Sequence record: NC_024146.1 | DNA length: 56,702 nt | DNA from: Enterobacteria phage 9g | Reading direction: 5' to 3' (one strand) | Shown: positions 1 to 56,702 of the stretch, one piece after another | Position numbering within the stretch: the first letter of the stretch is position 1 | How the letters are laid out: each line of letters opens with the position of its first letter | Notes under the pieces: generated by a model | What the model saw: the letters and a program-made list of their open reading frames with translations, nothing else | Database searches by the model: none | What the model was told of the DNA's origin: nothing | Made by a program: the position numbers and the translations under genes

Positions 1-1
1 T

Positions 2-36
2 GTGGGCCAGTACAAATGTATTGGCCCACTTTTTAT
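2..36 (+). terminator. Rho-independent terminator-like hairpin at the window start
   Basis: gtgggcca(2-9) / tggcccac(22-29), 8-bp stem, 12-nt loop, then TTTTTATT. Would close the plus-strand late operon if the window ends are joined; abuts the polymerase stop codon at 36. Confidence 0.45.
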
Positions 37-2009
37 TAAGCGGCGTATGCGAGTTTTTCCAGCAATTTTTCCGCTTTAGCTATGTACACTTCGTGGTTAA
101 GATCTGGCGGTAACTGATCAGTCAGTTCCATCATTGGTTTACCCCCTGCTGTCTTACCAACACGCCCACCACTCTTAACTATCAGTATTTCAGGTACTTC
201 TTCTTTTGTATAGTACCAGCGAACAACCTTACCTAACGGCTCACTATTCCACGCAGCTCCACCGTTAGCTGTCTTGATACAAACAAACTTACGAATATCC
301 TGACACTCTGTGATAGTTTTAGCAATTGGTGTACCGTCACGGAGAAGATTAACCACAGCATCCATAATGATTTCACCTTCTGCGTTTTTAGCAAGGCCTG
401 TCTCAGCGAACCAACCTTTACGCTTGGCTTTACCATCTGCCTTGATTGCGACGTAGTTGTTAACGTTTGCGGAGTTAAGGCGCAGGTACTGGTTCAACTC
501 CATTTCAAAGCCAGTTGTTTCTTCCCACCACTTAATGATATCTGTCATTAATTGCTTCTTAGCTTTGCAAGGCTTAATAACAATACCGTCCGTGTTAGCA
601 CTGACAACCTGAATACCGTTAAGCTCTAGTGTTTCAATAAGCATGAGCAGAGCTAACTGACCTGTGAGCGTAGTCTGAATAATAAGGTGCGGTGCATACA
701 GAATAGAGAACGGTGAACCGAACTTACCATAAGAACCGTTAATAACGATCTTAAGAGTTTGTGCGGTCTTATCGTCATGAGCCATCTTAGCTGCAATACG
801 TCGTTCTACGATCTTAACGAAGATATCTATAAAGCGCGGGCCCAGGTGCTCAGGATACAGTTGCTGGTTAATGATACAGATCGGGTAGTATGACGTTACG
901 TCAGCGTCCCACATCTCTTCATCTTCAGACGGTACAATCTCCATTAACTCTTCGCACGAGTGCAGACCACCGATACCCATGTTGTAAGTTGTCTGATTGA
1001 TTGTAAACTTCAAAGAGTTCATGGTTGATGGTTGCTTAATTTTACCGTCTTCTGCAACTCGGAAGTAACTATCAAGCACAACCTGAAATACGGACTTCAT
1101 TAGTGGCGTTTGGAAACCTAACCACACTGGAGGATTGTACTTAAAGGTTCTGCCAACTTCCACCATACCCTTCTGTGGTACGAAGCCCAGCATTTCCTTC
1201 ATTTCATGGCGGATTACAGCTTCTGCGATCTGTGCATCGGATTTAGAGCGAAGGTCTACTTTGTACTCCTCACTCATAATCTCACGTAGATGGATCTGCT
1301 CTTCCAGTGAGTTAAACAGAGCCATTGTTGTATCAAGGTCGTTAATGCAGTAGAAGCGCACAATAGCAATTTGTTCTACGGATAACGCCCAATGTGGTGG
1401 GAATGGTAAGTCCTGGAGCTTCTGCATGTGCATACGGCCGCCATACAACTTCAACGAACCGAAGCCAGGAGCCACCTCTTGAACGTCAATGTGGTCAATC
1501 CAAAACTGTTTTACACCAAAGCTGTTAAGAATGTCCCACGGAGCCCACTCTTCCTGGATCATCCTGTCACTTGCTTCTTTTAGCTTGTCAACAGTCAAAC
1601 CAGCAATGGCAAGGAATGTCATCGTATTATCGTAGTTTCTTGAGTTGAAACCAACGGTACGAAAGTTCTTCATTATCCATTCATATTTTTCCGTGTCAAG
1701 TGTCTGACCGGCAGTCATTTCTAGATAATAAACCTTGCCAAACTTAACCCCTTTAAACGCCACAAGAAAATAGTTCTTATAGCATTCTATATCGTATACG
1801 AACGTTTCTTGTGCAAAATACATTTCCACTAATTCACCGTCTGTCATACGCGGATCGTTAGCTGCAAAACGCATTGCTACATCAAGACCTGGAAGGTAGT
1901 CCGGACGCTCCCATACCCTTTCAACTGGTTGACGTTTTACTTTCTGTTTCTTTTCTTTCTTAGTGGGAGGTAAATCCTCCCAAAAGAAACCAATAGCATC
2001 TTTTCTCAT
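36..2009 (-). CDS. DNA polymerase, family B-like, with 3'-5' exonuclease motifs
   Basis: 657 aa. Exo I-like YDIECY; PolB motif A DVTSYYPICII (DxxSLYPS type); motif B KIVINGSYGKFG (KxxxNSxYG type); motif C-like SANTDG. ATG at 2009 overlaps the stop of the upstream gene (ATGA). Confidence 0.85.
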   Translation of the reverse strand: MRKDAIGFFWEDLPPTKKEKKQKVKRQPVERVWERPDYLPGLDVAMRFAANDPRMTDGELVEMYFAQETFVYDIECYKNYFLVAFKGVKFGKVYYLEMTAGQTLDTEKYEWIMKNFRTVGFNSRNYDNTMTFLAIAGLTVDKLKEASDRMIQEEWAPWDILNSFGVKQFWIDHIDVQEVAPGFGSLKLYGGRMHMQKLQDLPFPPHWALSVEQIAIVRFYCINDLDTTMALFNSLEEQIHLREIMSEEYKVDLRSKSDAQIAEAVIRHEMKEMLGFVPQKGMVEVGRTFKYNPPVWLGFQTPLMKSVFQVVLDSYFRVAEDGKIKQPSTMNSLKFTINQTTYNMGIGGLHSCEELMEIVPSEDEEMWDADVTSYYPICIINQQLYPEHLGPRFIDIFVKIVERRIAAKMAHDDKTAQTLKIVINGSYGKFGSPFSILYAPHLIIQTTLTGQLALLMLIETLELNGIQVVSANTDGIVIKPCKAKKQLMTDIIKWWEETTGFEMELNQYLRLNSANVNNYVAIKADGKAKRKGWFAETGLAKNAEGEIIMDAVVNLLRDGTPIAKTITECQDIRKFVCIKTANGGAAWNSEPLGKVVRWYYTKEEVPEILIVKSGGRVGKTAGGKPMMELTDQLPPDLNHEVYIAKAEKLLEKLAYAA

Positions 2010-2998
2010 AGACGAAATCCTACAATTACCCCACGTAGATTTTCACCATAAAAAATAATAGGAGTTGAAAGACCCCTTTCGTCCTTTTCATTGAAACGCG
2101 AAGCATCCCAATCTGTCGCAAGTCCTTTCAACTGCATAATGAGATCTATATTATACACGCCAATTGACTTAGATTCACGGAACATTGCACTAGCACCATC
2201 CAGCTCGTTGTAATGTGTGCGTACAACACCATTTTCCATGTAAATACGCCCATCCCGCTCACAGAACGGTTTTATCTTTTCTAAGCAATTAAAAAGCTCA
2301 GTATCAAGCGTATAGACGTTGGCCCCATTTTCTGTACGCTCAATTATCTTATCAATGTTAGGCCACTTTAATTCCAGCAATTGTGTACGCAACCAGCAAC
2401 CGTCTTCGTAGTGAAATGTCATACTGGTATCTGTACATTGAATTCTTACTGGTGGCTTTTTAATACGCAATAATTCTTTGATGGCCATACGTGGCACAAC
2501 ACAATCTACAGGGAATACAGCACCGAACCAATACTGTATAATACTAGCGTTGTTGGTCGCGTACATGCTGCCCTGTTTTACCAGCACGCCGCAAGACCAC
2601 GGGCGGGAAGCATCGTCGCTTATAAACGGCGTTACACGGCTTAAACCGTTGAGAAAAAGCTGACCGTCTATTTCGTGAATTGTTCCTTCTGGCTCTACGT
2701 GTGCAGTTGGTTTCTGAAGAGTATCCACACTGACCTTAAAGCCACCAGACTTAATGCTCAACTTACCATTCGCTAACATTGTCATCTGTACAGCTTCGTC
2801 ACATGCTGCAATAGCCTTGAGCATTGGTTCAGCTTTAGGAGTACAGTCAATATTTAGTGGTACTGGACTACATAATGAAATAGTTCCGTTAAACCCGCGC
2901 ACAGTACCATCAACAATACGGAAGTGAGTTAAACCTTCCTGAAGTTCTTTCTTAGCTACAGAACCCTGAACAAACTTTAAAGCATCAAGTAAATCCAT
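2006..2998 (-). CDS. Putative beta-sliding-clamp-like processivity factor
   Basis: 330 aa. Motif layout resembles DnaN: N-terminal L..ALKFVQGSV, then GKLSIKSGGFKVSVDTL (cf. DnaN ...RSGRSRFSLSTL) and ATNNASII (cf. ATDGHRLA). Translationally coupled to the polymerase. Call is from remembered motif pattern, not a search. Confidence 0.45.
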   Translation of the reverse strand: MDLLDALKFVQGSVAKKELQEGLTHFRIVDGTVRGFNGTISLCSPVPLNIDCTPKAEPMLKAIAACDEAVQMTMLANGKLSIKSGGFKVSVDTLQKPTAHVEPEGTIHEIDGQLFLNGLSRVTPFISDDASRPWSCGVLVKQGSMYATNNASIIQYWFGAVFPVDCVVPRMAIKELLRIKKPPVRIQCTDTSMTFHYEDGCWLRTQLLELKWPNIDKIIERTENGANVYTLDTELFNCLEKIKPFCERDGRIYMENGVVRTHYNELDGASAMFRESKSIGVYNIDLIMQLKGLATDWDASRFNEKDERGLSTPIIFYGENLRGVIVGFRL

Positions 2999-3006
2999 AA
3001 GTAACC

Positions 3007-3960
3007 TTATTCGTCAAATAAATCCTGGAGACGTTCGTTGAACTTCCCATTGTGGTTAGCAAGAATCATAGCGTTGACCACACCATACGCCCATAAATTG
3101 TATGCAGCGCGTGATTCGTATATGGTTGAAAGTCGTTCGTATGTGAAACCTGACTCCTCTAAGTAGCGCAGAACATTATTCTGTTCTATTTCTGAAAGAT
3201 TACAGATGTGCTGCCCTTGATAGTGGCGTGACGGTGACTTTTCAGATACCTGCATTGGGCCCCACTTAGGAGTTTCAATAGCACCAAACGCCGCAGATTG
3301 AATCCAGGAGGATGAGTCACAGGAGTACCACGGGTAACGCTCCATAAGCGGGCGGGACGTAATACCAAAACCATGAACTTTAATCTTAGCGCGTCCACTA
3401 CCGTCCACAAGGTGCTTATCCCATACCCTGTCCAACCATACCTGAAGTTGTTGTGTACTCGCTCCAACAAGACCACCGAGCGTGATATACTCATAGTTTC
3501 GCACATAATGGTCCAGGTATTCAAAAGGTTCACCGGCGTGGAAGCATGGTAAAGGTCTTACACCTCTGGCTTCCATCTCTTCCTGGTTGCGCCACGTTTG
3601 AAGTGGATCACCAATACCATCGAGTACAGAAGCCATAAGCGAACCATCTTCCACACGGATGATATCTATGTTTCGTTGGATGTAATCACAGTATTCTTTA
3701 ACCGATAACGTAACTCCCAAAGTGTAAGCTGAGAACGCTCCGGAGTCGAGGAATATCTTGGCCCCATCGGCACGCATGGCATCAACATAGGATTGCTTTC
3801 CAACGTAGTGCCAGGATTCGAGAATGTTTGGAATATTTTCGACAACACGTTTTTCTTGTTCGTTGAGTTTGACATAGCGGTTCATTCCTGGTTTATAGCT
3901 GTTCGTATATACGGCAGCCATATAAATCTGAAAGGTATAGTTGATATCTTGTCTGTGCAT
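3007..3960 (-). CDS. dpdA: DpdA-like DNA-guanine transglycosylase (TGT superfamily) for 7-deazaguanine insertion into DNA
   Basis: 317 aa. TGT-like IFLDSGAFSAY (cf. TDSGGFQ) and overall TGT-like length; sits at the 3' end of the folE-queD-queC-queE operon. ATG at 3960 preceded by GGTGA. Confidence 0.75.
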   Translation of the reverse strand: MHRQDINYTFQIYMAAVYTNSYKPGMNRYVKLNEQEKRVVENIPNILESWHYVGKQSYVDAMRADGAKIFLDSGAFSAYTLGVTLSVKEYCDYIQRNIDIIRVEDGSLMASVLDGIGDPLQTWRNQEEMEARGVRPLPCFHAGEPFEYLDHYVRNYEYITLGGLVGASTQQLQVWLDRVWDKHLVDGSGRAKIKVHGFGITSRPLMERYPWYSCDSSSWIQSAAFGAIETPKWGPMQVSEKSPSRHYQGQHICNLSEIEQNNVLRYLEESGFTYERLSTIYESRAAYNLWAYGVVNAMILANHNGKFNERLQDLFDE

Positions 3961-4029
3961 TGTTCACCTAACAAATAAGCGCCCGTAGGCGCTTATTATA
4001 TTAAAGATAATGTATGATTCGCAAATCAG

Positions 4030-4644
4030 TTACTTTTTACACGCTTCAAGAAATTCCCGACGCCATGTGTCACCAGTCACGTCCGGTAATACACCATCAC
4101 CCAATGCAGTACGTCCGCGGAATGCTTTAGTGATGGTTGAGCTTCCGCATACCTGTTTAACACCGCGCGACTCCATGCACATATGTTTTGCATCGATGTA
4201 GACACACACAGCTTTCGGGTCTAAGTGTTCCACGATAGCATCCGCAATCTGATTAGTCAGACGTTCTTGGACTTGCAAACGTCGAGCGAAAGCATCAACT
4301 ACCCGAGATAACTTGCTGAGACCGACGATTTTTCCATTTGGGACATACCCAACCACTGCATGACCAATAATAGGAGCCATGTGATGCTCACAATGACTAT
4401 ATACAGGGATATCACGGACGATGACCATTTCATCACAGTTTTCCCCACCATCTTCAAATGTCTTGAACAGGGATGCGATATCAACAGAATAACCCCCGAA
4501 CCATGTAGCATAAGCCTTAGCTACACGATCTGGAGTTTCTACTAGACCTTCACGCAAGTCATCGCCACCTTCAATCAACTTTAAAATCTTTTCAATACTG
4601 TGCGAAATTTCTGCTCTGTTTGTCATCTTTGTAAATTCATTCAT
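4030..4644 (-). CDS. folE: GTP cyclohydrolase I (FolE)
   Basis: Clear FolE core: ETPDRVAKAY, VIVRDIPVYSHCEHHMAPI, GLSKLSRVVDAFARRLQVQERLT. The longest ORF begins with TTG at 4680 and overlaps queD; the ATG at 4644 with an upstream AAGGA is preferred (4626 is an alternative). Confidence 0.88.
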   Translation of the reverse strand: MNEFTKMTNRAEISHSIEKILKLIEGGDDLREGLVETPDRVAKAYATWFGGYSVDIASLFKTFEDGGENCDEMVIVRDIPVYSHCEHHMAPIIGHAVVGYVPNGKIVGLSKLSRVVDAFARRLQVQERLTNQIADAIVEHLDPKAVCVYIDAKHMCMESRGVKQVCGSSTITKAFRGRTALGDGVLPDVTGDTWRREFLEACKK

Positions 4645-4670
4645 GGTTTGCAGTTTCCTTGTGTGGTCAA

Positions 4671-5204
4671 TTATTTGCAATAGTTAACATGGCATTTGGA
4701 CGTTTCTTCAATGGTGCATTCTACCAATTCAACACCATATTGGTCAAGTAGTTGAGGACCAATTACGTCAACCATATATGCAGCTAAGTTTTCCGCAGTT
4801 GGGTTGAATGGTAAAGCTACCAAAGAATTAAAGAAAGGATCGTAATCTTCATCCGTCACTAAATTGTTCTCACGTGCAAACTTAGTTGATGCAACAACAA
4901 TGAGCGAATTAATCATGCTGTCTTGTTCCCAATGCAGGAACTTATGATCCCAATTATCTTCCAACCACTGGCAGAGCGTAGTTTTAACCACACTAAAGTC
5001 GATAACCCGACCTACGTCGTCCAGCGAACCTTCTAGAGCAAATCCACTTACAGACTTAACGTAACCTTCCGACAATGTTTTCTTTGGTGCAACTTTAAAA
5101 TGGAACTTATAGTTGTGACCATGAAGATGACGACATTTGCTTTCATGCCCTACAACACGATGCCCAGCGCAAATCTCATGTGAACGAATAACAGTGTAAC
5201 CCAT
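4671..5204 (-). CDS. queD: 6-carboxy-5,6,7,8-tetrahydropterin synthase (QueD / PTPS family)
   Basis: 177 aa. N-terminal CAGHRVVGHESKCRHLHGHNYKF (Cx..HGH zinc/catalytic motif of QueD/PTPS). Confidence 0.85.
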   Translation of the reverse strand: MGYTVIRSHEICAGHRVVGHESKCRHLHGHNYKFHFKVAPKKTLSEGYVKSVSGFALEGSLDDVGRVIDFSVVKTTLCQWLEDNWDHKFLHWEQDSMINSLIVVASTKFARENNLVTDEDYDPFFNSLVALPFNPTAENLAAYMVDVIGPQLLDQYGVELVECTIEETSKCHVNYCK

Positions 5205-5206
5205 TT

Positions 5207-6622
5207 TTATTCCTCGTTTTCGTATTTAATAACTTCTTGTGCGTTATTAATATTAAACGCAGTCCGGCGCATCATGCAAGGGCCGCAAGTACCGCAATGC
5301 AAATTCCCGTTACGGTAACAACTCCAGGTGTGCTCCAACGGGGCCCCTAAACGCAGACCTGTAGCGACAATTTCGTGCTTCATTAAGTTACCTACAGGCA
5401 TGAGCACTTCAACGCGCTTACCATCCCCTACAGCGAACGGTAACACCTGATTAAAGCGATTAATAAACTCAGGTTCGTTGTCCGGATAGGCTCCAGCTTC
5501 TTCTAGGTTGTTACCAAGAACAATATAGTCGAAACCGTTAGCTTCTGCGTATGCAGTAGCAACAGAAAGCATCACAAGGTTACGAGCTGGAACCCATTCA
5601 TGCGCAAACTCAGCGCCTTCTTCACCGCCAGCGATTGCAGCATCTTGATCAAATAATGGGCTATCCTTCTTATCATAAATTGGGATTGGAAATTCAATTA
5701 ATGGAACCCCCATCACTTCCGCAATCTTACGAATAGCATACAGCTCATTAGTTTCTGCACGACAACCATATTGGAAGTTAATCAGAGTAACATCTAAACC
5801 ATTGGACTTACACATTTGAGCTGCTACTGTGCTGTCCATACCACCACTGGCGACAACTAACGCGCGTTGAGTCTGCTTATTTGGAATAAGATCAACTTCA
5901 TTGCATACATCAGTTGATGTAACCACATTACATGAATAAGGCTTCAGCATCTGCTTAATAGCGCGGTTGGGTAGCATGTCTTCCTGGCTGGCGAAATACA
6001 TACCAGTATCAGTCTTACCAATCCAGATTGGACGATAATTACATGCTGTAAACACGCATCCCGGAAAGGAATCATGTGTTGCAAGGATTGCGAAGCTACC
6101 TTTCAATTTGCGAACAACTTCATGAAACACACTGTACAGGTAATTAAAGTCAGACAAACACATTTCATCTGCTGAAAGTGTACATTCTGCTAACTGTTCG
6201 ACAATCGCAGCACTATCAATCTTAGTCTGCAGGGCATAGGTACGAATGTCTTTATCGTTCGCAATAGTACCGTTATGAACAATAGTCCAATCATCCATGT
6301 GATACGGTTGCTGGTCCCACTCATTCTTGTCAACAATCCACTCTGTAGTCGGTTCAGCGCGAGCGTTACCAATCATTGTGAAGCTACCAATAGCTCCAGC
6401 ATGAGATGCAATGCGCCCAACTTTAACAAGACGTTCCAGTGACGTTTCCTTACCGACACTAACGATACGTTGCGGGTGCATACTGTGGTCACCATGCGTA
6501 AAGCGTACACCAAGACCATCACGACCACGCTTGATACTGGCTTTAATAAGATCCTCAATGTCGTTACGGATAATAAGACTTTCAGGTTGACCGTTAGTAA
6601 TAACACCAAAGATAGAGCACAT
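5207..6622 (-). CDS. queC: Gat-QueC fusion: class II (Ntn) glutamine amidotransferase domain fused to a QueC-like 7-cyano-7-deazaguanine synthase domain
   Basis: N-terminus after the start Met is CSIFGV (Cys2 nucleophile, as in AsnB/GlmS-type GATases). C-terminal half has the PP-loop SGGMDS, VPARN, and the zinc motif CGTCGPC of QueC. Start set to the internal ATG at 6620-6622 so that Cys is residue 2; it lies 1 nt after the upstream gene's stop. Confidence 0.85.
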   Translation of the reverse strand: MCSIFGVITNGQPESLIIRNDIEDLIKASIKRGRDGLGVRFTHGDHSMHPQRIVSVGKETSLERLVKVGRIASHAGAIGSFTMIGNARAEPTTEWIVDKNEWDQQPYHMDDWTIVHNGTIANDKDIRTYALQTKIDSAAIVEQLAECTLSADEMCLSDFNYLYSVFHEVVRKLKGSFAILATHDSFPGCVFTACNYRPIWIGKTDTGMYFASQEDMLPNRAIKQMLKPYSCNVVTSTDVCNEVDLIPNKQTQRALVVASGGMDSTVAAQMCKSNGLDVTLINFQYGCRAETNELYAIRKIAEVMGVPLIEFPIPIYDKKDSPLFDQDAAIAGGEEGAEFAHEWVPARNLVMLSVATAYAEANGFDYIVLGNNLEEAGAYPDNEPEFINRFNQVLPFAVGDGKRVEVLMPVGNLMKHEIVATGLRLGAPLEHTWSCYRNGNLHCGTCGPCMMRRTAFNINNAQEVIKYENEE

Positions 6623-6623
6623 A

Positions 6624-7385
6624 TTATTTACCTTCCTTAACCATTTCAATTTCACGCTCAACGGATGCAATAATATCGTTGAGGTCTTCCAGTACGTCTT
6701 TATGACCGCGCTCACCCGCACACAGCACCTTCTTCAGTGCATGTTGCATGGGCCCACTGGTTACATTGAATGCTTTAATTACGTCGTACACGTCAACCCA
6801 TACATCAATTTCGATTGGGCTACCGTTAATGTCATGGGATTCAAAAGTTTTAATTTTGCGCATATATTTATTTGGACGTGGAGCTTTAATCTCCTGGATA
6901 CAACCATTGTCGATAAACGTTTCTTTAATGAATACTTCAGGATTGCCTTCTTTGTCATGATCAACGTTAAAGACATTCGTAAGTAGATCGTCCATGATAC
7001 TTGTTAATTTATGAGTAGACGTTGTGTACTTCATGGTATTCGCTTCCGCTTCCTCTGCTGCTTTCTGACTTCTTCTGGCAGAAGTATTGATACGCCATTT
7101 GTAGAGTGCATTACGTGGAGGTGTTACATGCGTGTTGTAGACCGTCTTTAAGTTCATAAGATCGTGTCCATCCATACCTTCAACAAAGACAGTGAGTGCA
7201 GGACAACTATCGTTCAGAACATCCACCAAATATCCTTCCCGAATTACAGATGCAAGAGCTGCATGTGACGCAGCTTGAGAAACTGTGGTTACATAATGTT
7301 TCACAAATCCGTCTTCATCAAACAGACACTGGTTCAACACATTTTCTGGAACAATTTCACCGAGTAATTGAACGTACTTATTCAT
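6624..7385 (-). CDS. Hypothetical protein embedded in the 7-deazaguanine operon
   Basis: 253 aa, ATG at 7385 with AAGGT upstream; tightly packed between queE and gat-queC. No motif recognised by eye. Confidence 0.6.
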   Translation of the reverse strand: MNKYVQLLGEIVPENVLNQCLFDEDGFVKHYVTTVSQAASHAALASVIREGYLVDVLNDSCPALTVFVEGMDGHDLMNLKTVYNTHVTPPRNALYKWRINTSARRSQKAAEEAEANTMKYTTSTHKLTSIMDDLLTNVFNVDHDKEGNPEVFIKETFIDNGCIQEIKAPRPNKYMRKIKTFESHDINGSPIEIDVWVDVYDVIKAFNVTSGPMQHALKKVLCAGERGHKDVLEDLNDIIASVEREIEMVKEGK

Positions 7386-7447
7386 AATGATTTACCTTAT
7401 CAGTTGAACATACCATGTCTTCCAGCGTGTTTTGAATATGTATAACT

Positions 7448-8212
7448 TCACTCTACGCCTAAATATTTATGAATCTGCAATTGCACGATGTAATTGTGCT
7501 TCATTGCATATTTAACGACAGCTTGAGCGTTTGCTTTATTAGCATCGTCGTCCTGTTCATCCATAGGTTGAAGATAAATTTTACCTTTAAAGTGTACAGG
7601 TGGACGTGCGATAAATGGTGTCGCACGGTGATCCAGTGCCTGCAACGGTAATCCATCTTCCTCGTTGACGTTTCCGCTTTTCATTACATATTTGAAAGCA
7701 TCCGCTCGAGCGGAAACGCTAGGGTGGACCTTTGCTGCCTTAGGACTACATACTACCACACAGTTATAGTTGAGTTCACGCGGGATAGGCATAGTTCCGT
7801 TAGTTTCAACCTGTACACGATAACCTTTCATATCAATGAGGTAATTGATAAAATTAGCAACTTCAGGTTGACGGAAAGGTTCGCCGCCCGTAATGACAAC
7901 TAAGTCAGTCTTGGCTTCACCAGTGACACGGACAATCTCTTGCCAAATGTCACCGTGATTCATCTTCTTACGATTGGACGTATAGTTTGTATCACATCCT
8001 GGGCATTGCAAATTACAACCAGCTAATCGAACAAACACGGCAGGTTGACCACAAAATGGGCCTTCGCCTTGAATGGTATGAAAAATGGAATGCACGTCAA
8101 GAATACCACGTTCACGAACTAACTTCTCAGGTTCCTGAGTATTAATAATTTTCATATGATTTCCAAATTTGGCTTGAGCCCAGTGGTGGGCGATAATGGC
8201 TTGTGCAAACAT
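7448..8212 (-). CDS. queE: 7-carboxy-7-deazaguanine synthase (QueE), radical SAM
   Basis: IFHTIQGEGPFCGQPAVFVRLAGCNLQCPGCDT carries the QueE N-terminal signature and the CxxxCxxC radical-SAM cluster. The longest ORF starts with TTG at 8236; the ATG at 8212 preceded by GAGGT is preferred (8155 is an alternative). Confidence 0.85.
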   Translation of the reverse strand: MFAQAIIAHHWAQAKFGNHMKIINTQEPEKLVRERGILDVHSIFHTIQGEGPFCGQPAVFVRLAGCNLQCPGCDTNYTSNRKKMNHGDIWQEIVRVTGEAKTDLVVITGGEPFRQPEVANFINYLIDMKGYRVQVETNGTMPIPRELNYNCVVVCSPKAAKVHPSVSARADAFKYVMKSGNVNEEDGLPLQALDHRATPFIARPPVHFKGKIYLQPMDEQDDDANKANAQAVVKYAMKHNYIVQLQIHKYLGVE

Positions 8213-8280
8213 TTGAACCTCGGGGTAAGATAACAAAGGGGCAGTAAATGCCCCTTCTGAGTTTCCGAAGTATCTACAGA

Positions 8281-9105
8281 TTACTCTGCAGTTTTCTGAG
8301 ACGGAATTTCTACGTTAGCGGCCGCTTGTGCAATATTAGCAGGTACTGGAACGGATACGCGACCAGTAATGCCCATGTATTTCTTCCAGCGAGCGTATTC
8401 CGCTTTGACGTTCGCTTCGTTCAGGCCTTTGTCCAGTGCAACAGGCAGAACGTAGCTGATCGGCGCAGTCTGACCGAGCTCCAGGGTCACAGCGTCAAAG
8501 ATATCCCATGCAGCACGGCACAGAGTACCGACACCTGGCTTGCGAATACCGTTCTGTTCAGGCTCTTTCTTAGCTTCGCGTTCTGCTGCTTTACGAGCAC
8601 GCTCTTCGTCCTGCAGACGTTTCTTCTCAGCGCGTTGTGCGTCACGTTGCGCTTTTTCAGCGGCCTTAGTGGCTTCGCGGGCAGCGGATACACGACCTTT
8701 AACATCTTTCAGAGTGGATTCAATGGAGGAAACCAGATCTTCAGATGCTGCAACGGCAGTTTTCAGCTGATCGTTGTCTTTAACTTTACGTGCTGCCGCT
8801 TTAACAGCTTTCAGACCTTCTTTAGCGGTCTTCAGTTGAGCGGTAACTACGCCTTCAACTGCTTTAACTTCGTCCAGCAATGAACCTTCGTTCAGGGTCG
8901 CGAACTGTTCTTTAACAGCGGACACAGCACCTTCGATCACATTGTAACCGGCAGTGGCTTCGTTCAATGCGGCGTCAACTTTAGCCTGCAATTCACGTGC
9001 TGCTTTTTCTTCAGCTTCACGTTTTTTCTTTGCTTCAGCTTCTTTTGCTGCTTTCTTTGCTGCTTCTTCTGCTTCCAGTTGTTCTGGAGTTTTCTCTTTA
9101 GCCAT
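8281..9105 (-). CDS. Hypothetical coiled-coil protein (Ala/Glu/Lys-rich)
   Basis: 274 aa, ATG at 9105 with GAGGAT upstream; N-terminal ~190 aa are a low-complexity helical A/E/K repeat. Confidence 0.6.
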   Translation of the reverse strand: MAKEKTPEQLEAEEAAKKAAKEAEAKKKREAEEKAARELQAKVDAALNEATAGYNVIEGAVSAVKEQFATLNEGSLLDEVKAVEGVVTAQLKTAKEGLKAVKAAARKVKDNDQLKTAVAASEDLVSSIESTLKDVKGRVSAAREATKAAEKAQRDAQRAEKKRLQDEERARKAAEREAKKEPEQNGIRKPGVGTLCRAAWDIFDAVTLELGQTAPISYVLPVALDKGLNEANVKAEYARWKKYMGITGRVSVPVPANIAQAAANVEIPSQKTAE

Positions 9106-9160
9106 GATTTAAATCCTCACAGTGTGGTTATTGGTTGTGAACTACGTTCTAAGTGGTTGC

Positions 9161-9189
9161 ACTATAACCCCTCTAAAAGAACTATGCAA
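9161..9189 (-). promoter_or_regulatory. Candidate sigma70-type promoter (-35 TTGCAT, 17-bp spacer, -10 TATAGT) for gene 8281..9105
   Basis: On the minus strand: TTGCAT (9189-9184), 17 nt, TATAGT (9166-9161), ~55 nt upstream of the ATG. Confidence 0.35.
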
Positions 9190-9201
9190 TAATTTAGTTA
9201 A

Positions 9202-9924
9202 TTAATTTAAGCCACGTTCTTTTACCCAGACCCCTAATGTATTACTTGATGTATTACGCTTCACACCTTGTGCCTCTAAACGATCCATCATTTGTTTTCT
9301 AAGCTGTAGGATTTCCTTCTTGTCACGAGGTTCACCAGCTTCTTTCCACATTTCGTCAGCAATAACGAAAATAATATCGCGAGTGCCGGCTGTACGCAAC
9401 GTTGCGGCACGTTTTTCGTTTGTCGGTGTGCTAGTACCTTGCCGCTCCCTTGTCGGTGTCCATGCCCCTTGTATGCCCATATTTGTTTGTACGGTTGGGC
9501 CGTCAATGATGGTGGATTCCAATGAACTATCATTCCGTACTTGAATATTAGGCTCCTCCCCCAAATCTGGAACAGAGCTGCCTTCGCGGTACATGCACTC
9601 ACCCTCTTTATTACTAGCAATTGCCCAGTCCGCTTGTTCAGCCACATCCGCATCTATCACTGTCTCCGGTATTTCATTTAAAAAGTAATGGATGATCTTA
9701 CTGATCATTTTCTTTGGATATAAAGCACCTTGCTTATTACCCGTTAAGTTGATATACAAAAGTTGCATTTGCACATCATCAAACTCTTTATACAGTTCTT
9801 CAACTTCTAACGGAAGAACTACAGAACTTTCGCTACAGCATAGAATTCCATACTCATGAAGACGTTGGAAGTTTGGATGCTTGGCTAATACCTGCATCCG
9901 ATCATAATCAATTAAGACGTACAT
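9202..9924 (-). CDS. Hypothetical protein
   Basis: 240 aa, ATG at 9924 with GGAAGGA upstream. Confidence 0.6.
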   Translation of the reverse strand: MYVLIDYDRMQVLAKHPNFQRLHEYGILCCSESSVVLPLEVEELYKEFDDVQMQLLYINLTGNKQGALYPKKMISKIIHYFLNEIPETVIDADVAEQADWAIASNKEGECMYREGSSVPDLGEEPNIQVRNDSSLESTIIDGPTVQTNMGIQGAWTPTRERQGTSTPTNEKRAATLRTAGTRDIIFVIADEMWKEAGEPRDKKEILQLRKQMMDRLEAQGVKRNTSSNTLGVWVKERGLN

Positions 9925-9944
9925 GTTAATCCTTCCAATTAAAA

Positions 9945-11948
9945 TTAAAACGGAATGTCGTCATCAAAATCTGGTGGTAGTTCTTTACCGTTACCAGTAA
10001 GAATAGGTTGATTAGACGTAGAATGCAATACCGTCGTACGGGAATCAGTCTGCTCATCTTCATCAAACTTATTCGTATAACTGCTACCAAACTGGGACAG
10101 ACCATTCATTGCTGCAATTTGTACAACCGGACGTTCGTTTGTTGCTTCTTTCTTACCGAATTCACTACCATCATAACAACTATTCAACACTTCAGGGAAC
10201 TTACCCTTCAAGTTGACATAAATGTGCGTCGGTACACGAAGCTGGCTGACCACATTGAGGGCTTCATCAATGTTAGCTGGGATTGCCAGGCTACAATGCT
10301 CACGCCACCAGTTACGCGCTTTCTTGCCCGCAAAGCCAGTATGGAACAAGCAGATGTATTGTTGGATAGTTTGTGAGCCACAAAGATAGTCGACACGAAG
10401 TGTTGGTGGTTTAGAACGGTCACCCCTGTTCTCGTGGCGGTAGTAACTCACCATATCAACTTTCAACACTTCAGTAACTGGTAAATCATTCTTGATAATA
10501 GCTTTCGTACTAGCACTCGCCATTAGTTTCTTCTCAAAAGTAAACTCATGACCGCAATAACCAGCACGGCACGCTTTATTATTTGTAATGGTATAACCTG
10601 ATCCTTGCAGATAGAGTATTTCTTCATGCGACATACTGCTTGTGTCGAATGGTTTTAACCCACCACAGAAGCGAACTGACGCATGGTTCCATGTTTTACA
10701 TATTGGGCATTCCTTAACAGGTGCAGCGGATTTTCCTTTCTGCCCTGGGCGCTTAGGAATAACAGGGTCATTAATAGGCCCAAGGCGTCTTGTGTTACCT
10801 GCATAATCCAATACAAGACAGTTCTGTTTATGCGAAGCGGAGATAGCTTGCAAACGACCCTCCGTTGTGGTCAAATCAAAACCATCTGCATAATCAGGTC
10901 GTGTACCACGTCCAAGCATCTGAACCCACAAACGGGAAGATTGAGATGGTCGCATACCAATTATCAAATCAAGTCCCGGATGGTCAAAGCCTGTCGTTAA
11001 TACGTTGTTGTTTGCTATTGCCTGTAAACGACCAGCTTTAAAATCAATAAGATACTGGTCACGCAAGGCTTTAGGTGTGTCACCAGTTACAACTTCACAA
11101 CTAATACCGCGCTCGTTGAGGTAGTCTTTAACATCTTTTGCATGGTCTACACCAGCACAAAAGACAAGCCAACTCATTCTATTCTCTTCTTCCGCAATAC
11201 TAATTGCATCATCTAATAAATGGCGAGTTACATCAGGATCGTTTACAACCTTTTGAAGCTCACTTTCAATGAACTCACCGCCTCGAGTATGAACACCACT
11301 TACATCATACTCTTTCTTTGTTTTACGTGGTACTAACGGAACAAGATAACCTTCATCAATGAACCAGTTGAAGCACTCTACGGTACACGCGTTAAATACG
11401 ATTTCATCAAATAGAGCGTTAGGCGCATAATCATCTTTGATAATAGAACCAAAACCAAGACGCCAACTCGTAGCAGTAAGACCGATGATCTTTAGATATG
11501 GATTCTTTTCGCGAATGTGCGCAAAGAACTTCTGATAACTTGTTTGCTGATTTGGACTAATAAGGTCACATTCGTCAACTATAATAATATCAACGTCCTC
11601 AAAGTATTTAGCTTGTTTTGCAACAGACTGAATACCCGCGAACGTTATCATTGCATTCTTATCTTTGCGACCCATACCAGCACTGTAAATACCAGTCGGT
11701 GCTTCAGGCCACAACTTCTTAAATTTATCGTGGTTCTGGTCTATCAATTCTTTTACGTGAGTAATTACCATCATGCGGGTACTACCCCAATTATCGTGAA
11801 TTGTCTTTAATAGACCAGCAATTACAAGGGACTTACCAGTCCCTGTAGGCAACAAGATAACAGGATTTCCTGACTTTTCACCATGCTTGATGAAATAGCG
11901 CAATGTACTGTTTACAGCTTCTTGCTGATAATCACGTAGTTTGAACAT
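9945..11948 (-). CDS. Superfamily-2 DNA helicase (DEAD/DEAH-like) with C-terminal zinc-ribbon-like region
   Basis: 667 aa. DYQQEAV (Q motif), Walker A LLPTGTGKS, DExD-like IIVDECD, LTATSWR (motif III-like); CPICK...C near the C-terminus. Confidence 0.8.
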   Translation of the reverse strand: MFKLRDYQQEAVNSTLRYFIKHGEKSGNPVILLPTGTGKSLVIAGLLKTIHDNWGSTRMMVITHVKELIDQNHDKFKKLWPEAPTGIYSAGMGRKDKNAMITFAGIQSVAKQAKYFEDVDIIIVDECDLISPNQQTSYQKFFAHIREKNPYLKIIGLTATSWRLGFGSIIKDDYAPNALFDEIVFNACTVECFNWFIDEGYLVPLVPRKTKKEYDVSGVHTRGGEFIESELQKVVNDPDVTRHLLDDAISIAEEENRMSWLVFCAGVDHAKDVKDYLNERGISCEVVTGDTPKALRDQYLIDFKAGRLQAIANNNVLTTGFDHPGLDLIIGMRPSQSSRLWVQMLGRGTRPDYADGFDLTTTEGRLQAISASHKQNCLVLDYAGNTRRLGPINDPVIPKRPGQKGKSAAPVKECPICKTWNHASVRFCGGLKPFDTSSMSHEEILYLQGSGYTITNNKACRAGYCGHEFTFEKKLMASASTKAIIKNDLPVTEVLKVDMVSYYRHENRGDRSKPPTLRVDYLCGSQTIQQYICLFHTGFAGKKARNWWREHCSLAIPANIDEALNVVSQLRVPTHIYVNLKGKFPEVLNSCYDGSEFGKKEATNERPVVQIAAMNGLSQFGSSYTNKFDEDEQTDSRTTVLHSTSNQPILTGNGKELPPDFDDDIPF

Positions 11949-12899
11949 TTACTCACCGTAATAATCTGCTGCTTCGTATTGACCACATGCAGCCATCTGA
12001 TCTTCCTTCGTTAATACACCTTCGGTTCCATCTGTGATGTATGCAGTGGCAGAAGCTACTTTGATTGCACATCTCCAGGTTCCATCTTCAAGCGGATAAG
12101 AGTGCTTACAGGTGCGGCAGTTAACTTCAGGCATCTTATTGTTATGACATACCGCTTTGTGGTCACACCATTTGCATTTATAGTAAGACTTACTTTCATT
12201 GATCTTAGGTGGTGGGCATTCTGCCAGTGCAATTACAAATCCACGGTCTTTGTAGCGTTCTGCGGTTTCTTTATCAAACGGTACAAGCTCTGCCCAAATC
12301 TCGTCCGTGTTCTTATTAACTGCAATATAAAGAGCGGCTGGGAGTCCATAGTACAACATGTATTCCTGCATCTGAACATAGTGCTCCCATTTGGATTCCA
12401 TTACACCATTAACGACAAGTTTCTTGAACGAATCATTATTGTGCGTTTTCATCTCCGTTAAGATTGGTGTAGAAGGTTGTGGCATGTCAGGACAACCAAT
12501 GACAATACCATCTATCGCGGAGCCAAAGTGTCCGTTGAGATAGCTGACTCGGTACTGGCTACCATTTTCGTCTTGTTGGATGACTTGCATACCGGCGGTA
12601 AGTAATAAGGCCACGAAGCGACCTTCTTCAAGATGTCCGCGATTGAATAGACGTAAGGTTTTACCGTTAAAGTGTGGTTTTGTTGCCCATCTCCATCCGT
12701 AGAAGATTGCTCTGCTACACTCTTGCCCGATAAGACTAATCCCAAGATGCGAACGGAATCCGCCATCCCCCTCTCTATATGCGTCTTCAATATGCGGTAA
12801 TACTTTTCCGAGCCATACTCTGTAAGCGGATCCTTGATCTCGTTCAATACAGTCATTGAATAACTCCATTGTCTTAGTAGCAGGATAAAAATGTGGCAT
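11949..12899 (-). CDS. Putative PD-(D/E)xK-type nuclease with C-terminal Cys cluster (Cas4/RecB-like exonuclease)
   Basis: 316 aa. C-terminal CKWCDHKAVC ... CRTCKHS ... C (Fe-S/Zn-like cluster); sits between the helicase and the recombinase genes. Confidence 0.45.
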   Translation of the reverse strand: MPHFYPATKTMELFNDCIERDQGSAYRVWLGKVLPHIEDAYREGDGGFRSHLGISLIGQECSRAIFYGWRWATKPHFNGKTLRLFNRGHLEEGRFVALLLTAGMQVIQQDENGSQYRVSYLNGHFGSAIDGIVIGCPDMPQPSTPILTEMKTHNNDSFKKLVVNGVMESKWEHYVQMQEYMLYYGLPAALYIAVNKNTDEIWAELVPFDKETAERYKDRGFVIALAECPPPKINESKSYYKCKWCDHKAVCHNNKMPEVNCRTCKHSYPLEDGTWRCAIKVASATAYITDGTEGVLTKEDQMAACGQYEAADYYGE

Positions 12900-12961
12900 A
12901 TCATAATCCTATATAGAAAAATAAAGCTCCCGGAGGAGCTTTATTATAACATGATTTTTAA

Positions 12962-13888
12962 TTACTGTGCAGCGTCATCACCTTCAGTGGAACGTTTCCA
13001 CGGTGGAGTCTTGGTCTGAGCTGCTTTAGCGATATCGTCCTGGACTTCCGGTTCTGCATGGTTAGCAGTACCAGTGTTCTGAGCTTGAGTTTGCGGTTGC
13101 TCTGCTCCAGGCTGTACCTGCTGAGTTGCCCAGTTAGGCTGCTGTGTGGTTTGTTGCTGCTGCGGCTGCTGCGCACCAGTAGCCCACGGTTGAGATTGTG
13201 CCGCGCTGTTAAAATCAACTGTTCCAGACTGCTGCTGTTGCTGTACCGGCTGCTGCGGCTGTTGTTGCTGCTGCGGTTGCTGGAACCCCTGAGCCTGAGG
13301 TTGTTGCTGCTGTTGCTGCGGCTGCTGCCCAAATGCGCCCGGGAAACCCTGCTGCTGCGGTTGCTGCTGTTGTTGCTGAGCACCACCGAACGCACCACCA
13401 CCAAATGCTGGAGATTGTGCTGCCGCTGCCGGAGTTGATTTAGGCAGGTTAGCCATATCCGCCTTAGTTGCGTATACAACACCTTCCATATTATCAATTG
13501 CTTGATAAATCTGAGGTTCGTTGTTTGGCTCATAGCCAGGTTGCTGACGAACTTTCACTTTCAGGTTAAACGGAATACCGTGCAGTTGTTCCGTATCGTT
13601 CCAGACTGGAACTTTAACAGCACGAGACAGCTCTGCCAGTTCTTCCATTGCAATCTGTACAGCGACAGGGTTCGCGTTCTTGACGTTGTAACCGCCAAAC
13701 ATCACACGACCAGCAAAATCACCCTGCATGATCTTAAACTGAAGATTCAGACGCGCACCGCCTGGAGTTTTAGTCGGTTTGATTTCAGAGTTTACAATCT
13801 GAACAACATACCAACCAGCGGGCATCAAGCTGTTGTGTTGACGCTCTGCGTGTTGTCCAGCGTTAAATTGCATTCCTAAACCGGCCAT
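12962..13888 (-). CDS. Putative ssDNA-binding/annealing protein (DUF669-like) with long Gln/Pro-rich linker
   Basis: 308 aa, ATG at 13888 with AAGGGG upstream. Globular N-terminal domain followed by a ~110-aa Q/P/G-rich low-complexity segment; adjacent to a Sak4-like ATPase gene, as is typical for DUF669 proteins. Confidence 0.5.
   Translation of the reverse strand: MAGLGMQFNAGQHAERQHNSLMPAGWYVVQIVNSEIKPTKTPGGARLNLQFKIMQGDFAGRVMFGGYNVKNANPVAVQIAMEELAELSRAVKVPVWNDTEQLHGIPFNLKVKVRQQPGYEPNNEPQIYQAIDNMEGVVYATKADMANLPKSTPAAAAQSPAFGGGAFGGAQQQQQQPQQQGFPGAFGQQPQQQQQQPQAQGFQQPQQQQQPQQPVQQQQQSGTVDFNSAAQSQPWATGAQQPQQQQTTQQPNWATQQVQPGAEQPQTQAQNTGTANHAEPEVQDDIAKAAQTKTPPWKRSTEGDDAAQ
13093..13435. repeat. 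CAG/CTG-rich low-complexity DNA encoding the poly-Gln/Pro linker
   Basis: Runs of ctgctg/ttgctg on the plus strand (e.g. 13200-13400) correspond to QQQQQQPQQQ... in the minus-strand protein. Confidence 0.7.
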
Positions 13889-14633
13889 TATTGTACCCCT
13901 TTGATTTTGTTAATGATTGCACCGAGATGTGGATATTCCATCTGTCTAACGAACCAGAACGATCTTTACATACATTTGACAGATCTGGTCTTGTCAGCAG
14001 ATAACGAAAATCTGCTTGAGTATTTTGGTCTTTACCAACACTAATCTTGAACACTTCGTCAAAAAAGTATGGTAATTCTGGACCTAATTTTGCACCAGGC
14101 ATAGAAGGACCATAAGACGTAATACCTGTTAACTCGTCCTTATTACGGGACATTTTAGCTGCCATGTATACGTTAAGTCCAGGGATATCTCGAAAAGCAC
14201 GAACCAACGTTTGCATCTTCTCAATGAGATCCCCATAAGCCTGACGCGGATCCTTTACAGTACGCTTCGCATTGTTAAGGCACTTTTCAGCAATCTCAGT
14301 AAGTGAATCCAGCGCAAGAGACTGAAAGCGCGGTAAACCATCTTCACCTACAGGATTGTTTGCAGGATTAGTTGCCCAAACGTAAGCCTGCTCCACATCC
14401 TGGATATTTTCAACCGTGATGGTTGGAATATCGTAACAGATATCTGGTCTGTTTTCACCAAACACACGAGCAATGTTATTCGGTGTTAAAGACAGAAGCC
14501 CAGACTCTGCAGAAATCAGCAACGGTCTTGGAAGAGTTGCTGTAAGCATGGTCTTACCCATACCGGATTCACCATACACAAGCATCTTGACACCAGTGTC
14601 CAAAACTGCCTGCGCGGTAGTTGTAAATTGCAT
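13863..14633 (-). CDS. Sak4-like RecA-fold ATPase (phage recombination protein)
   Basis: 256 aa. Walker A GESGMGKT near the N-terminus; ATG at 14633 with AAGGAA upstream. Confidence 0.6.
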   Translation of the reverse strand: MQFTTTAQAVLDTGVKMLVYGESGMGKTMLTATLPRPLLISAESGLLSLTPNNIARVFGENRPDICYDIPTITVENIQDVEQAYVWATNPANNPVGEDGLPRFQSLALDSLTEIAEKCLNNAKRTVKDPRQAYGDLIEKMQTLVRAFRDIPGLNVYMAAKMSRNKDELTGITSYGPSMPGAKLGPELPYFFDEVFKISVGKDQNTQADFRYLLTRPDLSNVCKDRSGSLDRWNIHISVQSLTKSKGYNNGRFRNAI

Positions 14634-14697
14634 AAGTTGTTCCTTGTGTGGTTACGGTTGCAATACTAGGACCTAATTAACCTGAATGCAAACGTGA

Positions 14698-15642
14698 TTA
14701 TTCACTAATATCTGTTGGATCACGGAAACTTTGATGCGTAGGAATACGCAATTTGTCTTTCATACCGTGAGCAAAGAATTTCCATTTAGAAATCTTCCCA
14801 ATGAATTCATCAGGATGCTCAAAATAATATTTACGTTCTTCGTGCGTAAGACGACCAGCACCTACACGCATCTCTTGCCCGACTTCAATAAGATCTTCAA
14901 GGCCTTCTGGTACTGTAAGCACACGTACATCAAATGAGCCAACCATACCATTTGGAACCATATTAGCTTGATGACTTGAACGATAAGTCTGCCCTAACTC
15001 ATTAATCTGGGCTTCATTCTCATTGGTGCAACCTTCGATGATACGAATGATCTCACCTTCACCATCAGTAAAACGTTTGATGCGGAGATAACCGCCTTCA
15101 CGCTGCGTACTACGGCCCCATTTATATTTCGCTTCAAGGTCACGAATAATAACACCTTCGTACCCCATATCGAGCCAAATATTTTCCCACTCCAGGAGTT
15201 CTTGTTCGTTGTTGACCACATACAGTGGTACAAGTTTCACGTCCATCAACTCACCGTTAGCGTGGCATTCGTCCACGTACTTCTTGAGCATATCATAACG
15301 CTCTTTGTACGGTAGATGTGCAACGTTCGGTTCGCACAAATCGAATACATGCCACGTCCAAACGTATTCACCTTCAATTTTAGATGTTGCACTACTTGTT
15401 TTGCGACATAAGTCAAAGTCCGTTTCGTCCCCAACGGCAAGCTCACCGTCCATACCATCATAAATGGGAGATCCAAACACCTTTGCGACCTGCTTATTTG
15501 CAAAAGATTTAAGACTTCGTCCAACAAGTTCCCCAAACGGCTTCATTCCACGAACGCCGTCAATTTTAGGCATAATACCTACAGGATATTTCTGTTTAGC
15601 TGAATCCCAATCTGTTGCTAGATAAGGTTTAAATCGAGCCAT
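14698..15642 (-). CDS. ATP-dependent DNA ligase
   Basis: 314 aa. Adenylation motif I KIDGVRG (KxDG); ligase-like length and context. Confidence 0.8.
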   Translation of the reverse strand: MARFKPYLATDWDSAKQKYPVGIMPKIDGVRGMKPFGELVGRSLKSFANKQVAKVFGSPIYDGMDGELAVGDETDFDLCRKTSSATSKIEGEYVWTWHVFDLCEPNVAHLPYKERYDMLKKYVDECHANGELMDVKLVPLYVVNNEQELLEWENIWLDMGYEGVIIRDLEAKYKWGRSTQREGGYLRIKRFTDGEGEIIRIIEGCTNENEAQINELGQTYRSSHQANMVPNGMVGSFDVRVLTVPEGLEDLIEVGQEMRVGAGRLTHEERKYYFEHPDEFIGKISKWKFFAHGMKDKLRIPTHQSFRDPTDISE

Positions 15643-16219
15643 TGAAATTTACCTTTGTGTGTTCTCGAACAAGAAGTTTTAACTTCCTAACCCAAGATTG
15701 CTGTTTCTCAATGTTAACTTTTTTCGGTTTAGGAATAACGGATTTTGCTGTATCTACTTTTAATTTATCGTAGTCCATGCGTCGTCTACCTGTTCGCATG
15801 TGCATACCCGCAATTTCATCGCACTTGTCTTGTGCAAGGCTACGGGAATCCATCCTACCTGAATGACCTTTAACATGACGGAATTGGAAACTAAGCCTGT
15901 TCTCGACAATAGTATCCATGAACCATTTATATACTTGCTGCTCTTCTCCTCTCGGTGGACGCTTACCTTCGAACATATGGATAGCTGCTTTGCAATCCGT
16001 CTGGAACAATATAACGTCGCTTGTGTAGATAAGTCCAGCCTCTATACCATGATATAAACCGTTAGCTACTGCAATACATTCAACTACGGTATTATCTGTG
16101 TGACCATGCGCAGGGCCACCGAAAGCCTTCTTACCTCGTTTGGAGGCTACCCAAATTCCATAGCCTCCACATCTAGTACGGTGACAAAACGACGCATCCG
16201 ATATTATCGTGATGAGCAT
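15629..16219 (-). CDS. RNase H-like ribonuclease
   Basis: 196 aa. N-terminal ISDASF...GYGIWV and HVKGHSG (cf. RNase HI ...VKGHAG); acidic residues spaced as in the RNase H fold. Confidence 0.55.
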   Translation of the reverse strand: MLITIISDASFCHRTRCGGYGIWVASKRGKKAFGGPAHGHTDNTVVECIAVANGLYHGIEAGLIYTSDVILFQTDCKAAIHMFEGKRPPRGEEQQVYKWFMDTIVENRLSFQFRHVKGHSGRMDSRSLAQDKCDEIAGMHMRTGRRRMDYDKLKVDTAKSVIPKPKKVNIEKQQSWVRKLKLLVREHTKVNFNGSI

Positions 16220-16645
16220 TTAACCCTTCTTAACAGCGATCTTAACCTGTGGAGAACCTAGAGTTGTGGTCACACATTCGTCAAAGATTGCCAACTGTTC
16301 AGCTGTGAGCTTACGATATGCAGCCACACGGAGTTCTACTTTAGTTTCAGTAACTTCGTTAACATCCACACCAGCTTTAATAAGGTCTGGTAGGATCTGA
16401 CTAAAGATCGCCTTATCAACTTTACGCGTATAAGGTTGAGTAACAACAAGATCATCACCTGTATCAAGTTTAATCTTGTTGGTATTTTCGTTAAGGCCAT
16501 CCGGGAAGAAGACGCTAACCACACTTTGACGCAGTGCGCGTTCTTGCGCTTGCACTCTGGCTAATTCTTCTTTCTTAGAATACCACTTGTAAAGGAGTTC
16601 GTACTTCTGCTCTTCAGTTAAGTTCATTTCTGGTAACTGGACCAT
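16220..16645 (-). CDS. Hypothetical protein
   Basis: 141 aa, ATG at 16645, packed immediately upstream of the RNase H gene. Confidence 0.55.
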   Translation of the reverse strand: MVQLPEMNLTEEQKYELLYKWYSKKEELARVQAQERALRQSVVSVFFPDGLNENTNKIKLDTGDDLVVTQPYTRKVDKAIFSQILPDLIKAGVDVNEVTETKVELRVAAYRKLTAEQLAIFDECVTTTLGSPQVKIAVKKG

Positions 16646-16720
16646 GTTATCGCCCTCGTTGTTTGCTAGTAGGGGTATAATACTTAGAATTAAATTCCTT
16701 GTAAATACCCCTAAATATGA

Positions 16721-17230
16721 TTACAACTTACCAGTAGAACCAAAACCCCCGCGGCCCGTTTCTTCTACAATACCAGAAACAATGCGCGTACGAACCAACT
16801 CCACAAGACGCGCCTGTGCAATACGTTCGCCAACCTGGACTGTATAAGGTTCACAAGAGTCGTTATGTAGACGTATCTTCAACTCATCCCGGTAATCATG
16901 ATCAATGATACCAATACAGTTACCTAAACGAATGCCGTGTTTAAACCCGTGACCGCTACGTGAATAAACTTCCAGGCCGTAACCATGAGGGATCTGTAGC
17001 TTAATACCCGTGTTGAACGTATACGCACGACCACCATAGATAGTTACGGGCTCTGGTTCATCCGCATAGATATCAAAGCACATAGAACCTGGAGTGGCAA
17101 ATCGCGGCATCTGAGCAGTGTCCGTAAGGAGTTCCACAAGTAGCTGTTGCACAGCGCCATCTTGAACCGCAATAGTACCTTTGACAGTCACATCTTTGAT
17201 AATATCAGACATAGCGTCTTTGTTAGTCAT
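16721..17230 (-). CDS. dut: dUTP diphosphatase (dUTPase)
   Basis: dUTPase motifs RSGHGFKHG, GNCIGIIDHDYRDE, and C-terminal GRGGFGSTG (motif V). The longest ORF starts with GTG at 17239; the ATG at 17230 is preferred. Confidence 0.85.
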   Translation of the reverse strand: MTNKDAMSDIIKDVTVKGTIAVQDGAVQQLLVELLTDTAQMPRFATPGSMCFDIYADEPEPVTIYGGRAYTFNTGIKLQIPHGYGLEVYSRSGHGFKHGIRLGNCIGIIDHDYRDELKIRLHNDSCEPYTVQVGERIAQARLVELVRTRIVSGIVEETGRGGFGSTGKL

Positions 17231-17366
17231 GTTTTTCACTCTCTTTATTAAACAGACGTTGTTCCCATTGTTGCTTTAACTGATAATAACGATAAGCGTC
17301 CTCACCAGTTTCAGCTTCCCGTTGCATACGTTCACACCATTGAACAGGACTTTCCTCACAACTCAC
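17223..17366 (-). CDS. Small ORF (47 aa from GTG, or 34 aa from the ATG at 17326), acidic
   Basis: Not in the ORF track (<60 aa). AGGAGG immediately after the upstream stop, GTG 8 nt later; the stop overlaps dUTPase codons 2-3. Peptide: MSCEESPVQWCERMQREAETGEDAYRYYQLKQQWEQRLFNKESEKHD. Confidence 0.3.
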   Translation of the reverse strand: MSCEESPVQWCERMQREAETGEDAYRYYQLKQQWEQRLFNKESEKHD

Positions 17367-17378
17367 TTATTACACCTC

Positions 17379-17840
17379 CTAAGCGTGGCCGTTTCTCTTA
17401 ATGTATTCGTAAGCGTGTGATTTAAAGATTATCCGAAAATCTTCCAGGGATATTTCACATCTTGGAGGATCTTCTTTGTGATGTTTCGCTTCATCAGCGA
17501 AGAGCATGATAGGGTTCATATACAGGACTACGCGCCAGGACTTTTTATTTTGACGGTACATAAGAACTGGAAACTTGTCTGCTTCCAATGCACTCTTAAC
17601 ACACTGCGCCCACCATGTGTTAATTGATAGCTGCTCCTGTCGTTTAACTTCTACCGCATAGAAACAGGTATTTGTGATATCACAACCACCTACAGCACTC
17701 TGATTCTGATTACGTTGTGCTATGGGCTTTTCTGGATAAGTCATTCCAAGAGCGGCGTAAACTTCTTCGTAGATATCATTAAAGAATTTACAAATTTCAC
17801 GCTCACCTGTCTGACCTTTAGTACGAGGATTAGCTCCCAT
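17379..17840 (-). CDS. Putative PD-(D/E)xK nuclease (Holliday-junction-resolvase-like)
   Basis: Start moved to the ATG at 17840 (GGAGA 8 nt upstream); the longer ORF to 17897 would run through a terminator hairpin. Motif ...CFYAVEVKRQEQ (E-x-K) is compatible with a PD-(D/E)xK fold. Function is inferred. Confidence 0.4.
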   Translation of the reverse strand: MGANPRTKGQTGEREICKFFNDIYEEVYAALGMTYPEKPIAQRNQNQSAVGGCDITNTCFYAVEVKRQEQLSINTWWAQCVKSALEADKFPVLMYRQNKKSWRVVLYMNPIMLFADEAKHHKEDPPRCEISLEDFRIIFKSHAYEYIKRNGHA

Positions 17841-17857
17841 GTTATAAATCTCCATCC

Positions 17858-17884
17858 AAAAATAGGGGGTACACAAGTACCCCC
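17858..17884 (-). terminator. Intrinsic terminator-like hairpin (minus strand)
   Basis: gggggtac(17865-17872) / gtaccccc(17877-17884), 8-bp GC-rich stem, 4-nt loop; minus-strand RNA then reads UAUUUUU. Confidence 0.4.
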
Positions 17885-18025
17885 GAAAGCGAAGCATATA
17901 ATAGATAATAACATGTCAGCGAGAGGCAGCCTTCGAAAAGGGGTAATCTACCAACCACTCTCGCAAATAATGTTAACCTGTTTACGTGTTTGATTGCAAT
18001 ACACGAATTCATCAGAATTCACAGG

Positions 18026-18301
18026 TCATACCATACATTTTTGCCAATGGCCCATAGAAAATGACAGCGAAGTGCAGACAACTTCCAACCCGTTATCATC
18101 ACGTACCACGGGCAAAGCTAGGCCGCTGCGGGCGTTATGTACAGTGCGGTGTACTCTATACACAGAGTTATGCGTAAAGCGCCGCGTGTTCACGTTTGTG
18201 CAGCGTAATAACGCTCCGATATGCACAAGTGGAGCGGGCATAGTAAAGCCAATCATTAAATCCTTCTCTTTCTTATTGGGCTGGCGTACAGTTACATTCA
18301 T
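18026..18301 (-). CDS. Hypothetical protein
   Basis: 91 aa. Its ATG overlaps the stop of the upstream HTH ORF (ATGA), suggesting translational coupling; no recognised motif. Confidence 0.35.
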   Translation of the reverse strand: MNVTVRQPNKKEKDLMIGFTMPAPLVHIGALLRCTNVNTRRFTHNSVYRVHRTVHNARSGLALPVVRDDNGLEVVCTSLSFSMGHWQKCMV

Positions 18302-18477
18302 TGTGTCGTCCCCTCATTTAAAGATTCCAGGCGCTCACCTAACAAAATGAGCGATTTGATTTGATGCGGTTTCTTACCAAGATGTTCAGCAATGTGGTTA
18401 TAAGTAAAACCATTCTCCCGCATACGATAAGCAGTAATAGCGGCATTGCGATTGCGGATATCGGTTTTCTTACTCAT
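18298..18477 (-). CDS. Small helix-turn-helix protein
   Basis: 59 aa, not in the ORF track: MSKKTDIRNRNAAITAYRMRENGFTYNHIAEHLGKKPHQIKSLILLGERLESLNEGTTQ. The segment GFTYNHIAEHLG is HTH-like. Confidence 0.45.
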   Translation of the reverse strand: MSKKTDIRNRNAAITAYRMRENGFTYNHIAEHLGKKPHQIKSLILLGERLESLNEGTTQ

Positions 18478-18794
18478 GGTAAACTAATTCTCCTTAATTT
18501 AGCTTCAATACGATTAATTAGCATCGATATACTACGATCTGCAACCATATGACGCGGTTCGTAGTAACCATATGCCCAATAGTTTACCTCTTGCCCACAA
18601 TGATTACAATTAATCTTTGACTCGCACACAGGCGAATAGTAGCCATCAATGTGATCTACAACAGTCTCTGTAAACTCAGTGTGACCACACTTTGCGCATC
18701 GTGTACACTTCATTTCCTTGTCGTAGTTTGAGCGAAAAGTATAAGGCTTCCATCCTAACACCTTGTATATTTTGCTAGGCATTAATTTACCCAT
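18474..18794 (-). CDS. Zinc-ribbon protein
   Basis: Start moved to the ATG at 18794 (AAGGAG 7 nt upstream). CTRCAKCGH ... CESKINCNHCGQ gives two CxxC pairs. Confidence 0.55.
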   Translation of the reverse strand: MGKLMPSKIYKVLGWKPYTFRSNYDKEMKCTRCAKCGHTEFTETVVDHIDGYYSPVCESKINCNHCGQEVNYWAYGYYEPRHMVADRSISMLINRIEAKLRRISLP

Positions 18795-18829
18795 CGCCCA
18801 CTCCTTAAATCTTAATGGTAAACTGGAAG

Positions 18830-19027
18830 TTAAAAGAACGTACCAGTAAGCACATACAGCACAGCGTCGCGCAGTGTTGGCAACAAAGGCGAACATTTAG
18901 GAACGCTGTAGAATTTACGTGATCCCACTTTAACACTCACTATTGTAATAGAACGTTTATTGCGCTCTACTGCGTGGAGACCACCACCGAGACGACGAAC
19001 TTTATATAGAGGTTGATGCTTTTGCAT
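18830..19027 (-). CDS. Small basic hypothetical protein
   Basis: 65 aa, ATG at 19027 with AAGGAG 8 nt upstream. Confidence 0.5.
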   Translation of the reverse strand: MQKHQPLYKVRRLGGGLHAVERNKRSITIVSVKVGSRKFYSVPKCSPLLPTLRDAVLYVLTGTFF

Positions 19028-19044
19028 GTTTTAACTCCTTTCAT

Positions 19045-19323
19045 TTATTTACTGACACGTATAGCTTTACCTGTTAAGAAGGTGTACCCACAGTGCCGCA
19101 TTAAGTCACGTTCTTCTATTACACTTCGTAACTGGCGTGACAGCGTTTCATAGTAAGGACGGACCTCGTTCCTACTAATAGCTAAAGCATAGGCGAACAG
19201 TTGTTCCGAGTCAATACGATTAGACTTGATTCTTTGGATTGCCTGCTCAATTCCTGGGAACTCCTCATCCTGGTACAGAGCACCGTACACAATTTTAATA
19301 GCTGCTAGATTGTAACTGGACAT
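19045..19323 (-). CDS. Hypothetical protein
   Basis: 92 aa, ATG at 19323 with GAGGG upstream. Confidence 0.55.
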   Translation of the reverse strand: MSSYNLAAIKIVYGALYQDEEFPGIEQAIQRIKSNRIDSEQLFAYALAISRNEVRPYYETLSRQLRSVIEERDLMRHCGYTFLTGKAIRVSK

Positions 19324-19358
19324 TTAACCCTCGGACGTAAAATAATTCGTGATACCTA

Positions 19359-19386
19359 TTGCATTCCTAAGGAAATGCTCTATAGT
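19359..19386 (+). promoter_or_regulatory. Candidate sigma70-type promoter (-35 TTGCAT, 16-bp spacer, -10 TATAGT)
   Basis: TTGCAT 19359-19364, TATAGT 19381-19386, followed by GGAGGA and the ATG at 19422. Confidence 0.4.
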
Positions 19387-19421
19387 ATGTATTATACAGT
19401 TTGTAAGCGGAGGAACACAAA

Positions 19422-19652
19422 ATGACTCACCAAGATCTTATAAAAAGAAACATCAGAACTGCAATGAACAAATCAGAGGAATTTTCACACAACTGTACTG
19501 ATGGTACTCATAAAATTAGATACGAATATATGGGATCCTCAACTGTGGTTACATTTGAGAAAGATGAGTATCACGTTGGAGATTTTTCAACACCAGATTA
19601 TGACGAGATGTTTGAATACGTTGTATGTGGGTTCTTAGAGTTGCACGAATAA
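19422..19652 (+). CDS. Hypothetical protein (lone plus-strand gene within the minus-strand block)
   Basis: 76 aa. Own promoter-like element, strong SD (GGAGGA), and a terminator directly downstream. Confidence 0.6.
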   Translation: MTHQDLIKRNIRTAMNKSEEFSHNCTDGTHKIRYEYMGSSTVVTFEKDEYHVGDFSTPDYDEMFEYVVCGFLELHE

Positions 19653-19656
19653 TATA

Positions 19657-19686
19657 ATGGGCGCATATAGCGCCCATTTTTTTTAT
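19657..19686. terminator. Bidirectional Rho-independent terminator
   Basis: atgggcgc(19657-19664) / gcgcccat(19670-19677), 8-bp stem, 5-nt loop, then T9 on the plus strand; A/T-rich flank on the other side. Lies between convergent genes 19422..19652 (+) and 19683..22058 (-). Confidence 0.6.
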
Positions 19687-22058
19687 AGCTTAATAATCTT
19701 CTCCATGCGTTCGATATCCACTAAATAACACTTCATCCTCGGTGGTACAAAATCAGGACCGAATAAACTTGAGAAGTCCATAGGCCTCATTTCAGCAAGA
19801 ACTTCCATAGACATCAGACCATAAATTGTATTGTCTATGACCTGCAATATGTTGTCGTTTCTTGTCTGCTTGAACGCTTTAAATTGCCTACAATAAGTAC
19901 ATAAATCACTCCGTGTAACTATAAACGAGTCCTTAAACATTGGGAATTTATCATACACATAAGCCTTCACTTCTCCGTCCAAGAATCTTTTTATAGTCGC
20001 GAGCATTATCTTCTCACGGCTTGTACTATCTGTAGACCCAATTTGCCCACTGTTACGCTTCTCTAAGAAACGCTCGTTACCCTGATCGATAAATGACTCA
20101 GCCCAACGATAATGTTCCATAGTAACAACGGGTCGTTCACTGTTATCCGCAACAGCAAGAAGAGAAGCTATACGCAATACCTTCAACGCCTTCCTTGTGT
20201 ACATCTGACGAATTACTTCGTCTTGCACCTGCTCACCATCGTTGCCGCTGTTCAGGAACTTCGCAACAACATTATCAAGATTATCAAACGCTTCGTGTAC
20301 CTCTGCTTCCATTTCAACATAACACGGAGCAGTCCCTGACATAATACGCACAGCTTGTTTATAGATAGCTCCAATAGTGCGCAGAATTGCTTCTGGATAT
20401 TCCAGGAGCATACTCTTATTCATCAACGGGCGGTTAGCTGTACATTCCCATGCGATAATACGGGACATGAAGCCACTAGACATCATACGGTCATCCACGT
20501 TCCCGTAAAATTCATCTGGTGTTGTTTCACCTGCAAAACTATACGCCTTAACCTTACCACCAGCAGTCGTATTATCTTTACTAGAGTGCTTTGAACCACC
20601 AGAGAAAGCATAGAAATGCCCCTTGTCATAAAGGGAAAGCATTTCATCCATAATGTCTTTAGCTTTACCAACTTCCATCTTACCGTTACGGAAAAACGCA
20701 CCGACTTCAGTCTTATAGTTGATGGATGAGCCACAAGACATAACGGACGTATCCATTATGACGTCCTTGCGCAATGCAGCATCAGACGCATAGGTACTTG
20801 TATCTAGGACACGTTCAATACCAAATATCTGCTGACCGTCTTGACCGCCATAATTGGATACTTGAGAAAGAATAGTTTCAATGTTAGAGCGAAACGCTTC
20901 TTTACCAATACCAGAACGTGCAATTAATACAAAGTAGTTATTCAAACCACTTCGTGTGACTGTGTTCCACGCCTTACCGCACATACCACTAAATAAAGCA
21001 AGAGCAGACAGAATACTAATGTCTTTAATAGGCAACAAGCTCGCTTTATACATATTACGCGCAACCTCGCCCATAAAGCCCGGAGGCCAAGCCAAACCGT
21101 CTGCCTGCTCTTCAGTGTAATTACCATCTGTGGTCAACACTTCTTCAGGTGGGCGTTCTGGTGTAGTTGCTTGACGTAGTTTTTCCGTGCGCTCTATAGC
21201 TGCATTAACGTTATTCTGAACTATCTGCATAAGTCCCATAGATTTAACATGGGCATCATAACGATAGTTGCGAATCATTCTATCCAGGTGATACGGACGT
21301 TTAATTTTTTCACCAGGCATACGACGGGAATCATCATAACGACTACTCATTGGTGAATACATGAATAGACGTCTTACCTGGAAATTGTACTTACTCTTAA
21401 AGCAAAGAAAGTCAATTAATGCAAATTCTGCTTCAGACTGAGAAGGGAAACAACGTTCGCCGATAGAAGTATCAACTTCTTCAGCTCTCCAACGACCTTC
21501 CCATAGCTGCTTAAACAATGTTCCGTTTTCTTGTTCGCACAGCTGGATATAGACATCCTGGTCTTCCATTGCATATGGGTCGTTACTAAAATCTTCTTCA
21601 GTAAGTTCCAGCATTTGGAAGCCATCAGACTCATTAATCTCACTCATCTCAGACATAAGTTGATGAATGAGATTAGCGATATACCCTTCGCTTTCACTGC
21701 CTGGAGCACCAGACACAATACGCGGAGTAATATCCCAGTGATCGCCTGTACAGATAATAAAACGATACTGCGAATACACTTCCACACCATCACGGCGCTT
21801 ACCAGCCTGAGGGATGGAATAAATCCATGTATGCAACCCATCACCACTTCTGGAAATTTCCGTATAGCTATGGAACGATTCAACAATCTTCTTATATCGC
21901 TCACCAGCAACTTTCTTTTCCATTTCAGACATGGTATCTTTAATGTCCATGTCTATACAACAGAACGGGTCACTTGGAAGTAGATAGAAACCTAAACGCA
22001 AGTTATGGCCAATCTCGTTATAATAACGAACGCAGCGTTCAGCATCTTCAAAAGACAT
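19683..22058 (-). CDS. Putative DNA primase (PrimPol/AEP-type N-terminal domain) with C-terminal NTPase-like region
   Basis: 791 aa. AEP motifs CIDMDIKD (DxD) and SRSGDGLHTWIY (sGxGxH); later LIARSGIGKE (P-loop-like). Confidence 0.6.
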   Translation of the reverse strand: MSFEDAERCVRYYNEIGHNLRLGFYLLPSDPFCCIDMDIKDTMSEMEKKVAGERYKKIVESFHSYTEISRSGDGLHTWIYSIPQAGKRRDGVEVYSQYRFIICTGDHWDITPRIVSGAPGSESEGYIANLIHQLMSEMSEINESDGFQMLELTEEDFSNDPYAMEDQDVYIQLCEQENGTLFKQLWEGRWRAEEVDTSIGERCFPSQSEAEFALIDFLCFKSKYNFQVRRLFMYSPMSSRYDDSRRMPGEKIKRPYHLDRMIRNYRYDAHVKSMGLMQIVQNNVNAAIERTEKLRQATTPERPPEEVLTTDGNYTEEQADGLAWPPGFMGEVARNMYKASLLPIKDISILSALALFSGMCGKAWNTVTRSGLNNYFVLIARSGIGKEAFRSNIETILSQVSNYGGQDGQQIFGIERVLDTSTYASDAALRKDVIMDTSVMSCGSSINYKTEVGAFFRNGKMEVGKAKDIMDEMLSLYDKGHFYAFSGGSKHSSKDNTTAGGKVKAYSFAGETTPDEFYGNVDDRMMSSGFMSRIIAWECTANRPLMNKSMLLEYPEAILRTIGAIYKQAVRIMSGTAPCYVEMEAEVHEAFDNLDNVVAKFLNSGNDGEQVQDEVIRQMYTRKALKVLRIASLLAVADNSERPVVTMEHYRWAESFIDQGNERFLEKRNSGQIGSTDSTSREKIMLATIKRFLDGEVKAYVYDKFPMFKDSFIVTRSDLCTYCRQFKAFKQTRNDNILQVIDNTIYGLMSMEVLAEMRPMDFSSLFGPDFVPPRMKCYLVDIERMEKIIKL

Positions 22059-22240
22059 AAGTAAATGCAGGTTAGACGGTTTCTTATCATTGCCGTCTTT
22101 ACGAAGTGGGACATATCCCCTAAATCATCGTCCCACACATAAGGTTGTTTTTCTGATGATGTACCTGGATGAAAACCGCAGACAGCCCACTGTTCGTATT
22201 GTTTAATTTCTTGAGGAAAAAGTTCCAGCATGTTATTACC

Positions 22241-22477
22241 TTAAAACGTAGCGGGATTAATTTCAAATAACGAACGTGATGGTACAACATCAAAGTTGAC
22301 ATCTACCAGCTTAAAAGAATTCGTGTAAACACACCATGTACCGACTTTTTCATTAAAGACGGGCTTGTCATTATTAAATGCGTACACGCAACCATCAGAA
22401 TCTGTTGCAATATATCTTGTGTCTTTTGGTACTTCTACATCTGAACCATAATAGTGAATGGTAATTAAATCTGACAT
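22241..22477 (-). CDS. Hypothetical protein
   Basis: 78 aa, ATG at 22477 with AGGAGA upstream. Confidence 0.55.
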   Translation of the reverse strand: MSDLITIHYYGSDVEVPKDTRYIATDSDGCVYAFNNDKPVFNEKVGTWCVYTNSFKLVDVNFDVVPSRSLFEINPATF

Positions 22478-22549
22478 GATATTCTCCTACGATCCATTAG
22501 GACACACCTAGTATATACTGATGGATCGCAGGGGGTTAACCCCTGCAAA

Positions 22550-22948
22550 TTATGGTACTAAGACCCAACGACAGGTGATGGGTTTACATGTTATCTGTTC
22601 TTTAGAGATAGTAATTCTGTCCCTGAACATTATTCTCGGATAAAAATATTGCATGTAATTATCCGAATCCGTTTTACATTGTGCATTCAATATGCGGGAG
22701 CTGACAATAAACTTCAGATCCGCCCAATCCTCCATAGAATCAGAAAAAGATAAGATACGCCCATTTCCACGGACTTTAGCTGTTGACTCAGCTGGTAGTC
22801 TATGGTTAATATCACACGGTAAGTCTAAAGCAGGTAGCTTCCCTTTGATTAATTTATCGGTATTAAAAGAACCAATTTCTAAAGTATGGATATTTTGACC
22901 TTTAATTGGTTCTTCAAACTTAACATCAACAACAAGTTTGACTAGCAT
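22550..22948 (-). CDS. Hypothetical protein
   Basis: 132 aa, ATG at 22948 with GAAGGT upstream. Confidence 0.55.
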   Translation of the reverse strand: MLVKLVVDVKFEEPIKGQNIHTLEIGSFNTDKLIKGKLPALDLPCDINHRLPAESTAKVRGNGRILSFSDSMEDWADLKFIVSSRILNAQCKTDSDNYMQYFYPRIMFRDRITISKEQITCKPITCRWVLVP

Positions 22949-23040
22949 ATATTACCTTCACAGTTACCATAAAATTTCTGCACTTTCAGTGATATCCAGA
23001 GTTTCACTGTTTGTGCGGGCTTCTTGCGCTGTAATCATGA

Positions 23041-23256
23041 TTATTGCTCCATAGCTTGTTTCATCAATGCGTCATAGATACGTTTCGCACTAGACGCGTC
23101 CCACAGTTGTTCGTCTGTCTGAACTTCCTGGTTCCATTGCTTGTCAAATAAACCTTCTTCATACGCATCTTTAATACGCTTGCACAAAGTAAGGATGTCG
23201 GTCTGAAGAATATCAATTTCTTCTTGAGTTAACGCAGTTTGGAGTTCTTTACTCAT
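23041..23256 (-). CDS. Hypothetical protein
   Basis: ATG at 23256 (GAAGGTGG upstream) preferred over the GTG at 23265. Confidence 0.5.
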   Translation of the reverse strand: MSKELQTALTQEEIDILQTDILTLCKRIKDAYEEGLFDKQWNQEVQTDEQLWDASSAKRIYDALMKQAMEQ

Positions 23257-23635
23257 CTTTGCCACCTTCTTTATTCAGTTGACCACATACTGGAGTCCAT
23301 TGTCCGTTCGATGTGCGCTTATAATCATCTTTGCGCATACGTTCGAACCATTCAGTGTGGTCACGTGGATTGTCGCTTACTTTATAATCAATATTAACAC
23401 ACGTTTCTTTGAAATCCATACCTTCCAGGTCCACGTTATAACAGATATCGATTTCAATACCTGGCTCAGTTAATACCCAAAAACCATCGCCATCAATACA
23501 TTCACACCACTGAGGCTCATTCTCAAACGCAGTTAAAGTACCGTCCTCGTCGACCGCAAGGTATTTCGCCCACACTGGAACAAACAACACTTCACCGAAG
23601 TATCGCACAGCCTTCTGAGTAAGATTAATTTGCAT
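23249..23635 (-). CDS. Hypothetical protein
   Basis: ATG at 23635 (GGGAGGTGA upstream) preferred over the GTG at 23641. Confidence 0.5.
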   Translation of the reverse strand: MQINLTQKAVRYFGEVLFVPVWAKYLAVDEDGTLTAFENEPQWCECIDGDGFWVLTEPGIEIDICYNVDLEGMDFKETCVNIDYKVSDNPRDHTEWFERMRKDDYKRTSNGQWTPVCGQLNKEGGKDE

Positions 23636-23975
23636 GTTCACCTCCCGATACTATTTCTAAAGTCTGACGAAGCAGACGCTCGAGCTTCGATTTATTTTTG
23701 ATAAGCTGATATTGCCGATCTACCACAAGCGCCTTCTCACGGTTACGCATAAGGTATTCGAATGCACCTTGAAAATCTTCGACTTCACCTTCATAACCTA
23801 AAGCCTTGGCGACGTGCGATATACGATGAAACAGAAAGTCCGCCGAATCCATAACTTCCATCGCATTAACAATAACGTCAATTAAATCCGAATTTGTAAT
23901 CGGGTCTAGCTGTTTAGCTTGTTCAAGAAGCCTCACCTTTGCTTTATATAAAGGTGAATTGCTTACTGTTTGCAT
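23625..23975 (-). CDS. Hypothetical protein
   Basis: ATG at 23975 (GGAGGA upstream) preferred over the GTG at 23978. Confidence 0.5.
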   Translation of the reverse strand: MQTVSNSPLYKAKVRLLEQAKQLDPITNSDLIDVIVNAMEVMDSADFLFHRISHVAKALGYEGEVEDFQGAFEYLMRNREKALVVDRQYQLIKNKSKLERLLRQTLEIVSGGEHAN

Positions 23976-24244
23976 CACTTCCTCCAGATATCACGCGATT
24001 CTTTAATACGGATGTTGTACCGTATAAGTTGCCGCATAACTTTATGCAGGTCATTAAGATGCTCCCTTAAACGAAGACGTTTCTTGATAGCCCACAGGTT
24101 CTTCATATCCGTTCGTTGAAGATCTTCCCTTAAATGCAATGAAAAGTCAGTCTGCCGGTCTAAGATAAATTGGATACGCATTAAAGTATCCGACTTACGA
24201 TAATCAGGATACCACTTAGGAAGAAGATCTTGTTCGCCAATCAT
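23975..24244 (-). CDS. Hypothetical protein
   Basis: Start moved to the internal ATG at 24244 (GGAGCG upstream); the longer ORF would overlap the upstream gene by 112 nt. Confidence 0.45.
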   Translation of the reverse strand: MIGEQDLLPKWYPDYRKSDTLMRIQFILDRQTDFSLHLREDLQRTDMKNLWAIKKRLRLREHLNDLHKVMRQLIRYNIRIKESRDIWRK

Positions 24245-24245
24245 C

Positions 24246-24866
24246 TTACGCTCCAAACTGATCAATATATTCAATGAGCTCTTGCAATTCTTGCTGTAAC
24301 TGCACATTACCACTATTATTCGTCTGAAGTCTAACGAGGCGTTCCTTGATATGCCCAATGTGGTTAGTGCTCACCCGACGCTTCTGTACATCACACCAGT
24401 GAACAACACCATCTTTAATATATGCACGACGTGCTTTACCACGCGGGTATCGCATCGGCCGAATTTCACACTTATCGCCCTCCCACTTAAAGCCCAGGAT
24501 CATAACAGCGTTACCTTCCGTATCAGGACACACGTCAAAGCAACTGGTGAACCCTTTACTGTACATATACTTGTTGAGCGGAATCACACAATCCACATCT
24601 AACAACCAGTACCCGAAGTAAATGTCAACAGTGAACATCATACCCGACACCGGAGCCGACCAGCACATATACATCCGCCCGTCATCCAACTTCTTGACCG
24701 CATTCGGCCGCAACACGAGGCCAGCCTCCTTCCACGCTTTGACCACATTACTTAGGCTGTCATTATGCTGCTCTAATATGGCTACCGCTTTGGCGTACAT
24801 ACCTTCGTCATAACCGAACATTTCTTGTACGTGTGCGTGTGTTATTTCAATTTTACGATTCCGCAT
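24246..24866 (-). CDS. Hypothetical protein
   Basis: 206 aa, ATG at 24866 with AAGGTGAGG upstream; first gene of the long minus-strand block. Confidence 0.55.
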   Translation of the reverse strand: MRNRKIEITHAHVQEMFGYDEGMYAKAVAILEQHNDSLSNVVKAWKEAGLVLRPNAVKKLDDGRMYMCWSAPVSGMMFTVDIYFGYWLLDVDCVIPLNKYMYSKGFTSCFDVCPDTEGNAVMILGFKWEGDKCEIRPMRYPRGKARRAYIKDGVVHWCDVQKRRVSTNHIGHIKERLVRLQTNNSGNVQLQQELQELIEYIDQFGA

Positions 24867-25903
24867 AACCTCACCTTGATGATAATAAATCTGCTAATTT
24901 TGAAATTCAGTTGCCAAGTTTTAATTTATGCAAAGTTTTTGCTATTTGCAACTGTGATATTTTGCGGTGTTTGTATGTGCAATGTTTTTGCTTTTGCAAA
25001 AATTACAGCAGTCTGAAGGTGAGAAATTGCAAATTTATAAAGATCGGTGAAAAAATGCACAATTTATAAAGATCCCGTAATACATAAAACGGCGAAGCGA
25101 AGTGTATGAAAAATAAGGGAAAATTTCGAGGATTGGGAGGTTTGTATGAATTTATATTATTTATAAAGGGGTCCCGTAGGGGTCGTCAGTAGACAACTCA
25201 AAAATAAAAAATCTTTATAAAATTTATATAAATACACACATACACACATTTTTACCTTACTTTTCAAGCACTTACCTCCTTTCATTTTGTATATTAAGCG
25301 ACTATATATGAACAATATGACATATATTTGTTGCGCAACACCTGTGCGTTTTTTAACCAATCGAAAGATTGCTTTATATACGTCCGCGCGTCTAACACAA
25401 AAGAAAAGTGGATTGCAAGCGATTTTTGCTGAGGTAACTCTCGAAGTGAAAGCGATTTGCGAGTTTGAAATTTTGTAGCCCGAAAACGATTCTATTTTAT
25501 GGTATAAATGCCGGATTTTTCGGTGAAAGCCGGCTTTTCGGCGAGGTGGGGTGGCCGAGATCGGGGTGGCGAGTCGCCCATAAGGCGAAAATAGCCGCGA
25601 AAACGGGGCACACAGCGCGATTAAATGGTTGGATCAGTGTAAGGGTGGCGGTGAGGGGTGAAAATGCCCTAAAAACGCGTACAGGGAAGCAGGGAGCGGA
25701 TCGCTGTAAGGGCGTATAAAGCGAGCAAATTGGAGTCTATGGTAATGTACGGAAGAGGGATTCAGGTTCTTAGAGCGCGAATGGTGGTGCTATGGGTGAG
25801 GAATATGTGGTCAGCGGGGTAGCGCGGGAGGTTATGCAGGTACAAAGACGAAAACGCCCCGTTGGACTTCAACAGGGCGCGGATTGTATAATGCAGTTAG
25901 AAG
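24867..25903. promoter_or_regulatory. ~1-kb non-coding region: AT-rich motif-dense half (24867-25460) plus purine-skewed G-rich half (25460-25900)
   Basis: No ORF with a plausible start/SD. Repeated TTTGC(A/G)A motifs; direct repeat AATTTATAAAGATC at ~25027 and ~25059; many G-tracts on the plus strand. Role unknown. Confidence 0.4.
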
Positions 25904-26149
25904 TTATTTATTATCTAATAATACCGCCCAGGTATTATCTGGAAGCGTACCAATTCCGAGAATGCGAACCTTCCACTGAGCGCGAGAGTTGTACCTGTCC
26001 ACAAGTTCTTGCGCTGCATAAGCTGCATTCGCTTCGCTGCTGAGGCGGTAGTCAATGGGGGTAACAACGCACATGTCAAGGCCGACAGCTTTATAGCGCC
26101 GACATTTCGTTTCGGTAGCGGACAGGGTTTTTACATGGATAGCTTGCAT
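25904..26149 (-). CDS. Hypothetical small protein (paralogue of 26393..26638)
   Basis: 81 aa, ATG at 26149 with AGAGGA upstream. Shares MxQAI..K.L.A.T ... A..A..EL ... G.LPD with the neighbouring 81-aa ORF. Confidence 0.5.
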   Translation of the reverse strand: MQAIHVKTLSATETKCRRYKAVGLDMCVVTPIDYRLSSEANAAYAAQELVDRYNSRAQWKVRILGIGTLPDNTWAVLLDNK

Positions 26150-26217
26150 AATAGTTTCCTCTGTTAACTATGCGAAGTGCATATTATTGCCCACTGTTAC
26201 TATGGGCAATGTATATG

Positions 26218-26382
26218 TCACTCAGCGGACACGTATTCTAACGCTTCTGATAGTGTAGCGAAGTGACCATCACTTACCAGATTAATAGCGTACTCAAGTT
26301 TATCTCGGGTCAGGTTGCGAAACTTGTTACGGATGTGATAGCAACGACCGTGATAAATAACCTGGAAATAGTTGCGTTCCAT
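26218..26382 (-). CDS. Hypothetical small protein
   Basis: Start moved to the internal ATG at 26382 (AAGGGGA upstream); the longer ORF overlaps the upstream gene. Confidence 0.4.
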   Translation of the reverse strand: MERNYFQVIYHGRCYHIRNKFRNLTRDKLEYAINLVSDGHFATLSEALEYVSAE

Positions 26383-26392
26383 AATTATCCCC

Positions 26393-26638
26393 TTAAGCAA
26401 CGATGAACGCGTAACCGCTTTGATCCGGGAGCTCACCACCAGCAACAATCTCAAATTCAACACCAGCCTTATTGTTGAAGTTCTTGATAAGCTCCTCCGC
26501 CGCGGCGCGGTGGTTTCCGTAAGCACTCAAATCGTAACGCCACGTGATAGTCAAGGAGCCGTTCCAACCCGTTGCTTTTACGCGATCGCCACGGGACATA
26601 GTTGGAGCGAGGAATTTAGTGATAATAGCTTGAGCCAT
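26393..26638 (-). CDS. Hypothetical small protein (paralogue of 25904..26149)
   Basis: 81 aa, ATG at 26638 with GGAGT upstream. Confidence 0.5.
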   Translation of the reverse strand: MAQAIITKFLAPTMSRGDRVKATGWNGSLTITWRYDLSAYGNHRAAAEELIKNFNNKAGVEFEIVAGGELPDQSGYAFIVA

Positions 26639-26643
26639 GATAA

Positions 26644-26829
26644 TTACTCCGGTAATATTACAGTCACGTTAATATTTGCAATGCGAGCGCACTCGCGGAA
26701 ACCTGTTACATAAGCATCCATTTCGTCATAGGATGCGAAAGTCACGTCCGGGACTGGTCCGTTGTTAATATTCACGCAATATTCGTGTTCGTCCAGGTCA
26801 ACCCAACAATATAGAACGATAGTTTCCAT
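26644..26829 (-). CDS. Hypothetical small protein
   Basis: Start moved to the ATG at 26829 (GGAGGG 8 nt upstream); 61 aa. Confidence 0.45.
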   Translation of the reverse strand: METIVLYCWVDLDEHEYCVNINNGPVPDVTFASYDEMDAYVTGFRECARIANINVTVILPE

Positions 26830-26830
26830 A

Positions 26831-26905
26831 TTATTTGCCCTCCGTATAATACAGACCCGCAACTATTGGAGCTCCAAACACCAAGAAAGCTAATAAGTAG
26901 AACAT
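26831..26905 (-). CDS. Candidate 24-aa hydrophobic peptide
   Basis: Not in the ORF track. MFYLLAFLVFGAPIVAGLYYTEGK; AAGGGGG upstream; its stop sits 1 nt before the next ATG. Confidence 0.25.
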   Translation of the reverse strand: MFYLLAFLVFGAPIVAGLYYTEGK

Positions 26906-26907
26906 AA

Positions 26908-27387
26908 TTAATTGCCCCCTTTATTATTGAGCCCGTTGAATTTACGCCATGCGTAGAATTCAATCGTTGCATTATTAATATTCCAACCATTAACTTTCGC
27001 AAGGTCACGGACGTTACCAATAGTTGGCACATTATTAGGTAACATATTATCCAGGGCATTCCAAACGTCTGCGCATTTACCCTTAACTGGGCGGCGGACC
27101 CCGTTGCGCGTTTCGCTGCGCGTTTTACTTTTAACGGGAGCGACAGGAGCTTGCTGTGTGGTCACTTCCACGACAATTGCTTTATCAGCTTCCACCAGAT
27201 CGTTAGCTGCCTTATTAACTGCGCTTTCGCTGAACCAGTAGCGGCCACCATTTTCCATGGGTTCCTGGTGGATAAAACTATTTGCTGTCGCTGTGTCTAC
27301 GTCCAGAAACTTTTTCAAGGCACGGCGAGCGTTAGACATATTGGTGAAAAAGCGAGCATCTTTTGCTACGCGAGTGATAGTAACCAT
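26908..27387 (-). CDS. Hypothetical protein
   Basis: Start moved to the ATG at 27387 (GGAGA 8 nt upstream); 159 aa. Confidence 0.5.
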   Translation of the reverse strand: MVTITRVAKDARFFTNMSNARRALKKFLDVDTATANSFIHQEPMENGGRYWFSESAVNKAANDLVEADKAIVVEVTTQQAPVAPVKSKTRSETRNGVRRPVKGKCADVWNALDNMLPNNVPTIGNVRDLAKVNGWNINNATIEFYAWRKFNGLNNKGGN

Positions 27388-27463
27388 TGTGATTATCTCC
27401 ATGCTGTTCTAGCGGATTGCTAGTGGGAGCCCACTGTTACAATGGGCAACCATTAGCACGCTA

Positions 27464-27769
27464 TCATTGTTGAATAGCTTTCGCTATCATTGTAATAAAG
27501 CAGAACACAGACCACAGACTATTCGCTTGGCATACTGCGCGACCATACATTACGCTATGAGAGCTGACAGTGCCGTCCTCGTTAATGCGAATATACAACG
27601 CGGTGCTGGAATATTTTTCGTTTCCCGGGAGCATTACTAAATACTCGTCAAAATCCCAGTCCCCGGCAACTTTTTCCGCTGTAAGGCCCAACTGGTGCAG
27701 GCGCTTGCCAATAATACGTTTGGTGATCATGGACTGGGACATGGGACGCGGTAAGTAAATACTGGACAT
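27464..27769 (-). CDS. Hypothetical protein (first gene of the minus-strand early cluster)
   Basis: Start moved to the internal ATG at 27769 (AAGGGAGA 8 nt upstream); the ATG at 27886 has no SD. Confidence 0.5.
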   Translation of the reverse strand: MSSIYLPRPMSQSMITKRIIGKRLHQLGLTAEKVAGDWDFDEYLVMLPGNEKYSSTALYIRINEDGTVSSHSVMYGRAVCQANSLWSVFCFITMIAKAIQQ

Positions 27770-27954
27770 AATGCAATCTCCCTTCGGGTGAAGCGGGCGC
27801 GGAACCCGTGTCCCGCTTAAAAACCCCCTTAACCCCACGCAGTTATAGTAGGACAACGGGGTATTAGATGCAACTATTATCTGCATTATTTTAGAACTTT
27901 TTTAGTTGTGTTTCATAATAATAACATCCGGGACTATGCGGTAGATGGTGTGCC

Positions 27955-28033
27955 GGAAATACCAGGTAACGCGAGCGTGTCGAAAATACCAGGTAACAGC
28001 ATATGCCGAACATACCAGGTAGCACATACATAG
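27955..28033. repeat. Three tandem direct repeats (period 26-27 bp) with core GAAAATACCAGGTAAC
   Basis: ggaaATACCAGGTAac (27955-), gaaaATACCAGGTAac (27982-), gaacATACCAGGTAgc (28008-); cores at 27959-27968, 27986-27995, 28012-28021. Confidence 0.7.
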
Positions 28034-28070
28034 ACAGCACATAGTGGGCAGGTGGATAGTAACAGATGTA

Positions 28071-28088
28071 ACTATACTGGACAGTATA
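28071..28088. promoter_or_regulatory. Perfect palindrome CTATACTG-GA-CAGTATAG (operator-like) in the divergent control region
   Basis: 8-bp inverted arms with a 2-bp spacer, between the minus-strand and plus-strand early gene clusters. Direct repeats ACGTTATAGTA occur nearby at ~28154 and ~28216. Confidence 0.4.
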
Positions 28089-28374
28089 GTATAGTCATGT
28101 AATAGATAGCACACTAATCAAATAAAAAATAGTAACGCGTGTAATAATAAACAACGTTATAGTAGAGCGCATGACAGTCACATGACGTAACAATCACCTC
28201 ACCGACGATCACGGGACGTTATAGTAACGCCGCGGGGCGGCTCTTAGATCTCTGCCAAGGATTCATCGTTTGTAGATTATCTCGTCACTAGACACTTTAT
28301 ATCCTCACCTCACCTGCCCTATATTGTTCGTATAAAGTTAATTCCGTATATAAATACTCGAGAGGAGATCTATT

Positions 28375-28662
28375 ATGTTCGTTCTGGCTTTCAGTAGTGC
28401 AATATGGCTAGGTATCAACTGGATCCTTGCAATTATATTAGGTCTTGTGATTTGGTATGTGCCGTTTATGCGTTACGCTGTTATTATTTCGCTTGCATAT
28501 TTAGTTGTTAAACATTTCCTCGTATGGTGTGTATGTAACCCACAAGCTGCAGACATCAAACGTAACAAAGCGAACTTCTTTAGTGTGCTTATTTTAGGTT
28601 CACTGATTGTGTACGCATGGTTGCTCGGTGTGCGGAACTTAGGTTGGTTCACCTTGCCTTAA
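28375..28662 (+). CDS. Small membrane protein (2-3 predicted TM helices)
   Basis: 95 aa, very hydrophobic; ATG at 28375 with GAGGAG upstream; first gene of the plus-strand cluster. Confidence 0.6.
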   Translation: MFVLAFSSAIWLGINWILAIILGLVIWYVPFMRYAVIISLAYLVVKHFLVWCVCNPQAADIKRNKANFFSVLILGSLIVYAWLLGVRNLGWFTLP

Positions 28663-28751
28663 TGTGGTCACTAATTGTTGCGGCCGGCTATGTTAATCAG
28701 CTTGCGTATCCTGTTATAGTTATTCCGTTAACGTTAAAGGGGTTTATATGA
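28662..28751 (+). CDS. Candidate 29-aa hydrophobic peptide
   Basis: Not in the ORF track. MWSLIVAAGYVNQLAYPVIVIPLTLKGFI; its ATG overlaps the upstream stop (TAATG) and its stop overlaps the next ATG. Speculative. Confidence 0.2.
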   Translation: MWSLIVAAGYVNQLAYPVIVIPLTLKGFI

Positions 28752-29113
28752 ACGAGAATATAGTTAAAGCCTGGTCTATCTTACGACCACAGCTGAAAGA
28801 CGATCGCGTCGCTTTTGTTTTATGTCCTGCTAACGAATATCGCCGGAAGCTCGAAGAAGTGTTGCGCGAAGATCCTGAGTTCGTTCGCTGTGTGCAACTG
28901 TCGCGCGAGTCATCTGTGGTACAGTTTGATCGTTTCCACCTTCGTTTGGTTTCTCACCACAGAGCTTCGTATGAAGACACTGTTACTCGTACGAGTGGCT
29001 TCCATTGTGATATTGCAATTCTTGACTGCAAACTGGAAATTGGGCAGAAACAAGAGTTATATAATCTCGCTCGTGAACGTCATGGTGAATTATTAATTGT
29101 GGAAGTGCAATAA
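28748..29113 (+). CDS. Hypothetical protein
   Basis: 121 aa, ATG at 28748 with AAGGGG upstream. Confidence 0.55.
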   Translation: MNENIVKAWSILRPQLKDDRVAFVLCPANEYRRKLEEVLREDPEFVRCVQLSRESSVVQFDRFHLRLVSHHRASYEDTVTRTSGFHCDIAILDCKLEIGQKQELYNLARERHGELLIVEVQ

Positions 29114-29451
29114 TGGCCAAAGATATCGTTATTCCGAAAATGTATTGCCAGCTTCGTGATACTTTATTACAAAGCGGTTGGATTATTAGTCACACCGATG
29201 TAAATGACACTTATATTGTTCTTATACCACCTGACGGAACAATATCCTGCATTTTGCACTACATGCCCGAAGCAAAGACGGTTTATCCGAACGGGTCGTT
29301 CCTGCTTCGTCTGCGCTCCGATACATGGAAGATCCAGACAGATACCTGTGCAATTGACGAGAATACCAGTAAAGAATTTATTCGCAAGCTAACTCAGCTG
29401 AATAAAATCTACCAGCATGTTAAATTTGATTTGTTTAAGGAAGTGTTCTAA
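29113..29451 (+). CDS. Hypothetical protein
   Basis: 112 aa, start overlaps the upstream stop (TAATG). Confidence 0.55.
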   Translation: MAKDIVIPKMYCQLRDTLLQSGWIISHTDVNDTYIVLIPPDGTISCILHYMPEAKTVYPNGSFLLRLRSDTWKIQTDTCAIDENTSKEFIRKLTQLNKIYQHVKFDLFKEVF

Positions 29452-29891
29452 TGATTACTATCAACGATCCAATCAAGCATAAAACTCAGCAAAGTATAAT
29501 GGCTTGCATTCCCACCTGCCTTGCCATGCTTCTTGACAAAGACCCTAAGCAGGTATATGACGAGTTCACGAAGGATTATATTCGTGGTTTTACTGACGTG
29601 TCGAACTATCTGTATAAGCACGGTGTCTTTGCGCAGCCGCATATCACTGCCGGTATGCACCAGATCCGACCTGGGCGCTTGTATCTTGCGACTGTACCCT
29701 CTTTGCAGTTACCTGGACTTTTCCATCAGATCATTATTGACGCTCGCTTCGGTGATGTTAAGGTATACGACCCATGTAAAGGTCTGCAAGGGAAACAATA
29801 CTATTCCTATGACCACGTTGCAGAGGGTAATGATCTGGCGTATCCTCTGCGGTCTTTCCTGATTGATTACGAAATTATATTACCGGAGTGA
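29451..29891 (+). CDS. Putative papain-like cysteine peptidase (C39-like)
   Basis: 146 aa. N-terminal QQSIMACIPTCLAMLL resembles the C39 Gln/Cys motif (Q...C..CLAM); downstream YDHVAEGND could supply the His/Asp. Call is from motif pattern only. Confidence 0.4.
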   Translation: MITINDPIKHKTQQSIMACIPTCLAMLLDKDPKQVYDEFTKDYIRGFTDVSNYLYKHGVFAQPHITAGMHQIRPGRLYLATVPSLQLPGLFHQIIIDARFGDVKVYDPCKGLQGKQYYSYDHVAEGNDLAYPLRSFLIDYEIILPE

Positions 29892-29894
29892 TTC

Positions 29895-30248
29895 ATGAGC
29901 TTGCAACGTTTTGACAATGCAGAACTCGCGTGTGAATTTGCAAAGCGCAAGTTCGCAAAAACAGGTACGCCGCGATGCGTACACGCGGCTATTGGGCAAA
30001 ATGGGGCAAAGTATTGGTACGTCGGTACAGTAGCTCAGATCAAGCGAAGATTCGCGACTACGCCCGAAATGCGCCGGCTTGGGTCCCCTACACTTATGCG
30101 AAACAGGCAGTTGGATAAAGAGGAAATTTATCAATTTCTTAGGAATTACACTGGTAAGGAGAATAGATTTCAGGTTGCAGCGAAAGAGTTTAATATCGGT
30201 CTTTCCACTGCTTATAAAATTTATCACATGTATGGGCGTTTAATATGA
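29895..30248 (+). CDS. Putative DNA-binding protein (C-terminal HTH-like)
   Basis: 117 aa, GGAG upstream; C-terminal FQVAAKEFNIGLSTAYKIY is HTH-like. Confidence 0.5.
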   Translation: MSLQRFDNAELACEFAKRKFAKTGTPRCVHAAIGQNGAKYWYVGTVAQIKRRFATTPEMRRLGSPTLMRNRQLDKEEIYQFLRNYTGKENRFQVAAKEFNIGLSTAYKIYHMYGRLI

Positions 30249-30460
30249 CTGCAATTGCTTATCGTAATGGTATACTGGCTGTAGATCGTCAGGTTACATG
30301 GGGTAATATTGCAACAACTACAGATAAAGTTCATACTGTCAATATTCCAGGAATTGGGCTTTGTCTTGTCGCAATGTCTGGTAAACTACGTCCTGTAACT
30401 GATATTGTGGATCATCTAAAACTACGGTTCATGGACGTAAAGAACCTTTCTCGGACTTAA
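30245..30460 (+). CDS. Hypothetical protein
   Basis: 71 aa, ATG overlaps the upstream stop (ATGA). Confidence 0.45.
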   Translation: MTAIAYRNGILAVDRQVTWGNIATTTDKVHTVNIPGIGLCLVAMSGKLRPVTDIVDHLKLRFMDVKNLSRT

Positions 30461-30486
30461 ATCCGGATTCCCGTTATGGTATTGCA

Positions 30487-30738
30487 GTGACGCAGGATCT
30501 TGTCGTATATCCTATCTACGGGGATGGTAAATTAGGTCTACCGGACACTAACGAATTTATTGCGGAAGGTAGCGCGTTTGAGTTCTTGATGGGTGCAATG
30601 GCTGGAGGTTGCACCGCCGAAGAGGCTGTACGACTGGCGTGCGTATATTGCGACAGTTGTGGTCAAGGGGTTAAATTCTATGACGTAGCCTACACTCTTA
30701 AAGTGGCGCAGTGTAAAATCGAGGAGAAACCATTTTGA
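30487..30738 (+). CDS. Hypothetical Cys-rich protein
   Basis: 83 aa from a GTG start with no clear SD; contains CVYCDSCGQ. Confidence 0.35.
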   Translation: MTQDLVVYPIYGDGKLGLPDTNEFIAEGSAFEFLMGAMAGGCTAEEAVRLACVYCDSCGQGVKFYDVAYTLKVAQCKIEEKPF

Positions 30739-30926
30739 AGAAACCTAAGACTGGTCTGTTCCTTTGTGTTGGTGGACCTTTTGACGGTAAGCGTATACGC
30801 TTAACAACATCAGATTTGTATCCAAGTTCTTCCGTTTTCTCTGTTGCATCCTATAAAAACGGTGAGAAGGGGAAATATATCTTCAATGATCAAATTCGAA
30901 ACAGTGTAATCTGGAGAACATCGTGA
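30735..30926 (+). CDS. Hypothetical protein
   Basis: 63 aa from a TTG start 8 nt after GAGGAG; overlaps the upstream stop. Confidence 0.35.
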   Translation: MKKPKTGLFLCVGGPFDGKRIRLTTSDLYPSSSVFSVASYKNGEKGKYIFNDQIRNSVIWRTS

Positions 30927-31150
30927 GCGATCCTACAAATACACAATTAGCCGCTGCAAGAGTGTATATGCGCGGAGCTGCCGCTGAGATTGATGCTTTG
31001 CCACAATTTGAAAAGCATGTACAGCAACTTGAACATAAATTTAAGGCTCTTAAAGATCTAGGGGATACGAAAGGTGCTATAGCCTTTCTTCTTGCTATCC
31101 AATACTTGTCTATGGAGGTTGGTGACAAAGTATGTTCCTTAGAAGAATAA
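30923..31150 (+). CDS. Hypothetical protein
   Basis: 75 aa from a GTG start with GGAGA upstream. Confidence 0.4.
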   Translation: MSDPTNTQLAAARVYMRGAAAEIDALPQFEKHVQQLEHKFKALKDLGDTKGAIAFLLAIQYLSMEVGDKVCSLEE

Positions 31151-31632
31151 TTGGTATTATTGCACCTTGGATACTACTTGTCATAATTGTTATTCTAGCC
31201 TACTGGGCTTATGACAATGCCATACAATCAGCTAGAAAGGAGGGTTTCGATGCCGGTGTGTCGTACCAAAAAGAAACTCAGAAAGCGGTTGATTTCGAGG
31301 AGGAGAAACGAAGAGCACATGAGAAAGACACTATCGAACGTCAGTACAGATCTCGTATTGAATCTTTGCTTGCCGATCTTAATAATTATCGCGCTACTAA
31401 TGACAGGTTGCACAACGAAATCGCAACCGTCCGTAAGTACCTCGGTGACGCTACCGGCCCTCAGCCCGACAGCAAGACAACCGCCCAGATCGCCCGTGTG
31501 CTCACCGAACTGTATTCAGAAAGCGTCACAGAATACGGACAAGTGGCAGAAGAGGCTGAAAAGTATCGTCTTGCCGGCGAGCAGTGCGAACTACAGTACG
31601 ATGCAATGCGAAATCCGCATAAAGAACGATGA
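31132..31632 (+). CDS. i-spanin (Rz-like)
   Basis: 166 aa. N-terminal TM helix IIGIIAPWILLVIIVILAYWAY followed by a charged coiled-coil periplasmic domain; lies upstream of endolysin and holin candidates. Confidence 0.65.
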   Translation: MFLRRIIGIIAPWILLVIIVILAYWAYDNAIQSARKEGFDAGVSYQKETQKAVDFEEEKRRAHEKDTIERQYRSRIESLLADLNNYRATNDRLHNEIATVRKYLGDATGPQPDSKTTAQIARVLTELYSESVTEYGQVAEEAEKYRLAGEQCELQYDAMRNPHKER

Positions 31633-31663
31633 TAAACTGCAAAGTCCTTGCCGGATTGCGTAA
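31319..31663 (+). CDS. o-spanin (Rz1-like lipoprotein), overlapping the i-spanin in the +1 frame
   Basis: Internal ATG at 31319 gives MRKTLSNVSTDLVLNLCLPILIIIALLMTGC... with a signal peptide, lipobox-like LMTGC, and a Pro-rich mature region with Cys; extends 31 nt past the i-spanin stop. Confidence 0.55.
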   Translation: MRKTLSNVSTDLVLNLCLPILIIIALLMTGCTTKSQPSVSTSVTLPALSPTARQPPRSPVCSPNCIQKASQNTDKWQKRLKSIVLPASSANYSTMQCEIRIKNDDKLQSPCRIA

Positions 31664-31754
31664 CTAAACGTTCAATCTTAATCGCACATAATTGATTGTG
31701 TGAGTGTGATAATTCCACTATGCTCTATTCGGTTTAACTGAATGGAGCTTTTTT

Positions 31755-32189
31755 ATGACTGTGCAACCACGAGGCATCCGGAATAATAATCCTGGAAATA
31801 TTCGTTGGGGTGATAACTGGAAAGGTCTTGTTCCAGAAGACAAACGAACTGACCGTTCTTTCTGTCAATTTATCGATGTAAAATACGGCATACGCGCGAT
31901 CGCGCGTATTCTACTAAACTACCGGAACCGCGAAGGGATGAAGCGCGTCGGAAATAAAGGGATTGACACTGTACGGGAGATTATTTCGCGCTGGGCTCCA
32001 CCGATTGAAAATAACACTGAAGCCTATATTCAATCCGTGTCTAAGGCTTGTGGTGTTGGTGCAGAACAGCCGATTTCAGTCACCGATGATAAAATCATGC
32101 TTGCGATCGTGAAAGCGATCATTAAACATGAGAACGGTGTGCAACCTTATTCTGATGAAGTTTTGCTCGCGGGTATCCATATGGCATAG
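31755..32189 (+). CDS. Putative endolysin (assigned by position in the lysis cassette)
   Basis: 144 aa, ATG at 31755 with GGAG upstream; lies between the spanins and the holin. Catalytic family not recognised by eye (contains GIRNNNPGNIR). Confidence 0.4.
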   Translation: MTVQPRGIRNNNPGNIRWGDNWKGLVPEDKRTDRSFCQFIDVKYGIRAIARILLNYRNREGMKRVGNKGIDTVREIISRWAPPIENNTEAYIQSVSKACGVGAEQPISVTDDKIMLAIVKAIIKHENGVQPYSDEVLLAGIHMA

Positions 32190-32202
32190 TAAGAGGTTAT
32201 AA

Positions 32203-32511
32203 GTGTCGCCGAATTGGGATTGGAATATAGTTTTTATTCTCACTGCCATTGCGATGGTAGGGGGTTCCCTTGGCTACGCTGCAAGAACCCATGATGCTAA
32301 AGAAAGGTTCAGACTTAGTGTCTTCATTCAAGAGGGTACTTTTTCTGCATTCTTTGGTTTCTTGATAGGTGTAATTAACGTGGAACATGGGGTCCCACTG
32401 GGGCTCAGTGGGGCGTTCATAGGTGTGTTATCTTGGTCAGGTTCAAGAACCATGCTGAAGTTTCTACGGAAAAAGACGGAAGTATGTGACCGAGAAAAGG
32501 AAAGAGGTTGA
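32203..32511 (+). CDS. Holin-like membrane protein
   Basis: 102 aa from GTG after AAGAGG. Three hydrophobic segments (IVFILTAIAMVGGSLGYAA; FSAFFGFLIGVI; LGLSGAFIGVLSW) and a charged C-terminal tail. Confidence 0.55.
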   Translation: MSPNWDWNIVFILTAIAMVGGSLGYAARTHDAKERFRLSVFIQEGTFSAFFGFLIGVINVEHGVPLGLSGAFIGVLSWSGSRTMLKFLRKKTEVCDREKERG

Positions 32512-32513
32512 TT

Positions 32514-32750
32514 ATGCGTCACTTTATCAACGATCTTCTTATATTGTGTAAGAAACCGCGATTGCTTTTCATCTATACGATGATTGGACTTGCACAAATT
32601 GGAGTCAGTGCTATCGCCATTGATCAGATGCACAAGAAACACAGGGCAAACCTGCGACCTTCAAAACCACCTGCTTATGTGGTCAACAAGGTTGAACAAA
32701 TCAAACAAGATATCCGGGAGATAACGTACATTCCTAAAGTTGAAATGTAG
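32514..32750 (+). CDS. Small membrane protein (possible holin partner/antiholin)
   Basis: ATG at 32514 (AAAGAGG upstream); one TM segment FIYTMIGLAQIGVSAIAI. Confidence 0.4.
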   Translation: MRHFINDLLILCKKPRLLFIYTMIGLAQIGVSAIAIDQMHKKHRANLRPSKPPAYVVNKVEQIKQDIREITYIPKVEM

Positions 32751-32765
32751 ATTGCTTTATAAGTA

Positions 32766-32804
32766 AAGCCCGCTCCTTGAATTTATATCGAGCGGGCTTT
32801 TTAT
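32766..32804 (+). terminator. Rho-independent terminator after the lysis cassette
   Basis: aagcccgctc(32766-32775) / gagcgggctt(32790-32799), then TTTTT. Confidence 0.6.
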
Positions 32805-32833
32805 TGACATTTGCTATAACCCTTGCAATTAAT
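32804..32833 (+). promoter_or_regulatory. Candidate sigma70 promoter for the packaging/late operon
   Basis: TTGACA 32804-32809, 18-bp spacer, ATTAAT 32828-32833. Weak -10; speculative. Confidence 0.25.
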
Positions 32834-32879
32834 TAGTCCACCGCTTATATTCGTGTCAAGAATCGACAGGAGTAACGTT

Positions 32880-33431
32880 ATGGTAAAGCCTATTCTACCT
32901 TGGACACGTAGCATTGAATACGAAGCCGATCTCACTGAAGAAGAGATGGCTATACGTGACTCTGTCGTTGAAGAATATCTGTTCGATTATGATTGGGTTA
33001 ATGCGTGTAAACGTGTAGGCATGAGCTCCGCAATGGCGTTTGATTATGCTAAACGTTTTCAGGATGATAGCTATTGCCAAAGACGAATTAAAGAACTTCA
33101 ACAGCAGAAAGCAAGAAGTGCTGAACGTGACCGCAAATATGAAATAGAACAAGAGCGCCAGCGCATCATTGAAGGTCTTAGATTTGAATCCACTTATCGT
33201 GGTCCTGGATCTTCTCAAGCTGCTCGTGTTGCTGCATATAAACAATTATGTAGCATCTTTGGATTTGAAGCTCCTAAGCAACAGAAGATGGATGTTGGCG
33301 TATCTACTGGTGTTATGCTGGTTCCTATGGTTGGTTCTATGGCTGATTGGGAAAGAGTTGCTGGGGAGTCTCAGACTAAGCTGCAAGAGGATACTTTAAA
33401 TGGACTCAATGATTCAGACACCGTCCACTAA
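32880..33431 (+). CDS. Terminase small subunit
   Basis: ATG at 32880 (GGAG 7 nt upstream) preferred over the TTG at 32823; 183 aa, charged and helical; immediately upstream of and overlapping TerL. Confidence 0.6.
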   Translation: MVKPILPWTRSIEYEADLTEEEMAIRDSVVEEYLFDYDWVNACKRVGMSSAMAFDYAKRFQDDSYCQRRIKELQQQKARSAERDRKYEIEQERQRIIEGLRFESTYRGPGSSQAARVAAYKQLCSIFGFEAPKQQKMDVGVSTGVMLVPMVGSMADWERVAGESQTKLQEDTLNGLNDSDTVH

Positions 33432-34998
33432 GGTAGTATGGAAACCACATCCAGGATCTCAGGTACTGGCACTAAGTTGTCCAGCAGATGAGATTTTATA
33501 TCATGGTACTCGTGGCCCTGGAAAGACCGATGCTCAGTTGATGCGTTTTCGTCGTTATGTTGGCATGGGGTATGGTAAACACTGGCGCGGTATCATTTTT
33601 GACCGAGAATACAAAAACTTAGATGACTTAGTTGCAAAGTCACAGCGTTGGTTTCCTGAATTTAATGATGGTTGTAAATTCTTATCTTCCAAGTCAGATT
33701 ATAAATGGGTATGGCCTAGCGGCGAAGAACTAATGTTCCGTGTTGCTAAAAAACCTAAGGATTACTGGCTGTACCACGGTCAGGAATTTCCATTTATTGG
33801 ATGGAACGAATTAACTAAATATCCTGATAGTGGGCTTTATGAAGCAATGAAGTCCTGTAACCGTACATCCTTTGTTGCAGAAGAAAACCCAATAATTATT
33901 GACGGTGATGTGTATCAGAGAACTGGGCGTCTTGTGCTTGTTCAACCGGACCATGAATACGCAATGCAGTTCATACTACCACCTTTGCCGTTGCAGATCT
34001 TTTCTACGACTAACCCATTTGGGGTTGGACATAACTGGGTCAAGAAATATTTTATTAACTCTTGCCCTCTTGGGTCCATGAAGAAGGAAGTAACAAACGT
34101 CTTCAACCCTCGTACACAGAAACGGGAAGACGTAGTTCGAACTCGCTGCCATATATTTGGTTCGTATCGAGAGAACCGCAACTTGACACCTGAGTATGTT
34201 GCGCAGCTTGTAAACATTGACGATCCTAACCTCCGTATGGCATGGCTCGGTGGTAGCTGGGATATTACGTCAGGCGGAATGTTCGACGACCTGTGGCGTC
34301 AGAATATACATGTGGTCAAGCCATTCCCAATACCTCACTCCTGGAGAATTGATAGATCATTTGACTGGGGCTCAAGTAAACCGTTTTCTGTTGGTTGGTG
34401 GGCAAGAAGTGATGGTAGTGATATCGTGTATCCAAATGGGCGTCGTGTACGAACAGTACGAGGTGACTTATTTAGGATCATGGAGTGGTATGGTACTAAC
34501 GGGAAACCGAACGAAGGTTTAAGATTATTGGATTCTGAAATTGCTCGTGGTATCATCGTCAGGGAAATTGAAGCTGGTTTATACGGTCGCGTAGTTCCAG
34601 GCCCTGCTGATAACAGCATTTGGGACGTTAAGGACGGTAACAGTACCGCAGCAACAATGTCTAAACCAATAACTATCAATGGTCGGTCTTATCCTGGTGT
34701 ACAGTGGATTCGAAGTGATAAATCCCCTGGATCTCGTAAAGCAGGTTGGAAACGAATGCGGGAATATTTAGCTGCTTCAATTCCGGATCCTAAGGTTGCC
34801 GCTTTACGTGAAAGACCTTCTATGTTTATTTTTGATAACTGTCATCACTTTATAGATCTTGTTCCAACTCTTGCTAGAGACGAAGATGATCTTGATGATG
34901 TCGATACTGATTCTGAAGACCACATTGCTGACGAAGCTCGTTATCGCGTAGCTAACGAAGCACGTGGTGGTAGTATCGGTAAGACTGTTGGGACATAA
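33400..34998 (+). CDS. Terminase large subunit
   Basis: 532 aa. Walker A GTRGPGKT near the N-terminus; C-terminal nuclease-like acidic residues; AAGAGG upstream. Confidence 0.9.
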   Translation: MDSMIQTPSTKVVWKPHPGSQVLALSCPADEILYHGTRGPGKTDAQLMRFRRYVGMGYGKHWRGIIFDREYKNLDDLVAKSQRWFPEFNDGCKFLSSKSDYKWVWPSGEELMFRVAKKPKDYWLYHGQEFPFIGWNELTKYPDSGLYEAMKSCNRTSFVAEENPIIIDGDVYQRTGRLVLVQPDHEYAMQFILPPLPLQIFSTTNPFGVGHNWVKKYFINSCPLGSMKKEVTNVFNPRTQKREDVVRTRCHIFGSYRENRNLTPEYVAQLVNIDDPNLRMAWLGGSWDITSGGMFDDLWRQNIHVVKPFPIPHSWRIDRSFDWGSSKPFSVGWWARSDGSDIVYPNGRRVRTVRGDLFRIMEWYGTNGKPNEGLRLLDSEIARGIIVREIEAGLYGRVVPGPADNSIWDVKDGNSTAATMSKPITINGRSYPGVQWIRSDKSPGSRKAGWKRMREYLAASIPDPKVAALRERPSMFIFDNCHHFIDLVPTLARDEDDLDDVDTDSEDHIADEARYRVANEARGGSIGKTVGT

Positions 34999-35010
34999 GG
35001 AGTTTAACAG

Positions 35011-36537
35011 ATGGCCATTTCTTCGGTTCATCCTAAATATTTACAGTTTAGTGCATTATGGTTGAAGATGCGGGACTGTTTCCTTGGGGCTGACCACGTT
35101 AAGGCTCAAGGTACTTTGTATCTTCCACCGACACCTGCTATGCGTTATGACGGTATGAAACCAGGCGAAGATGGCTATCTCCGTTACAGCGATTATAAAG
35201 AACGTGCGGTGTTCCCGGAGTATGTCGCTGATGCGGTAGTTAATCACAGTGGTATGCTTCATAGCAAGTCAGCTATTATTCAGTTACCTGCTGCAATGGA
35301 ACCACTTCGTCAATCTGCTACCAGCAAGCGCGAAGGTTTAGATCAGCTACTACGCCGCATAAACGAGCTACAGCTACGCGATGGTCGTCTTGGCCTTCTG
35401 TTGGAGCTGCCAGCGGGAAGTACCCGTGACACGCTGCCGTACATCGCAGTATACGAGGCGTTAAGTATACGAAACTGGGACGATGGTGAAGATGATCTTG
35501 GTTCACTTAACCTTAACCTAGTTGTTCTGGATGAGTCCAAAGAAGTAATGGACAAGACTTCATTTGATTGGACTTATAAAGTTCAATATCGAGTTCTTGT
35601 TCTTGGAAGCGCCAACGTAAATGAACCATCAGATAGCGGTTACGTGTATGGGCAGTATATGACAGAACTGCTTCCTGGCGAAGATGACGAACCAGAAGAG
35701 GTGAGCTCTGACGTTGTAGTCCCTCAATATAAAGGTACTCCTCTTGAGCAGATACCTTTCGTATTTTGTAACGCCATGGACTTAGTCCCAGAACCTGATA
35801 AACCACCGCTACTTGCATTAGCAAACAGATGTATTTCCATTTATCAGGGTGAAGCTGATTATCGACAGGCTTTGTTTATGCAGAGCCAGGATACGCTGGT
35901 TGTTCGCGGTGGTATTACGAACAGTGACGCAATTGATGATAAAGCTCCTGTTCGTGTTGGTGCTGGTGCTCGTATTGATGTATCTCCGGACGGTGATGCC
36001 AAATACATTGGTACTAATTCACAAGGTTTACCGGAGCAACGTAAGGCACTTGAAGCTGACCATAAAGACGCTCAGACCCGTTCCGGGCATTTAACCAGTG
36101 CAGAAAATGCTTCTCAAGAATCTGGTGACGCACTGGAAACACGTCTTATCACCAAGACTGCTTCATTAGTTGGTATTGCTAAGACTGGTGCTGCTGCGTT
36201 AGAAAAAATCCTTCGTATTTGTGCTATATGGATGGGATTAAATCCAGATGAAGTTAGAGTTACACCTAACCTTGACTTCAGCAAAGCTAATATTGAAGGC
36301 CAGGAATTGGTGCAGGTGCAGACTGCCAAGAATCTTGGTGCTCCGTTATGTGCTGAGTCTATGCACAACTGGTTGCAGGATAAGGGAATGACCTCTTTGA
36401 CGTTTGAAGAGGAGATGAAACGACTTGAGGAGGAGCGCAAAGAATACCCGTTCCTTTTACCTCAAGTTAAAAACGATCAGAACCAAATCCAGCAAATAAC
36501 TGGAGAACAAACGGGGAATGAAAATGCCGCTAAGTAA
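35011..36537 (+). CDS. Portal protein
   Basis: 508 aa directly after TerL; AAGGAG 8 nt upstream; portal-like size and position. Confidence 0.8.
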   Translation: MAISSVHPKYLQFSALWLKMRDCFLGADHVKAQGTLYLPPTPAMRYDGMKPGEDGYLRYSDYKERAVFPEYVADAVVNHSGMLHSKSAIIQLPAAMEPLRQSATSKREGLDQLLRRINELQLRDGRLGLLLELPAGSTRDTLPYIAVYEALSIRNWDDGEDDLGSLNLNLVVLDESKEVMDKTSFDWTYKVQYRVLVLGSANVNEPSDSGYVYGQYMTELLPGEDDEPEEVSSDVVVPQYKGTPLEQIPFVFCNAMDLVPEPDKPPLLALANRCISIYQGEADYRQALFMQSQDTLVVRGGITNSDAIDDKAPVRVGAGARIDVSPDGDAKYIGTNSQGLPEQRKALEADHKDAQTRSGHLTSAENASQESGDALETRLITKTASLVGIAKTGAAALEKILRICAIWMGLNPDEVRVTPNLDFSKANIEGQELVQVQTAKNLGAPLCAESMHNWLQDKGMTSLTFEEEMKRLEEERKEYPFLLPQVKNDQNQIQQITGEQTGNENAAK

Positions 36538-36610
36538 AGGCGTGCAACGTAAAGCAAAAGTCAAGAGTAAAAAATAGTTGCTTCATTCTTAATGATGTAT
36601 TAGTCTTTAT

Positions 36611-36641
36611 AGCGCGGTAGAACGGTCTATCGCGCTTTTTA
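36611..36641 (+). terminator. Terminator-like hairpin after the portal gene
   Basis: agcgcg(36611-36616) / cgcgct(36631-36636), then TTTTT. Confidence 0.35.
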
Positions 36642-36668
36642 GTGGAACGGTCCACAATGGAGAATTTT

Positions 36669-37547
36669 ATGAACAACTATCACATTCATCTAGCGGTAGC
36701 TTATTCCACTGGCTTCTTCCAGTCCATGCCTCGTTTTGGTGCATTGGAACTTGAATATACTTCTGAAGATGAGATCCCGGAAAATGCGCGTGAGTATTAT
36801 TCCCAAGAAGGCGATAAGTGGATCCTCACTGGTGTAAAGGGTGGTGGCAAACAGAATATTGACAGGTTGCAATCCGCACTTGAAAAAGAACGCAACGATC
36901 ATAAAGCGGTCAAGAGTAAGCTAAGTAAGCTGAACGGACGTGATATTGACGAACTCTTGCAGCGCGACGCTGAATATGAAGAGCTTAAACTGCGTGCGGA
37001 TAAAGTTGATGATGAAAAGTTGGAGCAGATCATTAACGTACGAATCCGTAACAAGTTAACTCCGCTTGAGCGTGAACGTGACGAGCTGAAAAACAAACTT
37101 TCTACCTATGAGAAGCAAGTAGAAGAGTTGACCACAAAAGAGAAGAACCGCATCGTTAAAACCGCTCTGAGCAAGGCTGCAATGTCTGCTAAAGTGATCA
37201 CGGAAGCTATTGACGACGTGGAACTGATTGGTTCTCGTTTATTTGAGCTCACCGAAGACGGTCAGGTTGTAACACGCGACGGTGTGGGTGTAACTCCTGG
37301 AATCACTCCAGAAATGTGGTTACAGGATATTCAGGATAAGAAACCTCACTGGTTCCCTGGAAACGTTGGCGGTGGTGCTGGTGGCTCACGTACTCCTGGC
37401 GCTGCTGGTAAGAACCCGTGGAGTGCCGACGGTTGGAACCTTACTGAGCAGGGTAAAATTCTTCGTGAAAATCCTGAAAAAGCAGGCCGTCTGGCAGCCA
37501 TGGTAGGCGTGGACTTGAAGCGTCCAGTACGTCCAGTTAAAAAATAA
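36669..37547 (+). CDS. Putative head scaffolding protein
   Basis: Coiled-coil-rich (ERNDHKAVKSKLSKL...ELKLRADK...); lies between portal and capsid genes. Start could be 36657 or 36669 (GGAG 7 nt upstream); the GTG at 36642 is unlikely. Confidence 0.55.
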   Translation: MNNYHIHLAVAYSTGFFQSMPRFGALELEYTSEDEIPENAREYYSQEGDKWILTGVKGGGKQNIDRLQSALEKERNDHKAVKSKLSKLNGRDIDELLQRDAEYEELKLRADKVDDEKLEQIINVRIRNKLTPLERERDELKNKLSTYEKQVEELTTKEKNRIVKTALSKAAMSAKVITEAIDDVELIGSRLFELTEDGQVVTRDGVGVTPGITPEMWLQDIQDKKPHWFPGNVGGGAGGSRTPGAAGKNPWSADGWNLTEQGKILRENPEKAGRLAAMVGVDLKRPVRPVKK

Positions 37548-37685
37548 TAAAATTTGTTGACACTCCCTCCGGTTGGTGTTAGTTTTACATCAACCGGAGC
37601 ACGGGCTCCGATCAATCAAGGATTATTGGAGCCTCCCACGGCGGTAGAGTTCCAAAGTAAATCGATTAACTTTGCGGAGACTACC

Positions 37686-38789
37686 ATGTCTAAAATTCTG
37701 TCAGCTCCGATGCTTAATTTGCGAGCTACTAATTCAATTCTTCTGTCTGCTGTTCGTCGTGGTGCAATCACTGAACTTGCAGATGTTATCGTTCCAGAAA
37801 TCTTCGTACCGTATGTGCAGAACCGCACGACTGAGAAGTCTCGACTGATTCAGTCTGGTGCTATTGAGATTTCTGAGCGTCTTAACGCCGCATTGATGGG
37901 TGAAGGTACTACCTTTAACCAGCGTTTCTTCAAAGACCTGGATCGTGACGAAGAAAACGTTTCAAGCGCAAGCGATTCAACCGATTCTACTCCTGGTGGT
38001 ATCAAATCTGGGCGTGAAATTCAGATCCGTCTGTCCCGTAACCATTCATGGGGTTCCGCGGACCTGCTGGACAGCTTGATCTCCCCTGATCCGCTGGATG
38101 CTATCATTAATTTAGTGGCAAGCTACCGTCAGAGCCGTCTGCAACGTGCATTCGTTGCAACTGTAGGTGGTGTGTTTGCTATGAACGCCGCTGCTCCGGC
38201 TGGTTCCGGTGATAAGAAGTCTACTCACGTTCAGAACGATATGACCCATGATATCTCTGGTTCATCCTTCACCGATGGTGTGACTAACTTCAACCCGGCT
38301 GGTGTTATCCTGGCTGCTGGTACTATGGGTGACTCCCTGAACGACCTGTCTATGATGATGGTTCACAGTGTGGTCTACCAGCGTATGCAGCTGATGAACC
38401 TGATCGACTTCATCCCGGATGCTCGTGCTGAAGTAATGATCCCAACCTACATGGGCCGTGAAGTTATCGTTGATGATATGATGCCTCACGACGGCGGTAA
38501 GTACGAAACCTGGCTGGTCGGCCGTGGCGCATTCCAGTTAGGTGTTGGTTCACCGAAAGTTCCTGTTGAAACTGAACGTAAACCTGCATCCTACAAAGGT
38601 GGCGGTTCTGAAATCCTGTTCCACCGCTGGGAAAACATCATTCACCCTGTCGGTCACGCATGGGTTGGTACTGCTGCTGAAGGTGGTCCGGATAACGCCG
38701 CTCTGAAGACTGCTACCAACTGGGCTCGTGTATTCCCTGAGCGTAAACAGATTAAGATTGCTCGCCTGATCACTCGCGAACACGCTTAA
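37686..38789 (+). CDS. Major capsid protein (lambda gpE-like)
   Basis: Start moved to the ATG at 37686 (GGAG upstream). Segments KPASYKGGGSEILFH and PDNAALKTATNWARVF resemble lambda gpE as remembered; followed by a strong terminator. Confidence 0.75.
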   Translation: MSKILSAPMLNLRATNSILLSAVRRGAITELADVIVPEIFVPYVQNRTTEKSRLIQSGAIEISERLNAALMGEGTTFNQRFFKDLDRDEENVSSASDSTDSTPGGIKSGREIQIRLSRNHSWGSADLLDSLISPDPLDAIINLVASYRQSRLQRAFVATVGGVFAMNAAAPAGSGDKKSTHVQNDMTHDISGSSFTDGVTNFNPAGVILAAGTMGDSLNDLSMMMVHSVVYQRMQLMNLIDFIPDARAEVMIPTYMGREVIVDDMMPHDGGKYETWLVGRGAFQLGVGSPKVPVETERKPASYKGGGSEILFHRWENIIHPVGHAWVGTAAEGGPDNAALKTATNWARVFPERKQIKIARLITREHA

Positions 38790-38808
38790 TGCTTTAGCCA
38801 TGTAATTA

Positions 38809-38834
38809 AAGGGGCCTATATGGTCCCTTTTTTG
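38809..38834 (+). terminator. Rho-independent terminator after the capsid gene
   Basis: aaggggcc(38809-38816) / ggtccctt(38822-38829) with one G-U pair, loop TATA, then TTTTTTG. Confidence 0.6.
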
Positions 38835-38846
38835 TTAGGAGGAAAC

Positions 38847-39290
38847 ATGCGTTATCAACGTTATCAACGTCATTCAAGACATCGTCGTTATGTACGTCAT
38901 GAACGTCACGGTTCAGATGCAACACCTAAAGCAAAGATTAAGACTGTAGGTAAAGTTCAGTATTCAGCTGATGGTGAAAGTGGTTGGCAGGATACAATCC
39001 CTGAAGGTCTTATGAAAGTAAGCACACCACTGACTTTCTACATTCGTGCTAAAGAAGTAGATCCAGAGGATGATGGTTCTTATATCTACAAGTTTGAAAT
39101 TGCTACTGGAACTGGTGATGCGTTGTCTCTTCAAAATACGGACGTCAACAAAGCAAAAATCTCTGGTACGGCTCCAGAAGGTATGCTGAGTAAAACGTTC
39201 AGTGTGAACTGTACTGTTGAAGACAGTTATGGGACAGAAGTTACGGGAACTGCATTAACACAAGCCTGGTCTGCAGCTTCTGAAGCATAA
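38847..39290 (+). CDS. Hypothetical virion protein with Arg/His-rich N-terminus (possible head decoration protein)
   Basis: AGGAGG then ATG at 38847; N-terminal MRYQRYQRHSRHRRYVRHERH, then a beta-rich (Ig-like?) domain; flanked by terminators on both sides. Confidence 0.55.
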   Translation: MRYQRYQRHSRHRRYVRHERHGSDATPKAKIKTVGKVQYSADGESGWQDTIPEGLMKVSTPLTFYIRAKEVDPEDDGSYIYKFEIATGTGDALSLQNTDVNKAKISGTAPEGMLSKTFSVNCTVEDSYGTEVTGTALTQAWSAASEA

Positions 39291-39316
39291 ACGTTAAATT
39301 GCTAGATGTTTTAAAG

Positions 39317-39350
39317 GGTGTTACACTTCGCTTGTAACACCTTTTATTTT
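39317..39350 (+). terminator. Rho-independent terminator
   Basis: ggtgttaca(39317-39325) / tgtaacacc(39333-39341), then TTTTATTTT. Confidence 0.6.
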
Positions 39351-39359
39351 GAGGAATGA

Positions 39360-40031
39360 ATGATGAAAGACAAGATCATTGAAGGGCTTCGTAAACTCAA
39401 CGTTGAGAATGACAATCATTGGACTGCCGATGGCCTGCCTAAAATTGAAGCATTGAAGTTTACAGTTGGCCCGTCCGTCACGCGAGAAGATGTCAATTCT
39501 GTTGCGCCTGGGTTCACTCGTTCAAATCCTGTAATTGAGGACGTCGAACATGAAGAAAAGCATGACACTTCCTCATTGCAGGAAACCGAACAGACGGAAG
39601 TTGTTGCAGATACCGACAATGCACAATATGAGTCCTTATCTAAGGCTGAAGCAGATAAGGAAACTGTTAACGGTAAATCGATTGTCACTACGCGAGTAGC
39701 TTTAGAAGTCAACGTGAGCGATGCAGTTAAAGCAATGCTCAAAGGTATTCCAGATATTGACTTTGACACTGTTTCTGTGGAAGAGCTTAAAGAATATGAA
39801 AAAGTTCTTTCAGAACAAGTCAACGCAGACAACCAGATGTTATCTGCAATGAACGAACTTGTTGAATCTCGTGCTAAACTGTACGCAAAAGTCAACACTG
39901 AGATTGAACGTCGTAAGCCTAAGACCGAACTGGCTCACACGTTAGCATCTTTCCGCGATCAGATGGCACAAATCCCGCATGTGGTCAATCAGCCTCGTAT
40001 GGTTGTTCGTAACGGTATTCGCACTCGTTAA
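39360..40031 (+). CDS. Hypothetical acidic structural-region protein
   Basis: 223 aa, GAGGA upstream. Confidence 0.55.
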   Translation: MMKDKIIEGLRKLNVENDNHWTADGLPKIEALKFTVGPSVTREDVNSVAPGFTRSNPVIEDVEHEEKHDTSSLQETEQTEVVADTDNAQYESLSKAEADKETVNGKSIVTTRVALEVNVSDAVKAMLKGIPDIDFDTVSVEELKEYEKVLSEQVNADNQMLSAMNELVESRAKLYAKVNTEIERRKPKTELAHTLASFRDQMAQIPHVVNQPRMVVRNGIRTR

Positions 40032-40039
40032 GGTGACAT

Positions 40040-40369
40040 ATGGCATTTCGAACAGACAAAAAGTTCTTGTTTCATATGATGCAACGTAACAGACGTCGTC
40101 GAGATGCCACGTTGAACCCTGTAAGCGGTGTCCTGGGGTGGGTAACGCCGCCCCCGTCGACAGGTGTGGTAGATACCGATTACGTTACAACGTGGCAGAA
40201 TGGACAAACACCTTACGTTGTACAGGTCTTTAAAGATAAAGAATTGGTCTCACAGAATCAGTCTGATTTGCAGACCTTCACAATTAACGAATCGTCTGCT
40301 GCAAGGCATGACATTAAAATTATAAGTGCAGACGGTCAGATTCTTAATGGTACAATAGATATCGCCTGA
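40040..40369 (+). CDS. Hypothetical protein
   Basis: 109 aa, AAGGTGA upstream. Confidence 0.5.
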   Translation: MAFRTDKKFLFHMMQRNRRRRDATLNPVSGVLGWVTPPPSTGVVDTDYVTTWQNGQTPYVVQVFKDKELVSQNQSDLQTFTINESSAARHDIKIISADGQILNGTIDIA

Positions 40370-40376
40370 GGTGCAT

Positions 40377-40880
40377 ATGACTGTAACTATCATTGTTGAA
40401 GATGGGTCTTGTGTACCTAACGCAAATAGCTATATTGATGTCGAATATGCTACGCAGTATTTAGAAGACCGTGGATTTACTGTTCCGGCGGAAGATAAGT
40501 TAAAACCTATGCTTATCAACGCAATGGATTTTATGGAAAGTCTTAATCGCTATAAGGGTAAGCGCACCAACCAGGATCAGGAACTACAGTTCCCGCGCAG
40601 CGGCTTATACAGCGACGGTGTAGAGATTCCAGGTAATACCATACCTGTAGCAATTAAGCGAGCACAGGCCCAACTGGTCGCGGATACGGTGCAGAGCGGT
40701 AAGCCATTATTAAGTAACAGTACCAATTATGCACTGAAAAAGCGTGTTCTTGGACCTCTGACGCTTGAATATGCAGTTGGTCAGAGTGCTGTATTAGAAA
40801 GTGCAACACCACATCCGCGTTTCTGGGCTTTGATTAATGACTACCTGCGAAGCTCTAGCTCACAAGGAGTAATGCGATGA
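40377..40880 (+). CDS. Putative head-tail connector/adaptor protein (by position)
   Basis: ATG at 40377 (GAGGTG upstream) preferred over the GTG at 40371; 167 aa. Confidence 0.5.
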   Translation: MTVTIIVEDGSCVPNANSYIDVEYATQYLEDRGFTVPAEDKLKPMLINAMDFMESLNRYKGKRTNQDQELQFPRSGLYSDGVEIPGNTIPVAIKRAQAQLVADTVQSGKPLLSNSTNYALKKRVLGPLTLEYAVGQSAVLESATPHPRFWALINDYLRSSSSQGVMR

Positions 40881-41251
40881 CAATTGCTTCAGAATTTATT
40901 GCAATGGCACATGAGATGCTGAACGACCAAGAAATTGGTTTTGATGGAACACTCATTGTTAAAGTAAAAGAAGATGGAAGTGAATCAAAGCCTTGGGCTC
41001 CGACTTTTAAAGAGCAAGAAATACCACTGCGTTTGTTCTATGACGAGCAGTCAAAGACTAACGTAAACGGTAGTATACTTCTTAAAGGTGAGAAGGTCTT
41101 TATCGCTTACGAACCGGACGGTATTAGTCTGGAAGATTGCATAGGTTTTAAATTTATTGACCACAAAGGGCGCTCGTTCGTTGTTAATGCAGTTGAGCCT
41201 ATCGGTGCGGGTGGAACTACAATTATTAGTTACGTTAAAGTTGGTTCCTAA
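40877..41251 (+). CDS. Putative head-tail joining protein (by position)
   Basis: 124 aa, AAGGAG upstream, overlaps the upstream stop (ATGA). Confidence 0.5.
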   Translation: MTIASEFIAMAHEMLNDQEIGFDGTLIVKVKEDGSESKPWAPTFKEQEIPLRLFYDEQSKTNVNGSILLKGEKVFIAYEPDGISLEDCIGFKFIDHKGRSFVVNAVEPIGAGGTTIISYVKVGS

Positions 41252-41670
41252 TGGCTAAGAAGAGCTTCCGTGATCAGTTTACCAGTGCTCAATTAAGAGC
41301 CATGCAAAAAGCCGCAGGTGAGGTAAAACAAAGACTTTATGGCTTCGTTAGTGCTGTTGTTGATGACACTCCTGTTAAGGACGGTGGATTACGCGGAAGT
41401 TGGCAGATACAAAAATCACCCGACCTTATTGAGGACAATCTACCGGAAGACCCGTCCGGAGCTGCTACGAAACAAAGATTGTTTACTAAAATAAGGTATC
41501 TCCCAATCCATCAAGATTGGGATATTTATTTTGGTAACGGTAAGCCTTATGCTCAGAAGATTGAATATGAAGGTTACAGTAAGCAGGCGCCTAACGGGAT
41601 GCTGCGTAAGAACATCGCAAGAGGTGGACAAGCATTCAGTGGATTTAAACTTGGGAGCTTTGATAAATGA
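41251..41670 (+). CDS. Putative head-tail joining/tail completion protein (by position)
   Basis: 139 aa, start overlaps the upstream stop (TAATG). Confidence 0.5.
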   Translation: MAKKSFRDQFTSAQLRAMQKAAGEVKQRLYGFVSAVVDDTPVKDGGLRGSWQIQKSPDLIEDNLPEDPSGAATKQRLFTKIRYLPIHQDWDIYFGNGKPYAQKIEYEGYSKQAPNGMLRKNIARGGQAFSGFKLGSFDK

Positions 41671-42134
41671 TCCCGTATCCGTTTCATTGGGTAGAAGATA
41701 CCCTGAAATCACACTTAGTGAATAACTATGCTGAAATGTCACACGCTATGGCGTGGAAGAACTTGACATTTGATGCCAGCGGCTTTAAAGTGTGGTTAAA
41801 GATTATCAATACCCCATCCAGCGAAGACCCTGTAACGTTAGGCCCTTATGGCGATAATGAAATGCGTGGGTTTTTACAGATTGGTATATATTCACAGTTG
41901 AATATCGGTATTGAAGAATCTAACGCTGTTCTTGGGCATGTGAGTAAAATCTTTAGTGTACCAAGACAGCTCCAGGCACCGGACGGCTGCATGTTAAGAC
42001 TGACAAGAAAGACGTTTTCTCAAGGTGGGCAGACGTCAATTGCAGACTTCACTCGCGGTGGTGTTGAAGGTGTTTGGGATGCTCAATATGTAACAATCTA
42101 CTGGCTCGCACGTGAGCCTAAACAGAGGATATAA
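41667..42134 (+). CDS. Putative tail terminator/completion protein (by position)
   Basis: 155 aa, start overlaps the upstream stop (ATGA). Confidence 0.5.
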   Translation: MIPYPFHWVEDTLKSHLVNNYAEMSHAMAWKNLTFDASGFKVWLKIINTPSSEDPVTLGPYGDNEMRGFLQIGIYSQLNIGIEESNAVLGHVSKIFSVPRQLQAPDGCMLRLTRKTFSQGGQTSIADFTRGGVEGVWDAQYVTIYWLAREPKQRI

Positions 42135-42136
42135 CG

Positions 42137-43318
42137 ATGGCTGAAGGTTCACGTTATAGTAGCTATTACATCAAAGAACAGACCTCCGGTGTCACTCCGT
42201 CTAGCGGAACTCTGAAGGTCTTTCGTGCTACTAAATCGGGTCTTGATATTAAAGTCGCTACTCTGCAATCTGAAGAAATTCGAGATGACGCGGAAGTGGC
42301 GGATTTCCGTCTTGGTGCTCGACACGTAGAAGGTACAGCAACGGGTGAACTGTCTTATGAGACATTTGATGACCTGTTGGGTGGTGCGTTACGTGGTACG
42401 TTTGCGGACGAAGTGTTAACCGCAGGCATCGAGCGCCAATCCTTTACTTTTATCGACTATAACGCAGATATTGCGGACTTCCCGTATACCATCTATCGCG
42501 GTTGTGAAGTTAACAGTCTTGCAATTACTGTAAGTGCTGAAGCTATCACCGGCGTGGAATTCGGTATTGTTGGTCGTACAATGGAACAAGCTGCTGCCCT
42601 GCCGTCTGGTCTAAGTAAAGGTACTCGTACGACTACATCACCTATGGACGGCTTCTCTGGTAAGCTGGCTATGGGCGATGTGTCCGTTGATGTTATTACT
42701 GAGATGGCTATTAACCTTGAGAACGGCATCGAGCCTCGCTTCGTTGTTGGTTCCAAGTTCTCTATCAAGCCAAGTTCTAAACGTCGTCAGATTAGTGGTA
42801 CACTAACCGCCTACTACGAAGATAATAAACTGCGTAGTAAATTCCTGAACGAACAGGAAAGTGACCTGACTATCGACATCCTGGACGGAACTACTGGTGC
42901 CGGTTATCGCTTCAGTATGCCTCGTATCAAGATTACGGAAGCTCCGCGTCCGATCGATGGTGAAGGCGATATCATGCTGAACATGAGTTATACTGGTCTG
43001 CTGGATCAGGGAGAAGGTTACAGCATTCGTATTACCAAACTTCCTCCGATGTCTTTCACGACCGATCTTACCGCAGACAAGACTATCACTAAAGGACAAA
43101 CCTTAACCCTTTCAGTTGTGGTCAAAGGCGGTGAAGAACCTTATACCTATGTGTGGAAGAAAGGTGGTGTTGTTATTCCGGAAGCTAAACAAGCGACATA
43201 CACTAAATCTAACGCACAAGAAGCGGATGCCGGTCAGTATGTATGTGAAGTAACAGATTCACATGGTCGTACTATACCGAGCACATCTTGCCTTGTTGCT
43301 GTTAATCCTGGTGAGTAA
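42137..43318 (+). CDS. Major tail protein with C-terminal Ig-like domain
   Basis: 393 aa, AGAGGA upstream. C-terminal ~90 aa (TKGQTLTLSVVVKGGEEPYTYVWKKGGVVI...AGQYVCEVTDSHG) look like a Big_2/Ig-like fold; followed by a terminator. Confidence 0.7.
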   Translation: MAEGSRYSSYYIKEQTSGVTPSSGTLKVFRATKSGLDIKVATLQSEEIRDDAEVADFRLGARHVEGTATGELSYETFDDLLGGALRGTFADEVLTAGIERQSFTFIDYNADIADFPYTIYRGCEVNSLAITVSAEAITGVEFGIVGRTMEQAAALPSGLSKGTRTTTSPMDGFSGKLAMGDVSVDVITEMAINLENGIEPRFVVGSKFSIKPSSKRRQISGTLTAYYEDNKLRSKFLNEQESDLTIDILDGTTGAGYRFSMPRIKITEAPRPIDGEGDIMLNMSYTGLLDQGEGYSIRITKLPPMSFTTDLTADKTITKGQTLTLSVVVKGGEEPYTYVWKKGGVVIPEAKQATYTKSNAQEADAGQYVCEVTDSHGRTIPSTSCLVAVNPGE

Positions 43319-43322
43319 TTGG

Positions 43323-43346
43323 AACGGGGTGTAAACCCCGTTTTAT
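43323..43346 (+). terminator. Rho-independent terminator after the major tail gene
   Basis: aacgggg(43323-43329) / ccccgtt(43336-43342), then TTTATT. Confidence 0.55.
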
Positions 43347-43358
43347 TAAGGAACGATT

Positions 43359-43787
43359 ATGTCTTCAGAAAACAAACAAGTATCTACTGAAGTTGCAAAG
43401 AAAGCTGTTGGTACATCTTTCCGTGACTTTAACTTGAAAAAGAAATTAGAGAACGCTCCGCTGCTGCATTACCCGCTTGTTTTTCCAGGGCAGGGCGATA
43501 CAGGTCACTGGCTGAAGATTCGCAACCGCCACAGCGAAGAATTTCGTCAAGCGGATTTAAAAGCACAACGTCAGATCAGTGCGCTTGTCGTTGCCAACGG
43601 ATCTTTTGAAAACATTGATAAGGACATGCTCGACGATATCAATATGCGAGCGTTCTGTAAGTTGGTTGCTTCGTGGAGCTTCGAAGAAGAATGCAACGAA
43701 GACAATCTTCTTGAATTCTTTGATAATAACCCGTTTGCGTATGACGACATCAATCGTCTGGCAGCGCAAGATTCCCTTTTTTTCTAA
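43359..43787 (+). CDS. Tail assembly chaperone (gpG-like)
   Basis: 142 aa, immediately upstream of the tape-measure gene; ends ...QDSLFF* at a T_TTT_TTC slippery heptamer. Confidence 0.65.
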   Translation: MSSENKQVSTEVAKKAVGTSFRDFNLKKKLENAPLLHYPLVFPGQGDTGHWLKIRNRHSEEFRQADLKAQRQISALVVANGSFENIDKDMLDDINMRAFCKLVASWSFEEECNEDNLLEFFDNNPFAYDDINRLAAQDSLFF

Positions 43788-44170
43788 GATCCCGCGAAAA
43801 GCTAATTGATCACTTACTGCTCGAATGGCAATTGCACAGTTGCCCGCCGGGCAGTAAGACTCCAACAATTAAACATCTCCAGCACGTTAAAAAAGTCACT
43901 GGTAAGACTCCCTCCTTACTAGCAAAGTACGAATCCAGCTCCGTACCGCACGAACTCAGATACATTTACAAGTTATTTCTTGACTTTTATAATGGTGATA
44001 AATTCAGTTACAGCGAATTTAATGCCTGGCAAGATTATATAGATGTAGAACTTGATTTTAGAGAGCGTGAACTAATTCGGCAGATTTGTCTTGAACGGCA
44101 AGCATTTGATATTAGGCGTCAACAAGAACTTATGCAACACGCTCAAACCAATAATAAAGGAGGTAAATAA
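43359..44170 (+). CDS. Predicted gpGT-like frameshift fusion product (-1 shift at 43778-43784)
   Basis: The -1 frame continues ...FLRSREKLIDHLLLEWQLHSCPPGSKTP... through ORF 43832..44170 without a stop; matches the conserved G/GT arrangement upstream of tape-measure genes. Confidence 0.5.
43778..43784 (+). other. Candidate -1 programmed ribosomal frameshift site (T_TTT_TTC)
   Basis: Canonical X_XXY_YYZ heptamer one codon before the gpG-like stop. The -1 frame is open from here to 44170, ending at the tape-measure start (TAATG). Confidence 0.55.
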
Positions 44171-47100
44171 TGGCTGATGCAGCTGACATCGTCATTAGAG
44201 TCCGTGCTGAAGGTATTCAGAATGCTGAAACAGCACTGCGACGCTTGCAAGCGGCAGGTGTAAGAGTTGAGACTGTCAGCTCGCGTATGGAGAATGGTTT
44301 TCACCGTGCGGCTACAAGTGCTGACGCATTCCATCACGCCATTAGTGCAATCTATACGGTAATGACTGTAACCACACTGACATCTTACGTCGGTGGGCTT
44401 GCTAAGTTATCGGATGCGTGGCTGGACGTTACTAACAAACTGGCTAACGCCAACTCTGCAAACGAGCAGATGGTTGATATTCAAGAGCGAGTGTTTGGTA
44501 TTGCTCAAAGAACTCGTACGAGCCTGGAAGCTACGTCAACTCTTTATGCTCGTATGGAACGTTCACTGAACCAGTACGGTGTGACTGGTAGACAGGTTGC
44601 TCAGATCACTGAAACAATTAACAAGGCAATGATTGTTTCTGGTGCAACCACTGCGGAATCTACTGCTGCTATTATCCAGTTCTCACAGGGTCTGCAATCT
44701 GGTGTGTTACGTGGGGATGAATTCCGTTCTGTAATGGAACAAGCTCCTCGTCTTGGTAAGATGATTGCAGATGGTCTTGGTGTTGGTACTGCTGGTCTAC
44801 GTCAGATGGCTAACACTGGACAATTAACCGCTGATGTTGTTATTAACTCCATTTCTAAAGCTGCATCAACTATTGACGATGAGTTTAATCGTACAATACC
44901 AACGTTCTCTCAGCGAATGGAGATTGCGAATAACAACTTAATTAAATTCGCGGGAACGTCAACCTCGGTACAAACTGTGGTCAATTCAATGGGTGCTGTC
45001 ATTGAAACTGCTACAGACCACCTCACCTTGCTGTCTAATACCGCAATCGGTGTTGCTGCTATTGTTGGCGGTCGAATGATTACCGCCCTGGCCGCACAAA
45101 TTGCAGCATTCATAAAGCTCAACGCGATACAAGCAAGTAGCTCGGCCATAAATATCAAGACCATTGATGGTATCACAAGATCCGCAGTAGCTCGATATAA
45201 TGAAGCACAAGCAACGTTAGCACAGGTTGCAGCCGAGCGCACCAAGATTCAGGCGGCATTGCAAGCCGATCAAACGTATTATAAAGGTATAGCGACACTC
45301 AACGCATACATGCAGAATACGCGGCAGGTACGCGAAGCTACGGAAGCGGTTGCTATTGCCCAGACTACCATGCAGGCACGTATGGCTGCCGCAACTGTAG
45401 CGTCCCGTGTGCTTACTGTCACCATGACAGGCCTGCGGACGGTAATGGGCTTGATGGGTGGACCTGTAGGTGTGGTCACATTGGCTGCTGCCGCATGGTT
45501 CATGTGGAGTCAAAACAGTAAACAAGCTGTCCAGGATGCACAGAACCTTGCTTCCTCTCAAGAAGATTTAAAGAACAAGTTAAAAGAAACAACTCTTGAA
45601 CAACAACGAGCTCTTAGTGTTCAGTTGCAACGTGCCGCTATTACGTTGGACGAACAGATTGCCTCTGAAAACAAGGAGTTGGCTGAATTAAAGAACCGTC
45701 TCAGCACAGTAACGCGCTATCAAGCTGAAGCAACTGAAGGAACAAGCGAGTATAACCGACTCACTAAAGACCGTAAGGAATTAGAAGGTGATGTTGCTAT
45801 CAAAATTGGTGAAATATCCACTCTTGAGCAAAAAGCACAACAGATTAAATCTAACTTAACGACTGTACTGAACAATTTAACTGCTGCTGTAATGGGTCAT
45901 ACTGATGCACTCAAAGCAGAAAACGAGCAGTTATCTATTAATATCAGTTCTGCTGCCGGTCGTTCGCAGGAGCTAGTTAGTGCAATCCAAGCTCAGAATA
46001 ATGAGTTAGATGTTGCTCAATTGAAGATGTCTGGTCATGCACGACAAGCGAACATCTTAAGAGATGCTCAGACAGCTCTTGGTAAGAAGTATAAAGAAAA
46101 CGAATCATTCATCAAGAGCTATATTAGCGGTCATGCTGACGCAACTGCTGTATTAACGGATGAGCAACGAGGACTGGTTGAATTTATCAACTTGTCTGGA
46201 AAGAACTATGACGCTCAGAAGAAGATCCATGAACAGCAAGAAAAACAACGTCAGAGTAAGAAAGACAATAAAGCTGCCATACGCTATGCTGAACAATGGG
46301 ATAAAGCATATGAACGCGTAGAAGCGCGTGGTGCTACTGGTTTACAGCGTCTTAACTTACAGCAAGAAGCTGAAGTTCGTGCCATTCGTAATAAAGCTGA
46401 ACGAGCTAAAGCATCTGAAGAAGAATTACAGAACGCGTTACTGGCTATCCAACGTAAGTATGATCTGAAACGTGCAGAACTGGCAGAGCAGTACAAGCCA
46501 GGCGTTGCAATGGTGCGTGCGTACAAAGAAGCCCAACAAGAAATAAATCAGTTGCTTGAAGCTGGTTTATTGACAGAGCAACAGGCATATACTGCTAGAT
46601 TGAATTTGCAGGCGGATTATTATACAAAACGTGCGCAGATGCAATCTGAATTGAACCCTGCTGGACAAGCTGCTGATCAAGAAGCTGCTGAACTTGCAAC
46701 ACTTAAATCCCAGTATGAAACAGCGATTGAATTAGCTGCTGGCAAAGAAGAGCAACTAACCGCTATCAAAGAGAACTATGAGCGCATACGACACGACATT
46801 CAGTTGAAGTACGCTCAGAAGCAGATGCTCGCACAGAACCAGACGGCAATGGCTTACATTGAAAGTCTGAGCTCTATGGCTGGGTCAATGACCACAATTA
46901 TGGCGGCTGCTGGTGATGACGCTAGTGGTGCTTACAGGGTTATGTTCGCACTGTCTAAATCGTTCAGTATTGCTCAGTCGATGTTAAGTATTACCACCGC
47001 ACTATCGCAGGTGTTAGCAGATCCGACAGCATTGACACCGATGCAAAAGATGGCCAACTATGCAACTATTGCGGCCGCTGGTGCTAACATTATTTCGACA

Positions 47101-47430
47101 TTATCCAGTGTTGCTCTTACTGGTATGGCTCACGATGGTATAGCCAACGTTCCAGAAGAGGGTACGTGGCTTCTCAATAAAGGTGAACGAGTTCTTAGTC
47201 CCCAACAGAACGCGGACTTTACTAACTTTATGAAGGGTCAATCAAATACTGGCAATAATTCGGGTGGGGGTGTTATCATTAACCAGAACTTTAACATCCA
47301 GGGTAATGGTGATGCAGCTTTGAAAAGCGCAGTTCAACAAGCTGCGAGAGATGGCGCCCAGCAAGGTTATAACATGGTACTCCAAGACTTTGCTAACCGT
47401 GGATCAATTAGAAAATTAGCGTTGGGGTAA
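44170..47430 (+). CDS. Tail tape measure protein
   Basis: 1086 aa, largely alpha-helical and repetitive, AAGGAGG upstream, located between the G/GT chaperone and the distal tail genes. Confidence 0.9.
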   Translation: MADAADIVIRVRAEGIQNAETALRRLQAAGVRVETVSSRMENGFHRAATSADAFHHAISAIYTVMTVTTLTSYVGGLAKLSDAWLDVTNKLANANSANEQMVDIQERVFGIAQRTRTSLEATSTLYARMERSLNQYGVTGRQVAQITETINKAMIVSGATTAESTAAIIQFSQGLQSGVLRGDEFRSVMEQAPRLGKMIADGLGVGTAGLRQMANTGQLTADVVINSISKAASTIDDEFNRTIPTFSQRMEIANNNLIKFAGTSTSVQTVVNSMGAVIETATDHLTLLSNTAIGVAAIVGGRMITALAAQIAAFIKLNAIQASSSAINIKTIDGITRSAVARYNEAQATLAQVAAERTKIQAALQADQTYYKGIATLNAYMQNTRQVREATEAVAIAQTTMQARMAAATVASRVLTVTMTGLRTVMGLMGGPVGVVTLAAAAWFMWSQNSKQAVQDAQNLASSQEDLKNKLKETTLEQQRALSVQLQRAAITLDEQIASENKELAELKNRLSTVTRYQAEATEGTSEYNRLTKDRKELEGDVAIKIGEISTLEQKAQQIKSNLTTVLNNLTAAVMGHTDALKAENEQLSINISSAAGRSQELVSAIQAQNNELDVAQLKMSGHARQANILRDAQTALGKKYKENESFIKSYISGHADATAVLTDEQRGLVEFINLSGKNYDAQKKIHEQQEKQRQSKKDNKAAIRYAEQWDKAYERVEARGATGLQRLNLQQEAEVRAIRNKAERAKASEEELQNALLAIQRKYDLKRAELAEQYKPGVAMVRAYKEAQQEINQLLEAGLLTEQQAYTARLNLQADYYTKRAQMQSELNPAGQAADQEAAELATLKSQYETAIELAAGKEEQLTAIKENYERIRHDIQLKYAQKQMLAQNQTAMAYIESLSSMAGSMTTIMAAAGDDASGAYRVMFALSKSFSIAQSMLSITTALSQVLADPTALTPMQKMANYATIAAAGANIISTLSSVALTGMAHDGIANVPEEGTWLLNKGERVLSPQQNADFTNFMKGQSNTGNNSGGGVIINQNFNIQGNGDAALKSAVQQAARDGAQQGYNMVLQDFANRGSIRKLALG

Positions 47431-47432
47431 AG

Positions 47433-48023
47433 ATGGCGATATTAACCTGGCCTGAAGCCTTAAGACCTTCTACGATGGACTGGGATCTCGTATCTAACTC
47501 TGTAAAATTTACAAGTCCCTTCAACGGGGCTTCACAGGTTGTAGGATATCCAGGATCACGTTGGAAGGCGAGTCTTAAATTTAATAACTTGGACGATTGG
47601 GAATCCCGAAAGTTGGAAGTCCTTATCGCTAAGTTGGACGGCATGGTTGGCATGATAAAGTTGCACGACTTCGGTAGATGGGGACGTCCACCAGTTGGGA
47701 CACCTGTGGTCAAAGGAGCAAATAATACCGGGACACAGATACAGTCAAGCGGTTGGCTCGCTAAACGCCTTGTTCTACAAGAAGGTGATTACATTACTGT
47801 CAATAACGAACTTAAACTTGTTACAGAAGATGTATGGAGCGACGCCAGTGGTCTTGCTACGGTGTACTTTGCACCTATGTTAAGAAATGTTCCACCTGAC
47901 GGAGCTAAGATAGAGACTGAAAACCCGTTTGGATTGTTTCGTTTATCTGATAACACAAATGGTGTGTCCCGTCAACCTGCATTCAATAACTCGTTCACGT
48001 TAGAGTTTGAGGAGACTTTTTAA
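47433..48023 (+). CDS. Minor tail protein (gpM-like position)
   Basis: 196 aa directly after the tape measure. Confidence 0.6.
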   Translation: MAILTWPEALRPSTMDWDLVSNSVKFTSPFNGASQVVGYPGSRWKASLKFNNLDDWESRKLEVLIAKLDGMVGMIKLHDFGRWGRPPVGTPVVKGANNTGTQIQSSGWLAKRLVLQEGDYITVNNELKLVTEDVWSDASGLATVYFAPMLRNVPPDGAKIETENPFGLFRLSDNTNGVSRQPAFNNSFTLEFEETF

Positions 48024-48608
48024 ATGATATTTAGTCCGTTCAGTGACTCTTTATTGGACTCTATGGAACAACCTAGCGTCACGATGATAATTGCAGTTGC
48101 AATTTATTTTGATTCAGGAACAACAAGAGTCCACTCTGGTACTGGCGTATTATCTATTGATGGTCAGACATTCGTTGGTGTCGGTAATCTTGGTGATGTA
48201 GGTGGTGTCACGGAAGAGAATACTACCAGTGCAAGTACGATGTCTCTTACATTAAGTGGACTTGATATGACACTTGTTGGGCAGACACTCAATGAAAACT
48301 GCGTAGGGCGCGATGTGAAATGTTATATCGCTACTATGGATGAAAGAGGGCAGGTGACTAACGCCAACGTCCTCTTTGAAGGTTTTATTAGTGATACTGC
48401 AATGCAAGCGGGCACAACAAACGCTATCACATATACGGTGTCAAATATATTTGAAAAGTGGTCTTCCGGTATACCGGATCGTTATACGGATGAAAGCCAA
48501 CAACGATTACATCCAGGAGATCGTTTCTTTAGATATGTTGCACAAATGGCAGAGCGTTCAATCTATTGGGGAAGTAAAAAAGATGCACCAGGATTCAGTT
48601 ACCAGTAA
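48024..48608 (+). CDS. Minor tail protein (gpL-like position)
   Basis: 194 aa, GAGGAG upstream. Confidence 0.6.
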   Translation: MIFSPFSDSLLDSMEQPSVTMIIAVAIYFDSGTTRVHSGTGVLSIDGQTFVGVGNLGDVGGVTEENTTSASTMSLTLSGLDMTLVGQTLNENCVGRDVKCYIATMDERGQVTNANVLFEGFISDTAMQAGTTNAITYTVSNIFEKWSSGIPDRYTDESQQRLHPGDRFFRYVAQMAERSIYWGSKKDAPGFSYQ

Positions 48609-49017
48609 GACTCCAGGTTGGCAGATGCGCTTGCTAACCACAGTTAACTCGCTCAAAGAAGTACCTTTTCAATGGGGCCAAAACGATTGCTGCATCTTTG
48701 CCGCTAAGTGTATTGATGCTCAATATGGTACAAAGATTGCGGATGAAGTTGTCGGTCAGTATGACTCAGAGATTAGCTGTAAACGCTTTATGCTAAAACG
48801 AGTCAAAGACACATCCCTAGCAATGGTTCTGGATTCATTCCTACCAGTTCGTGTAGACAGAAAGTTTGCTCAACGCGGTGACGTAGTGACATTTAACGGG
48901 GATCTTGGCTTAACTGCCGGGGTACTGTGGACAGGTTGCATCTGGGCGATGGGTCCGAATGGTGTTGTTACCTTTAAACTGGCGGACGTCGAAATCACAG
49001 ACGCGTGGAGGGTGTAA
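48583..49017 (+). CDS. Tail assembly protein with NlpC/P60-like motif (gpK-like)
   Basis: Start moved to the internal ATG at 48583. Contains QNDCCIFAAKCI (cf. NlpC/P60 DCSG Cys) and RGDVVTFNGDLG. Confidence 0.55.
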   Translation: MHQDSVTSKTPGWQMRLLTTVNSLKEVPFQWGQNDCCIFAAKCIDAQYGTKIADEVVGQYDSEISCKRFMLKRVKDTSLAMVLDSFLPVRVDRKFAQRGDVVTFNGDLGLTAGVLWTGCIWAMGPNGVVTFKLADVEITDAWRV

Positions 49018-52000
49018 ATGCCACCAGCAATAATTGGAGCTGTAGTTGCTATCGGTGCAGCGGCTGGGGCAGCGGCAGGTATTCTCCCAGCCACTGCCGC
49101 GCTTGTGATTGGTATTGCTGCCAGTGCCGCTGGAGCTCTACTTACAAAAACTCAGAGCTTTAACTTTGACTCCTATACAGCTCAGAGTGAGCGTAAACAG
49201 GTTATTCGTGCTGCTGCTGCATCCCGGACAGTGATTTATGGGACGACTGTATCTAGTGGTGTACTTGTATTTGCAGAAGAAGAACCGGGAGAACAGGATA
49301 CCAATAAACATGGTGAGAACCATGAAAAGCTGACGTTGGTTCTTGCATTGGCAGGCCATCCGCTGACAGGCGTAGGACAAGTGTGGTTAGGTGATGACGC
49401 TATCGAGACTTTTGGTGATAAAGCGAAGTGTATAATACATAATAATCCTACTACCGTTAGTCAGGATATGTTGAATCGTTGCCCATCGTGGAAAAGGGAC
49501 ATGATTGGTAAAGGTATTTGCTGGATGCAATTAAACCTTGTGTTCGATTCTGAAAAATTCCCGTCTGGTCTACCTAACGTTAAATGCCTTAAGAAAGGTC
49601 GTAAGGTATTAGATCCTAGAACTGGTAATATGGTATTTAGCAATAACGCAGCTTTAGTCATTCTGGATTACTTACGAGTGTACTTAAAACGCTCTGATGA
49701 CGCAATTCTTTGGGACCAGTTCAAAGAAGCTGCTAATATCTGTGATGAAAGTGTAAAGAACGCGGACAACACATACGAACCTCGTTACACCATAAATGGT
49801 GAGTTTGATATTGATGAAGCTCCCTCTAAGATTTTGGAGGATATGCTTGACGCTTGTGGTGGCGAGTTAACTTACATTGGCGGTAAACATGGTATTCTTG
49901 TTGGTGCATATTATGGTCCACCTGAATTAACACTGGATACAAGTTGTATTGCTGGTGACATTAAAATCACACCTGAAACAGCTTTCAAAGAACGCACAAA
50001 TACAATCACTGGTACTTATATAGATCCTCTGCAAAATTATCAGGAAGCTGACTTCCCTCCTGTAAGTGTCGCAGAATGGATACAACAAGACGGCCAAGAG
50101 ATCACACAGGACGTAGACTATCGTTTTGTAACAAGCCCATACCAGGCACAACGTCTGTCTAACTTAACATTGAAACGCAAACGTATTGGCCGTTCCATAG
50201 AGATACCATGTAACATGCGTGGGTATCGTTTCCGTCCAGGTATGTACGTTTACGTTGACATTCCTAACATTGGAATGAACAAAGTAGAGATGCGTGTTAT
50301 TAAGTGGCAGTTTGATCCGAAAGGTGGTGTTACTGTAACTGTACGCCAAGACTTCCCGGCCTTATGGGACGATGCAATTGGCAAACCTGTAGAGCGTCCA
50401 GATTTAGTGGATTTGCCTACTGGTGGCGCTATGCAACCTCAGAATTTGCAGTATGAAGTCTTGCAGATCAGCGACGTTGTACAAGGTGTGCTGTCGTGGC
50501 AAAATATAATGGCTGTAGCCTACAACAACGTAGTAATTAAGAAAGATGGTACTACCGTATTGACGGTGCAAGTACCGGGCCAGAGCACGCGGATTACAGG
50601 GCTTATTCGCGGCGCTTATACAGCACATGTGAAAGCTGTAGCGTATACCGGCGCAACAAGTCCAGAAGCGTATCTTGAATTCAATATTCAAGCACCTTCC
50701 GCTCCTACGTCTGTTGAAGTAACGCAAGGCTACTTCGCAGTGACATTGAAACCAAAATCTGCGGATCTAGCGAACGTTAGTACACAATATGATTTCTGGA
50801 CGTCCGGTGAAACAAGATTACCATCCACTGCTGTAGACGTGGTAGAGAGACAAGCCACTCGTGCTGGTATGGGTACAACGTGGACTTCAGAAGGGTTGCT
50901 CAATGACCACACTTATTACTGGTATGTGCGGGCAATTAATGCTTTTGGTTCTTCTGCATTTGTAGAGGTGGCTGCAAGATGCTTCACAGATGCTGCTGGC
51001 CTTATTCCGCAGATTGACACAGAGTTCAAAGGTACTAACACCTATAAAGAACTTATGGCTGAGATTGGAAGCGTCAGCGATGGTGTCAAGAGTTATGTGG
51101 ACGACCAAATTGAAACCTCTGAAGGGCGCTTAACTCAAACAATAGATACAGTGCAACAATCTGTAGTTCTTGTTGACGGTAAAGTGCAGCAACAAGGCGT
51201 CACAATCAATGAACAGGGGCAGTTAATAGATGCTCAGGGTAAGTTGATTCAAACAAACGGCCAACAGATTAATGTGGTCAAAGCTACCGTACAGGAAGTC
51301 AGTAAGTCCGTTGTAGATCTTGAAGGTAACGTTAACGCTCAGTGGGGCGCCAAGATCCAGGTGGATAATAAAGGCCAAAAATACGTTGCCGGTATTCAGT
51401 TAGGTATGGAAGGTTCCGGTGGAGCTATCCAATCTTACTTTATGGTCAACGCCAACAACTTTGCTATCTATAACCCAACTGACAGTACAGCGGATTTAGC
51501 ATTTGCAGTTAAGAACGGTCAAGTGTTCATGAAGGCAACGTTCATTGAGAACGGGTCTATTGATAACGCTAAGATTGGTAACTATATTCAATCTAACAAC
51601 TATGTAGCTGGTTCCGCAGGTTGGAAGTTGAATAAAGCTGGTGACGCTGAATTCAATAACGTAACTGTCAGAGGTGTGGTATATGCTAGTGGCGGTAGAT
51701 TTACTGGTGAGATACAAGCAACAAGCGGTAAGTTCAAAGGAACTGTAGAAGCGCAAAGTTTTATCGGGGACATTGCAAATATGCACACAGGGACGAATGT
51801 GAGTCGGACTAATGATGGATCTTTAGAAAAGGTAATGACTTATACGGATTCATCCAGTTCTGGGCACGCAAGACACGTCTGTGTTATAGCAAACGTTAAA
51901 GGTAATGGTGCGGGAATAATCAATATCAACGGTAGTGAGAGTGGTTCATCCGTGCAAGACACAGAGAGACTTATCATGCATTCTGCGGTTGTGACAGGAC

Positions 52001-52107
52001 CAAACGTGACAGTTCGTATTAAAGTGTCCGCTCAAAATGGCAGGGGTGCGTCCATTTCTTCTCCTACTATCATAGTATCACACGGATCTGGATCATTCAC
52101 AGGTTAA
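49018..52107 (+). CDS. Tail tip/host specificity protein (lambda gpJ-like) with N-terminal gpI-like hydrophobic Gly/Ala-rich segment
   Basis: 1029 aa. YYWYVRAINAFGSSAFVEV and KYVAGIQLGMEGSGG...NNFAIYNP resemble lambda J (YYFYIRSVNTVGKSAFVEA; HYVAGIGLSMED...NRIAFIDP) as remembered. N-terminus begins MPPAIIGAVVAIGAAAGAAAGIL. Confidence 0.85.
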   Translation: MPPAIIGAVVAIGAAAGAAAGILPATAALVIGIAASAAGALLTKTQSFNFDSYTAQSERKQVIRAAAASRTVIYGTTVSSGVLVFAEEEPGEQDTNKHGENHEKLTLVLALAGHPLTGVGQVWLGDDAIETFGDKAKCIIHNNPTTVSQDMLNRCPSWKRDMIGKGICWMQLNLVFDSEKFPSGLPNVKCLKKGRKVLDPRTGNMVFSNNAALVILDYLRVYLKRSDDAILWDQFKEAANICDESVKNADNTYEPRYTINGEFDIDEAPSKILEDMLDACGGELTYIGGKHGILVGAYYGPPELTLDTSCIAGDIKITPETAFKERTNTITGTYIDPLQNYQEADFPPVSVAEWIQQDGQEITQDVDYRFVTSPYQAQRLSNLTLKRKRIGRSIEIPCNMRGYRFRPGMYVYVDIPNIGMNKVEMRVIKWQFDPKGGVTVTVRQDFPALWDDAIGKPVERPDLVDLPTGGAMQPQNLQYEVLQISDVVQGVLSWQNIMAVAYNNVVIKKDGTTVLTVQVPGQSTRITGLIRGAYTAHVKAVAYTGATSPEAYLEFNIQAPSAPTSVEVTQGYFAVTLKPKSADLANVSTQYDFWTSGETRLPSTAVDVVERQATRAGMGTTWTSEGLLNDHTYYWYVRAINAFGSSAFVEVAARCFTDAAGLIPQIDTEFKGTNTYKELMAEIGSVSDGVKSYVDDQIETSEGRLTQTIDTVQQSVVLVDGKVQQQGVTINEQGQLIDAQGKLIQTNGQQINVVKATVQEVSKSVVDLEGNVNAQWGAKIQVDNKGQKYVAGIQLGMEGSGGAIQSYFMVNANNFAIYNPTDSTADLAFAVKNGQVFMKATFIENGSIDNAKIGNYIQSNNYVAGSAGWKLNKAGDAEFNNVTVRGVVYASGGRFTGEIQATSGKFKGTVEAQSFIGDIANMHTGTNVSRTNDGSLEKVMTYTDSSSSGHARHVCVIANVKGNGAGIININGSESGSSVQDTERLIMHSAVVTGPNVTVRIKVSAQNGRGASISSPTIIVSHGSGSFTG

Positions 52108-52110
52108 ACT

Positions 52111-52134
52111 ATTAACCCCTCGAAAGAGGGGTTA
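52111..52134. terminator. Perfect 10-bp palindromic hairpin between convergent genes
   Basis: ttaacccctc GAAA gaggggttaa; sits between the J-like gene stop (52107) and the minus-strand lipoprotein stop (52139). Confidence 0.5.
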
Positions 52135-52138
52135 ATGT

Positions 52139-52372
52139 TTAGTAGTCTATAACACAGTTTGAAGGGCTCCCAATTCTTCGGTATTCGTGAGCAATCTCCT
52201 GGCACCATTGCCCCGTCATTGGGAGCTTTTCGGTATCGTAAATTAAAGAACCGTTATCGTCCCGATCCAATGGTTTTGGGATAACGCCGGAATTCGGTTT
52301 ACCGGTATCTAAGCCATTACCACATGCGGTGAGGGATAAACAAAATGTGAGCATAATCAGAGCGCGTTTCAT
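52139..52372 (-). CDS. Small lipoprotein, candidate Llp/Cor-like superinfection-exclusion factor
   Basis: 77 aa. Signal peptide and lipobox [17 protein letters not shown]; AAGGAG 6 nt upstream; the only minus-strand gene in the structural block, between tip and fibre genes. Confidence 0.65.
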
Positions 52373-52453
52373 TGGGACTCCTTTGTGTTGTTGACAGGGT
52401 TGAATTTCAATATACTTGTTGTGTTGAGTAAGCTAAATAAAGCGAGAAACATT

Positions 52454-55400
52454 ATGGCAATTCGTTTACATGGTATTCTAGTTGATGGATTGAATAAACC
52501 AATCGTCAATGCAAACGTCTTCTTACTTGCACGAAGCAATACTATTGTAGTTCTAGGTGGAAGTAAAGCGGTATTTAAGACTGATTCGCAAGGTGCTTAC
52601 GACGTCACAGTCAACGCCGGGCATTATGTGGTTATCATTGGACCGGAAGGTAAGGAACCGTATAAAGCGGGTGACATTGTAATCTATGCAGATAGCCAGA
52701 ACGGTTCACTTAACGCATATCTTACTAAATGGGCTCCAGAAGAAACTACACCTGAAATACTTCATGAGATAAAGCAACTGGTGGCTAATTCTGAGCAATT
52801 CGCATTGCAGGCGTCTGAATCCGCTGCTAATGCTAAGAAGAGTGAGCTTAACGCGGAGACAAGTAAAAACTCTGCTGCAACGGATGCAGCGTCAGCTCTG
52901 CTATCAAAACAGGAATCTGCCGCTAGTGCGTCTTCCGCATTGCAATCCAAGAACGCTGCGGCTGGTTCTGCTACATCAGCTCAACAATCTCTTACTGCTG
53001 TGCAAGGACTCAAAGTTGAAGTCCAACAATTAAAAACCGACACGCAGCATATTAAAGAAGAGGGCGTCGCTGAAGTAACAGCTCTCAAAAATGCTGCAAC
53101 TACAGCGGCTAACAATGCTAAAGCATCAGAAACTGCATCTGCTAATAATGCGACTTTGGCTGATACTAAAGCAAAGGAAGCGTCTGTAAGTGCAACCACT
53201 GCTGATCAAGCGAAAGTGGCTGCTGAGGCAGCAAAGGACGCATCCGAAGCAAGTGCGGTTGAATCTGCTACTTCTGCTGGTGAATCGCAGACCTCAGCTA
53301 ATGCAGCTAAGGCAAGCGAAACGGTTGCAACACAGAAGGCAGCTTCGGCCTCTACGTCTGAAACTAATGCGGCAGCTTCCGCTCAGACTGCGACTAACAA
53401 AGCTGGTGAGTCTGCCGCTAGTGCTACCGCAGCTAAGGCAAGCGAAACTAATGCTAAGACGTCAGAAACTAATGCTGGTACATCAGCTGGAAGATCTGAG
53501 TCCGCTGCTTTGCGCTCAGAAGCTGCTGCTGAACGTGCGGAAGAGATTGCTGGTGCAATTGGTCTTGAAGATGCGACTTTGACTGTTAAAGGTATCGTTC
53601 GTCTTAGCAATGATACTGACAGCACTGCTGAAGACCTGGCGGCTACACCAAAGGCTGTTAAAACAGTCATGGACGTTGCTAATACTAAAGCTCCGTCAAA
53701 TAGTCCTGTTCTAACTGGTGTACCAACGGCACCAACTCCAGCACCTGAAGTTAATAACAATCAGATTGCTACAACTCAGTTTGTACACCAAATTATAAGC
53801 GCACTTATTGGTGATGCACCAGACGCGTTAAACACTCTGAAAGAGTTAGCTGACGCTCTTGGTGATGATCCGAACTTTGCTACAACGATGACCACACTTA
53901 TTAACAGTAAGTTGGCCAAAGATCAGAACGGTGCTGACATTCCTAATAAGCAACTGTTTATTGATAACGTTGGTTTACGTGAGACTGTTAACTTAGCTCT
54001 CGGTGCATTGCAGAAGAATCAGAACGGTGCGGATATACCGGATAAAGGCGTCTTCCTTAATAACATCAATGCTGCCAGCAAGACGGATATGGCCGCTAAA
54101 CGTGGAATGAAGTTTTCGCGTGTAGATGCACCAGCGGGAGTTGAAGCAGACAAGTTTTATCCTGTGGTCATTCGTCGTTGTTCTGGATTCAACAGTGAAT
54201 TAGCATCAAGGGTAACGATAAGTACAGATTCAAGAATGTCAAGCCATAGGATGAACAACTGTGATTTCAATGGTTTTGTGATGCCTGGTGGATGGACCGA
54301 CCGCGGACGATATGCTTATGGAATGTTCCACGCATATACTGCAAATGAGCGTGCTATTCATTCTATTATGATGGGTGACTCGGATGATGATCTGTGCTCT
54401 GTGTTCTATGTTGAAGGTGAAGCGTTCCCTATCTCTGTATATGTAGAAGAAGGCTTATTTGTTGTTGTACCGTCCGCCGACTATGTTGTCGGACAAACGA
54501 CTTACAAATGGGGTGCTACAGACCCTAGAACAGAATGTGTGGCCGCTAAAACTATACTTGATTTCTGCAATGGTAGAGGATTCTATAGTTCGCACGCACT
54601 CCTCACAAATGCAGATATTAGCGGTGCGAAAATCTACGCCAACGGTGAAATCGTAGCTCGCGGTGAGAATCAAGTTCGTATGATTGGTGGGGACTACGGT
54701 GCATTATGGCGCAATGACGGTGCCATGACCTATCTCTTATTTACCGCTAAAGGTGATCAATACGGTGGTTGGAACGATTTAAGACCATTTATGATTGATA
54801 ACGCTACTGGTGAGTTTACCATCGGCACTAAATTGAACGCCAATCAAGGTGTGAATGGTAATGCGTCAAGTGCTACGAAGTTACAAACAGCGCGTAAAAT
54901 TGGTGGCGCCTCATTCGATGGTACTGCTGACGTCAATCTTCCAGGTGTTAACATTCAGGGTAATCAGAACACAACTGGTAACGCGGCAACTGCCACCAAA
55001 CTACAGACAGCAATAAAAATATCTGGTGTTTCGTTTGATGGTTCTACTGATATCACTTTAACCGCCGGGCATGTAGATGCTTTTGCCAGAAGGGCAACGG
55101 GTACATATTCCGATGCGGATGGTGGCGTTCCCTGGAATTCCGAATCAGGCGCTTACAATGTCACCCGCTCTGCCGACAGCTATATATTGGTTAACTTCTA
55201 TATCGGAGTCGGAAGTTGCCGGACCCTGCAGATGAAGGCGCATCACAGAAATGGAGGTCTGTTCTACCGTTCCTCAAGAGATGGCTACGGTTTCGAAGAA
55301 GATTGGGACCAAATTTACACTAAAAAGAATCCACCTCCGGCTGGTGAAAGTTTACCTGTAGGTGTTCCATTACCGTGGCCTACGGATACACCTCCGTCCG

Positions 55401-56089
55401 GTTATATTGTAATGCAGGGTCAATCCTTCGATAAAGCTGCATACCCGAAACTGGCGGCTGCATACCCAACGGGCGTGCTTCCAGACATGCGTGGTCAAAC
55501 TATCAAAGGTAAACCAGCAAGCGGTCGCGACGTACTTTCTACGGAAGATGACGGTGTGAAGTCACATACTCACACTGCGTCTACTGCATCTGTCGATCTT
55601 GGAAGCAAGACAACTTCCAGCTTTGACTATGGTACTAAGACAAGTTCGAGTTTTGACTATGGCACCAAATCTGCTGCTTCAGCTGGTGCGCATACGCATA
55701 GTCTGAGCGGTTCAACAGGCTCAGCTGGTGCTCATGCCCACACAGGTGGTTTAAGGATGAACAGTGGTGGTTGGGACCAATACGGATCAATAACCGTTCC
55801 GGCAAGTGTATCCACGGTTAAAGGAACCAACCAGCAGGGAGCTGGTTATTGTGCGAAAACAGACAGTCAGGGCAACCACACTCACTCTTTATCTGGTACT
55901 GCTGCTTCGGCTGGAGCTCATACACATAACGTGGCCGTTGGTGCTCATACGCATACTGTAGGTATTGGTGCTCATACCCATACAGTCGCTTTAGGTTCAC
56001 ATAGCCACGGTGTTACAGTTAACGCAACTGGTAACACGGAGAACACCGTTAAGAACGTTGCATTCAACTATATTGTGAGGGCTGCTTAA
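52454..56089 (+). CDS. Side/long tail fibre protein with C-terminal His-rich HxH repeats
   Basis: First ATG at 52454 (GTG at 52385 possible). Ala/Ser-rich helical repeat region; C-terminal [53 protein letters not shown] repeats; a Tfa-like gene follows. Confidence 0.85.
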
Positions 56090-56667
56090 TGTCTTTTGAA
56101 ATGAGTAATGAAGACCAGACTGTAACCGTGTATGACTACTCCAGGGATACGGGCGAATATGTGGGAACCCGTGAGGCGTATGTGGTAGCCAACACAGGTC
56201 TTCCAGCATGTTGTACTGATATGGAGCCTCCAGTGGCTCCAGAAAATCATGTGGCAATTTTTAAAATAGACAGCCAAGTATGGATTTTACGTGAGGACCA
56301 TCGAGGGAAAGTTGTATACGATAAAAATACAGGACTTCCTTTAGTGATAACCACTATTGGATCTCTCCCGGATAATGTGACCTTTATCGCTCCCAACGGC
56401 GAGTATATGAAGTGGAACGGTAATATGTGGGTGAACGATCCGGATGCACAACGTGCTAAGTCGGTTGCGGATGCAACACAACACAAAACAGATCTTCTTA
56501 ATTTAGCAGATTATAAAATCAGTATTCTACAAGATGCTGTGACTTATAATCTAGCTACTGACGAAGAAAGTTCGATGCTGGAATCGTGGAGAAAGTTTCG
56601 TGTACTTGTGAACCGCGTAAACGAAAACGATCCACAGAATATTATCTGGCCTGAGACTCCAGAATAA
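56089..56667 (+). CDS. Tail fibre assembly protein (Tfa-like chaperone)
   Basis: 192 aa immediately after the tail fibre gene, start overlapping its stop (TAATG); typical Tfa size and position. Confidence 0.65.
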   Translation: MSFEMSNEDQTVTVYDYSRDTGEYVGTREAYVVANTGLPACCTDMEPPVAPENHVAIFKIDSQVWILREDHRGKVVYDKNTGLPLVITTIGSLPDNVTFIAPNGEYMKWNGNMWVNDPDAQRAKSVADATQHKTDLLNLADYKISILQDAVTYNLATDEESSMLESWRKFRVLVNRVNENDPQNIIWPETPE

Positions 56668-56702
56668 GCAGAGGCAACGTACGGCATTTTGGGGCATTTT
56701 AT

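Follow-up and report, generated by a model that had tools for sequence, protein, structure and literature searches.

The window analyzed here, a single stretch of 56,702 nucleotides, corresponds to the deposited genome of Enterobacteria phage 9g, a lytic siphovirus, and is complete with respect to non-redundant sequence. The explanation that accounts best for its layout, and that we consider probable, is that the genome was opened arbitrarily, with the terminator of the late genes lying at the cut and the ends of the virion DNA, which would bound a direct terminal repeat (DTR), lying in the middle of the window. It also appears fairly likely that 9g and the genera Nonagvirus and Seuratvirus package DNA with a DTR of 3.1-3.7 kb that is cut at two conserved sites, the right one (GCCGCGGGGCGGCTC/TTAGATCT) located inside the divergent early/late control region.

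The proteins encoded at both window edges matched exactly those of phage 9g (Nonagvirus, Queuovirinae; record NC_024146 / KJ419279, 56,702 bp), and the best relatives in a phage genome collection were Nonagvirus genomes with 95-97% identity. Early genes occupy the minus strand from 27769 to 36 and late genes the plus strand from 28375 to 56667. The early arm ends with the DNA polymerase gene (36-2009, minus strand; PHROG 1252, profile positions 1-653 of 663; identical to AHN84517.1 of 9g), whose 1,974-nt reading frame has the same length in relatives. The late arm ends with the gene of the tail fibre assembly protein Tfa (56089-56667, plus strand; PHROG 105; identical to AHN84587.1 of 9g). PHROG profiles covered both edge proteins in full length, and further PHROG matches comprised replication, 7-deazaguanine modification, lysis, packaging, head, and tail functions, which bears out the gene content and the intact edge genes proposed in an earlier sequence-only reading. 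Its view of the window as a complete linearised genome holds for the non-redundant sequence, but not for the window ends as physical termini, considering the published 9g read starts and the records of the related phages HdSG1 and HdK1. The small terminase subunit (32880-33431, plus strand; PHROG 5334) and the large subunit TerL (33400-34998, plus strand; PHROGs 2 and 979, with a weak Terminase_6N match) would be the enzymes that cut the DNA at its termini. The slippery sequence of 9g, CCCTTTTTTT, occurs once in the window, at 43774, and the published -2 frameshift site is the same in the window. Scans for tRNAs and Rfam families gave no hits in the window, the repeat region included.

Published 9g coordinates are those of the window, as judged from the read-start hot spot at 28,243 and the 473-bp and 603-bp non-coding stretches. 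The paper on 9g (PMC4276943) gives a length of 56,703 bp, compared to 56,702 bp in the window, with no difference in sequence. Its map was redrawn to start at 28,243; in the deposited record, by contrast, the cut of the original assembly is retained. The annotation notes of HdSG1 quote 9g locus tags, such as 9g_00007, that are numbered from the left end of the window.

We show here that the window closes into a circle. In a junction alignment with 10 related genomes, bases 56702 and 1 (GGGGCATTTTAT/TGTGGGCC) were contiguous without a gap, and the 35 nt that separate the Tfa stop codon from the window end (56668-56702, plus strand) led directly into the same hairpin in all 10. This seamless joining, together with proteins that are exactly those of 9g, agrees with the earlier view of a whole replicon rather than an internal fragment. 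In addition, 97.4% of the window was collinear with the unique genomes of HdSG1 and HdK1, and the cumulative GC skew peaked at the window ends and reached its minimum at 24-28 kb. The contig would have been opened arbitrarily, 1 nt before the strongest hairpin and within the 70-nt gap between the convergent gene arms; the record of phage ESCO3 is opened at the same base. That the window ends might be ends of the molecule had been implied at most, but the cut is an arbitrary assembly break where the arms converge, and the published physical end is at 28,243.

The hairpin at this junction (2-29, plus strand; GTGGGCCAGTAC-AAAT-GTATTGGCCCAC) consists of 12 pairs, 7 of them G-C and one a G10-T21 wobble, closed by an AAAT loop. 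It is followed by the T-tract TTTTTATT (30-37, plus strand; TTTTT at 30-34), corresponding to the U-tract of a plus-strand terminator. The hairpin folds at -21.1 kcal/mol (z = -6.0 versus shuffled sequences) and was the strongest combination of hairpin and T-run among 148 candidates in the circularised genome. Stem and U-tract together have the anatomy of a Rho-independent (intrinsic) terminator of the plus strand, and the records of HdSG1, HdK1, and SP8 each independently annotate it as a terminator. The sequence-only reading had assigned a late terminator to 2-36; terminator anatomy is indeed present just downstream of Tfa across the junction, with its extent corrected to 2-34. The hairpin begins 36 nt past the Tfa stop codon, at the point of convergence of the late (plus) and early (minus) arms. 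Judged by its structure, it probably terminates transcription and would halt the late plus-strand transcript 36 nt past that stop codon, before antisense entry into the DNA polymerase gene.

A bidirectional terminator was considered and rejected. On the minus strand the stem is followed by AAUAAAAUG and hence lacks a U-tract; moreover, the G-U wobble turns into an A-C mismatch there, which weakens the fold to -17.2 kcal/mol. In 10 Nonagvirus relatives the stem is identical apart from C13>T, which gives a G-U pair; the G10-T21 wobble and this variant both pair in plus-sense RNA only. A different role, in which the main target of the hairpin would be the early transcript of the minus strand, whose 3' end it would stabilise or weakly terminate downstream of the DNA polymerase gene, and in which late termination would not be its main function, appears unlikely to us, given a U-tract confined to the plus strand in all 11 Nonagvirus sequences, the weaker minus-strand fold, and the second plus-only wobble added by C13>T. 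In its favor, the stem always lies 6 nt past the polymerase stop codon (36-38 in the window), whatever adjoins the other side. Furthermore, in the homologous hairpin of Klebsiella phage Kpn2-P2, situated within a row of minus-strand genes, the stem is kept by two compensatory pairs and lacks the T-run; thus, the stem may also serve the early transcript. This role and that of a late terminator are compatible and not mutually exclusive. A terminator at this position is in itself routine.

The right end of 9g DNA lies at 28243/28244. Kulikov et al. (2014; PMC4276943) counted 91 reads that start at 28,243, every one of them in reverse orientation, with a sharp break in coverage at this position and 85 reads passing through it. 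They inferred a terminal repeat, whose size could not be determined. We found that the right boundary of the terminal repeats in the HdSG1 and HdK1 records maps precisely to 28243/28244, so that three independent data sets (9g reads, HdSG1, and HdK1) concur in this position. It lies within a 51-nt block (28214-28264, GCCGCGGGGCGGCTC/TTAGATCTC at the cut) that was invariant in an alignment of 9 genomes, and within the divergent regulatory region between the early (minus) and late (plus) arms (27770-28374), described previously as a 603-bp intergenic region (PMC4276943) and containing three 21-nt repeats at 27950-28023. Packaging by cohesive ends (cos) was discarded, considering the 85 published 9g reads that cross 28,243. 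A scan of IMG/VR with the right-boundary sequence returned 7 matches, at loci stored in a form that does not show where the contigs end. Among the matches listed, all public contigs with an identical TerL (10/10) run through the right boundary, which is uninformative because a collapsed repeat predicts the same. An exact look-up of the first late protein retrieved no record.

The other end of the molecule was located by comparison with vB_EcoS_HdSG1 and vB_EcoS_HdK1, Nonagvirus members 87-97% identical to the window across collinear blocks and sharing the 9g terminator and terminal-boundary sequences. Unlike the 9g record, the records of these phages hold both copies of a repeat of approximately 3.36 kb. 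They also possess a module of four genes (2.2 kb), located between the Tfa gene and the terminator, and several small insertions, all of which 9g lacks. Their terminal repeats are exact, 3,363 and 3,367 bp in length and without mismatches, and the left boundaries map to window positions 25160 (HdSG1) and 25163 (HdK1). According to Korf et al. (2019), both records were linearised where most reads had ended abruptly. Beyond Nonagvirus, the record of the Seuratvirus ECP2304, with a TerL 66.5% identical to that of 9g, carries an exact 3,695-bp terminal repeat, and for the Queuovirinae phage iggy a DTR of 1,091 bp has been determined. The repeats of HdSG1, HdK1, and ECP2304 are not called DTRs in the literature found, in which Korf et al. 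(2019) mention no repeat for HdSG1 and HdK1, and other literature mentioning Nonagvirus, Seuratvirus, or PhageTerm did not report termini for Nonagvirus or Seuratvirus.

Transferred by homology from these two phages, which were sequenced in one laboratory, the left end of 9g DNA would lie at approximately 25160 (TTATATTA/TTTATAAAGGGGTC, within 25140-25200), with the cut at 25159/25160 (HdSG1 type) or 25162/25163 (HdK1 type). On the inner side of the boundary the sequence is conserved, and the 20 nt on the outer side vary. A comparison of left and right boundaries in 9g and ECP2304 revealed no convincing shared motif. With the HdSG1 and HdK1 boundaries mapped onto the window, 9g virion DNA would measure about 59.8 kb and carry a DTR of about 3,084 bp (25160-28243). 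Thus, the virion DNA very probably contains a second copy of about 3.1 kb, to judge from these relatives, that the window lacks. The sequence-only reading had seen no long terminal repeat between the window ends, and we likewise found none linking them; the assembly would have collapsed the repeat.

Within 25160-28243 lie the early promoter region and at least six small early genes, together with the terminator at which their cluster ends. This terminator (25855-25879, minus strand) folds at -16.9 kcal/mol, is the second strongest in the genome, and is annotated in both HdSG1 and HdK1. The small early genes and the first late genes belong to PHROGs families of unknown function only, and a Pfam search with both sets yielded nothing. 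As a putative mechanism, to which both the repeat length in 9g and the mode of cutting belong, terminase would cut replicated concatemers at two fixed sites, at approximately 25160 and at 28243. The packaged molecule of about 59.8 kb would then consist of the DTR (25160-28243), 28244-56702, 1-25159, and the DTR again. The 9g data themselves were reported to show a single read-start peak and a coverage of approximately 1.5x across the whole early half, not 2x over 3 kb (PMC4276943). The DTR model does not explain this coverage.

Such a single peak raises the question of headful packaging, in which 28,243 would be a pac cleavage site, packaging would proceed leftward, and the far end would be set by head capacity, giving terminally redundant and partly permuted DNA. 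One read-start peak in one orientation, crossed by other reads, is what was reported for 9g (PMC4276943), short-read assemblies of relatives all close into circles, and PhageTerm failed to reorient related Seuratvirus assemblies. We nevertheless regard headful packaging as rather improbable. HdSG1 and HdK1 show two sharp ends at orthologous positions, their records having been linearised at abrupt read ends, and not the combination of one fixed start, imprecise far ends, and constant length that is characteristic of headful packaging. Moreover, the redundancy amounts to 3,363 versus 3,367 bp although the unique lengths (60,232 bp in HdSG1 and 60,692 bp in HdK1) differ by 460 bp and the total lengths by 464 bp, whereas a headful gauge would hold the total length constant. 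A repeat of constant length in genomes of different unique length argues for site-specific ends and against headful measuring. A circular assembly is equally expected from a collapsed DTR.

When a template is circular or collapsed, contigs from long-read assemblers often have ends that overlap by kilobases. The redundancy in HdSG1, HdK1, and ECP2304 might then be assembly overlap, with 9g possessing a repeat of another, perhaps short, length that ends at 28,243; the silence of the Korf paper on a repeat would fit this scenario. We consider it very unlikely, since artefacts would occur at arbitrary positions, whereas the two independent assemblies agree, at the right boundary to the base and at the left within 3 bp. 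The right boundary coincides, in addition, with the 9g read-start peak, which comes from different data, and the repeats are free of mismatches.

There is hardly any chance that the window represents part of a larger replicon, such as a prophage with host flanks, or that its ends are true blunt or cohesive virion ends: no support for either was found, although the divergent-promoter layout recalls temperate phages (PMC4276943), whereas the junction alignment with 10 relatives already refutes both, the edge genes are complete phage genes, and the read-start peak is at 28,243 and not at the window ends. Window positions 1-25000 had no match among 5,426 complete E. coli genomes, and the window is therefore not a prophage; no integrase was reported for 9g (PMC4276943).

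For the most part, these findings are ordinary and already known; what is new, to a modest degree, is the inferred size of the 9g repeat. If the DTR model is correct, each virion contains the early promoters and the first small early genes twice, but the late promoter only once. The model would also put a figure on the repeat, which the authors of the 2014 paper were unable to do, and would define a site at which the terminase lineage of 9g cuts. The true ends of 9g-like phages matter for genome engineering and in vitro packaging, and they bear on which genes reach the cell first and are present there twice, as well as on what to call the packaging strategy that the terminase lineage of the Queuovirinae uses. 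For annotation, the 9g record advises caution: a complete-looking record with intact edge genes may be opened arbitrarily and lack the second copy of a repeat.

Compared to known systems, the hairpin at 2-29 resembles Rho-independent terminators at convergent operon junctions in its stem of 12 bp rich in G+C, its loop of 4 nt, and its U-tract, and in its location between two convergent stop codons. It differs from a classical bidirectional terminator in its asymmetry, the other strand being devoid of a U-tract. The proposed ends of 9g DNA would correspond to the long DTR class of PhageTerm, represented by phages such as T5 and SPO1, with which 9g would share fixed ends, a kilobase repeat, and circular collapse in assemblies; in this class, too, the repeat holds the earliest-expressed small genes and their promoters. 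The 9g repeat would be much shorter, at approximately 3 kb versus approximately 10-13 kb in the T5/SPO1 class. In published comparisons against terminases whose strategy is known, the packaging mode of the 9g terminase lineage could not be predicted. This lineage, the YuA / phiJL001 / Queuovirinae group, differs from the terminase lineage of the T5/SPO1 class.

The ends of the deposited record do not coincide with those of the phage 9g DNA molecule. Read starts mapped on the originally assembled 9g sequence formed a hot spot at 28,243 (91 starts, all in reverse orientation), where a sharp coverage break was accompanied by 85 crossing reads; from this combination, a direct terminal repeat was inferred, the size of which could not be fixed (Kulikov et al., PMC4276943). 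The published numbers agree with the window coordinates and put the hot spot 473 bp past the first early gene's start codon, with the first late gene (28375) beginning about 130 bp further on. Cumulative GC skew has its minimum at 24-28 kb and its maximum at the window ends, which identifies the latter as the convergence point of the early and late gene arms, not a terminus. The deposited record keeps the assembler's cut, situated one base before the strongest hairpin of the genome, and this hairpin may be the reason for the assembly break. [quoted passage not shown]

The records of the Nonagvirus relatives HdSG1 (63,595 bp) and HdK1 (64,059 bp) are longer than other Nonagvirus records; both had been opened at positions where most reads stopped abruptly. 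Upon rebuilding, each showed an exact terminal repeat free of mismatches, 3,363 bp long in HdSG1 and 3,367 bp long in HdK1. In both, the right repeat boundary corresponds to window position 28243/28244, which is the published 9g hot spot, within a 51-nt block invariant in nine genomes. The left boundary maps to 25159/25160 in HdSG1 and 25162/25163 in HdK1, with sequence conserved inwards from the boundary and variable just outside. The record of Seuratvirus ECP2304, with a TerL protein 66.5% identical, carries an exact 3,695-bp terminal repeat at the equivalent place. No discussion of these terminal repeats was found in the texts consulted on the HdSG1, HdK1, and ECP2304 records. An origin of the three repeats from assembly overlap is unlikely, because the repeat boundaries coincide across independent data. 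Between HdSG1 and HdK1, the repeat keeps its length despite a 460-bp difference in unique length, a pattern expected of site-specific cutting and not of headful measuring. With its left end and length taken by homology, we infer that the 9g terminal repeat spans 25160-28243, about 3,084 bp, and virion DNA would then measure about 59,786 bp.

The inferred repeat would hold most of the divergent control region and at least six small early genes belonging to PHROG families without assigned function. Among its contents are the second strongest terminator in the genome (25879-25855) and two paralogous minus-strand genes for 81-aa products (25904-26149 and 26393-26638), both assigned to PHROG 3199, which would give four genes of this type per virion. 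Three direct 21-nt repeats (GTGCCGGAAATACCAGGTAAC, core ATACCAGGTA; 27950-28023) occupy a part of the divergent control region that begins 220 nt and ends 290 nt inwards from the right repeat boundary; they are conserved in eight relatives and could represent operator, origin, or terminase-binding sites. The left boundary is enclosed by roughly 1 kb of non-coding sequence (24867-25903), composed of an A+T-rich part with three occurrences of ATTTATAAAG (about 25045-25170) followed by a G+C-rich part (25500-25880). This stretch had no match in Rfam. In some related contigs, an HNH endonuclease gene is found at this location.

The sequence-only reading had described the window as an apparently complete linearised genome, which was supported in part. 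Completeness was borne out, considering that the genes at both edges are intact and that the ends are contiguous in relatives; the position of the cut is arbitrary, and the second repeat copy is probably missing from the record. In phages ChristophMerian and FritzHoffmann, the coordinates matching the last 42 bases of the window directly adjoin those matching its first 3,000 bases, and an alignment of ten relatives showed a gap-free junction between ...GGGGCATTTTAT and TGTGGGCC... Collinearity with the unique genomes of HdSG1 and HdK1 extends over 97.4% of the window length, and small insertions in those relatives are the sole departures. We found no direct repeat linking the window ends, in agreement with the same reading. 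A comparison of the first 25 kb with 5,426 complete E. coli genomes returned no match, which rules out a prophage fragment.

At the closed junction, a stem-loop (2-29) is followed by a T5 run (30-34). Its fold of -21.1 kcal/mol (z = -6.0 versus shuffles) ranks first among 148 hairpin-plus-T-run candidates in a scan of the circularised genome. It is located between the convergent stop codons of the tail fibre assembly gene tfa (56665-56667) and the DNA polymerase gene (36-38), which are 70 nt apart; the hairpin starts 36 nt past the former and ends 6 nt short of the latter. A U-tract is present on the plus strand only, and the minus-strand fold is weaker (-17.2 kcal/mol) and followed by AAUAAAAUG. 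A G10-T21 wobble, found in 11/11 Nonagvirus sequences, and a C13>T variant in three of them, which adds one more G-U pair, permit pairing in plus-sense RNA only, providing evidence of selection on the plus-strand transcript. The HdSG1, HdK1, and SP8 records likewise list this element as a terminator. These features support the earlier proposal of a plus-strand late-operon terminator, with activity predicted from sequence.

In Klebsiella phage vB_Kpn2-P2 (75% identical), two compensatory changes, U-A to C-G and G-C to A-U, preserve the stem. Unlike in 9g, this homologue (L010, 1470-1497) has no T-run, and its neighbouring genes, including two extra ones beyond it, are on the minus strand. The stem thus goes with the 3' end of the polymerase gene and not with the late operon. 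In addition to its predicted function as plus-strand terminator, the hairpin may act secondarily on the early transcript.

A 2.2-kb module comprising four hypothetical genes, together with an extra terminator, separates tfa from the hairpin in JenK1, HdSG1, and HdK1 and is absent from 9g (HdSG1 record 31978-34181, compared with window 56661-56667 and the junction to position 1). In JenP1, JenP2, SE1, and ESCO3, the last genes of the module adjoin the hairpin upstream. The 7-nt sequence AGAATAA, containing the stop codon, occurs at both module breakpoints, suggesting microhomology-mediated deletion or insertion at a variable cargo slot.

The genes between 36 and about 27.8 kb are on the minus strand, and those between 28375 and 56667 are on the plus strand. 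PHROG matches in the early arm comprise DNA polymerase, sliding clamp, DpdA-type transglycosylase, QueC-type enzyme, helicase, primase, and ligase. Those in the late arm are spanin, endolysin, holin, small and large terminase, portal, scaffold, major head protein, tail tube, tape measure, central fibre, side fibre, and tail fibre assembly protein. Within the minus-strand ORF 12962-13888, an imperfect run of GCTGCTGC-type repeats (13137-13382) probably encodes a low-complexity Gln/Ala-rich segment.

Exact-sequence look-up identified the first and last gene products as the 9g proteins AHN84517.1 (DNA polymerase) and AHN84587.1 (Tfa). The slippery site CCCTTTTTTT (43774-43783), at the end of the tail chaperone ORF (43359-43787), occurs once in the window and matches the published -2 frameshift site of 9g. 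These matches identify the window as the deposited 9g record. Its length is 56,702 bp, versus 56,703 bp in the Kulikov 2014 paper. The closest phage-collection entries to the leading 3 kb were Nonagvirus genomes (95-97% identical), and none exceeded 99% identity. Whole-genome assemblies of Shigella sonnei, Shigella boydii, and E. coli also contain near-identical polymerase and Tfa proteins, encoded on stand-alone contigs (58.6-59.5 kb), which suggests Nonagvirus carriage in the sequenced cultures and agrees with the pseudolysogeny discussed for 9g.

The genome itself is thus the published one, and the sole new element is the putative size and boundaries of its terminal repeat, deduced by comparison with relatives. 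Among the Queuovirinae, a determined direct terminal repeat is that of phage iggy, with 1,091 bp.

Follow-up and report, generated by a model that had tools for sequence, protein, structure and literature searches.

A divergent DnaN-type sliding clamp of phage 9g, with candidate clamp-binding peptides on the neighbouring polymerase and DpdA

Does the gene that lies between a DNA-modification gene and a DNA polymerase gene in coliphage 9g encode a sliding clamp of the phage's own, and which proteins would such a clamp serve? The window, the whole analysed stretch of 56,702 nucleotides (NC_024146.1), is DNA of a Nonagvirus (9g-like) coliphage. The gene is an ATG open reading frame of 330 aa on the minus strand at 2006..2998. 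Its stop codon TGA (2008..2006) overlaps the ATG (2009..2007) of the polymerase gene by 4 nt, as plus-strand positions 2006–2009 read tcat, or ATGA on the minus strand.

The first-pass annotation had taken this frame, with its stop overlapping the polymerase ATG and a DnaN-like motif layout, for a beta-clamp-like gene. Both the frame and the overlap are borne out by the ORF listing and the sequence. The two peptides quoted for the layout, GKLSIKSGGFKVSVDTL at aa 78–94 and ATNNASII at aa 147–154, fall in a profile alignment on their counterparts in E. coli DnaN, ERMLVRSGRSRFSLSTL in domain I and the ATDGHRL motif, respectively, which bears out the motif reading. The frame is not a chance one either, because it has 568 homologues at E ≤ 1e-3 and the family alignment (36 sequences, down to 44% identity) keeps 37 invariant columns.

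PHROG 947, "DNA polymerase processivity factor", matches the protein over its full length with E = 2.5e-82 (residues 2–330 on positions 11–365 of the 368-position profile), and with the adjoining phage polymerase this places it in that family. Curated models do not recognize it. TIGR00663 (dnaN) gives E = 1.1e-5 and 24.6 bits, below its cut-off of 137.65, and no Pfam family, PF00712, PF02767 and PF02768 included, matches at E ≤ 1, making Pfam unusable for its identity. Because a single-sequence phmmer search of the PDB yields one marginal beta-clamp match (E = 0.042), a profile of the 36-sequence family was needed; this profile retrieves beta clamps exclusively, with E of 6.5e-6 to 3.5e-5. Comparison with E. 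coli DnaN by hhalign gives a probability of 88–92%.

The AF2 model (pLDDT 92.5, pTM 0.86) repeats the clamp beta-alpha-beta pattern three times, as three tandem clamp domains with beta-clamp topology. When the model is searched with Foldseek, the best 50 PDB matches are all DnaN (E of 6e-20 to 3.5e-18, TM of 0.71–0.78), 8XLA and 6E8E being among the fold matches. With E. coli beta (PDB 7AZC, 3Q4J) it shares the three-domain fold over ~370 aligned columns, at TM of 0.76–0.78. On the other hand, unlike E. coli beta with its 366 aa, the phage protein has 330 aa, is ~15% identical to cellular DnaN in the Foldseek comparison and falls below the Pfam and TIGR00663 thresholds. By sequence, it is a homologue of DnaN and not an equivalog; since those thresholds are missed, it is not taken as an orthologue of cellular DnaN, and the cellular function is not automatically transferable. 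The pairing of a DnaN homologue with an overlapping polymerase gene is thus upheld by the family HMM, the profile search of the PDB and the predicted fold. Absence of the clamp fold, or a confident match to an unrelated family, was looked for by structure prediction and HMM search, and neither occurred.

T4 gp45 and PCNA are two-domain trimers, and gp45 is loaded by the phage-encoded gp44/62. By contrast, the 9g protomer is built of three domains, and no phage loader was recognized alongside it, as described below. A clamp of PCNA/gp45 type was rejected because of the three domains in the protomer and because the top fold matches are all DnaN, with no PCNA or gp45 among the best 50 in the PDB. 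A protomer of three domains, as modelled, would fit a dimer, and a head-to-tail homodimeric ring would be the most likely assembly.

The clamp gene itself is already known as a routine annotation in related phages. A homologue is encoded in 319 phage records (tblastn), and RefSeq relatives name it 'DNA polymerase processivity factor'. The 9g clamp belongs to the same family as the PHROG 947 clamps of Queuovirinae and related siphophages, such as JenK1 gp30, CAjan, Vid5 ORF30, NP1 and PaMx25. Nonagvirus clamps are 95–100% identical to it and share the dpdA–clamp–polB order, with no substantive difference. A 2018 paper reported that a tgt/que deazaguanine cluster is adjoined by polB and the gene of a DnaN-like beta subunit, which HHpred matched to 3T0P at 100%; in Vid5 the DnaN homologue is ORF30, also identified by HHpred (PMC6266253). 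The earlier view that a phage clamp paired with a compact family-B polymerase is unusual does not hold against these records, names and report. What is added here is that both neighbours of the clamp, the polymerase and DpdA, carry what look like conserved clamp-docking peptides at their ends. In the literature searched on deazaguanine phages and a full-text search on DpdA and clamp, no mention of terminal motifs or of a DpdA–clamp link was found, nor did a search on phage DnaN and clamp-binding motifs give any mention of the polymerase N-terminal motif; such absence is no proof of novelty.

The polymerase (657 aa, 36..2009, minus strand) matches PHROG 1252 with E = 1.8e-228 and NCBIfam models of Pol II/PolB with E of 1e-9 to 1e-11, scoring below threshold with the Pfam PolB models. 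Its palm, residues 413–535, aligns to Sulfolobus PolB1 (1S5J) with E = 1.5e-8, and NTDG falls on GDTD there, so the palm is homologous to that of PolB enzymes. A Shine-Dalgarno-like AGGA lies ~9 nt upstream of its start, within the 3′ end of the clamp gene. The ATGA overlap (2006..2009), and this feature alone, suggests that translation of the two genes is coupled. Among 78 related loci in which the clamp gene is complete and the sequence continues beyond it, the stop and start overlap by 1, 4 or 11 nt in 44, a gap of ≤30 nt separates the genes in 4, and the spacing is 50–1163 nt in the remaining 30. The overlap is therefore frequent, not universal. The polymerase lies downstream of the clamp in every locus with sequence there, and among 80 related loci the order dpdA–clamp–polymerase is conserved except in L069, which lacks dpdA.

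If the clamp holds partners as E. coli beta does, its peptide-binding pocket should be recognizable. At the sequence level the canonical residues of the hydrophobic pocket between domains II and III are kept. R132, T148 and P213, all three invariant in the family, align to R152, T172 and P242 of E. coli beta, and I218 aligns to V247. VIVGFRL aligns to the C-terminal strand V360–L366 (VVMPMRL), with the family consensus IIGMR, so the equivalent of the MR(L) strand is retained as well. Since these pocket residues are invariant, the phage clamp probably has peptide clients of its own.

A candidate for such a peptide is found at the very start of the polymerase, at residues 2–12 (RKDAIGFFWED; 1974..2006, minus strand), preceding a Lys/Pro-rich linker. 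The motif R.[DP]..G[FLMI][FW]W, of general form RxDxxG[LF]FW, begins the polymerase in all of the 78 loci counted above; D at +10, a position outside the search pattern, is kept in 64 of 66 unique sequences. Among the 74 ORFs of the window, the N-terminal pattern occurs in the polymerase only. The peptide is also kept where a family-A polymerase (Pfam DNA_pol_A, E of 1e-57 to 1e-68) takes the place of PolB, as in L043, L069 and VpKK5. In Salva, whose clamp is 35% identical, it is shortened to MGLFWDE. The polymerase C-terminus (LEKLAYAA; [IL]GY in the family) was set aside as a clamp-binding site because variable tails follow it and because it is absent from the family-A polymerases, the N-terminal peptide being what they have in common.

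The peptide resembles the C-terminus of E. coli Pol II, QLGLF, so the phage PolB, like this beta client, bears a short xLGLF-type terminal peptide. Unlike that of Pol II, however, the phage motif stands at the N-terminus and has an additional Trp (G[LF]FW), and it lacks the Q of the beta-clamp-binding consensus QL[SD]LF / QLxLxL. The T4/RB69 polymerase gp43 has a C-terminal clamp-binding tail; as in the T4 gp45 system, the 9g clamp is proposed to tether a phage family-B polymerase by a short terminal peptide.

On the other side of the clamp lies dpdA (3007..3960, minus strand), which stops 8 nt short of the start of the clamp gene. The 317-aa product matches PHROG 887 with E = 2e-98, and its relatives go by the names queuine tRNA-ribosyltransferase, 7-deazaguanosine inserting enzyme or DpdA; a PDB sequence search with it gave no homologue of solved structure. 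Its function in 9g as a DNA 7-deazaguanine transglycosylase has been demonstrated (PMC6884629). Further upstream, in the same direction, are the preQ0/G+ biosynthesis genes at 4030..8236. From the ORFs and the syntenic JenK1 annotation they are, all on the minus strand, FolE (4030..4680), QueD (4671..5204), Gat-QueC (5207..6721), a 253-aa protein of unknown function (6624..7385) and QueE (7448..8236).

DpdA ends in RLQDLFDE, of which the last seven residues, 311–317 (LQDLFDE; 3010..3030, minus strand), are a candidate clamp-binding motif. In 57 unique DpdA tails, for which the family consensus is [VI]Q[ED]LF-COOH, L is invariant, F is present in 55, Q in 43 and E in 41, and the positions preceding the motif vary (entropy ~3 bits). 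More distant DpdAs end in QGLFV (BcepGomr), QRLF (RHEph06), QPGLF (VpKK5), QSLW (myovirus ZHS) and QRRLF (Gram-positive phage Dp-1), and each of these five has a DnaN-like gene within ~2 kb of dpdA. The motif tail is absent from the DpdAs of Rosebush, Typha, Mufasa8, Megan and phiSM, and there is no such tail on five DpdAs without a clamp gene in the 3–5 kb inspected. phiSM has a clamp gene near dpdA, yet its DpdA lacks the tail. The co-occurrence of motif and clamp is partly confounded by the shared ancestry of the DpdA1 lineage. Among the 74 ORFs of the window, the C-terminal pattern occurs in DpdA and one structural-module ORF only.

Judged as beta-clamp-binding motifs, the peptides of both PolB and DpdA have the terminal position, the flanking variability and the L–F pair; the Q spacing of the DpdA tails is mostly non-consensus. 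In most DpdA tails Q stands three residues before F (Q-E-L-F), as compared with the canonical pentamer Q-L-x-L-F, and the canonical spacing occurs only in VpKK5 and Dp-1. When the clamp was modelled with AF2 as a fusion, through a 30-residue Gly/Ser linker, to the last 30 aa of DpdA (paired 24-sequence alignment), the tail reached pLDDT of 53/52/56 and the linker 33–38, so that docking was not confident.

The phage clamp is not required for DpdA activity, because 9g DpdA with Gat-QueC modified 18 ± 10% of plasmid G in E. coli without it (PMC6884629). In that setting DpdA may use host beta instead or may do without any clamp. DpdA is described as acting post-replicatively (PMC10516641). The first-pass annotation had proposed that the clamp may couple the replisome to the modification enzymes encoded upstream. 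For DpdA this proposal gains comparative support from the conserved, clamp-binding-motif-like C-terminus; the link itself is one that we infer.

The same observations could mean that the motifs of PolB, DpdA or both are aimed at E. coli beta of the host, and that the phage clamp is employed otherwise, for example as an extra clamp pool or as a heterologous partner of host factors. The motifs do resemble host beta-binding motifs, Pol II being an example, DpdA works in E. coli with host beta alone, and host machinery would be engaged anyway as no phage clamp loader was found. Against this, the motifs track the phage-encoded clamp across Streptococcus, Rhizobium, Vibrio and Pseudomonas hosts, the motif-bearing genes flank the clamp gene, and the phage pocket residues are invariant. 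We regard targeting of host beta as unlikely, and prefer that the peptides address the phage clamp.

Which of the two neighbours is the main partner can be judged from distribution. In 78 of 80 loci dpdA directly precedes the clamp (the two exceptions are L069 and a locus whose sequence breaks off ahead of the clamp), and ParB-like genes adjoin those DpdAs that have no nearby clamp. Both facts would fit a clamp that chiefly assists DpdA as a DNA-tracking platform, comparable with the ParB-like partner of other DpdAs, and that has no role in polymerase processivity. However, the clamp family extends beyond DpdA: clamp records exceed DpdA records by 319 to 243, and by 98 to 32 in Pseudomonas phages. 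A clamp and a polymerase, but no dpdA in the 4–6 kb inspected upstream of the clamp, are present in L069, Salva, Halfdan and PaMx42. The polymerase is also always downstream, and its peptide is more conserved than that of DpdA. A mere DpdA accessory is therefore extremely improbable, and the polymerase is taken as the primary clamp partner because the clamp occurs without DpdA.

How the ring would get onto DNA is a further question, as the clamp gene, unlike that of E. coli beta, is phage-borne with no dedicated loader recognized. No AAA+ clamp-loader homologue was found by PHROG on 10 ORFs of the replication module, by Pfam on 10 more, which took in all unknowns >130 aa of the early region, or in the JenK1 RefSeq annotation. 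These sources identify a helicase, a primase, an SSB, Sak4, a ligase, an RNase H and a Cas4 nuclease. Sak4 was rejected as a loader, being an AAA_24 RecA-like annealing protein. Since no phage-encoded loader is recognizable, the host DnaX complex probably loads the ring. The last 8 residues (DFDDDIPF, nt 9948–9971) of the SF2 DNA helicase (9945..11948, minus strand, PHROG 16) are identical to the C-terminal tip of E. coli SSB, which ends in MDFDDDIPF. This tip could possibly recruit host partners of SSB such as the clamp loader.

A clamp fold without a phage loader might also be a decoy for host takeover, which titrates the clamp loader of the host, or proteins that bind beta, and shuts down host replication. 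In favour of a decoy are the strong divergence from cellular DnaN (~15% identity) and the SSB-tip mimic of the helicase, which could likewise compete for host factors. However, the clamp gene keeps its position and its overlap with polB tightly, the terminal peptide of the polymerase is conserved, the gene is in the replication module rather than in an early host-takeover region, and the clamp retains its pocket for peptide clients. Such a decoy is very improbable.

The fold and homology, the conserved pocket, the order of the genes and the conservation and distribution of the motifs are established here, and we think it quite probable that 9g has its own DnaN-type clamp acting as the processivity factor of PolB, with DpdA as a probable second client and loading by host DnaX. 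The leftward operon dpdA–(8 nt)–clamp–(4-nt overlap)–polB would express the clamp, and clamp and polymerase would be made together owing to this single operon and the overlap. The main job of the ring would be to serve the phage replicative polymerase, tethered by its extreme N-terminal peptide MRKDAIGFFWED on the flexible Lys/Pro-rich linker. The peptide is proposed to insert into the hydrophobic domain II–III pocket of the clamp, comparably to the C-terminus of Pol II. DpdA would dock by its beta-binding-motif-like C-terminus, putting the enzyme that exchanges guanine for deazaguanine on freshly replicated phage DNA. The host DnaX complex would load the ring, perhaps recruited by the SSB-tip mimic of the helicase. 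Ring formation, the assignment of the peptide site, the loading route and the effects on processivity and modification are the parts that we infer.

More tentatively, and with somewhat less than even confidence, the clamp may be a hub with two clients, the polymerase through N-terminal G[LF]FW and DpdA through Q[ED]LF, by which insertion of 7-deazaguanine (G+/preQ0) is coupled to the replication fork. Clamp-tethered DNA-modifying and repair enzymes are known from eukaryotic DNMT1–PCNA and bacterial MutS/MutL–beta. DpdA as a candidate would resemble these in concept, as a post-replicative enzyme brought to new DNA via a clamp-binding peptide. Unlike them, it exchanges bases and does not methylate or repair, and its QELF spacing is atypical.

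If the two-client hub is true, no viral enzyme of DNA hypermodification before DpdA would have been tethered to a clamp, and the hub would explain why clamp-linked DpdA1 reaches up to ~30% of G as compared with <0.1% for ParB-linked DpdA2/bDpdA. As a corollary, a loader-less replisome would hijack the host clamp loader through the SSB-tip mimic. This tip points to a way in which a phage that has a clamp of its own, but lacks a loader, could bring the clamp to DNA. The deazaguanine-phage literature searched does not address how DpdA finds and covers a whole genome in one infection cycle, and a clamp-docking tail on DpdA is a simple, directly testable hypothesis for it. The N-terminal peptide shared by interchangeable family-A and family-B polymerases would illustrate well how a clamp-binding module can be portable. 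All three leads bear on engineering or inhibiting Queuovirinae phages of therapy collections.

The 330-aa ORF at 2006..2998 (-) starts with ATG and is followed directly by the 657-aa ORF of a family-B DNA polymerase (PolB) at 36..2009 (-). Plus-strand positions 2006-2009 read tcat, that is, ATGA on the minus strand, so the TGA of the upstream ORF and the polymerase ATG share 4 nt; AGGA lies ~9 nt upstream, inside the 3' end of the clamp gene. From this overlap and a DnaN-like motif layout, the first-pass annotation had proposed a beta-clamp-like gene coupled to PolB. Both peptides it quoted are present and align in profile alignments with E. coli DnaN ERMLVRSGRSRFSLSTL and the ATDGHRL motif, respectively, and HMM searches and the predicted fold, together with the overlap, support the proposal.

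The clamp matches PHROG 947 ("DNA polymerase processivity factor") end to end at E 2.5e-82. When a profile of the 36-member clamp family was searched against the PDB, only beta clamps were found (E 6.5e-6 to 3.5e-5), and hhalign with E. coli DnaN gave a probability of 88-92%. Pfam returned no family at E<=1, and TIGR00663 (dnaN) was matched at E 1.1e-5, far under the model's cut-off; an equivalog of cellular DnaN was rejected on these grounds. The AlphaFold2 model (pLDDT 92.5, pTM 0.86) repeats the clamp domain pattern three times, and the best 50 Foldseek matches in the PDB are all DnaN (TM 0.71-0.78 over about 370 columns, ~15% identity), by which a PCNA/gp45-like clamp was rejected. In the alignment, R152, T172 and P242 of the E. 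coli beta pocket correspond to R132, T148 and P213, invariant in the family, V247 to I218, and the C-terminal strand VVMPMRL to VIVGFRL; as judged from these aligned residues, the peptide-binding pocket is kept. Several independent lines thus agree on a diverged DnaN-fold sliding clamp, and the protein likely serves as the sliding clamp of the polymerase.

The pairing had also been called unusual, which does not hold. The clamp is found by tblastn in 319 of 50,697 phage records, including phages of Pseudomonas, Escherichia, Stenotrophomonas, Vibrio, Xanthomonas, Rhizobium and others, where "replicative clamp", "DNA polymerase III beta subunit" and "processivity factor" are frequent labels. A protein search gave 568 homologues and a viral-contig scan 214 loci. 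In Vid5, a gene for a DnaN-like beta subunit (HHpred 100% to 3T0P) was reported to follow polB beside a tgt/que cluster (PMC6266253). Both the clamp gene and its pairing with polB are known from earlier work and annotation.

In essence, the window is the genome of a Nonagvirus (9g-like, Queuovirinae) coliphage with the gene order of JenK1, and the clamp gene is 95-97% identical in DNA to 16 phage records. Upstream of the clamp on the same strand lie the DNA 7-deazaguanine transglycosylase gene dpdA (3007..3960 (-), 8 nt from the clamp start) and the genes for FolE, QueD, Gat-QueC and QueE, and beyond the que genes those for a helicase, Cas4 nuclease, SSB, Sak4, ligase, RNase H and primase. Conserved proteins of 240-274 aa, encoded at 6624..7385 (-), 8281..9105 (-) and 9202..9924 (-) in or beside this que/replication module, have no match in Pfam. 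One among them is PHROG 7864, of unknown function, and the 274-aa protein is Lys/Glu/Ala-rich and coiled-coil-like.

Gene order was compared across 80 loci on viral contigs, in which clamp identity ranges from 39% to 100%. The polymerase lies downstream of the clamp wherever sequence is available there, and dpdA lies upstream in 78 of the 80; one exception ends upstream of the clamp, and the other, L069, lacks dpdA. Of 78 loci, 44 have a polymerase start that overlaps the clamp stop, 4 a gap of <=30 nt and 30 one of 50-1163 nt. These 30 include L005 (6993-7546); the sequence added between the two genes consists in places of entire small ORFs. Because of these insertions, the ATGA coupling of the window is common but dispensable. 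In L069, Salva, Halfdan and PaMx42, clamp and polymerase occur, and the 4-6 kb inspected on the upstream side of the clamp contain no dpdA. Therefore, the polymerase is the primary partner of the clamp, and DpdA would be a client added inside one lineage.

How the polymerase could hold the clamp is suggested by its N-terminus. In the compared loci, all downstream polymerases start M(A)-R-x-D-[AS]-[ILV]-G-[LFM]-F-W-x-D, followed by a Lys/Pro-rich linker and a second conserved element, PPExxWxxPDYLP. The latter, as PPE(R/P)xW(E/L)xPDYLP, spans 1884..1965 (-) in the window (PolB residues ~16-42) and is common to PolA- and PolB-type enzymes. At L043 (7138-9174), L048 (7393-9438), L069 (7650-9698), L073 and L074 (from ~6951), L080 (6948-8960) and VpKK5 (6880-8916), the downstream enzyme has no PolB match at E<=1e-5. 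Pfam was run on those of L043, L069 and VpKK5, which are family-A polymerases (DNA_pol_A, E 1e-57 to 1e-68); the remaining four match them in size and in the conserved C-terminus. The same N-terminal peptide recurs in all seven, within a ~45-aa module of MRxDxxGxFWxD, a basic linker and PPxPxxxWxxPxY, which suggests shuffling of the module between polymerase families. The Salva polymerase, whose clamp is 35% identical, begins MGLFWDE. Of the window's 74 non-nested ORFs, PolB alone matches the N-terminal pattern, whose core xLGLF has four-fifths identity to the C-terminus of E. coli Pol II, QLGLF. Since it survives a swap of the whole catalytic body and adjoins the clamp gene, the peptide is best read as a candidate clamp tether.

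DpdA ends across the family in [VI]-Q-[EQG]-L-F-COOH, and in the window in RLQDLFDE. Of 57 unique tails, all have the L, 55 the F, 43 the Q and 41 the E, while the 12 preceding positions are variable in length with ~3 bits of entropy; in most, the Q-to-F spacing is one residue under the canonical pentamer. Tails of this kind occur with a DnaN-like gene within ~2 kb in BcepGomr (QGLFV), RHEph06 (QRLF), VpKK5 (QPGLF), Edwardsiella myovirus ZHS (QSLW; DpdA 36% identical) and pneumococcal phage Dp-1 (QRRLF; 28%). DpdA of Rosebush, Typha, Mufasa8 and Megan lacks the tail, and the 3-5 kb inspected there contain no clamp gene. A ParB-like gene adjoins tail-less DpdA in Rosebush (L089 1-1946), Typha (L091 202-2050), Mufasa8 (L092 3019-4549) and phiSM (L090 2893-4067), and none does in Megan, hinting that different DpdA lineages have different DNA-tracking partners. 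In phiSM, the gene of a processivity factor follows 2.5 kb downstream, a caution for the DpdA-clamp link, and the ParB-like protein ends in SVNLF.

Among the same 74 ORFs, the tail pattern is matched by DpdA and one structural-module ORF only, of 142 aa at 43359..43787 (+), whose beta-binding-like end AQDSLFF is probably coincidental or belongs to an unrelated assembly motif. The association of tail and clamp is partly phylogenetic. With a paired 24-sequence alignment, a single AlphaFold2 fusion of the clamp, a 30-residue Gly/Ser linker and the 30 C-terminal residues of DpdA gave the tail a pLDDT of only 52-56, against 33-38 for the linker. In E. coli, 9g dpdA and gat-queC modify 18 ± 10% of plasmid G with no phage clamp (Hutinet et al. 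2019, PMC6884629), so the phage clamp is not needed for DpdA activity; host beta may substitute there, or the tail could be relevant solely to timing and coverage in the course of infection. Full-text searches on DpdA and clamp gave nothing relevant, and those on phage DnaN and clamp-binding motifs gave host-beta papers only, e.g., on phage Mu. The main deazaguanine-phage papers leave the clamp unmentioned, one placing the modification genes "next to the polymerase genes". A true client role of DpdA at the clamp is possible but somewhat short of probable.

PHROG/Pfam scans of selected window ORFs revealed no AAA+ clamp-loader homologue, nor did the annotation of relatives. The SF2 helicase (9945..11948 (-)) ends in PPDFDDDIPF, its last 8 codons (9948-9971) encoding DFDDDIPF, an eight-residue identity with the E. 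coli SSB C-terminal tip MDFDDDIPF; the JenK1, L069 and Stenotrophomonas phage Salva helicases share this tip. Many host proteins dock on the SSB tip, among them the chi subunit of the clamp loader. The helicase tip could thus recruit host SSB-interacting proteins such as chi, and loader-less phage replisomes would borrow the host loader through it, as we infer from sequence likeness. The PaMx42 helicase lacks the tip, and its clamp homologue (L095 3875-5014, 23% identical, with a Lys/Arg-rich N-terminal extension) ends instead in SDDPYSDDIPF, which resembles the SSB tip; this distribution is complementary to that in window-type phages.

For the biology of these phages, the unproven leads are a portable N-terminal clamp tether shared by PolA and PolB polymerases, a helicase tail that mimics the SSB tip, and a clamp-binding-like DpdA tail, which suggests that hypermodification may be coupled to the fork.

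Follow-up and report, generated by a model that had tools for sequence, protein, structure and literature searches.

What do the six genes at 3007-8236 of this 56,702-nt stretch (the window, i.e. all of the DNA analysed) make, and has such a system been described before? A sequence-only reading had seen in them a pathway that partially replaces dG by deoxyarchaeosine (dG+) in phage DNA and gives resistance to restriction. We found that the window is the genome of Enterobacteria phage 9g, a member of the genus Nonagvirus in the subfamily Queuovirinae, and that the region is its published archaeosine modification cluster; the reading is correct, and the system was already known. With corrected start codons, a protein look-up matched the six cluster proteins exactly and consecutively to AHN84519-AHN84524 of 9g, while the pac repeats in the window (28207-28239) adjoin the published cut at nt 28243, with coordinates as in PMC5567051. 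The nearest genomes other than 9g are 96% identical. Phage 9g is the source in which dG+ in DNA was first found. The features of the region are listed in Table 1.

Table 1. The modification cluster of the window and the elements at its two ends
Feature	Description	Coordinates	Strand	Length	Match or source
Terminator-like hairpin	AGAAGGGGCA-TTTAC-TGCCCCTTT and a T-rich tail	8235..8257	-		terminator scan
queE	CDG synthase, radical SAM	7448..8212	-	254 aa	AHN84524.1
gp07 (9g_00007)	'unknown ORF' of the sequence-only reading	6624..7385	-	253 aa	AHN84523.1
gat-queC		5207..6622	-	471 aa	AHN84522.1, exact
queD	CPH4 synthase	4671..5204	-	177 aa	AHN84521.1, exact
folE	GTP cyclohydrolase I	4030..4644	-	204 aa	AHN84520.1, exact
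dpdA (DpdA1 subfamily)	DNA guanine transglycosylase	3007..3960	-	317 aa	AHN84519.1, exact
Clamp gene	sliding-clamp-like processivity factor; context, outside the pathway	2006..2998	-		phrog_947 2.5e-82; TIGR00663 dnaN 1.1e-5

All six ORFs are transcribed from 8236 towards 3007. The strand had been omitted from the sequence-only reading, and three start codons had been wrong or left open. The description of six co-directional, tightly packed genes is borne out by the successive gaps from queE to the clamp gene, which with corrected starts are 62, 1, 2, 26, 69 and 8 nt, with no overlaps. Also as described, the cluster lies directly upstream of the clamp-like and polymerase genes, with the clamp gene starting 8 nt past dpdA and sharing 4 nt with the polymerase gene (36..2009). 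The same order, dpdA and then the clamp gene, is found in EC151, VpKK5, CAjan and Streptococcus phage MS1. From gene order, the six genes may be transcribed together with the clamp and polymerase genes, as an operon co-expressed with replication.

The hairpin is placed between queE and the upstream gene (8281..9105). The 76-nt stretch that contains it (8205-8280) has a folding energy of -23.5 kcal/mol (z = -3.3), and over the 106 nt surrounding the hairpin 9g, JenK1 and ChristophMerian show 100% identity, although these genomes differ by 4-10%. The hairpin is probably the 5' boundary or a regulatory element of the cluster. Within the gap between folE and dpdA there is a promoter-like site (TTGCGA-18-TATAAT, 4024..3995). 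The counts of promoters and terminators were not above shuffled expectation. This conserved hairpin just before queE and the promoter-like site speak against a single operon.

When the ORFs were compared with profile families, five of the six matched well beyond chance; dpdA had no match in Pfam or NCBIfam; every motif quoted for QueE, Gat-QueC and FolE was found. QueE carries its CxxxCxxC motif as C74-NLQ-C-PG-C (numbered from the TTG start) and matched PF04055 Radical_SAM at 1.2e-10 (42.2 bits, above the cut-off of 29.5) and phrog_2076 'QueE-like' at 1.7e-69, and its best NCBIfam matches were five QueE equivalog models at 76-93 bits, below their cut-offs of 200-300. The true start of queE is the ATG at 8212, which has a GAGG ribosome-binding site upstream and agrees with the relatives and with the exact match to AHN84524.1. 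A TTG start at 8236 was rejected as an over-extension lying inside the hairpin (8257..8235). QueD matched PF01242 PTPS at 1.2e-20 (74.2 bits, cut-off 22.4), phrog_2389 at 4.7e-55 and NCBIfam TIGR03367 at 2.3e-17. Because the TIGR03367 score of 63 bits is under the 89-bit equivalog cut-off, the distinction of QueD from PTPS rests on the C-x3-HGH signature, found in the translation as CRHLHGH, and on published complementation. FolE matched PF01227 GTP_cyclohydroI at 6.4e-63 and TIGR00063 at 196.7 bits (cut-off 181.6), and contains HCEHH (C97EHH, numbered from the TTG start). The TTG start at 4680 was rejected as an over-extension, and the form starting at ATG 4644 matches AHN84520.1 exactly. [quoted passage not shown]

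Gat-QueC joins a class-II (Ntn, Cys2) glutamine amidotransferase, at its N-terminus, to a QueC PP-loop ATPase. The QueC part matched PF06508 at 1.3e-55 over residues 253-458 of the 471-aa protein (286-491 of the 504-aa ORF from the GTG start) and TIGR00364 at 150.1 bits, just short of its 150.3 cut-off; the amidotransferase part matched GATase_7 at 1.5e-6 (28.7 bits, above the cut-off of 25). The amidotransferase had been called AsnB-like; the class-II Ntn assignment stands, but AsnB is too specific, the best NCBIfam match being the N-domain of GlmS (6e-11). The motifs are Met1-Cys2, S259GGMDS and C443GTCGPC. The GTG start at 6721 (504-aa ORF) was rejected; the ATG at 6622 gives Met-Cys and the protein of AHN84522.1. 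Gat-QueC takes CDG to the nitrile and the nitrile to the formamidine, setting the dG+ outcome. When dpdA and gat-queC are expressed in E. coli, dG+ reaches up to 18% of G, and wild-type-like levels of dG+ are also reached in a delta-queC host (PMC6884629).

Standard profiles do not suffice to call DpdA. PDB sequence searches with the 9g protein yielded nothing significant, and its match among the PHROGs is phrog_887 (2e-98). The PADLOC DpdA model gave weak matches to 8 of 12 divergent DpdA1 members (best 3.6e-4) and matched 9g itself at 0.02, the Pfam DpdA model matched one of the 12 (0.0011), and the only families matching these divergent members were bacterial DpdA models. Searching the PDB with a DpdA1 profile placed the DNA-guanine transglycosylase 7ui4 at the top, with a weak E-value of 0.078. 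In this alignment D72 and D215, which are invariant across DpdA1, fall on the DCGAF and IDSTT motifs of 7ui4. The 9g protein shares 69% identity with CAjan DpdA and keeps all nine residues of the predicted active site. In an hhalign comparison with E. coli Tgt the probability was 2% and the alignment covered the catalytic TDSGGFQ motif alone, and a fold search with the structure model of 9g DpdA, which is poor (pLDDT 52), gave no match. In bacterial DpdA and the TGT family, a zinc site (CxCx2Cx22H) pins insertion 8 to the barrel (PMC10164549). The 9g protein has no CxCxxC or CxxC and does not fit this zinc-site pattern, and its cysteines C91, C139, C214 and C253 are not conserved across DpdA1. 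On sequence grounds, matches that are weak but specific to bacterial DpdA, together with the conserved catalytic aspartates, hint at a DpdA. The earlier label of a TGT-superfamily dpdA met silence in the standard profile libraries, an outcome that the sequence-only reading had itself named as refuting, but published experiments override that silence. Phage DpdA functions in E. coli with Gat-QueC as its sole phage partner (PMC6884629).

We consider it almost certain that the cluster is the dG+ DNA-hypermodification system of 9g and works by the following pathway. FolE would convert GTP to dihydroneopterin triphosphate, and QueD would make CPH4 and QueE then CDG. The QueC half of Gat-QueC would make the 7-cyano base (preQ0), consuming ATP and ammonia, and the Cys2 glutamine-amidotransferase half would supply ammonia and turn the nitrile into the archaeosine formamidine. 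DpdA, as a TGT-like enzyme with D72 and D215 as catalytic residues, would take guanine out of already replicated double-stranded DNA and put the 7-deazaguanine base in. The outcome would be DNA with about one quarter of its guanines as dG+, refractory to most type II restriction enzymes. Published work on these exact proteins has demonstrated the activities of FolE, QueD and QueE, the insertion by DpdA, the need for Gat-QueC, the level of dG+ and the restriction resistance. In 9g virion DNA, dG+ makes up 25-27% of G (PMC10516641, PMC10484667), and the partial replacement predicted earlier has been verified by the published 9g experiments (PMC6884629, PMC10516641, PMC10484667). The predicted resistance is likewise on record, since 9g DNA resists BamHI, EcoRI, EcoRV and SwaI (PMC6884629) and about 71% of the type II enzymes tested (PMC5567051). 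The dG+ in 9g DNA serves to block host restriction enzymes. The host glycosylase Dag1 stops 9g and other phages with 7-deazaguanine modification pathways from replicating (bioRxiv 10.1101/2025.10.29.685425).

The cluster enzymes are derived from the tRNA queuosine/archaeosine pathway, and the deposited and PHROG names ('queuosine tRNA-ribosyltransferase', 'queuosine biosynthesis') would fit a cluster that puts queuosine or archaeosine into host tRNAs and so adjusts translation, with no DNA modification. However, LC-MS/MS found dG+ and dPreQ0 in DNA, an E. coli delta-tgt mutant is not complemented by 9g dpdA, the DNA phenotype stays in the delta-tgt host, and homologues of QueA, QueG and QueH are absent from such phages (PMC6884629). 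The 9g genome also encodes no tRNA. A role in tRNA modification has a negligible chance of being right and is already refuted by the published data.

A closer contest concerns the order of amidation and insertion, which the authors leave undecided (PMC6884629, PMC10484667) and which bears on the order of steps only, not on the identity of the cluster. DpdA may insert preQ0, with Gat-QueC then turning the DNA-bound dPreQ0 to dG+. DpdA alone accepts preQ0 and puts dPreQ0 into plasmid DNA (PMC6884629), and DpdA1 is described in the literature as preQ0-inserting (PMC10516641). Archaeal Gat-QueC, ArcS and QueF-L work on preQ0 already in tRNA (PMC10516641), and dPreQ0 traces (77 per 10^6 nt) persist when Gat-QueC is expressed below DpdA (PMC6884629). 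On the other hand, Gat-QueC in a delta-queC host supplies the deazaguanine for dG+ with DpdA yet fails to restore queuosine (PMC6884629); free preQ0 is therefore apparently not released, and a supply of it to DpdA is hard to square with these facts. Adding Gat-QueC also lifts total modification about 57-fold, from 790 per 10^6 nt with dpdA alone to 45,000 (PMC6884629), a rise that we count toward the base being made before insertion. Amidation after insertion has a substantial chance, somewhat short of even, and we prefer an order in which making (or channelling) the G+ base precedes its insertion.

The remaining gene of the cluster, gp07, has a variable, poorly conserved N-terminal part of about 170 aa and a conserved C-terminal module of about 60 aa (residues 191-251). 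No match to gp07 was found in Pfam, NCBIfam or the PDB, and its PHROG, phrog_18443, is a family without assigned function. Its AF2 model was poor (pLDDT 59.5), and a fold search with that model gave no match. A DUF3310 / T7 gp1.7 identity of the module was rejected: T7 gp1.7 matches DUF3310 at 4.5e-23, but hhalign of the module profile against it gave 0.3% probability, and a Pfam search of gp07 and 28 module proteins had zero matches, PF11753 included. Is gp07 a working accessory, e.g. a partner of DpdA or Gat-QueC in DNA binding, targeting or regulation, or a passenger? The 1-nt junction between gp07 and gat-queC is intact in all relatives, though other cluster junctions gained genes. A module copy lies within the deazaguanine cluster in 9g, JenK1, ChristophMerian, EC151 and CAjan (three phage lineages), exactly one per region searched, and in CAjan (gp40) and EC151 it sits between queC and queD. 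Against a working role, dpdA and gat-queC by themselves give the dG+ levels stated above in E. coli (PMC6884629), and the module is widespread: it occurs in 2,856 representative protein clusters, most of them made up of short phage proteins that stand alone and in unrelated contexts. Searches for a catalytic family, a fold or an informative fusion came up empty, and the N-terminal part is weakly conserved. An accessory role for gp07 is doubtful.

Compared with known systems, the window matches the 9g dG+ pathway (KJ419279; PMC6884629, PMC5567051, PMC10516641) in all six proteins and in the pac-site coordinates, and exact protein look-ups and published coordinates detected no difference. The dPreQ0 cluster of CAjan (Seuratvirus) shares with 9g folE, queD, queE, dpdA and the order running into clamp and polymerase; it also has a gp07-module protein inside the cluster and a homologous gene upstream of queE. 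In CAjan, unlike 9g, the QueC is a plain one that lacks the Gat domain, a preQ0 transporter of the YhhQ type is present, and small ORFs are more numerous (12 genes). The cluster yields dPreQ0, placed in GA and GGC contexts, and CAjan DNA is still cut by EcoRI and BamHI (PMC10484667). The bacterial Dpd system (Salmonella Montevideo DpdA/DpdB/DpdC; 7ui4) replaces DNA guanine by preQ0 with a TIM-barrel transglycosylase that has two catalytic aspartates, on whose motifs the phage profile puts D72 and D215. The bacterial enzyme depends on the DpdB ATPase and draws on preQ0 from the host. DpdC subsequently produces dADG, and with the restriction genes dpdD-K the whole forms a restriction-modification island. 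Phage DpdA1, by contrast, is active in E. coli with no DpdB. At 317 aa it is smaller than bacterial DpdA and lacks the zinc site of that protein, and modification levels with phage DpdA1 are far above those of bacterial Dpd (PMC6884629, PMC10516641). The archaeal tRNA archaeosine pathway (ArcTGT with ArcS, Gat-QueC or QueF-L) follows the same chemistry from GTP to preQ0 to formamidino-7-deazaguanine and shares with 9g the Gat-QueC fusion architecture and a TGT-superfamily transglycosylase (PMC6884629, PMC10516641). Its substrate is position 15 of tRNA, with amidation following insertion, whereas the substrate in 9g is double-stranded DNA.

The six ORFs in window 3007-8236 all lie on the minus strand and are read from high to low coordinates, in the order queE, the gp07 ORF, gat-queC, queD, folE and dpdA, with the sliding-clamp-like and polymerase genes directly after them. 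An exact-sequence look-up found all six cluster proteins identical to AHN84519-AHN84524, which are consecutive GenBank entries of phage 9g, and the cluster region shares 90-96% identity with its counterpart in Nonagvirus members (JenK1, HdK1 and ChristophMerian among them). The sequence-only reading had described six co-directional, tightly packed genes, and every motif quoted was confirmed in the translations: CNLQCPGC in QueE, the N-terminal Met-Cys, SGGMDS and CGTCGPC in Gat-QueC (an amidotransferase-QueC fusion), and HCEHH in FolE. The families named for QueE, Gat-QueC, QueD and FolE were likewise matched in Pfam, with Radical_SAM at 1.2e-10 for QueE, QueC at 1.3e-55 and GATase_7 at 1.5e-6 for Gat-QueC, PTPS at 1.2e-20 for QueD, and GTP_cyclohydroI at 6.4e-63 for FolE. 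Profile support was far above chance for five of the six ORFs, and NCBIfam and PHROGs were concordant.

Three gene starts were corrected. In queE, the TTG picked mechanically at 8236 falls within a terminator-like hairpin; the start is placed instead at the ATG at 8212, which follows a GAGG ribosome-binding site and yields the form annotated in relatives. For folE the start is the ATG at 4644, and for gat-queC the ATG at 6622 gives the Met-Cys N-terminus. With the corrected starts, the intergenic gaps are 62, 1, 2, 26, 69 and 8 nt.

Table. Genes of the 7-deazaguanine cluster, the two genes that follow it and the hairpin at its 5' edge
Feature	Window coordinates	Strand	Remarks
Terminator-like hairpin	8257..8235	minus	stable, T-rich tail; directly upstream of queE
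queE	5' end 8212 (ATG)	minus	254 aa; exact match AHN84524
gp07, hypothetical 9g_00007	7385..6624	minus	253 aa; exact match AHN84523
gat-queC	5' end 6622 (ATG; 5207-6622)	minus	exact match AHN84522
queD		minus	exact match AHN84521
folE	5' end 4644 (ATG)	minus	exact match AHN84520
dpdA	3007-3960	minus	exact match AHN84519
Sliding-clamp-like gene	2998..2006	minus	directly after dpdA
Family-B DNA polymerase gene	2009..36	minus	directly after the clamp-like gene

The agreement with the deposited record extends to the packaging site. Tsai et al. mapped cleavage by the 9g terminase to nt 28243, beside two repeats with the core SRYCRCGGGRCG (PMC5567051). This core has exactly two matches in the window, at 28207-28218 and 28228-28239 on the plus strand (0.09 expected by chance), and their position beside nt 28243 shows that the window follows the deposited 9g coordinates. 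For the 21-bp pac repeat the same authors mention a third copy, within 'tgt' (PMC5567051); none was found in dpdA at 17/25 identity or higher.

Archaeosine in DNA was first found in phage 9g, and the function of these genes has been studied directly. 9g folE, queD and queE each rescue the matching E. coli mutant; no complementation was seen with 9g dpdA in a tgt mutant, nor with 9g gat-queC in a queC mutant when queuosine was the readout (Hutinet et al., PMC6884629). When expressed alone, dpdA produces dPreQ0, the 7-cyano relative of 2'-deoxyarchaeosine (dG+), at 84-790 per 10^6 nt of plasmid DNA, and dpdA with gat-queC produces dG+ at 22,750-45,000 per 10^6 nt, equal to 9-18% of G (PMC6884629). 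The partial replacement of dG by dG+ that the gene set predicted is on record for 9g virion DNA, at about 25-27% of G (PMC10516641, PMC10484667). The predicted restriction resistance has also been reported, with virion DNA resistant to about 71% of the type II enzymes assayed, which numbered more than 200 (PMC5567051). The interpretation of the cluster is correct, and it had already been established experimentally for exactly these sequences. Two public names are at odds with the demonstrated functions: DpdA carries the deposited name 'queuosine/queuine tRNA-ribosyltransferase', while Gat-QueC is called 'L-glutamine-D-fructose-6-phosphate aminotransferase' in RefSeq and PHROG.

The DNA guanine transglycosylase DpdA is where a purely computational assignment is weakest: Pfam and NCBIfam profile searches of the 9g protein returned no match even at E = 10. 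The sequence-only reading had named such a failure as counting against it, but the function is given by published experiment. Neither the single 9g sequence nor a profile of its close homologues matched any PDB sequence. An AlphaFold model built on a shallow alignment (26 sequences, 70-99% identity) reached a pLDDT of 52, and Foldseek against the PDB gave no hit at E <= 0.001, with a TGT at rank 43. With a model of this quality, the failed fold search is best taken as uninformative rather than negative.

A divergent alignment was then built for DpdA1, the phage subfamily to which the 9g enzyme has been assigned (PMC10516641) and of which about 2,700 homologues exist. This alignment reaches down to 22% identity and includes Streptococcus and Cellulophaga phage sequences and the enzyme from Rosebush, for which dPreQ0 has been published (PMC6884629, PMC10484667). 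Matches to its members came from DpdA models alone: the PADLOC DpdA model matched 8 of the 12 members (best 3.6e-4; 9g itself 0.02), and Pfam PF23859 DpdA matched one (0.0011). Against the PDB, the divergent profile had as its top match, at a marginal E of 0.078, the DNA-guanine transglycosylase 7ui4, the DpdA of Salmonella Montevideo. In this alignment the invariant phage residues D72 (LDSGAF) and D215 (CDSSSW) fall on the bacterial DCGAF and IDSTT, and both catalytic aspartates are essential in bacterial DpdA (PMC10164549). Comparison of DpdA with E. coli Tgt by hhalign was non-significant, and the sole part aligned was the catalytic TDSGGFQ motif. The 9g protein is 69% identical to DpdA of CAjan, a Seuratvirus phage with dPreQ0, and all nine residues of the proposed CAjan active site (D72, S73, F76, D114, H141, G162, G163, F198 and D215) are identical in 9g. 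The statistics are weak but all signals point the same way, which makes the 9g protein a candidate member of the DpdA family; the function itself comes from the published experiment.

The order of the last two steps can be read in two ways, with the G+ base formed or channelled before its insertion or made from the inserted base afterwards. In a delta-queC host, Gat-QueC sustains normal dG+ levels yet queuosine stays unrestored (PMC6884629), and addition of Gat-QueC raises total modification about 57-fold (PMC6884629). Because of these two observations, we lean slightly towards formation or channelling of G+ before insertion. As to where DpdA acts, the related CAjan and iggy enzymes have a GA motif. 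Counted over both strands of the whole window, 26.3% of G lies in a GA context, which matches the measured dG+ content of 25-27%, but this share is non-discriminating because any single dinucleotide context accounts for 20-32% of G in the 9g genome; GA and GGC contexts together give 30.2%. The composition fits a CAjan-like GA motif as the target of 9g DpdA, which is only a prediction.

The gp07 ORF had been left as an unknown in the sequence-only reading, and the full protein has no Pfam, NCBIfam or PDB match. In an alignment of 63 detectable homologues, the N-terminal part is poorly conserved and the C-terminal ~60 residues are strongly conserved. An exhaustive search located this C-terminal module (residues 191-251, VDVYDV..AF....QHA.KK.LC.G.RGHKD...DL......R.IE) in 2,856 representative clusters, for the most part of short phage proteins that stand alone; the module has no Pfam or PDB counterpart. 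Its PHROG families are all of unknown function save one labelled 'ATPase'. The AF2 model of gp07 was poor (pLDDT 59.5) and a fold search with it found no match, and neither fused domains nor gene neighbourhoods of the module proteins were informative on function. Weak HTH-type Pfam matches of module proteins (E ~0.07-0.2) were judged to be noise, and a likeness of the module to DUF3310 was tested and rejected.

A search with a module HMM gave a single copy for every region examined, each time lying between queC and queD; inside the deazaguanine clusters these are 9g gp07, JenK1 gp35, ChristophMerian bas19_0033, an EC151 hypothetical protein and CAjan gp40. ChristophMerian carries three extra small hypothetical ORFs (5659-6567) at the queD/gat-queC junction (5204/5207 in 9g) and two (8792-9146) at the gp07/queE junction (7385/7448 in 9g). 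Since relatives carry extra ORFs there, these two junctions tolerate insertions, while the 1-nt gp07/gat-queC junction is intact even in ChristophMerian. If gp07 were an accessory of 7-deazaguanine DNA modification in phages that has so far escaped notice, this would account for the never-broken gat-queC junction and for the single copy that Nonagvirus, Seuratvirus and EC151-like phages keep between queC and queD. Such an accessory might link Gat-QueC with DpdA, or set the site choice or efficiency of DpdA. Two observations speak against its involvement: dpdA and gat-queC are enough for dG+ in E. coli (PMC6884629), and the module is also widespread outside any deazaguanine context. Overall, we consider an accessory role of gp07 unlikely.

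That the cluster is an operon co-expressed with replication, as had been proposed from the gene order, is an inference. Modification itself is regarded as post-replicative (PMC10516641). The tight gene spacing with the 8-nt dpdA-clamp gap, the dpdA-then-clamp order also seen in CAjan, EC151, VpKK5 and Streptococcus phage MS1, and the location of the cluster inside a minus-strand replication block with negative GC skew to ~24 kb all support it. It is complicated by the hairpin directly upstream of queE, by a promoter-like site within the 69-nt folE-dpdA gap, and by MS1, whose annotation puts a terminator and a promoter into the dpdA-dnaN interval. Counts of sigma-70 promoters and terminators in window 1-10,000 were not above the shuffled expectation; therefore no operon map can be drawn from these counts. 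The GC skew changes sign near 24 kb, where the minus-strand replication/modification block gives way to a plus-strand block. Between a Cas4-like exonuclease-type ORF and one of ATPase type, the replication block also holds a 308-aa ORF (12962-13888, minus) with long glutamine-rich low-complexity tracts (QQQQQQPQQQ...).

At the 5' edge of the cluster, a stretch of 106 nt ahead of queE (8195-8300, minus) is 100% identical in 9g, JenK1 and ChristophMerian, genomes that differ by 4-10%. The surroundings of the hairpin (8205-8280, 76 nt) fold at -23.5 kcal/mol (z = -3.3), and the hairpin-bearing stretch may act as a terminator or as a conserved leader with a regulatory role. Rfam models gave no match at their gathering scores anywhere in the window and thus detected no preQ1 riboswitch; no tRNA genes were found either. 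Adjoining queE upstream is a 274-aa Lys/Ala/Glu-rich ORF (8281-9105, minus) whose CAjan homologue gp46 (38% identity, E 1e-36) bears the annotation 'transcriptional activator FtrA domain', as does a gene at the equivalent position in EC151; the FtrA name has no support from any Pfam family.

The cluster is the type example of the phage dG+ system found anew, and as such it is already known. Unlike bacterial DpdA and TGTs, in which a CxCx2Cx22H zinc site is a defining feature (PMC10164549), the phage DpdA protein contains no such site. The 9g system is the founding case of a tRNA-modification pathway redirected to hypermodification of a viral genome. Its modification defeats most type II restriction enzymes, and hosts answer with glycosylases against 7-deazaguanine DNA, such as Dag1, which is reported to stop replication of 9g and of other phages with a 7-deazaguanine pathway (2025 preprint, bioRxiv 10.1101/2025.10.29.685425).

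Follow-up and report, generated by a model that had tools for sequence, protein, structure and literature searches.

A terminator-like hairpin overlapping a promoter-like element at the folE-dpdA boundary of a 9g-type phage

Genes and sequence elements at the boundary

The window, by which we mean the whole 56,702-bp stretch of DNA that was analyzed, belongs to a 9g-type Nonagvirus. The DpdA and QueD proteins that it encodes are identical to those of phage HdSG1, and the GenBank notes of HdSG1 describe these proteins as identical to those of 9g. In 9g-type phage, about a quarter of the guanines are replaced with archaeosine. The early genes occupy the minus strand between about 28.1 kb and position 1, and the order on that strand is queE, an unknown ORF, gat-queC, queD, folE, a gap of 69 nt, dpdA, the gene for the polymerase clamp and that for DNA polymerase B. 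Between positions 7386 and 36 the ORFs are packed such that the folE-dpdA gap is the sole sizeable one. The 9g genome has been reported to have a size of 56,703 bp and to consist of divergently transcribed early (28 kb) and late regions, and one promoter at the left end was proposed to drive the 28-kb early region (PMC4276943). The genes and the gap that are central to this work are the following.

8236-7448, minus strand: queE, recognized by the NCBIfam QueE models
4030-4644, minus strand: folE (GTP cyclohydrolase I), Pfam PF01227 (GTP_cyclohydroI), E = 6e-63, with its stop codon TAA at 4032-4030
3961-4029: gap between folE and dpdA, 69 nt
3007-3960, minus strand: dpdA (7-deazaguanine DNA transglycosylase), PHROG 887 'queuine tRNA-ribosyltransferase', E = 2e-98, with its start codon ATG at 3958-3960

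The folE gene, whose start was set after the annotated orthologues of relatives (204-209 aa; the full ORF spans 4030-4680), is the final gene of the 7-deazaguanine precursor unit. The dpdA gene heads a tightly packed unit comprising dpdA, the polymerase clamp and DNA polymerase B (3960 down to 36), in which the ORF next after dpdA matches PHROG 947, processivity factor. DpdA was not recognized in Pfam, NCBIfam and PDB sequence searches, and its identity is based on the PHROG match together with the annotations of relatives, the orthologues in the BASEL-collection phages Bas19 and Bas20 being labelled DpdA. Both gene names given in an earlier, sequence-only reading of this DNA are thus borne out by the Pfam match, the PHROG match and the relatives' DpdA annotation, and the positions of the folE stop and the dpdA ATG agree with the gap length of 69 nt that it gave.

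The gap contains the following elements; the two promoter-like hexamers were found by a promoter scan.

4019-4024, minus strand: -35-like hexamer TTGCGA (4/6 match)
3995-4000, minus strand: -10-like hexamer TATAAT (perfect consensus)
3974-3997, minus strand: hairpin, with 5' arm AAUAAGCGCC (3997-3988), loop UACG (3987-3984) and 3' arm GGCGCUUAUU (3983-3974)
3970-3978, minus strand: U-rich tract UUAUUUGUU, in which seven of the nine positions are U; the tract shares positions with the base of the 3' arm and is broken by an A and a G
3964-3969, minus strand: Shine-Dalgarno-like AGGUGA, 3 nt 5' of the dpdA ATG, read directly from the sequence

The hairpin begins 32 nt past the folE TAA on the coding strand. 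Positions 3974-3997 of the plus strand read AATAAGCGCC-CGTA-GGCGCTTATT, which corresponds to a perfect stem of 10 bp and a loop of 4 nt; the stem has a 5-bp GC core and a base made of an A-tract and a U-tract. In the sense (minus-strand) RNA the loop is UACG and is closed by a C-G pair, that is, it is a UNCG tetraloop. The hairpin had previously been described as a 9-bp stem at 3978-3995. Nine of the base pairs are indeed present at 3975-3996, but the true stem has 10 bp, and the interval given earlier falls just inside the hairpin. The folding energy is -15.5 kcal/mol for the hairpin alone and -18.0 kcal/mol with an imperfect 5-bp extension, the best extended helix being bulged and about 15 bp long. 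Folding of the gap gave a z-score of -4.84 (none of 200 shuffles was as stable), and that of the 101-nt context a z-score of -3.19. Three distinct perfect hairpins with a stem of at least 10 bp are present window-wide; counted with register multiplicity they number five, versus a mean of 0.3 in 100 dinucleotide shuffles. These stem counts and z-scores rule out that the hairpin is a chance occurrence or an artefact, and the perfect inverted repeat that had been noticed between folE and dpdA is therefore real.

Several features are those of an intrinsic terminator. In the minus-strand RNA, UGUU comes directly after the stem, and the U-rich tract UUAUUUGUU includes part of the 3' arm. Using an approximate score of the d'Aubenton-Carafa type, which was applied uniformly to all candidates, the hairpin with its interrupted U-tract reached +8 to +10 in the sense direction, which is borderline, and about -8 in the antisense direction. 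It was missing from the output of a simple scan. UNCG-type loops on the sense RNA recur: cUACGg in the window and in T1-like phages, cUCCGg in a second hairpin of the window (12945-12920), and cUUCGg in phage PaMx25. The strand asymmetry of both loop and score points to the RNA level, and the interrupted U-run and the borderline score fit a partial rather than a strong terminator. It is probable that the hairpin acts as a terminator of some strength. A search of Rfam identified no family at the gathering threshold over the hairpin; the best matches were STnc370 (23.1 bits, threshold 54) and STnc130 (21.9 bits, threshold 55), both with E >1, and these sub-threshold matches are sRNA-terminator-like.

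The promoter scan identified TTGCGA-N18-TATAAT at 4024-3995 on the minus strand, a sigma-70-like element with 10 of 12 consensus matches. The final three nucleotides of TATAAT are the initial three of the 5' arm of the hairpin. From the usual spacing of 7 +/- 1 nt we infer a start site at about 3988-3986, either in the loop or where the 5' arm ends. A score of 10/12 was matched by 2.6% of the shuffles of the gap; genome-wide, promoter-like hexamers are not enriched (18 found versus 24.9 expected).

Conservation in Nonagvirus relatives and in unrelated lineages

Twelve GenBank records match the 81 nt around the gap at 100% identity and three others at 98.8%, and the gap of Bas19 is identical to that of the window; the FritzHoffmann record shows 98.4% identity, limited to the first 63 nt of the 81-nt query. 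When eight Nonagvirus genomes were aligned, none of the 69 columns of the gap was variable, versus 239 of 621 (38%) in folE and 115 of 955 (12%) in dpdA. No other invariant run in the alignment is as long as the one located here.

3952-4056, minus strand: invariant block of 105 nt, in which the 69-nt gap is flanked by 27 nt from the end of folE and 9 nt from the start of dpdA

Comparison of the whole early region of the three most divergent phages, BRET, JenP1 and ChristophMerian, showed that the gap is 99% invariant versus 69% for its 150-nt flanks, a contrast that is the sharpest among the early gaps, jointly with that of the small folE-queD gap. Four substitutions were found in close and intermediate relatives; they affect the loop, the tail, the -35/-10 spacer and the sequence upstream of the -35, whereas the two hexamers and the stem are free of them. 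The sole tail variant is G3972 to A in ESCO3, and the loop variant is C to A in the relative L022. Because the stem is invariant, the Nonagvirus-type hairpin offers no compensatory changes, and support was therefore taken from the replacement of the whole hairpin in other lineages.

In the case of two close relatives, Klebsiella phage K9PH25C2 and L022, the upstream sequence has been replaced and the block consisting of TATAAT, hairpin and U-run has been kept, with a poor -35 (3/6). The hairpin heads the downstream unit whatever precedes it, be it folE, a 36-aa ORF or a 151-aa ORF, and its position is unchanged whatever has been inserted 3' of it, be it an HNH endonuclease or a lipoprotein-like ORF. 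HNH endonuclease ORFs lie directly 3' of the hairpin in SE1, JenP1, SP8, FritzHoffmann and L023. The inserted ORF has 162-164 aa (PHROG 1035; EVDHIIP...N motif) and is located exactly between the hairpin and ribosome-binding site on one side and dpdA on the other.

L007:1454-1942, L009:1454-1942, L002:2454-2942 and L011:1454-1948: HNH insertions in relatives, equivalent to about 3958-3961 of the window

The SE1-type HNH ORF borrows the dpdA ribosome-binding site and the first two codons (ATGCAC), and the insertion slot looks like a hot spot for free-standing homing endonucleases. In K9PH25C2 the same slot is occupied by a 57-aa ORF (L012:1941-2114) with a lipoprotein-like signal (…LALCAC…), and an extra small hydrophobic 36-aa ORF is present between folE and the hairpin; these ORFs look like moron-type cargo around the terminator.

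A strong hairpin followed by a U-run is present between the folE side and the dpdA side in eight lineages with unrelated sequences, namely Nonagvirus, the IMG/VR contigs L026-30, Seuratvirus CAjan, PSTCR7, PaMx25, Vibrio CA8, P. putida MiCath and Acinetobacter HD01, whose hosts belong to the genera Escherichia, Providencia, Pseudomonas, Vibrio and Acinetobacter. The layouts outside Nonagvirus are as follows.

IMG/VR L026-L030: TTGCGA or TTGCAG, N17, CATAAT, with the -10 within the 5' arm of AAACGGCAUAA-UACAU-UUAUGCCGUUU; the pair in L026 is TTGCGA-17-CATAAT
Seuratvirus CAjan and SA126VB: TTTACA-N18-CATAAT, with the -10 in the loop of AAGCCCAUA...UAUGGGCUU-UUUUUAG
Providencia phage PSTCR7: TTGGTA-N17-TATAAT, the loop itself being TATAAT
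Pseudomonas phage PaMx25: TTGCCC-N17-TATAAT, directly 5' of an 11-bp hairpin with a cUUCGg cap, annotated as a terminator
Vibrio CA8, P. putida MiCath and Acinetobacter HD01: strong hairpin and U-run, with a weak promoter match or none

All eight gaps fold into a hairpin, with z-scores from -1.7 to -6.6. The promoter match compared with shuffles is individually significant in four of the eight lineages, and the combined probability is 0.0016 (Fisher); by the shuffle test it is weak or absent in CA8, MiCath, HD01 and L026, and weak in L027, which is outside the eight. The DpdA proteins of L026-L030 are about 65% identical to that of the window, and in L026, a distant lineage, TTGCGA likewise follows directly after the folE stop. 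By the approximate score, the equivalent hairpins of L026 and L027 are negative. The record of SA126VB has a terminator and an overlapping promoter annotated at this boundary. One layout of a terminator-like hairpin plus promoter-like element recurs with unrelated sequences in phages of five host genera, an example of what looks like a conserved regulatory architecture. It is built from standard parts and leaves current understanding unchallenged.

Viral contigs were also searched with the pattern TATAATAAG-N12-CTTATTT, and the complementary core was found in 15 of 80 matches; the pattern itself imposed TATAAT, and these matches are uninformative on that hexamer. The matches beyond Queuovirinae, such as L106 and L107 after a 570-aa gene, are unrelated terminators.

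Possible functions of the element

Selection acts on the hairpin, which is an element of a standard kind. The reading that we favor, with a probability of about 0.58, is based on the sequence and its comparison and holds that a leaky terminator closing the precursor unit is interlaced with a promoter for dpdA, the clamp and the polymerase. According to this reading, an intrinsic (factor-independent) terminator would end, probably in part, the minus-strand precursor transcript (queE ... gat-queC, queD, folE), and a sigma-70-type promoter with its -35 TTGCGA at 4024-4019 and its -10 TATAAT at 4000-3995 would be interlaced with it. RNA polymerase starting at about 3988-3986 would transcribe the loop and the 3' arm alone. 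The RNA born at the promoter would escape termination, because without the 5' arm the terminator cannot form, and it would run on through dpdA and the genes for the sliding clamp and DNA polymerase. Expression of dpdA would then be the sum of residual read-through and of initiation at its own promoter, and the 69-nt gap would serve as a terminator-promoter 'punctuation mark' between the unit for precursor synthesis and that for DNA insertion and replication. That the promoter is active in addition to the terminator we consider somewhat better than an even bet. If the essential polymerase genes downstream depend on read-through, it is necessary that the terminator be leaky.

The sequence-only reading had placed the hairpin inside an operon, as a partial terminator or processing site that tunes dpdA expression relative to the upstream genes. 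Its terminator part agrees with the anatomy of the hairpin, its borderline score and its conservation in eight lineages, whereas a processing site found no specific support; the hairpin may 'tune' dpdA. The intra-operon placement has become doubtful. Because a promoter-like element overlaps the hairpin and recurs across lineages, the gap is more likely an operon boundary, and dpdA is more likely to be driven at least in part by its own promoter.

The alternative closest to that earlier proposal is a pure intra-operon attenuator, in which the hairpin would be a leaky terminator within one long early transcript, the gap would have no functional promoter, and dpdA and the polymerase genes would be expressed at a lower level by read-through alone. 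Terminator anatomy and conservation are as expected for such an element, and the poor -35 in K9PH25C2 and L022, the lineages that have no promoter match, the single early promoter of the 9g model (PMC4276943) and the lack of genome-wide enrichment of promoter-like sites all speak for it. On the other hand, a perfect TATAAT lies at 18 nt from a 4/6 -35, the TATAAT has been kept where the upstream sequence was replaced, promoter-like pairs occur at the boundary in PaMx25, PSTCR7, CAjan and L026 with the combined significance given above, and the stretch from -35 to -10 is invariant though a terminator alone needs none of it. We consider a pure attenuator plausible but less likely. It is improbable that the hairpin is instead an element of RNA stability or processing, which would either shield the folE mRNA from 3'-exonucleases after cleavage or provide a site for RNase III or RNase E, such that the halves of one transcript have different half-lives without any termination. 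A very stable UNCG-capped hairpin between cistrons, with a single-stranded AU-rich flank, would suit this role. RNase III substrates, however, typically have about 20 bp (two helical turns, as in T7 R1.1), and the perfect helix of 10 bp, or about 15 bp with a bulge, is short for this enzyme; moreover, neither a stabilizer nor an RNase III site needs the U-run that is located 3' of the stem in all eight lineages, and Rfam gave no match at threshold. It is for the length of the helix and the Rfam result that we set the earlier idea of a processing site aside.

Two further readings appear very unlikely. With its extent from the -10 to the start site, the palindrome lies where operators are classically found, putative DNA-binding proteins are encoded by the phage, and the gaps of L026 and L027 contain AAACGG twice as a direct and once as an inverted copy, as might be expected if a dimeric phage or host repressor bound here to control the dpdA-polymerase promoter. 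Yet a window-wide search for the half-site AAGCGCCTACGGGCGCTT with up to three mismatches returned just its own site and the differently sequenced hairpin at 12.9 kb, the special tetraloops are confined to the sense RNA, the T-run is on the 3' side in every lineage, and the same core is present between tail genes of unrelated T1-like phages. Even less probable is that the element is a passenger without a regulatory role of its own, its invariance being due to recent recombination or gene conversion at a homing-endonuclease hot spot. The HNH ORFs directly 3' of the hairpin, the lipoprotein-like ORF of K9PH25C2 and the unusually mosaic flanking folE are in line with such events, and recombination could account in part for the invariance of the full gap; but gene conversion provides no explanation for unrelated hairpins at the equivalent place in seven other lineages, and the hairpin is far beyond chance.

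A contribution of Shine-Dalgarno sequestration was considered as well, as the minimum free energy fold pairs AGGUGA with UUAUCU 5' of the hairpin. The accessibility of the ribosome-binding site is predicted to be equally low in read-through and promoter-born transcripts; in the eight lineages, pairing of this site with upstream sequence is weakly above that in shuffles (Fisher p = 0.02, an effect that stems from two lineages), and the two transcript types are not consistently different. Sequestration was not adopted.

The terminator-promoter arrangement that we favor may be extended by supposing that terminator and promoter form an obligate couple across Queuovirinae-type siphoviruses, in which the -10 of the next promoter lies in the 5' arm or the loop of the terminator, such that the polymerase released by termination can re-initiate at the promoter (post-termination recycling). 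This is a long shot; if true, expression of dpdA and the polymerase would depend on upstream transcription and yet be buffered from it. It is more speculative that the promoter is subject to feedback from DpdA-dependent modification of GGC motifs within the GC core.

The element is the likely border between the unit that makes the precursor and the unit that inserts it into DNA and replicates the genome, and it looks like a routine operon boundary of a 9g-type phage, not a novel type of element. A probable promoter of its own for dpdA, together with shielding by a leaky terminator, would be useful to consider when these genes are engineered or knocked out, and also when future RNA-seq data of 9g and the BASEL phages Bas19 and Bas20 are interpreted. 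A literature search yielded no usable transcriptome of Nonagvirus or Queuovirinae.

Comparable elements in other phages and in the window

That a terminator is predicted here is already known from the database records of near-identical phages. HdK1 (MK373794), HdSG1 (MK373795) and SP8 (MT682705) contain the identical 81 nt; the hairpin is labelled 'putative transcriptional terminator, -15.90, ARNOLD' in the first two records and 'terminator' in that of SP8. In PaMx25 (NC_041953) a terminator is annotated at the equivalent position, and in SA126VB (OL960573) a terminator and an overlapping sigma-70 promoter are annotated downstream of folE. The annotations in these five records are software predictions, and they include neither the conservation of the layout across genera nor the promoter overlap in the 9g group. 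What is added here is the overlapping putative promoter, the reading of the gap as an operon boundary and the finding that the layout is conserved in phages of different host genera.

Intra-operon partial terminators have been measured in E. coli, namely the rplL-rpoB attenuator and T1 between rpsU and dnaG. The element resembles these in being, as the sequence-only reading would have it, a leaky intercistronic intrinsic terminator that lowers downstream relative to upstream expression; it differs in that the promoter-like overlap suggests re-initiation, not attenuation alone. In Pseudomonas phages analyzed by ONT-cappable-seq, intrinsic terminators consist of a GC-rich hairpin and a U-stretch, are mostly intergenic and are often leaky, terminator sites being called at a read reduction of at least 20%; none of the phages mapped in that work belongs to the Queuovirinae (PMC10914365).

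The same core, AAGCGCC-UACG-GGCGCUU, is present in T1-like phages (Drexlerviridae) between co-oriented genes, followed by a ribosome-binding site and ATG. It is found in Klebsiella phage Sin4 (L033 406-425, 'terminator'), in Escherichia phage KarlJaspers (L034 ~401-429), and altogether in about 370 Klebsiella phage records and many Escherichia T1-like phages. These copies separate the gene for the tape-measure chaperone from the tape-measure gene, lack a preceding TATAAT and have an unbroken U6 tail, with an approximate d score of +31 to +37 versus +8 to +10 here. Because nearly the same core is so common in Klebsiella and Escherichia T1-like phages, it is a generic terminator module of enterobacterial phages, which may have arisen there either by convergence or by horizontal spread. 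Extra-stable hairpins of the C(UUCG)G type were reportedly found in intercistronic regions of phage T4 by Tuerk et al. in 1988; the likeness lies in C-G-closed UNCG tetraloops on short GC stems between genes and concerns the type of loop only, with no homology implied.

Several other elements of the window were observed in the course of this work. An element of the same build as that between folE and dpdA is located at 12920-12971 on the minus strand, where TGCACA-N17-TGtTATAAT, with an extended -10, leads straight into a perfect 11-bp hairpin (12945-12920; AAUAAAGCUCC-UCCG-GGAGCUUUAUU) with a U-run, 20 nt 5' of the ATG at 12899 of a 316-aa ORF (11949-12899); this gap is 98% invariant in three relatives. 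At 8235-8257 (minus strand), a terminator-like hairpin, GAAGGGGCAUUUACUGCCCCUUU with GUUAUC after it, directly precedes the queE start; together with the hairpin in the folE-dpdA gap it brackets the queE-to-folE module (8236 down to 4030) with terminator-like hairpins. At 16646-16720 (minus strand), a hairpin GGGGUAU...AUACCCC encloses a 10/12 promoter-like TTTACA-N17-TATTAT, a further case in this genome of a hairpin with a promoter-like element inside it.

A 21-nt element that forms a hairpin, TTGCCCAT(A/T)GTAACAGTGGGC, is present in two early intergenic gaps (copies at 26189-26209 and 27429-27449, minus strand), with no copies expected by chance; it may serve as an operator or as a regulatory site specific to the phage, near the early promoters. 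Three tandem 21-nt repeats (GTGCCGGAAATACCAGGTAAC-like) with a spacing of 26-27 nt are located at 27950-28023, near the divergent early/late promoter region. Two long non-coding early stretches are present at 24867-25156 and 25361-25903, with AATTTATAAAGATC occurring twice (25032 and 25061) and a richness in TTGCAA/TTGCAC; these stretches could be an origin or a regulatory region. Finally, a perfect 11-bp hairpin, AUUAACCCCUC-GAAA-GAGGGGUUAAU, with a GNRA loop on the plus strand, is located at 52111-52136 between two convergent genes, a 1029-aa ORF that ends at 52107 and a minus-strand ORF that ends at 52139, and is likely a bidirectional terminator.

Follow-up and report, generated by a model that had tools for sequence, protein, structure and literature searches.

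The minus-strand gene at positions 5207–6622 of Enterobacteria phage 9g (NC_024146.1; the 56,702-nucleotide stretch analyzed here, referred to as the window) is gat-queC, a fusion whose function, architecture and start codon were already published or annotated. Published genetics have shown that, when gat-queC is present, DpdA puts archaeosine (dG+) rather than preQ0 into DNA. Our analysis indicates that the occurrence of cysteine immediately after the initiator methionine is not due to chance. The ATG at 6622 is backed by four independent lines of evidence: annotation, homologues, comparative genetics and published primers. We consider it very likely that the complete model is correct, namely that translation begins at this ATG and is coupled to the stop codon of the preceding gene, gp07, and that the resulting Gat-QueC protein, with glutamine as its presumed ammonia source, would convert CDG to G+ for insertion by DpdA. 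Gat-QueC provides phage 9g DNA with archaeosine, a modification that blocks many restriction enzymes.

In a protein look-up, the 471-residue product matched YP_009032329/AHN84522 (AHN84522.1/YP_009032329.1) of phage 9g exactly, and Hutinet et al., 2019 (PMC6884629), give YP_009032329 as the accession of the phage 9g Gat-QueC in their Supplementary Data 1. Residues 1–471 align to profile positions 1–475 of PHROG 10428. In the phage collection, 16 Nonagvirus records align with the gene at 92–97.5% identity, the best being HdSG1 (97.5%), and the best match to the first 25 kb of 9g is JenK1 (96.4%). The RefSeq name carried by the protein in 9g, JenK1, SE1, JenP1 and JenP2, "L-glutamine-D-fructose-6-phosphate aminotransferase", is a misnomer for a known enzyme.

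The gene clusters with dpdA, folE, queD and queE, all of which are on the minus strand (Table 1). The folE, queD and queE genes of 9g each complement the corresponding E. coli mutant, with 9g queD restoring ΔqueD (PMC6884629). For two of these genes the longest open reading frame is not the gene itself, as folE starts at ATG 4644 rather than at TTG 4680 and queE at ATG 8212 rather than at TTG 8236. A terminator-like hairpin (8257–8235) lies just upstream of queE. A promoter and terminator scan of positions 2900–9400 found sites to be no more numerous than in shuffled sequence, and there is no sign that gat-queC has a transcript start of its own. Although only two nucleotides (5205–5206) separate gat-queC from queD in 9g, one to three small hypothetical ORFs lie between these genes in FritzHoffmann, ChristophMerian, BRET, PD328 and Kpn2-P2 (inserts at L002 7516–8454, L004 1916–2245, L007 1916–2239, L011 1916–2276 and L012 2089–2779).

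Table 1. Features of gat-queC and its neighborhood in the window
Feature	Position	Strand	Basis and remarks
dpdA (DNA 7-deazaguanine transglycosylase)	3007..3960	(-)	PHROG 887, E = 2e-98; annotated as DpdA in FritzHoffmann; function from PMC6884629
folE (GTP cyclohydrolase I)	4030..4644	(-)	Pfam, E = 6.4e-63; start from published primer GO92
queD (6-carboxytetrahydropterin synthase)	4671..5204	(-)	Pfam PTPS, E = 1.2e-20; 2 nt 3′ of gat-queC
gat-queC CDS	5207..6622	(-)	471 aa + stop; ATG 6622-6620, TAA 5209-5207
QueC (PP-loop ATP pyrophosphatase) domain, ~residues 246-471	5207..5887	(-)	Pfam; aligns to 2pg3 and 3bl5
Class II (Ntn-type) GAT domain, ~residues 1-245	5888..6622	(-)	Pfam GATase_7, NF001484, Foldseek
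In-frame extension from GTG 6721, 33 codons	6623..6721	(-)	Corresponds to the 3′ end of gp07 in another frame
Shine-Dalgarno-like AAGGAAGG	6631..6638	(-)	8 nt 5′ of the gat-queC ATG, within the end of gp07 (putative translational coupling)
gp07 (9g_00007), 253-aa hypothetical	6624..7385	(-)	Between queE and gat-queC; PHROG 18443
queE (radical SAM 7-carboxy-7-deazaguanine synthase)	7448..8212	(-)	Pfam Radical_SAM + Fer4_12; ATG 8212; CDS of relatives 765 nt

All Nonagvirus relatives have a conserved gp07 gene between queE and gat-queC, with apparent translational coupling to gat-queC, while in Klebsiella phage Kpn2-P2 a different ORF of 112 amino acids occupies its position. Comparison of gp07 with Pfam and NCBIfam returned no family, and PHROG 18443, to which it belongs, is of unknown function; several further PHROGs, likewise without a known function, match its C-terminal ~80 residues.

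In the ORF list, the longest open reading frame around gat-queC extends from a GTG at 6721 to 5207 on the minus strand (504 amino acids), and the ATG at 6622–6620 lies 33 codons inside it ((6721 − 6622)/3 = 33). Read on the minus strand, the start region shows AAGGAAGGTAAATAATATGTGCTCT, in which the gp07 TAA (6626–6624) is followed by a single T (6623) and then by the gat-queC ATG, from which translation yields MCSIFGVITNG... The preliminary description had noted all three of these features, the 33-codon extension, the cysteine directly after methionine and the single nucleotide between stop and start; its assumption that the upstream alternative begins with a methionine codon was mistaken, since the codon at 6721 is GTG. 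The Shine-Dalgarno-like site reads AAGGAAGG in 9 of 12 Nonagvirus sequences and AAAGAAGG in the other 3. All 12 related phages examined (11 Nonagvirus and Kpn2-P2) have a 1416-nt CDS annotated from the equivalent ATG, which in each of the 11 Nonagvirus relatives sits 1 nt past the stop of its neighbor; in Kpn2-P2 the CDS overlaps the preceding gene.

The same N terminus is found across the family. Among homologues with 50–95% identity, 117 of 121 begin with Met-Cys, and 2 others carry Met-Cys 21 residues in. A search of the full library gave 132 representatives of at least 420 amino acids (clusters at 50% identity), of which 106 begin with Met-Cys and 4 with Val-Cys. In an alignment of the 125 representatives up to 600 amino acids in length, query included, which was used for all conservation counts, the Cys2 column contains cysteine in 121. 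About a dozen distant family members (P0200–P0295) begin with Met, then Ala, Ser or Gly, then Cys, and in four a GTG-encoded Val precedes the Cys. Either the starts of these proteins are miscalled or the proteins require additional N-terminal trimming.

Could the protein nonetheless begin upstream, at GTG 6721 or another GTG or TTG, with the 33 residues either retained or cleaved as a propeptide to expose the cysteine? In B. subtilis PurF, propeptide removal exposes the cysteine. In 9g and all but one of the 11 other Nonagvirus genomes, no stop closes this frame over the 37 codons 5′ of the ATG, GTG or TTG codons are available at −33, −31, −16, −13, −11 and −9, and in some distant family members one residue separates Met from Cys. 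Against this, the frame is interrupted by an in-frame stop 22 codons 5′ of the ATG in JenP1 and 4 codons 5′ in Kpn2-P2, where there is no alternative start, and both the homologues and the PHROG profile start at Met-Cys. Moreover, the region is the conserved C terminus of gp07 in another frame, and it varies as such. Across the 12 Nonagvirus genomes, 19 substitutions fall in the 111 nt that precede the ATG (the 33 extension codons and 4 more). Read in the gp07 frame, 13 of them are synonymous and 6 are not; read in the extended gat-queC frame, 2 are synonymous and the other 17, including one that creates a stop, are non-synonymous. This comparison of sequences indicates that the extension is not coding in the gat-queC frame. 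The published primers point the same way: in the forward primer GO96, a synthetic ribosome-binding site precedes atgtgctctatctttggtgttattactaacgg, an exact match to 6622..6591, and the reverse primer GO97 matches 5207..5242 exactly. Since GO96 starts at ATG 6622, the fully active published construct (PMC6884629) lacks the 33 upstream codons, and the Met-Cys form suffices for activity. We therefore regard initiation upstream as exceedingly improbable. The 504-residue form from GTG 6721 was rejected based on the comparative evidence and the published primers, and the Met-Cys start favored in the preliminary description, although correct, is identical to the start that had already been annotated and cloned.

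The N-terminal half of Gat-QueC is predicted to be a class II amidotransferase, with conservation of both the catalytic residues and the Ntn-hydrolase fold. Pfam GATase_7 matches residues 97–217 (28.9 bits, cutoff 25), and the alignment to the NCBIfam GlmS model NF001484 begins at residue 1. Key residues are Cys2, R32-G33-R34-D35, R88, H116-N117-G118 and D136, with R88 and D136 equated with GlmS residues by motif position. R88, G118 and D136 are invariant (125/125), N117 is present in 124/125 and the RGRD motif (residues 32–35) is nearly invariant; the HNGTIAN of Gat-QueC aligns with the HNGIITN of human GFAT1. An alignment of 30 sequences was used to build an AlphaFold model, which has two domains (mean pLDDT 86.9, pTM 0.83). 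When this predicted model was compared with the PDB using Foldseek, the matches included GlmS and GFAT (E ~1e-15 to 1e-17), the isolated GlmS glutaminase domain 1xff_A (target TM-score 0.77, rmsd 3.6), the Ntn hydrolase EgtC (target TM-score 0.71), PurF and AsnB (1ct9). When the PDB was searched by sequence, the matches were limited to QueC, Cap9, TtuA and, weakly, GFAT/GlmS, with no solved Gat-QueC among them.

The C-terminal half is recognized by Pfam QueC (PF06508; residues 253–458, E = 1.1e-55, 188.9 bits against a cutoff of 22) and scores 150.1 bits against the 150.3-bit cutoff of the NCBIfam QueC equivalog TIGR00364. It contains SGGMDS (259–264), VPARN (344–348), YPDN (379–382) and the zinc cysteines C435, C443, C446 and C449. 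S259, G261, D263, R347, N348, C435, C443 and C446 are invariant in 125/125, S264 is present in 123/125 and C449 in 117/125. The zinc cysteines are spaced C-x7-C-x2-C-x2-C, compared with C-x8-C-x2-C-x2-C in canonical QueC. Of the three pocket motifs that a 2026 study defined for canonical QueC (PMC13329287), two are altered in Gat-QueC. Although VPxRN and SGGxDS are kept, YxQxHxxE and YPDC give way family-wide to YGCRAE.NE and YPDN: YPDN (window 5474–5485, minus strand) replaces YPDC, with Asn in 125/125, and YGCRA (residues 285–289; window 5759–5773, minus strand) replaces YGQRH, with Cys in 102/125 and Ala in 121/125. These altered motifs may be candidates for setting whether the product is an amidine or a nitrile.

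The DNA of 9g carries dG+, and E. coli plasmid DNA contains 790 dPreQ0 per 10^6 nt when dpdA is expressed alone and ~45,000 dG+ per 10^6 nt, ~18% of G, with resistance to EcoRI, when dpdA and gat-queC are expressed together (PMC6884629). In ΔqueC cells dG+ was still formed to a similar extent, while ΔqueD cells lost the EcoRI-resistance phenotype; 9g gat-queC did not restore queuosine in the tRNA of E. coli ΔqueC (PMC6884629). The authors concluded that the presence of Gat-QueC in place of QueC leads to dG+, left open whether G+ is formed before or after insertion into DNA, and read the ΔqueC result as showing that preQ0 is made and then channeled to DpdA, rather than that CDG is converted directly to G+ (PMC6884629). 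According to a 2016 review, the clustering of gat-queC with dpdA had led to the prediction and then the detection of dG+ in 9g; the same review described Gat-QueC as not biochemically characterized. Later papers take it as accepted that phages with Gat-QueC have dG+ and phages with plain QueC have dPreQ0. Our literature search found no biochemical study of Gat-QueC, whether N-terminal sequencing, a Cys2 mutant, a glutaminase assay or an in vitro reaction. Since dG+ is made in ΔqueC cells and EcoRI resistance is lost in ΔqueD cells, Gat-QueC has QueC-type activity, and since queuosine is not restored in ΔqueC tRNA, no free preQ0 pool appears. The claim in the preliminary description that gat-queC decides which 7-deazaguanine enters the DNA is thus borne out by the published experiments.

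These observations suggest the following sequence of events. Translation of gat-queC would start at ATG 6622, coupled to the gp07 stop, and, by analogy with class II amidotransferases, removal of the initiator methionine would leave the cysteine as the N-terminal nucleophile, allowing the GAT domain to hydrolyze glutamine and hand the ammonia to the fused QueC domain. The QueC domain would adenylate CDG to give the amide ADG and would then activate ADG again; a second ammonia would yield the amidine G+, with no release of free preQ0, and DpdA would insert the G+ base into DNA. Because the tRNA pathway receives no free preQ0 and the overall level of modification increases ~57-fold, CDG is probably converted through ADG to G+ without release of the nitrile, with DpdA inserting G+. 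A fuller proposal, to which we give tentative credence at best, is that the choice of product is set by the GAT fusion together with the remodeled pocket, with CDG taken directly to the G+ base by addition of a second ammonia to the activated amide, no release of preQ0 and insertion of G+ by DpdA.

If the GAT domain supplies ammonia, need the product be an amidine? QueC requires ammonia for nitrile formation, and asparagine synthetase B (AsnB) likewise has the architecture of a class II GAT and a PP-loop ATP pyrophosphatase. Since QueC needs ammonia anyway and AsnB pairs the same domains, the GAT fusion alone does not imply an amidine, as the preliminary description had proposed; the dG+ product is known by experiment, not by domain architecture. 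It could therefore be argued that the GAT domain merely feeds ammonia to QueC for the preQ0 nitrile, as in AsnB or NAD synthetase, and that the amidine is made elsewhere. Besides the ammonia requirement and the shared architecture, with 1ct9 among the fold matches, this proposal could draw on a 2017 paper whose description of Gat-QueC mentioned just the synthesis of ADG and preQ0. We nevertheless judge it very unlikely. To our knowledge, E. coli has no archaeosine pathway. Yet in this host gat-queC and dpdA, with no other phage gene, change dPreQ0 to dG+, and the queuosine that depends on preQ0 is not restored in ΔqueC by gat-queC (PMC6884629); in addition, it is the phages with plain QueC that carry dPreQ0. 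A more serious alternative is that Gat-QueC supplies preQ0 to DpdA and then amidates the dPreQ0 in DNA to dG+, much as ArcS and QueF-L act on preQ0 in tRNA. The 9g DpdA is able to insert preQ0, a trace of dPreQ0 remains when gat-queC is expressed below dpdA and the authors did not fix the order of the steps (PMC6884629); moreover, the known archaeal G+ synthases work after insertion (QueF-L paper; 2016 review). However, later conversion alone does not explain why total modification rises from 790 to ~45,000 per 10^6 nt with gat-queC. In addition, the GAT and QueC domains fill all 471 residues, with no extra nucleic-acid-binding module in the Pfam matches or the AlphaFold model, and small-molecule pocket motifs of QueC are retained in the 125 representatives. 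On this indirect evidence, conversion after insertion is possible but rather doubtful, and we favor formation of G+ by Gat-QueC before DpdA acts.

The 9g protein does not differ from the published phage 9g Gat-QueC (YP_009032329, PMC6884629), to which it is identical over 471 residues and whose primers bracket 5207..6622. Archaeal GAT-QueC shares the two-domain architecture and has been reported to produce G+ in E. coli (QueF-L paper; 2016 review), and the archaeal and phage proteins form one cluster in a published similarity network (PMC6884629); however, the archaeal enzyme targets tRNA via arcTGT, while its phage counterpart acts on DNA together with DpdA. Canonical QueC (2pg3, 3bl5) has SGGxDS, VPxRN, the C-terminal cluster of four zinc cysteines and the overall domain in common with Gat-QueC, but lacks a GAT domain, makes the nitrile preQ0 and has YPDC and YGQRH where Gat-QueC has YPDN and YGCRA. 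GlmS/GFAT, PurF and AsnB share the N-terminal Cys, the Arg, Asn-Gly and Asp residues and the Ntn fold, although their acceptor domains and substrates are unlike those of Gat-QueC and the sequence similarity is weak (E ~0.002 to GFAT). Finally, ArcS and QueF-L also have the amidine G+ as end product, but their folds are unrelated to that of Gat-QueC, and QueF-L acts on preQ0 already in tRNA, using free ammonia and a thioimide intermediate (QueF-L paper; 2016 review).
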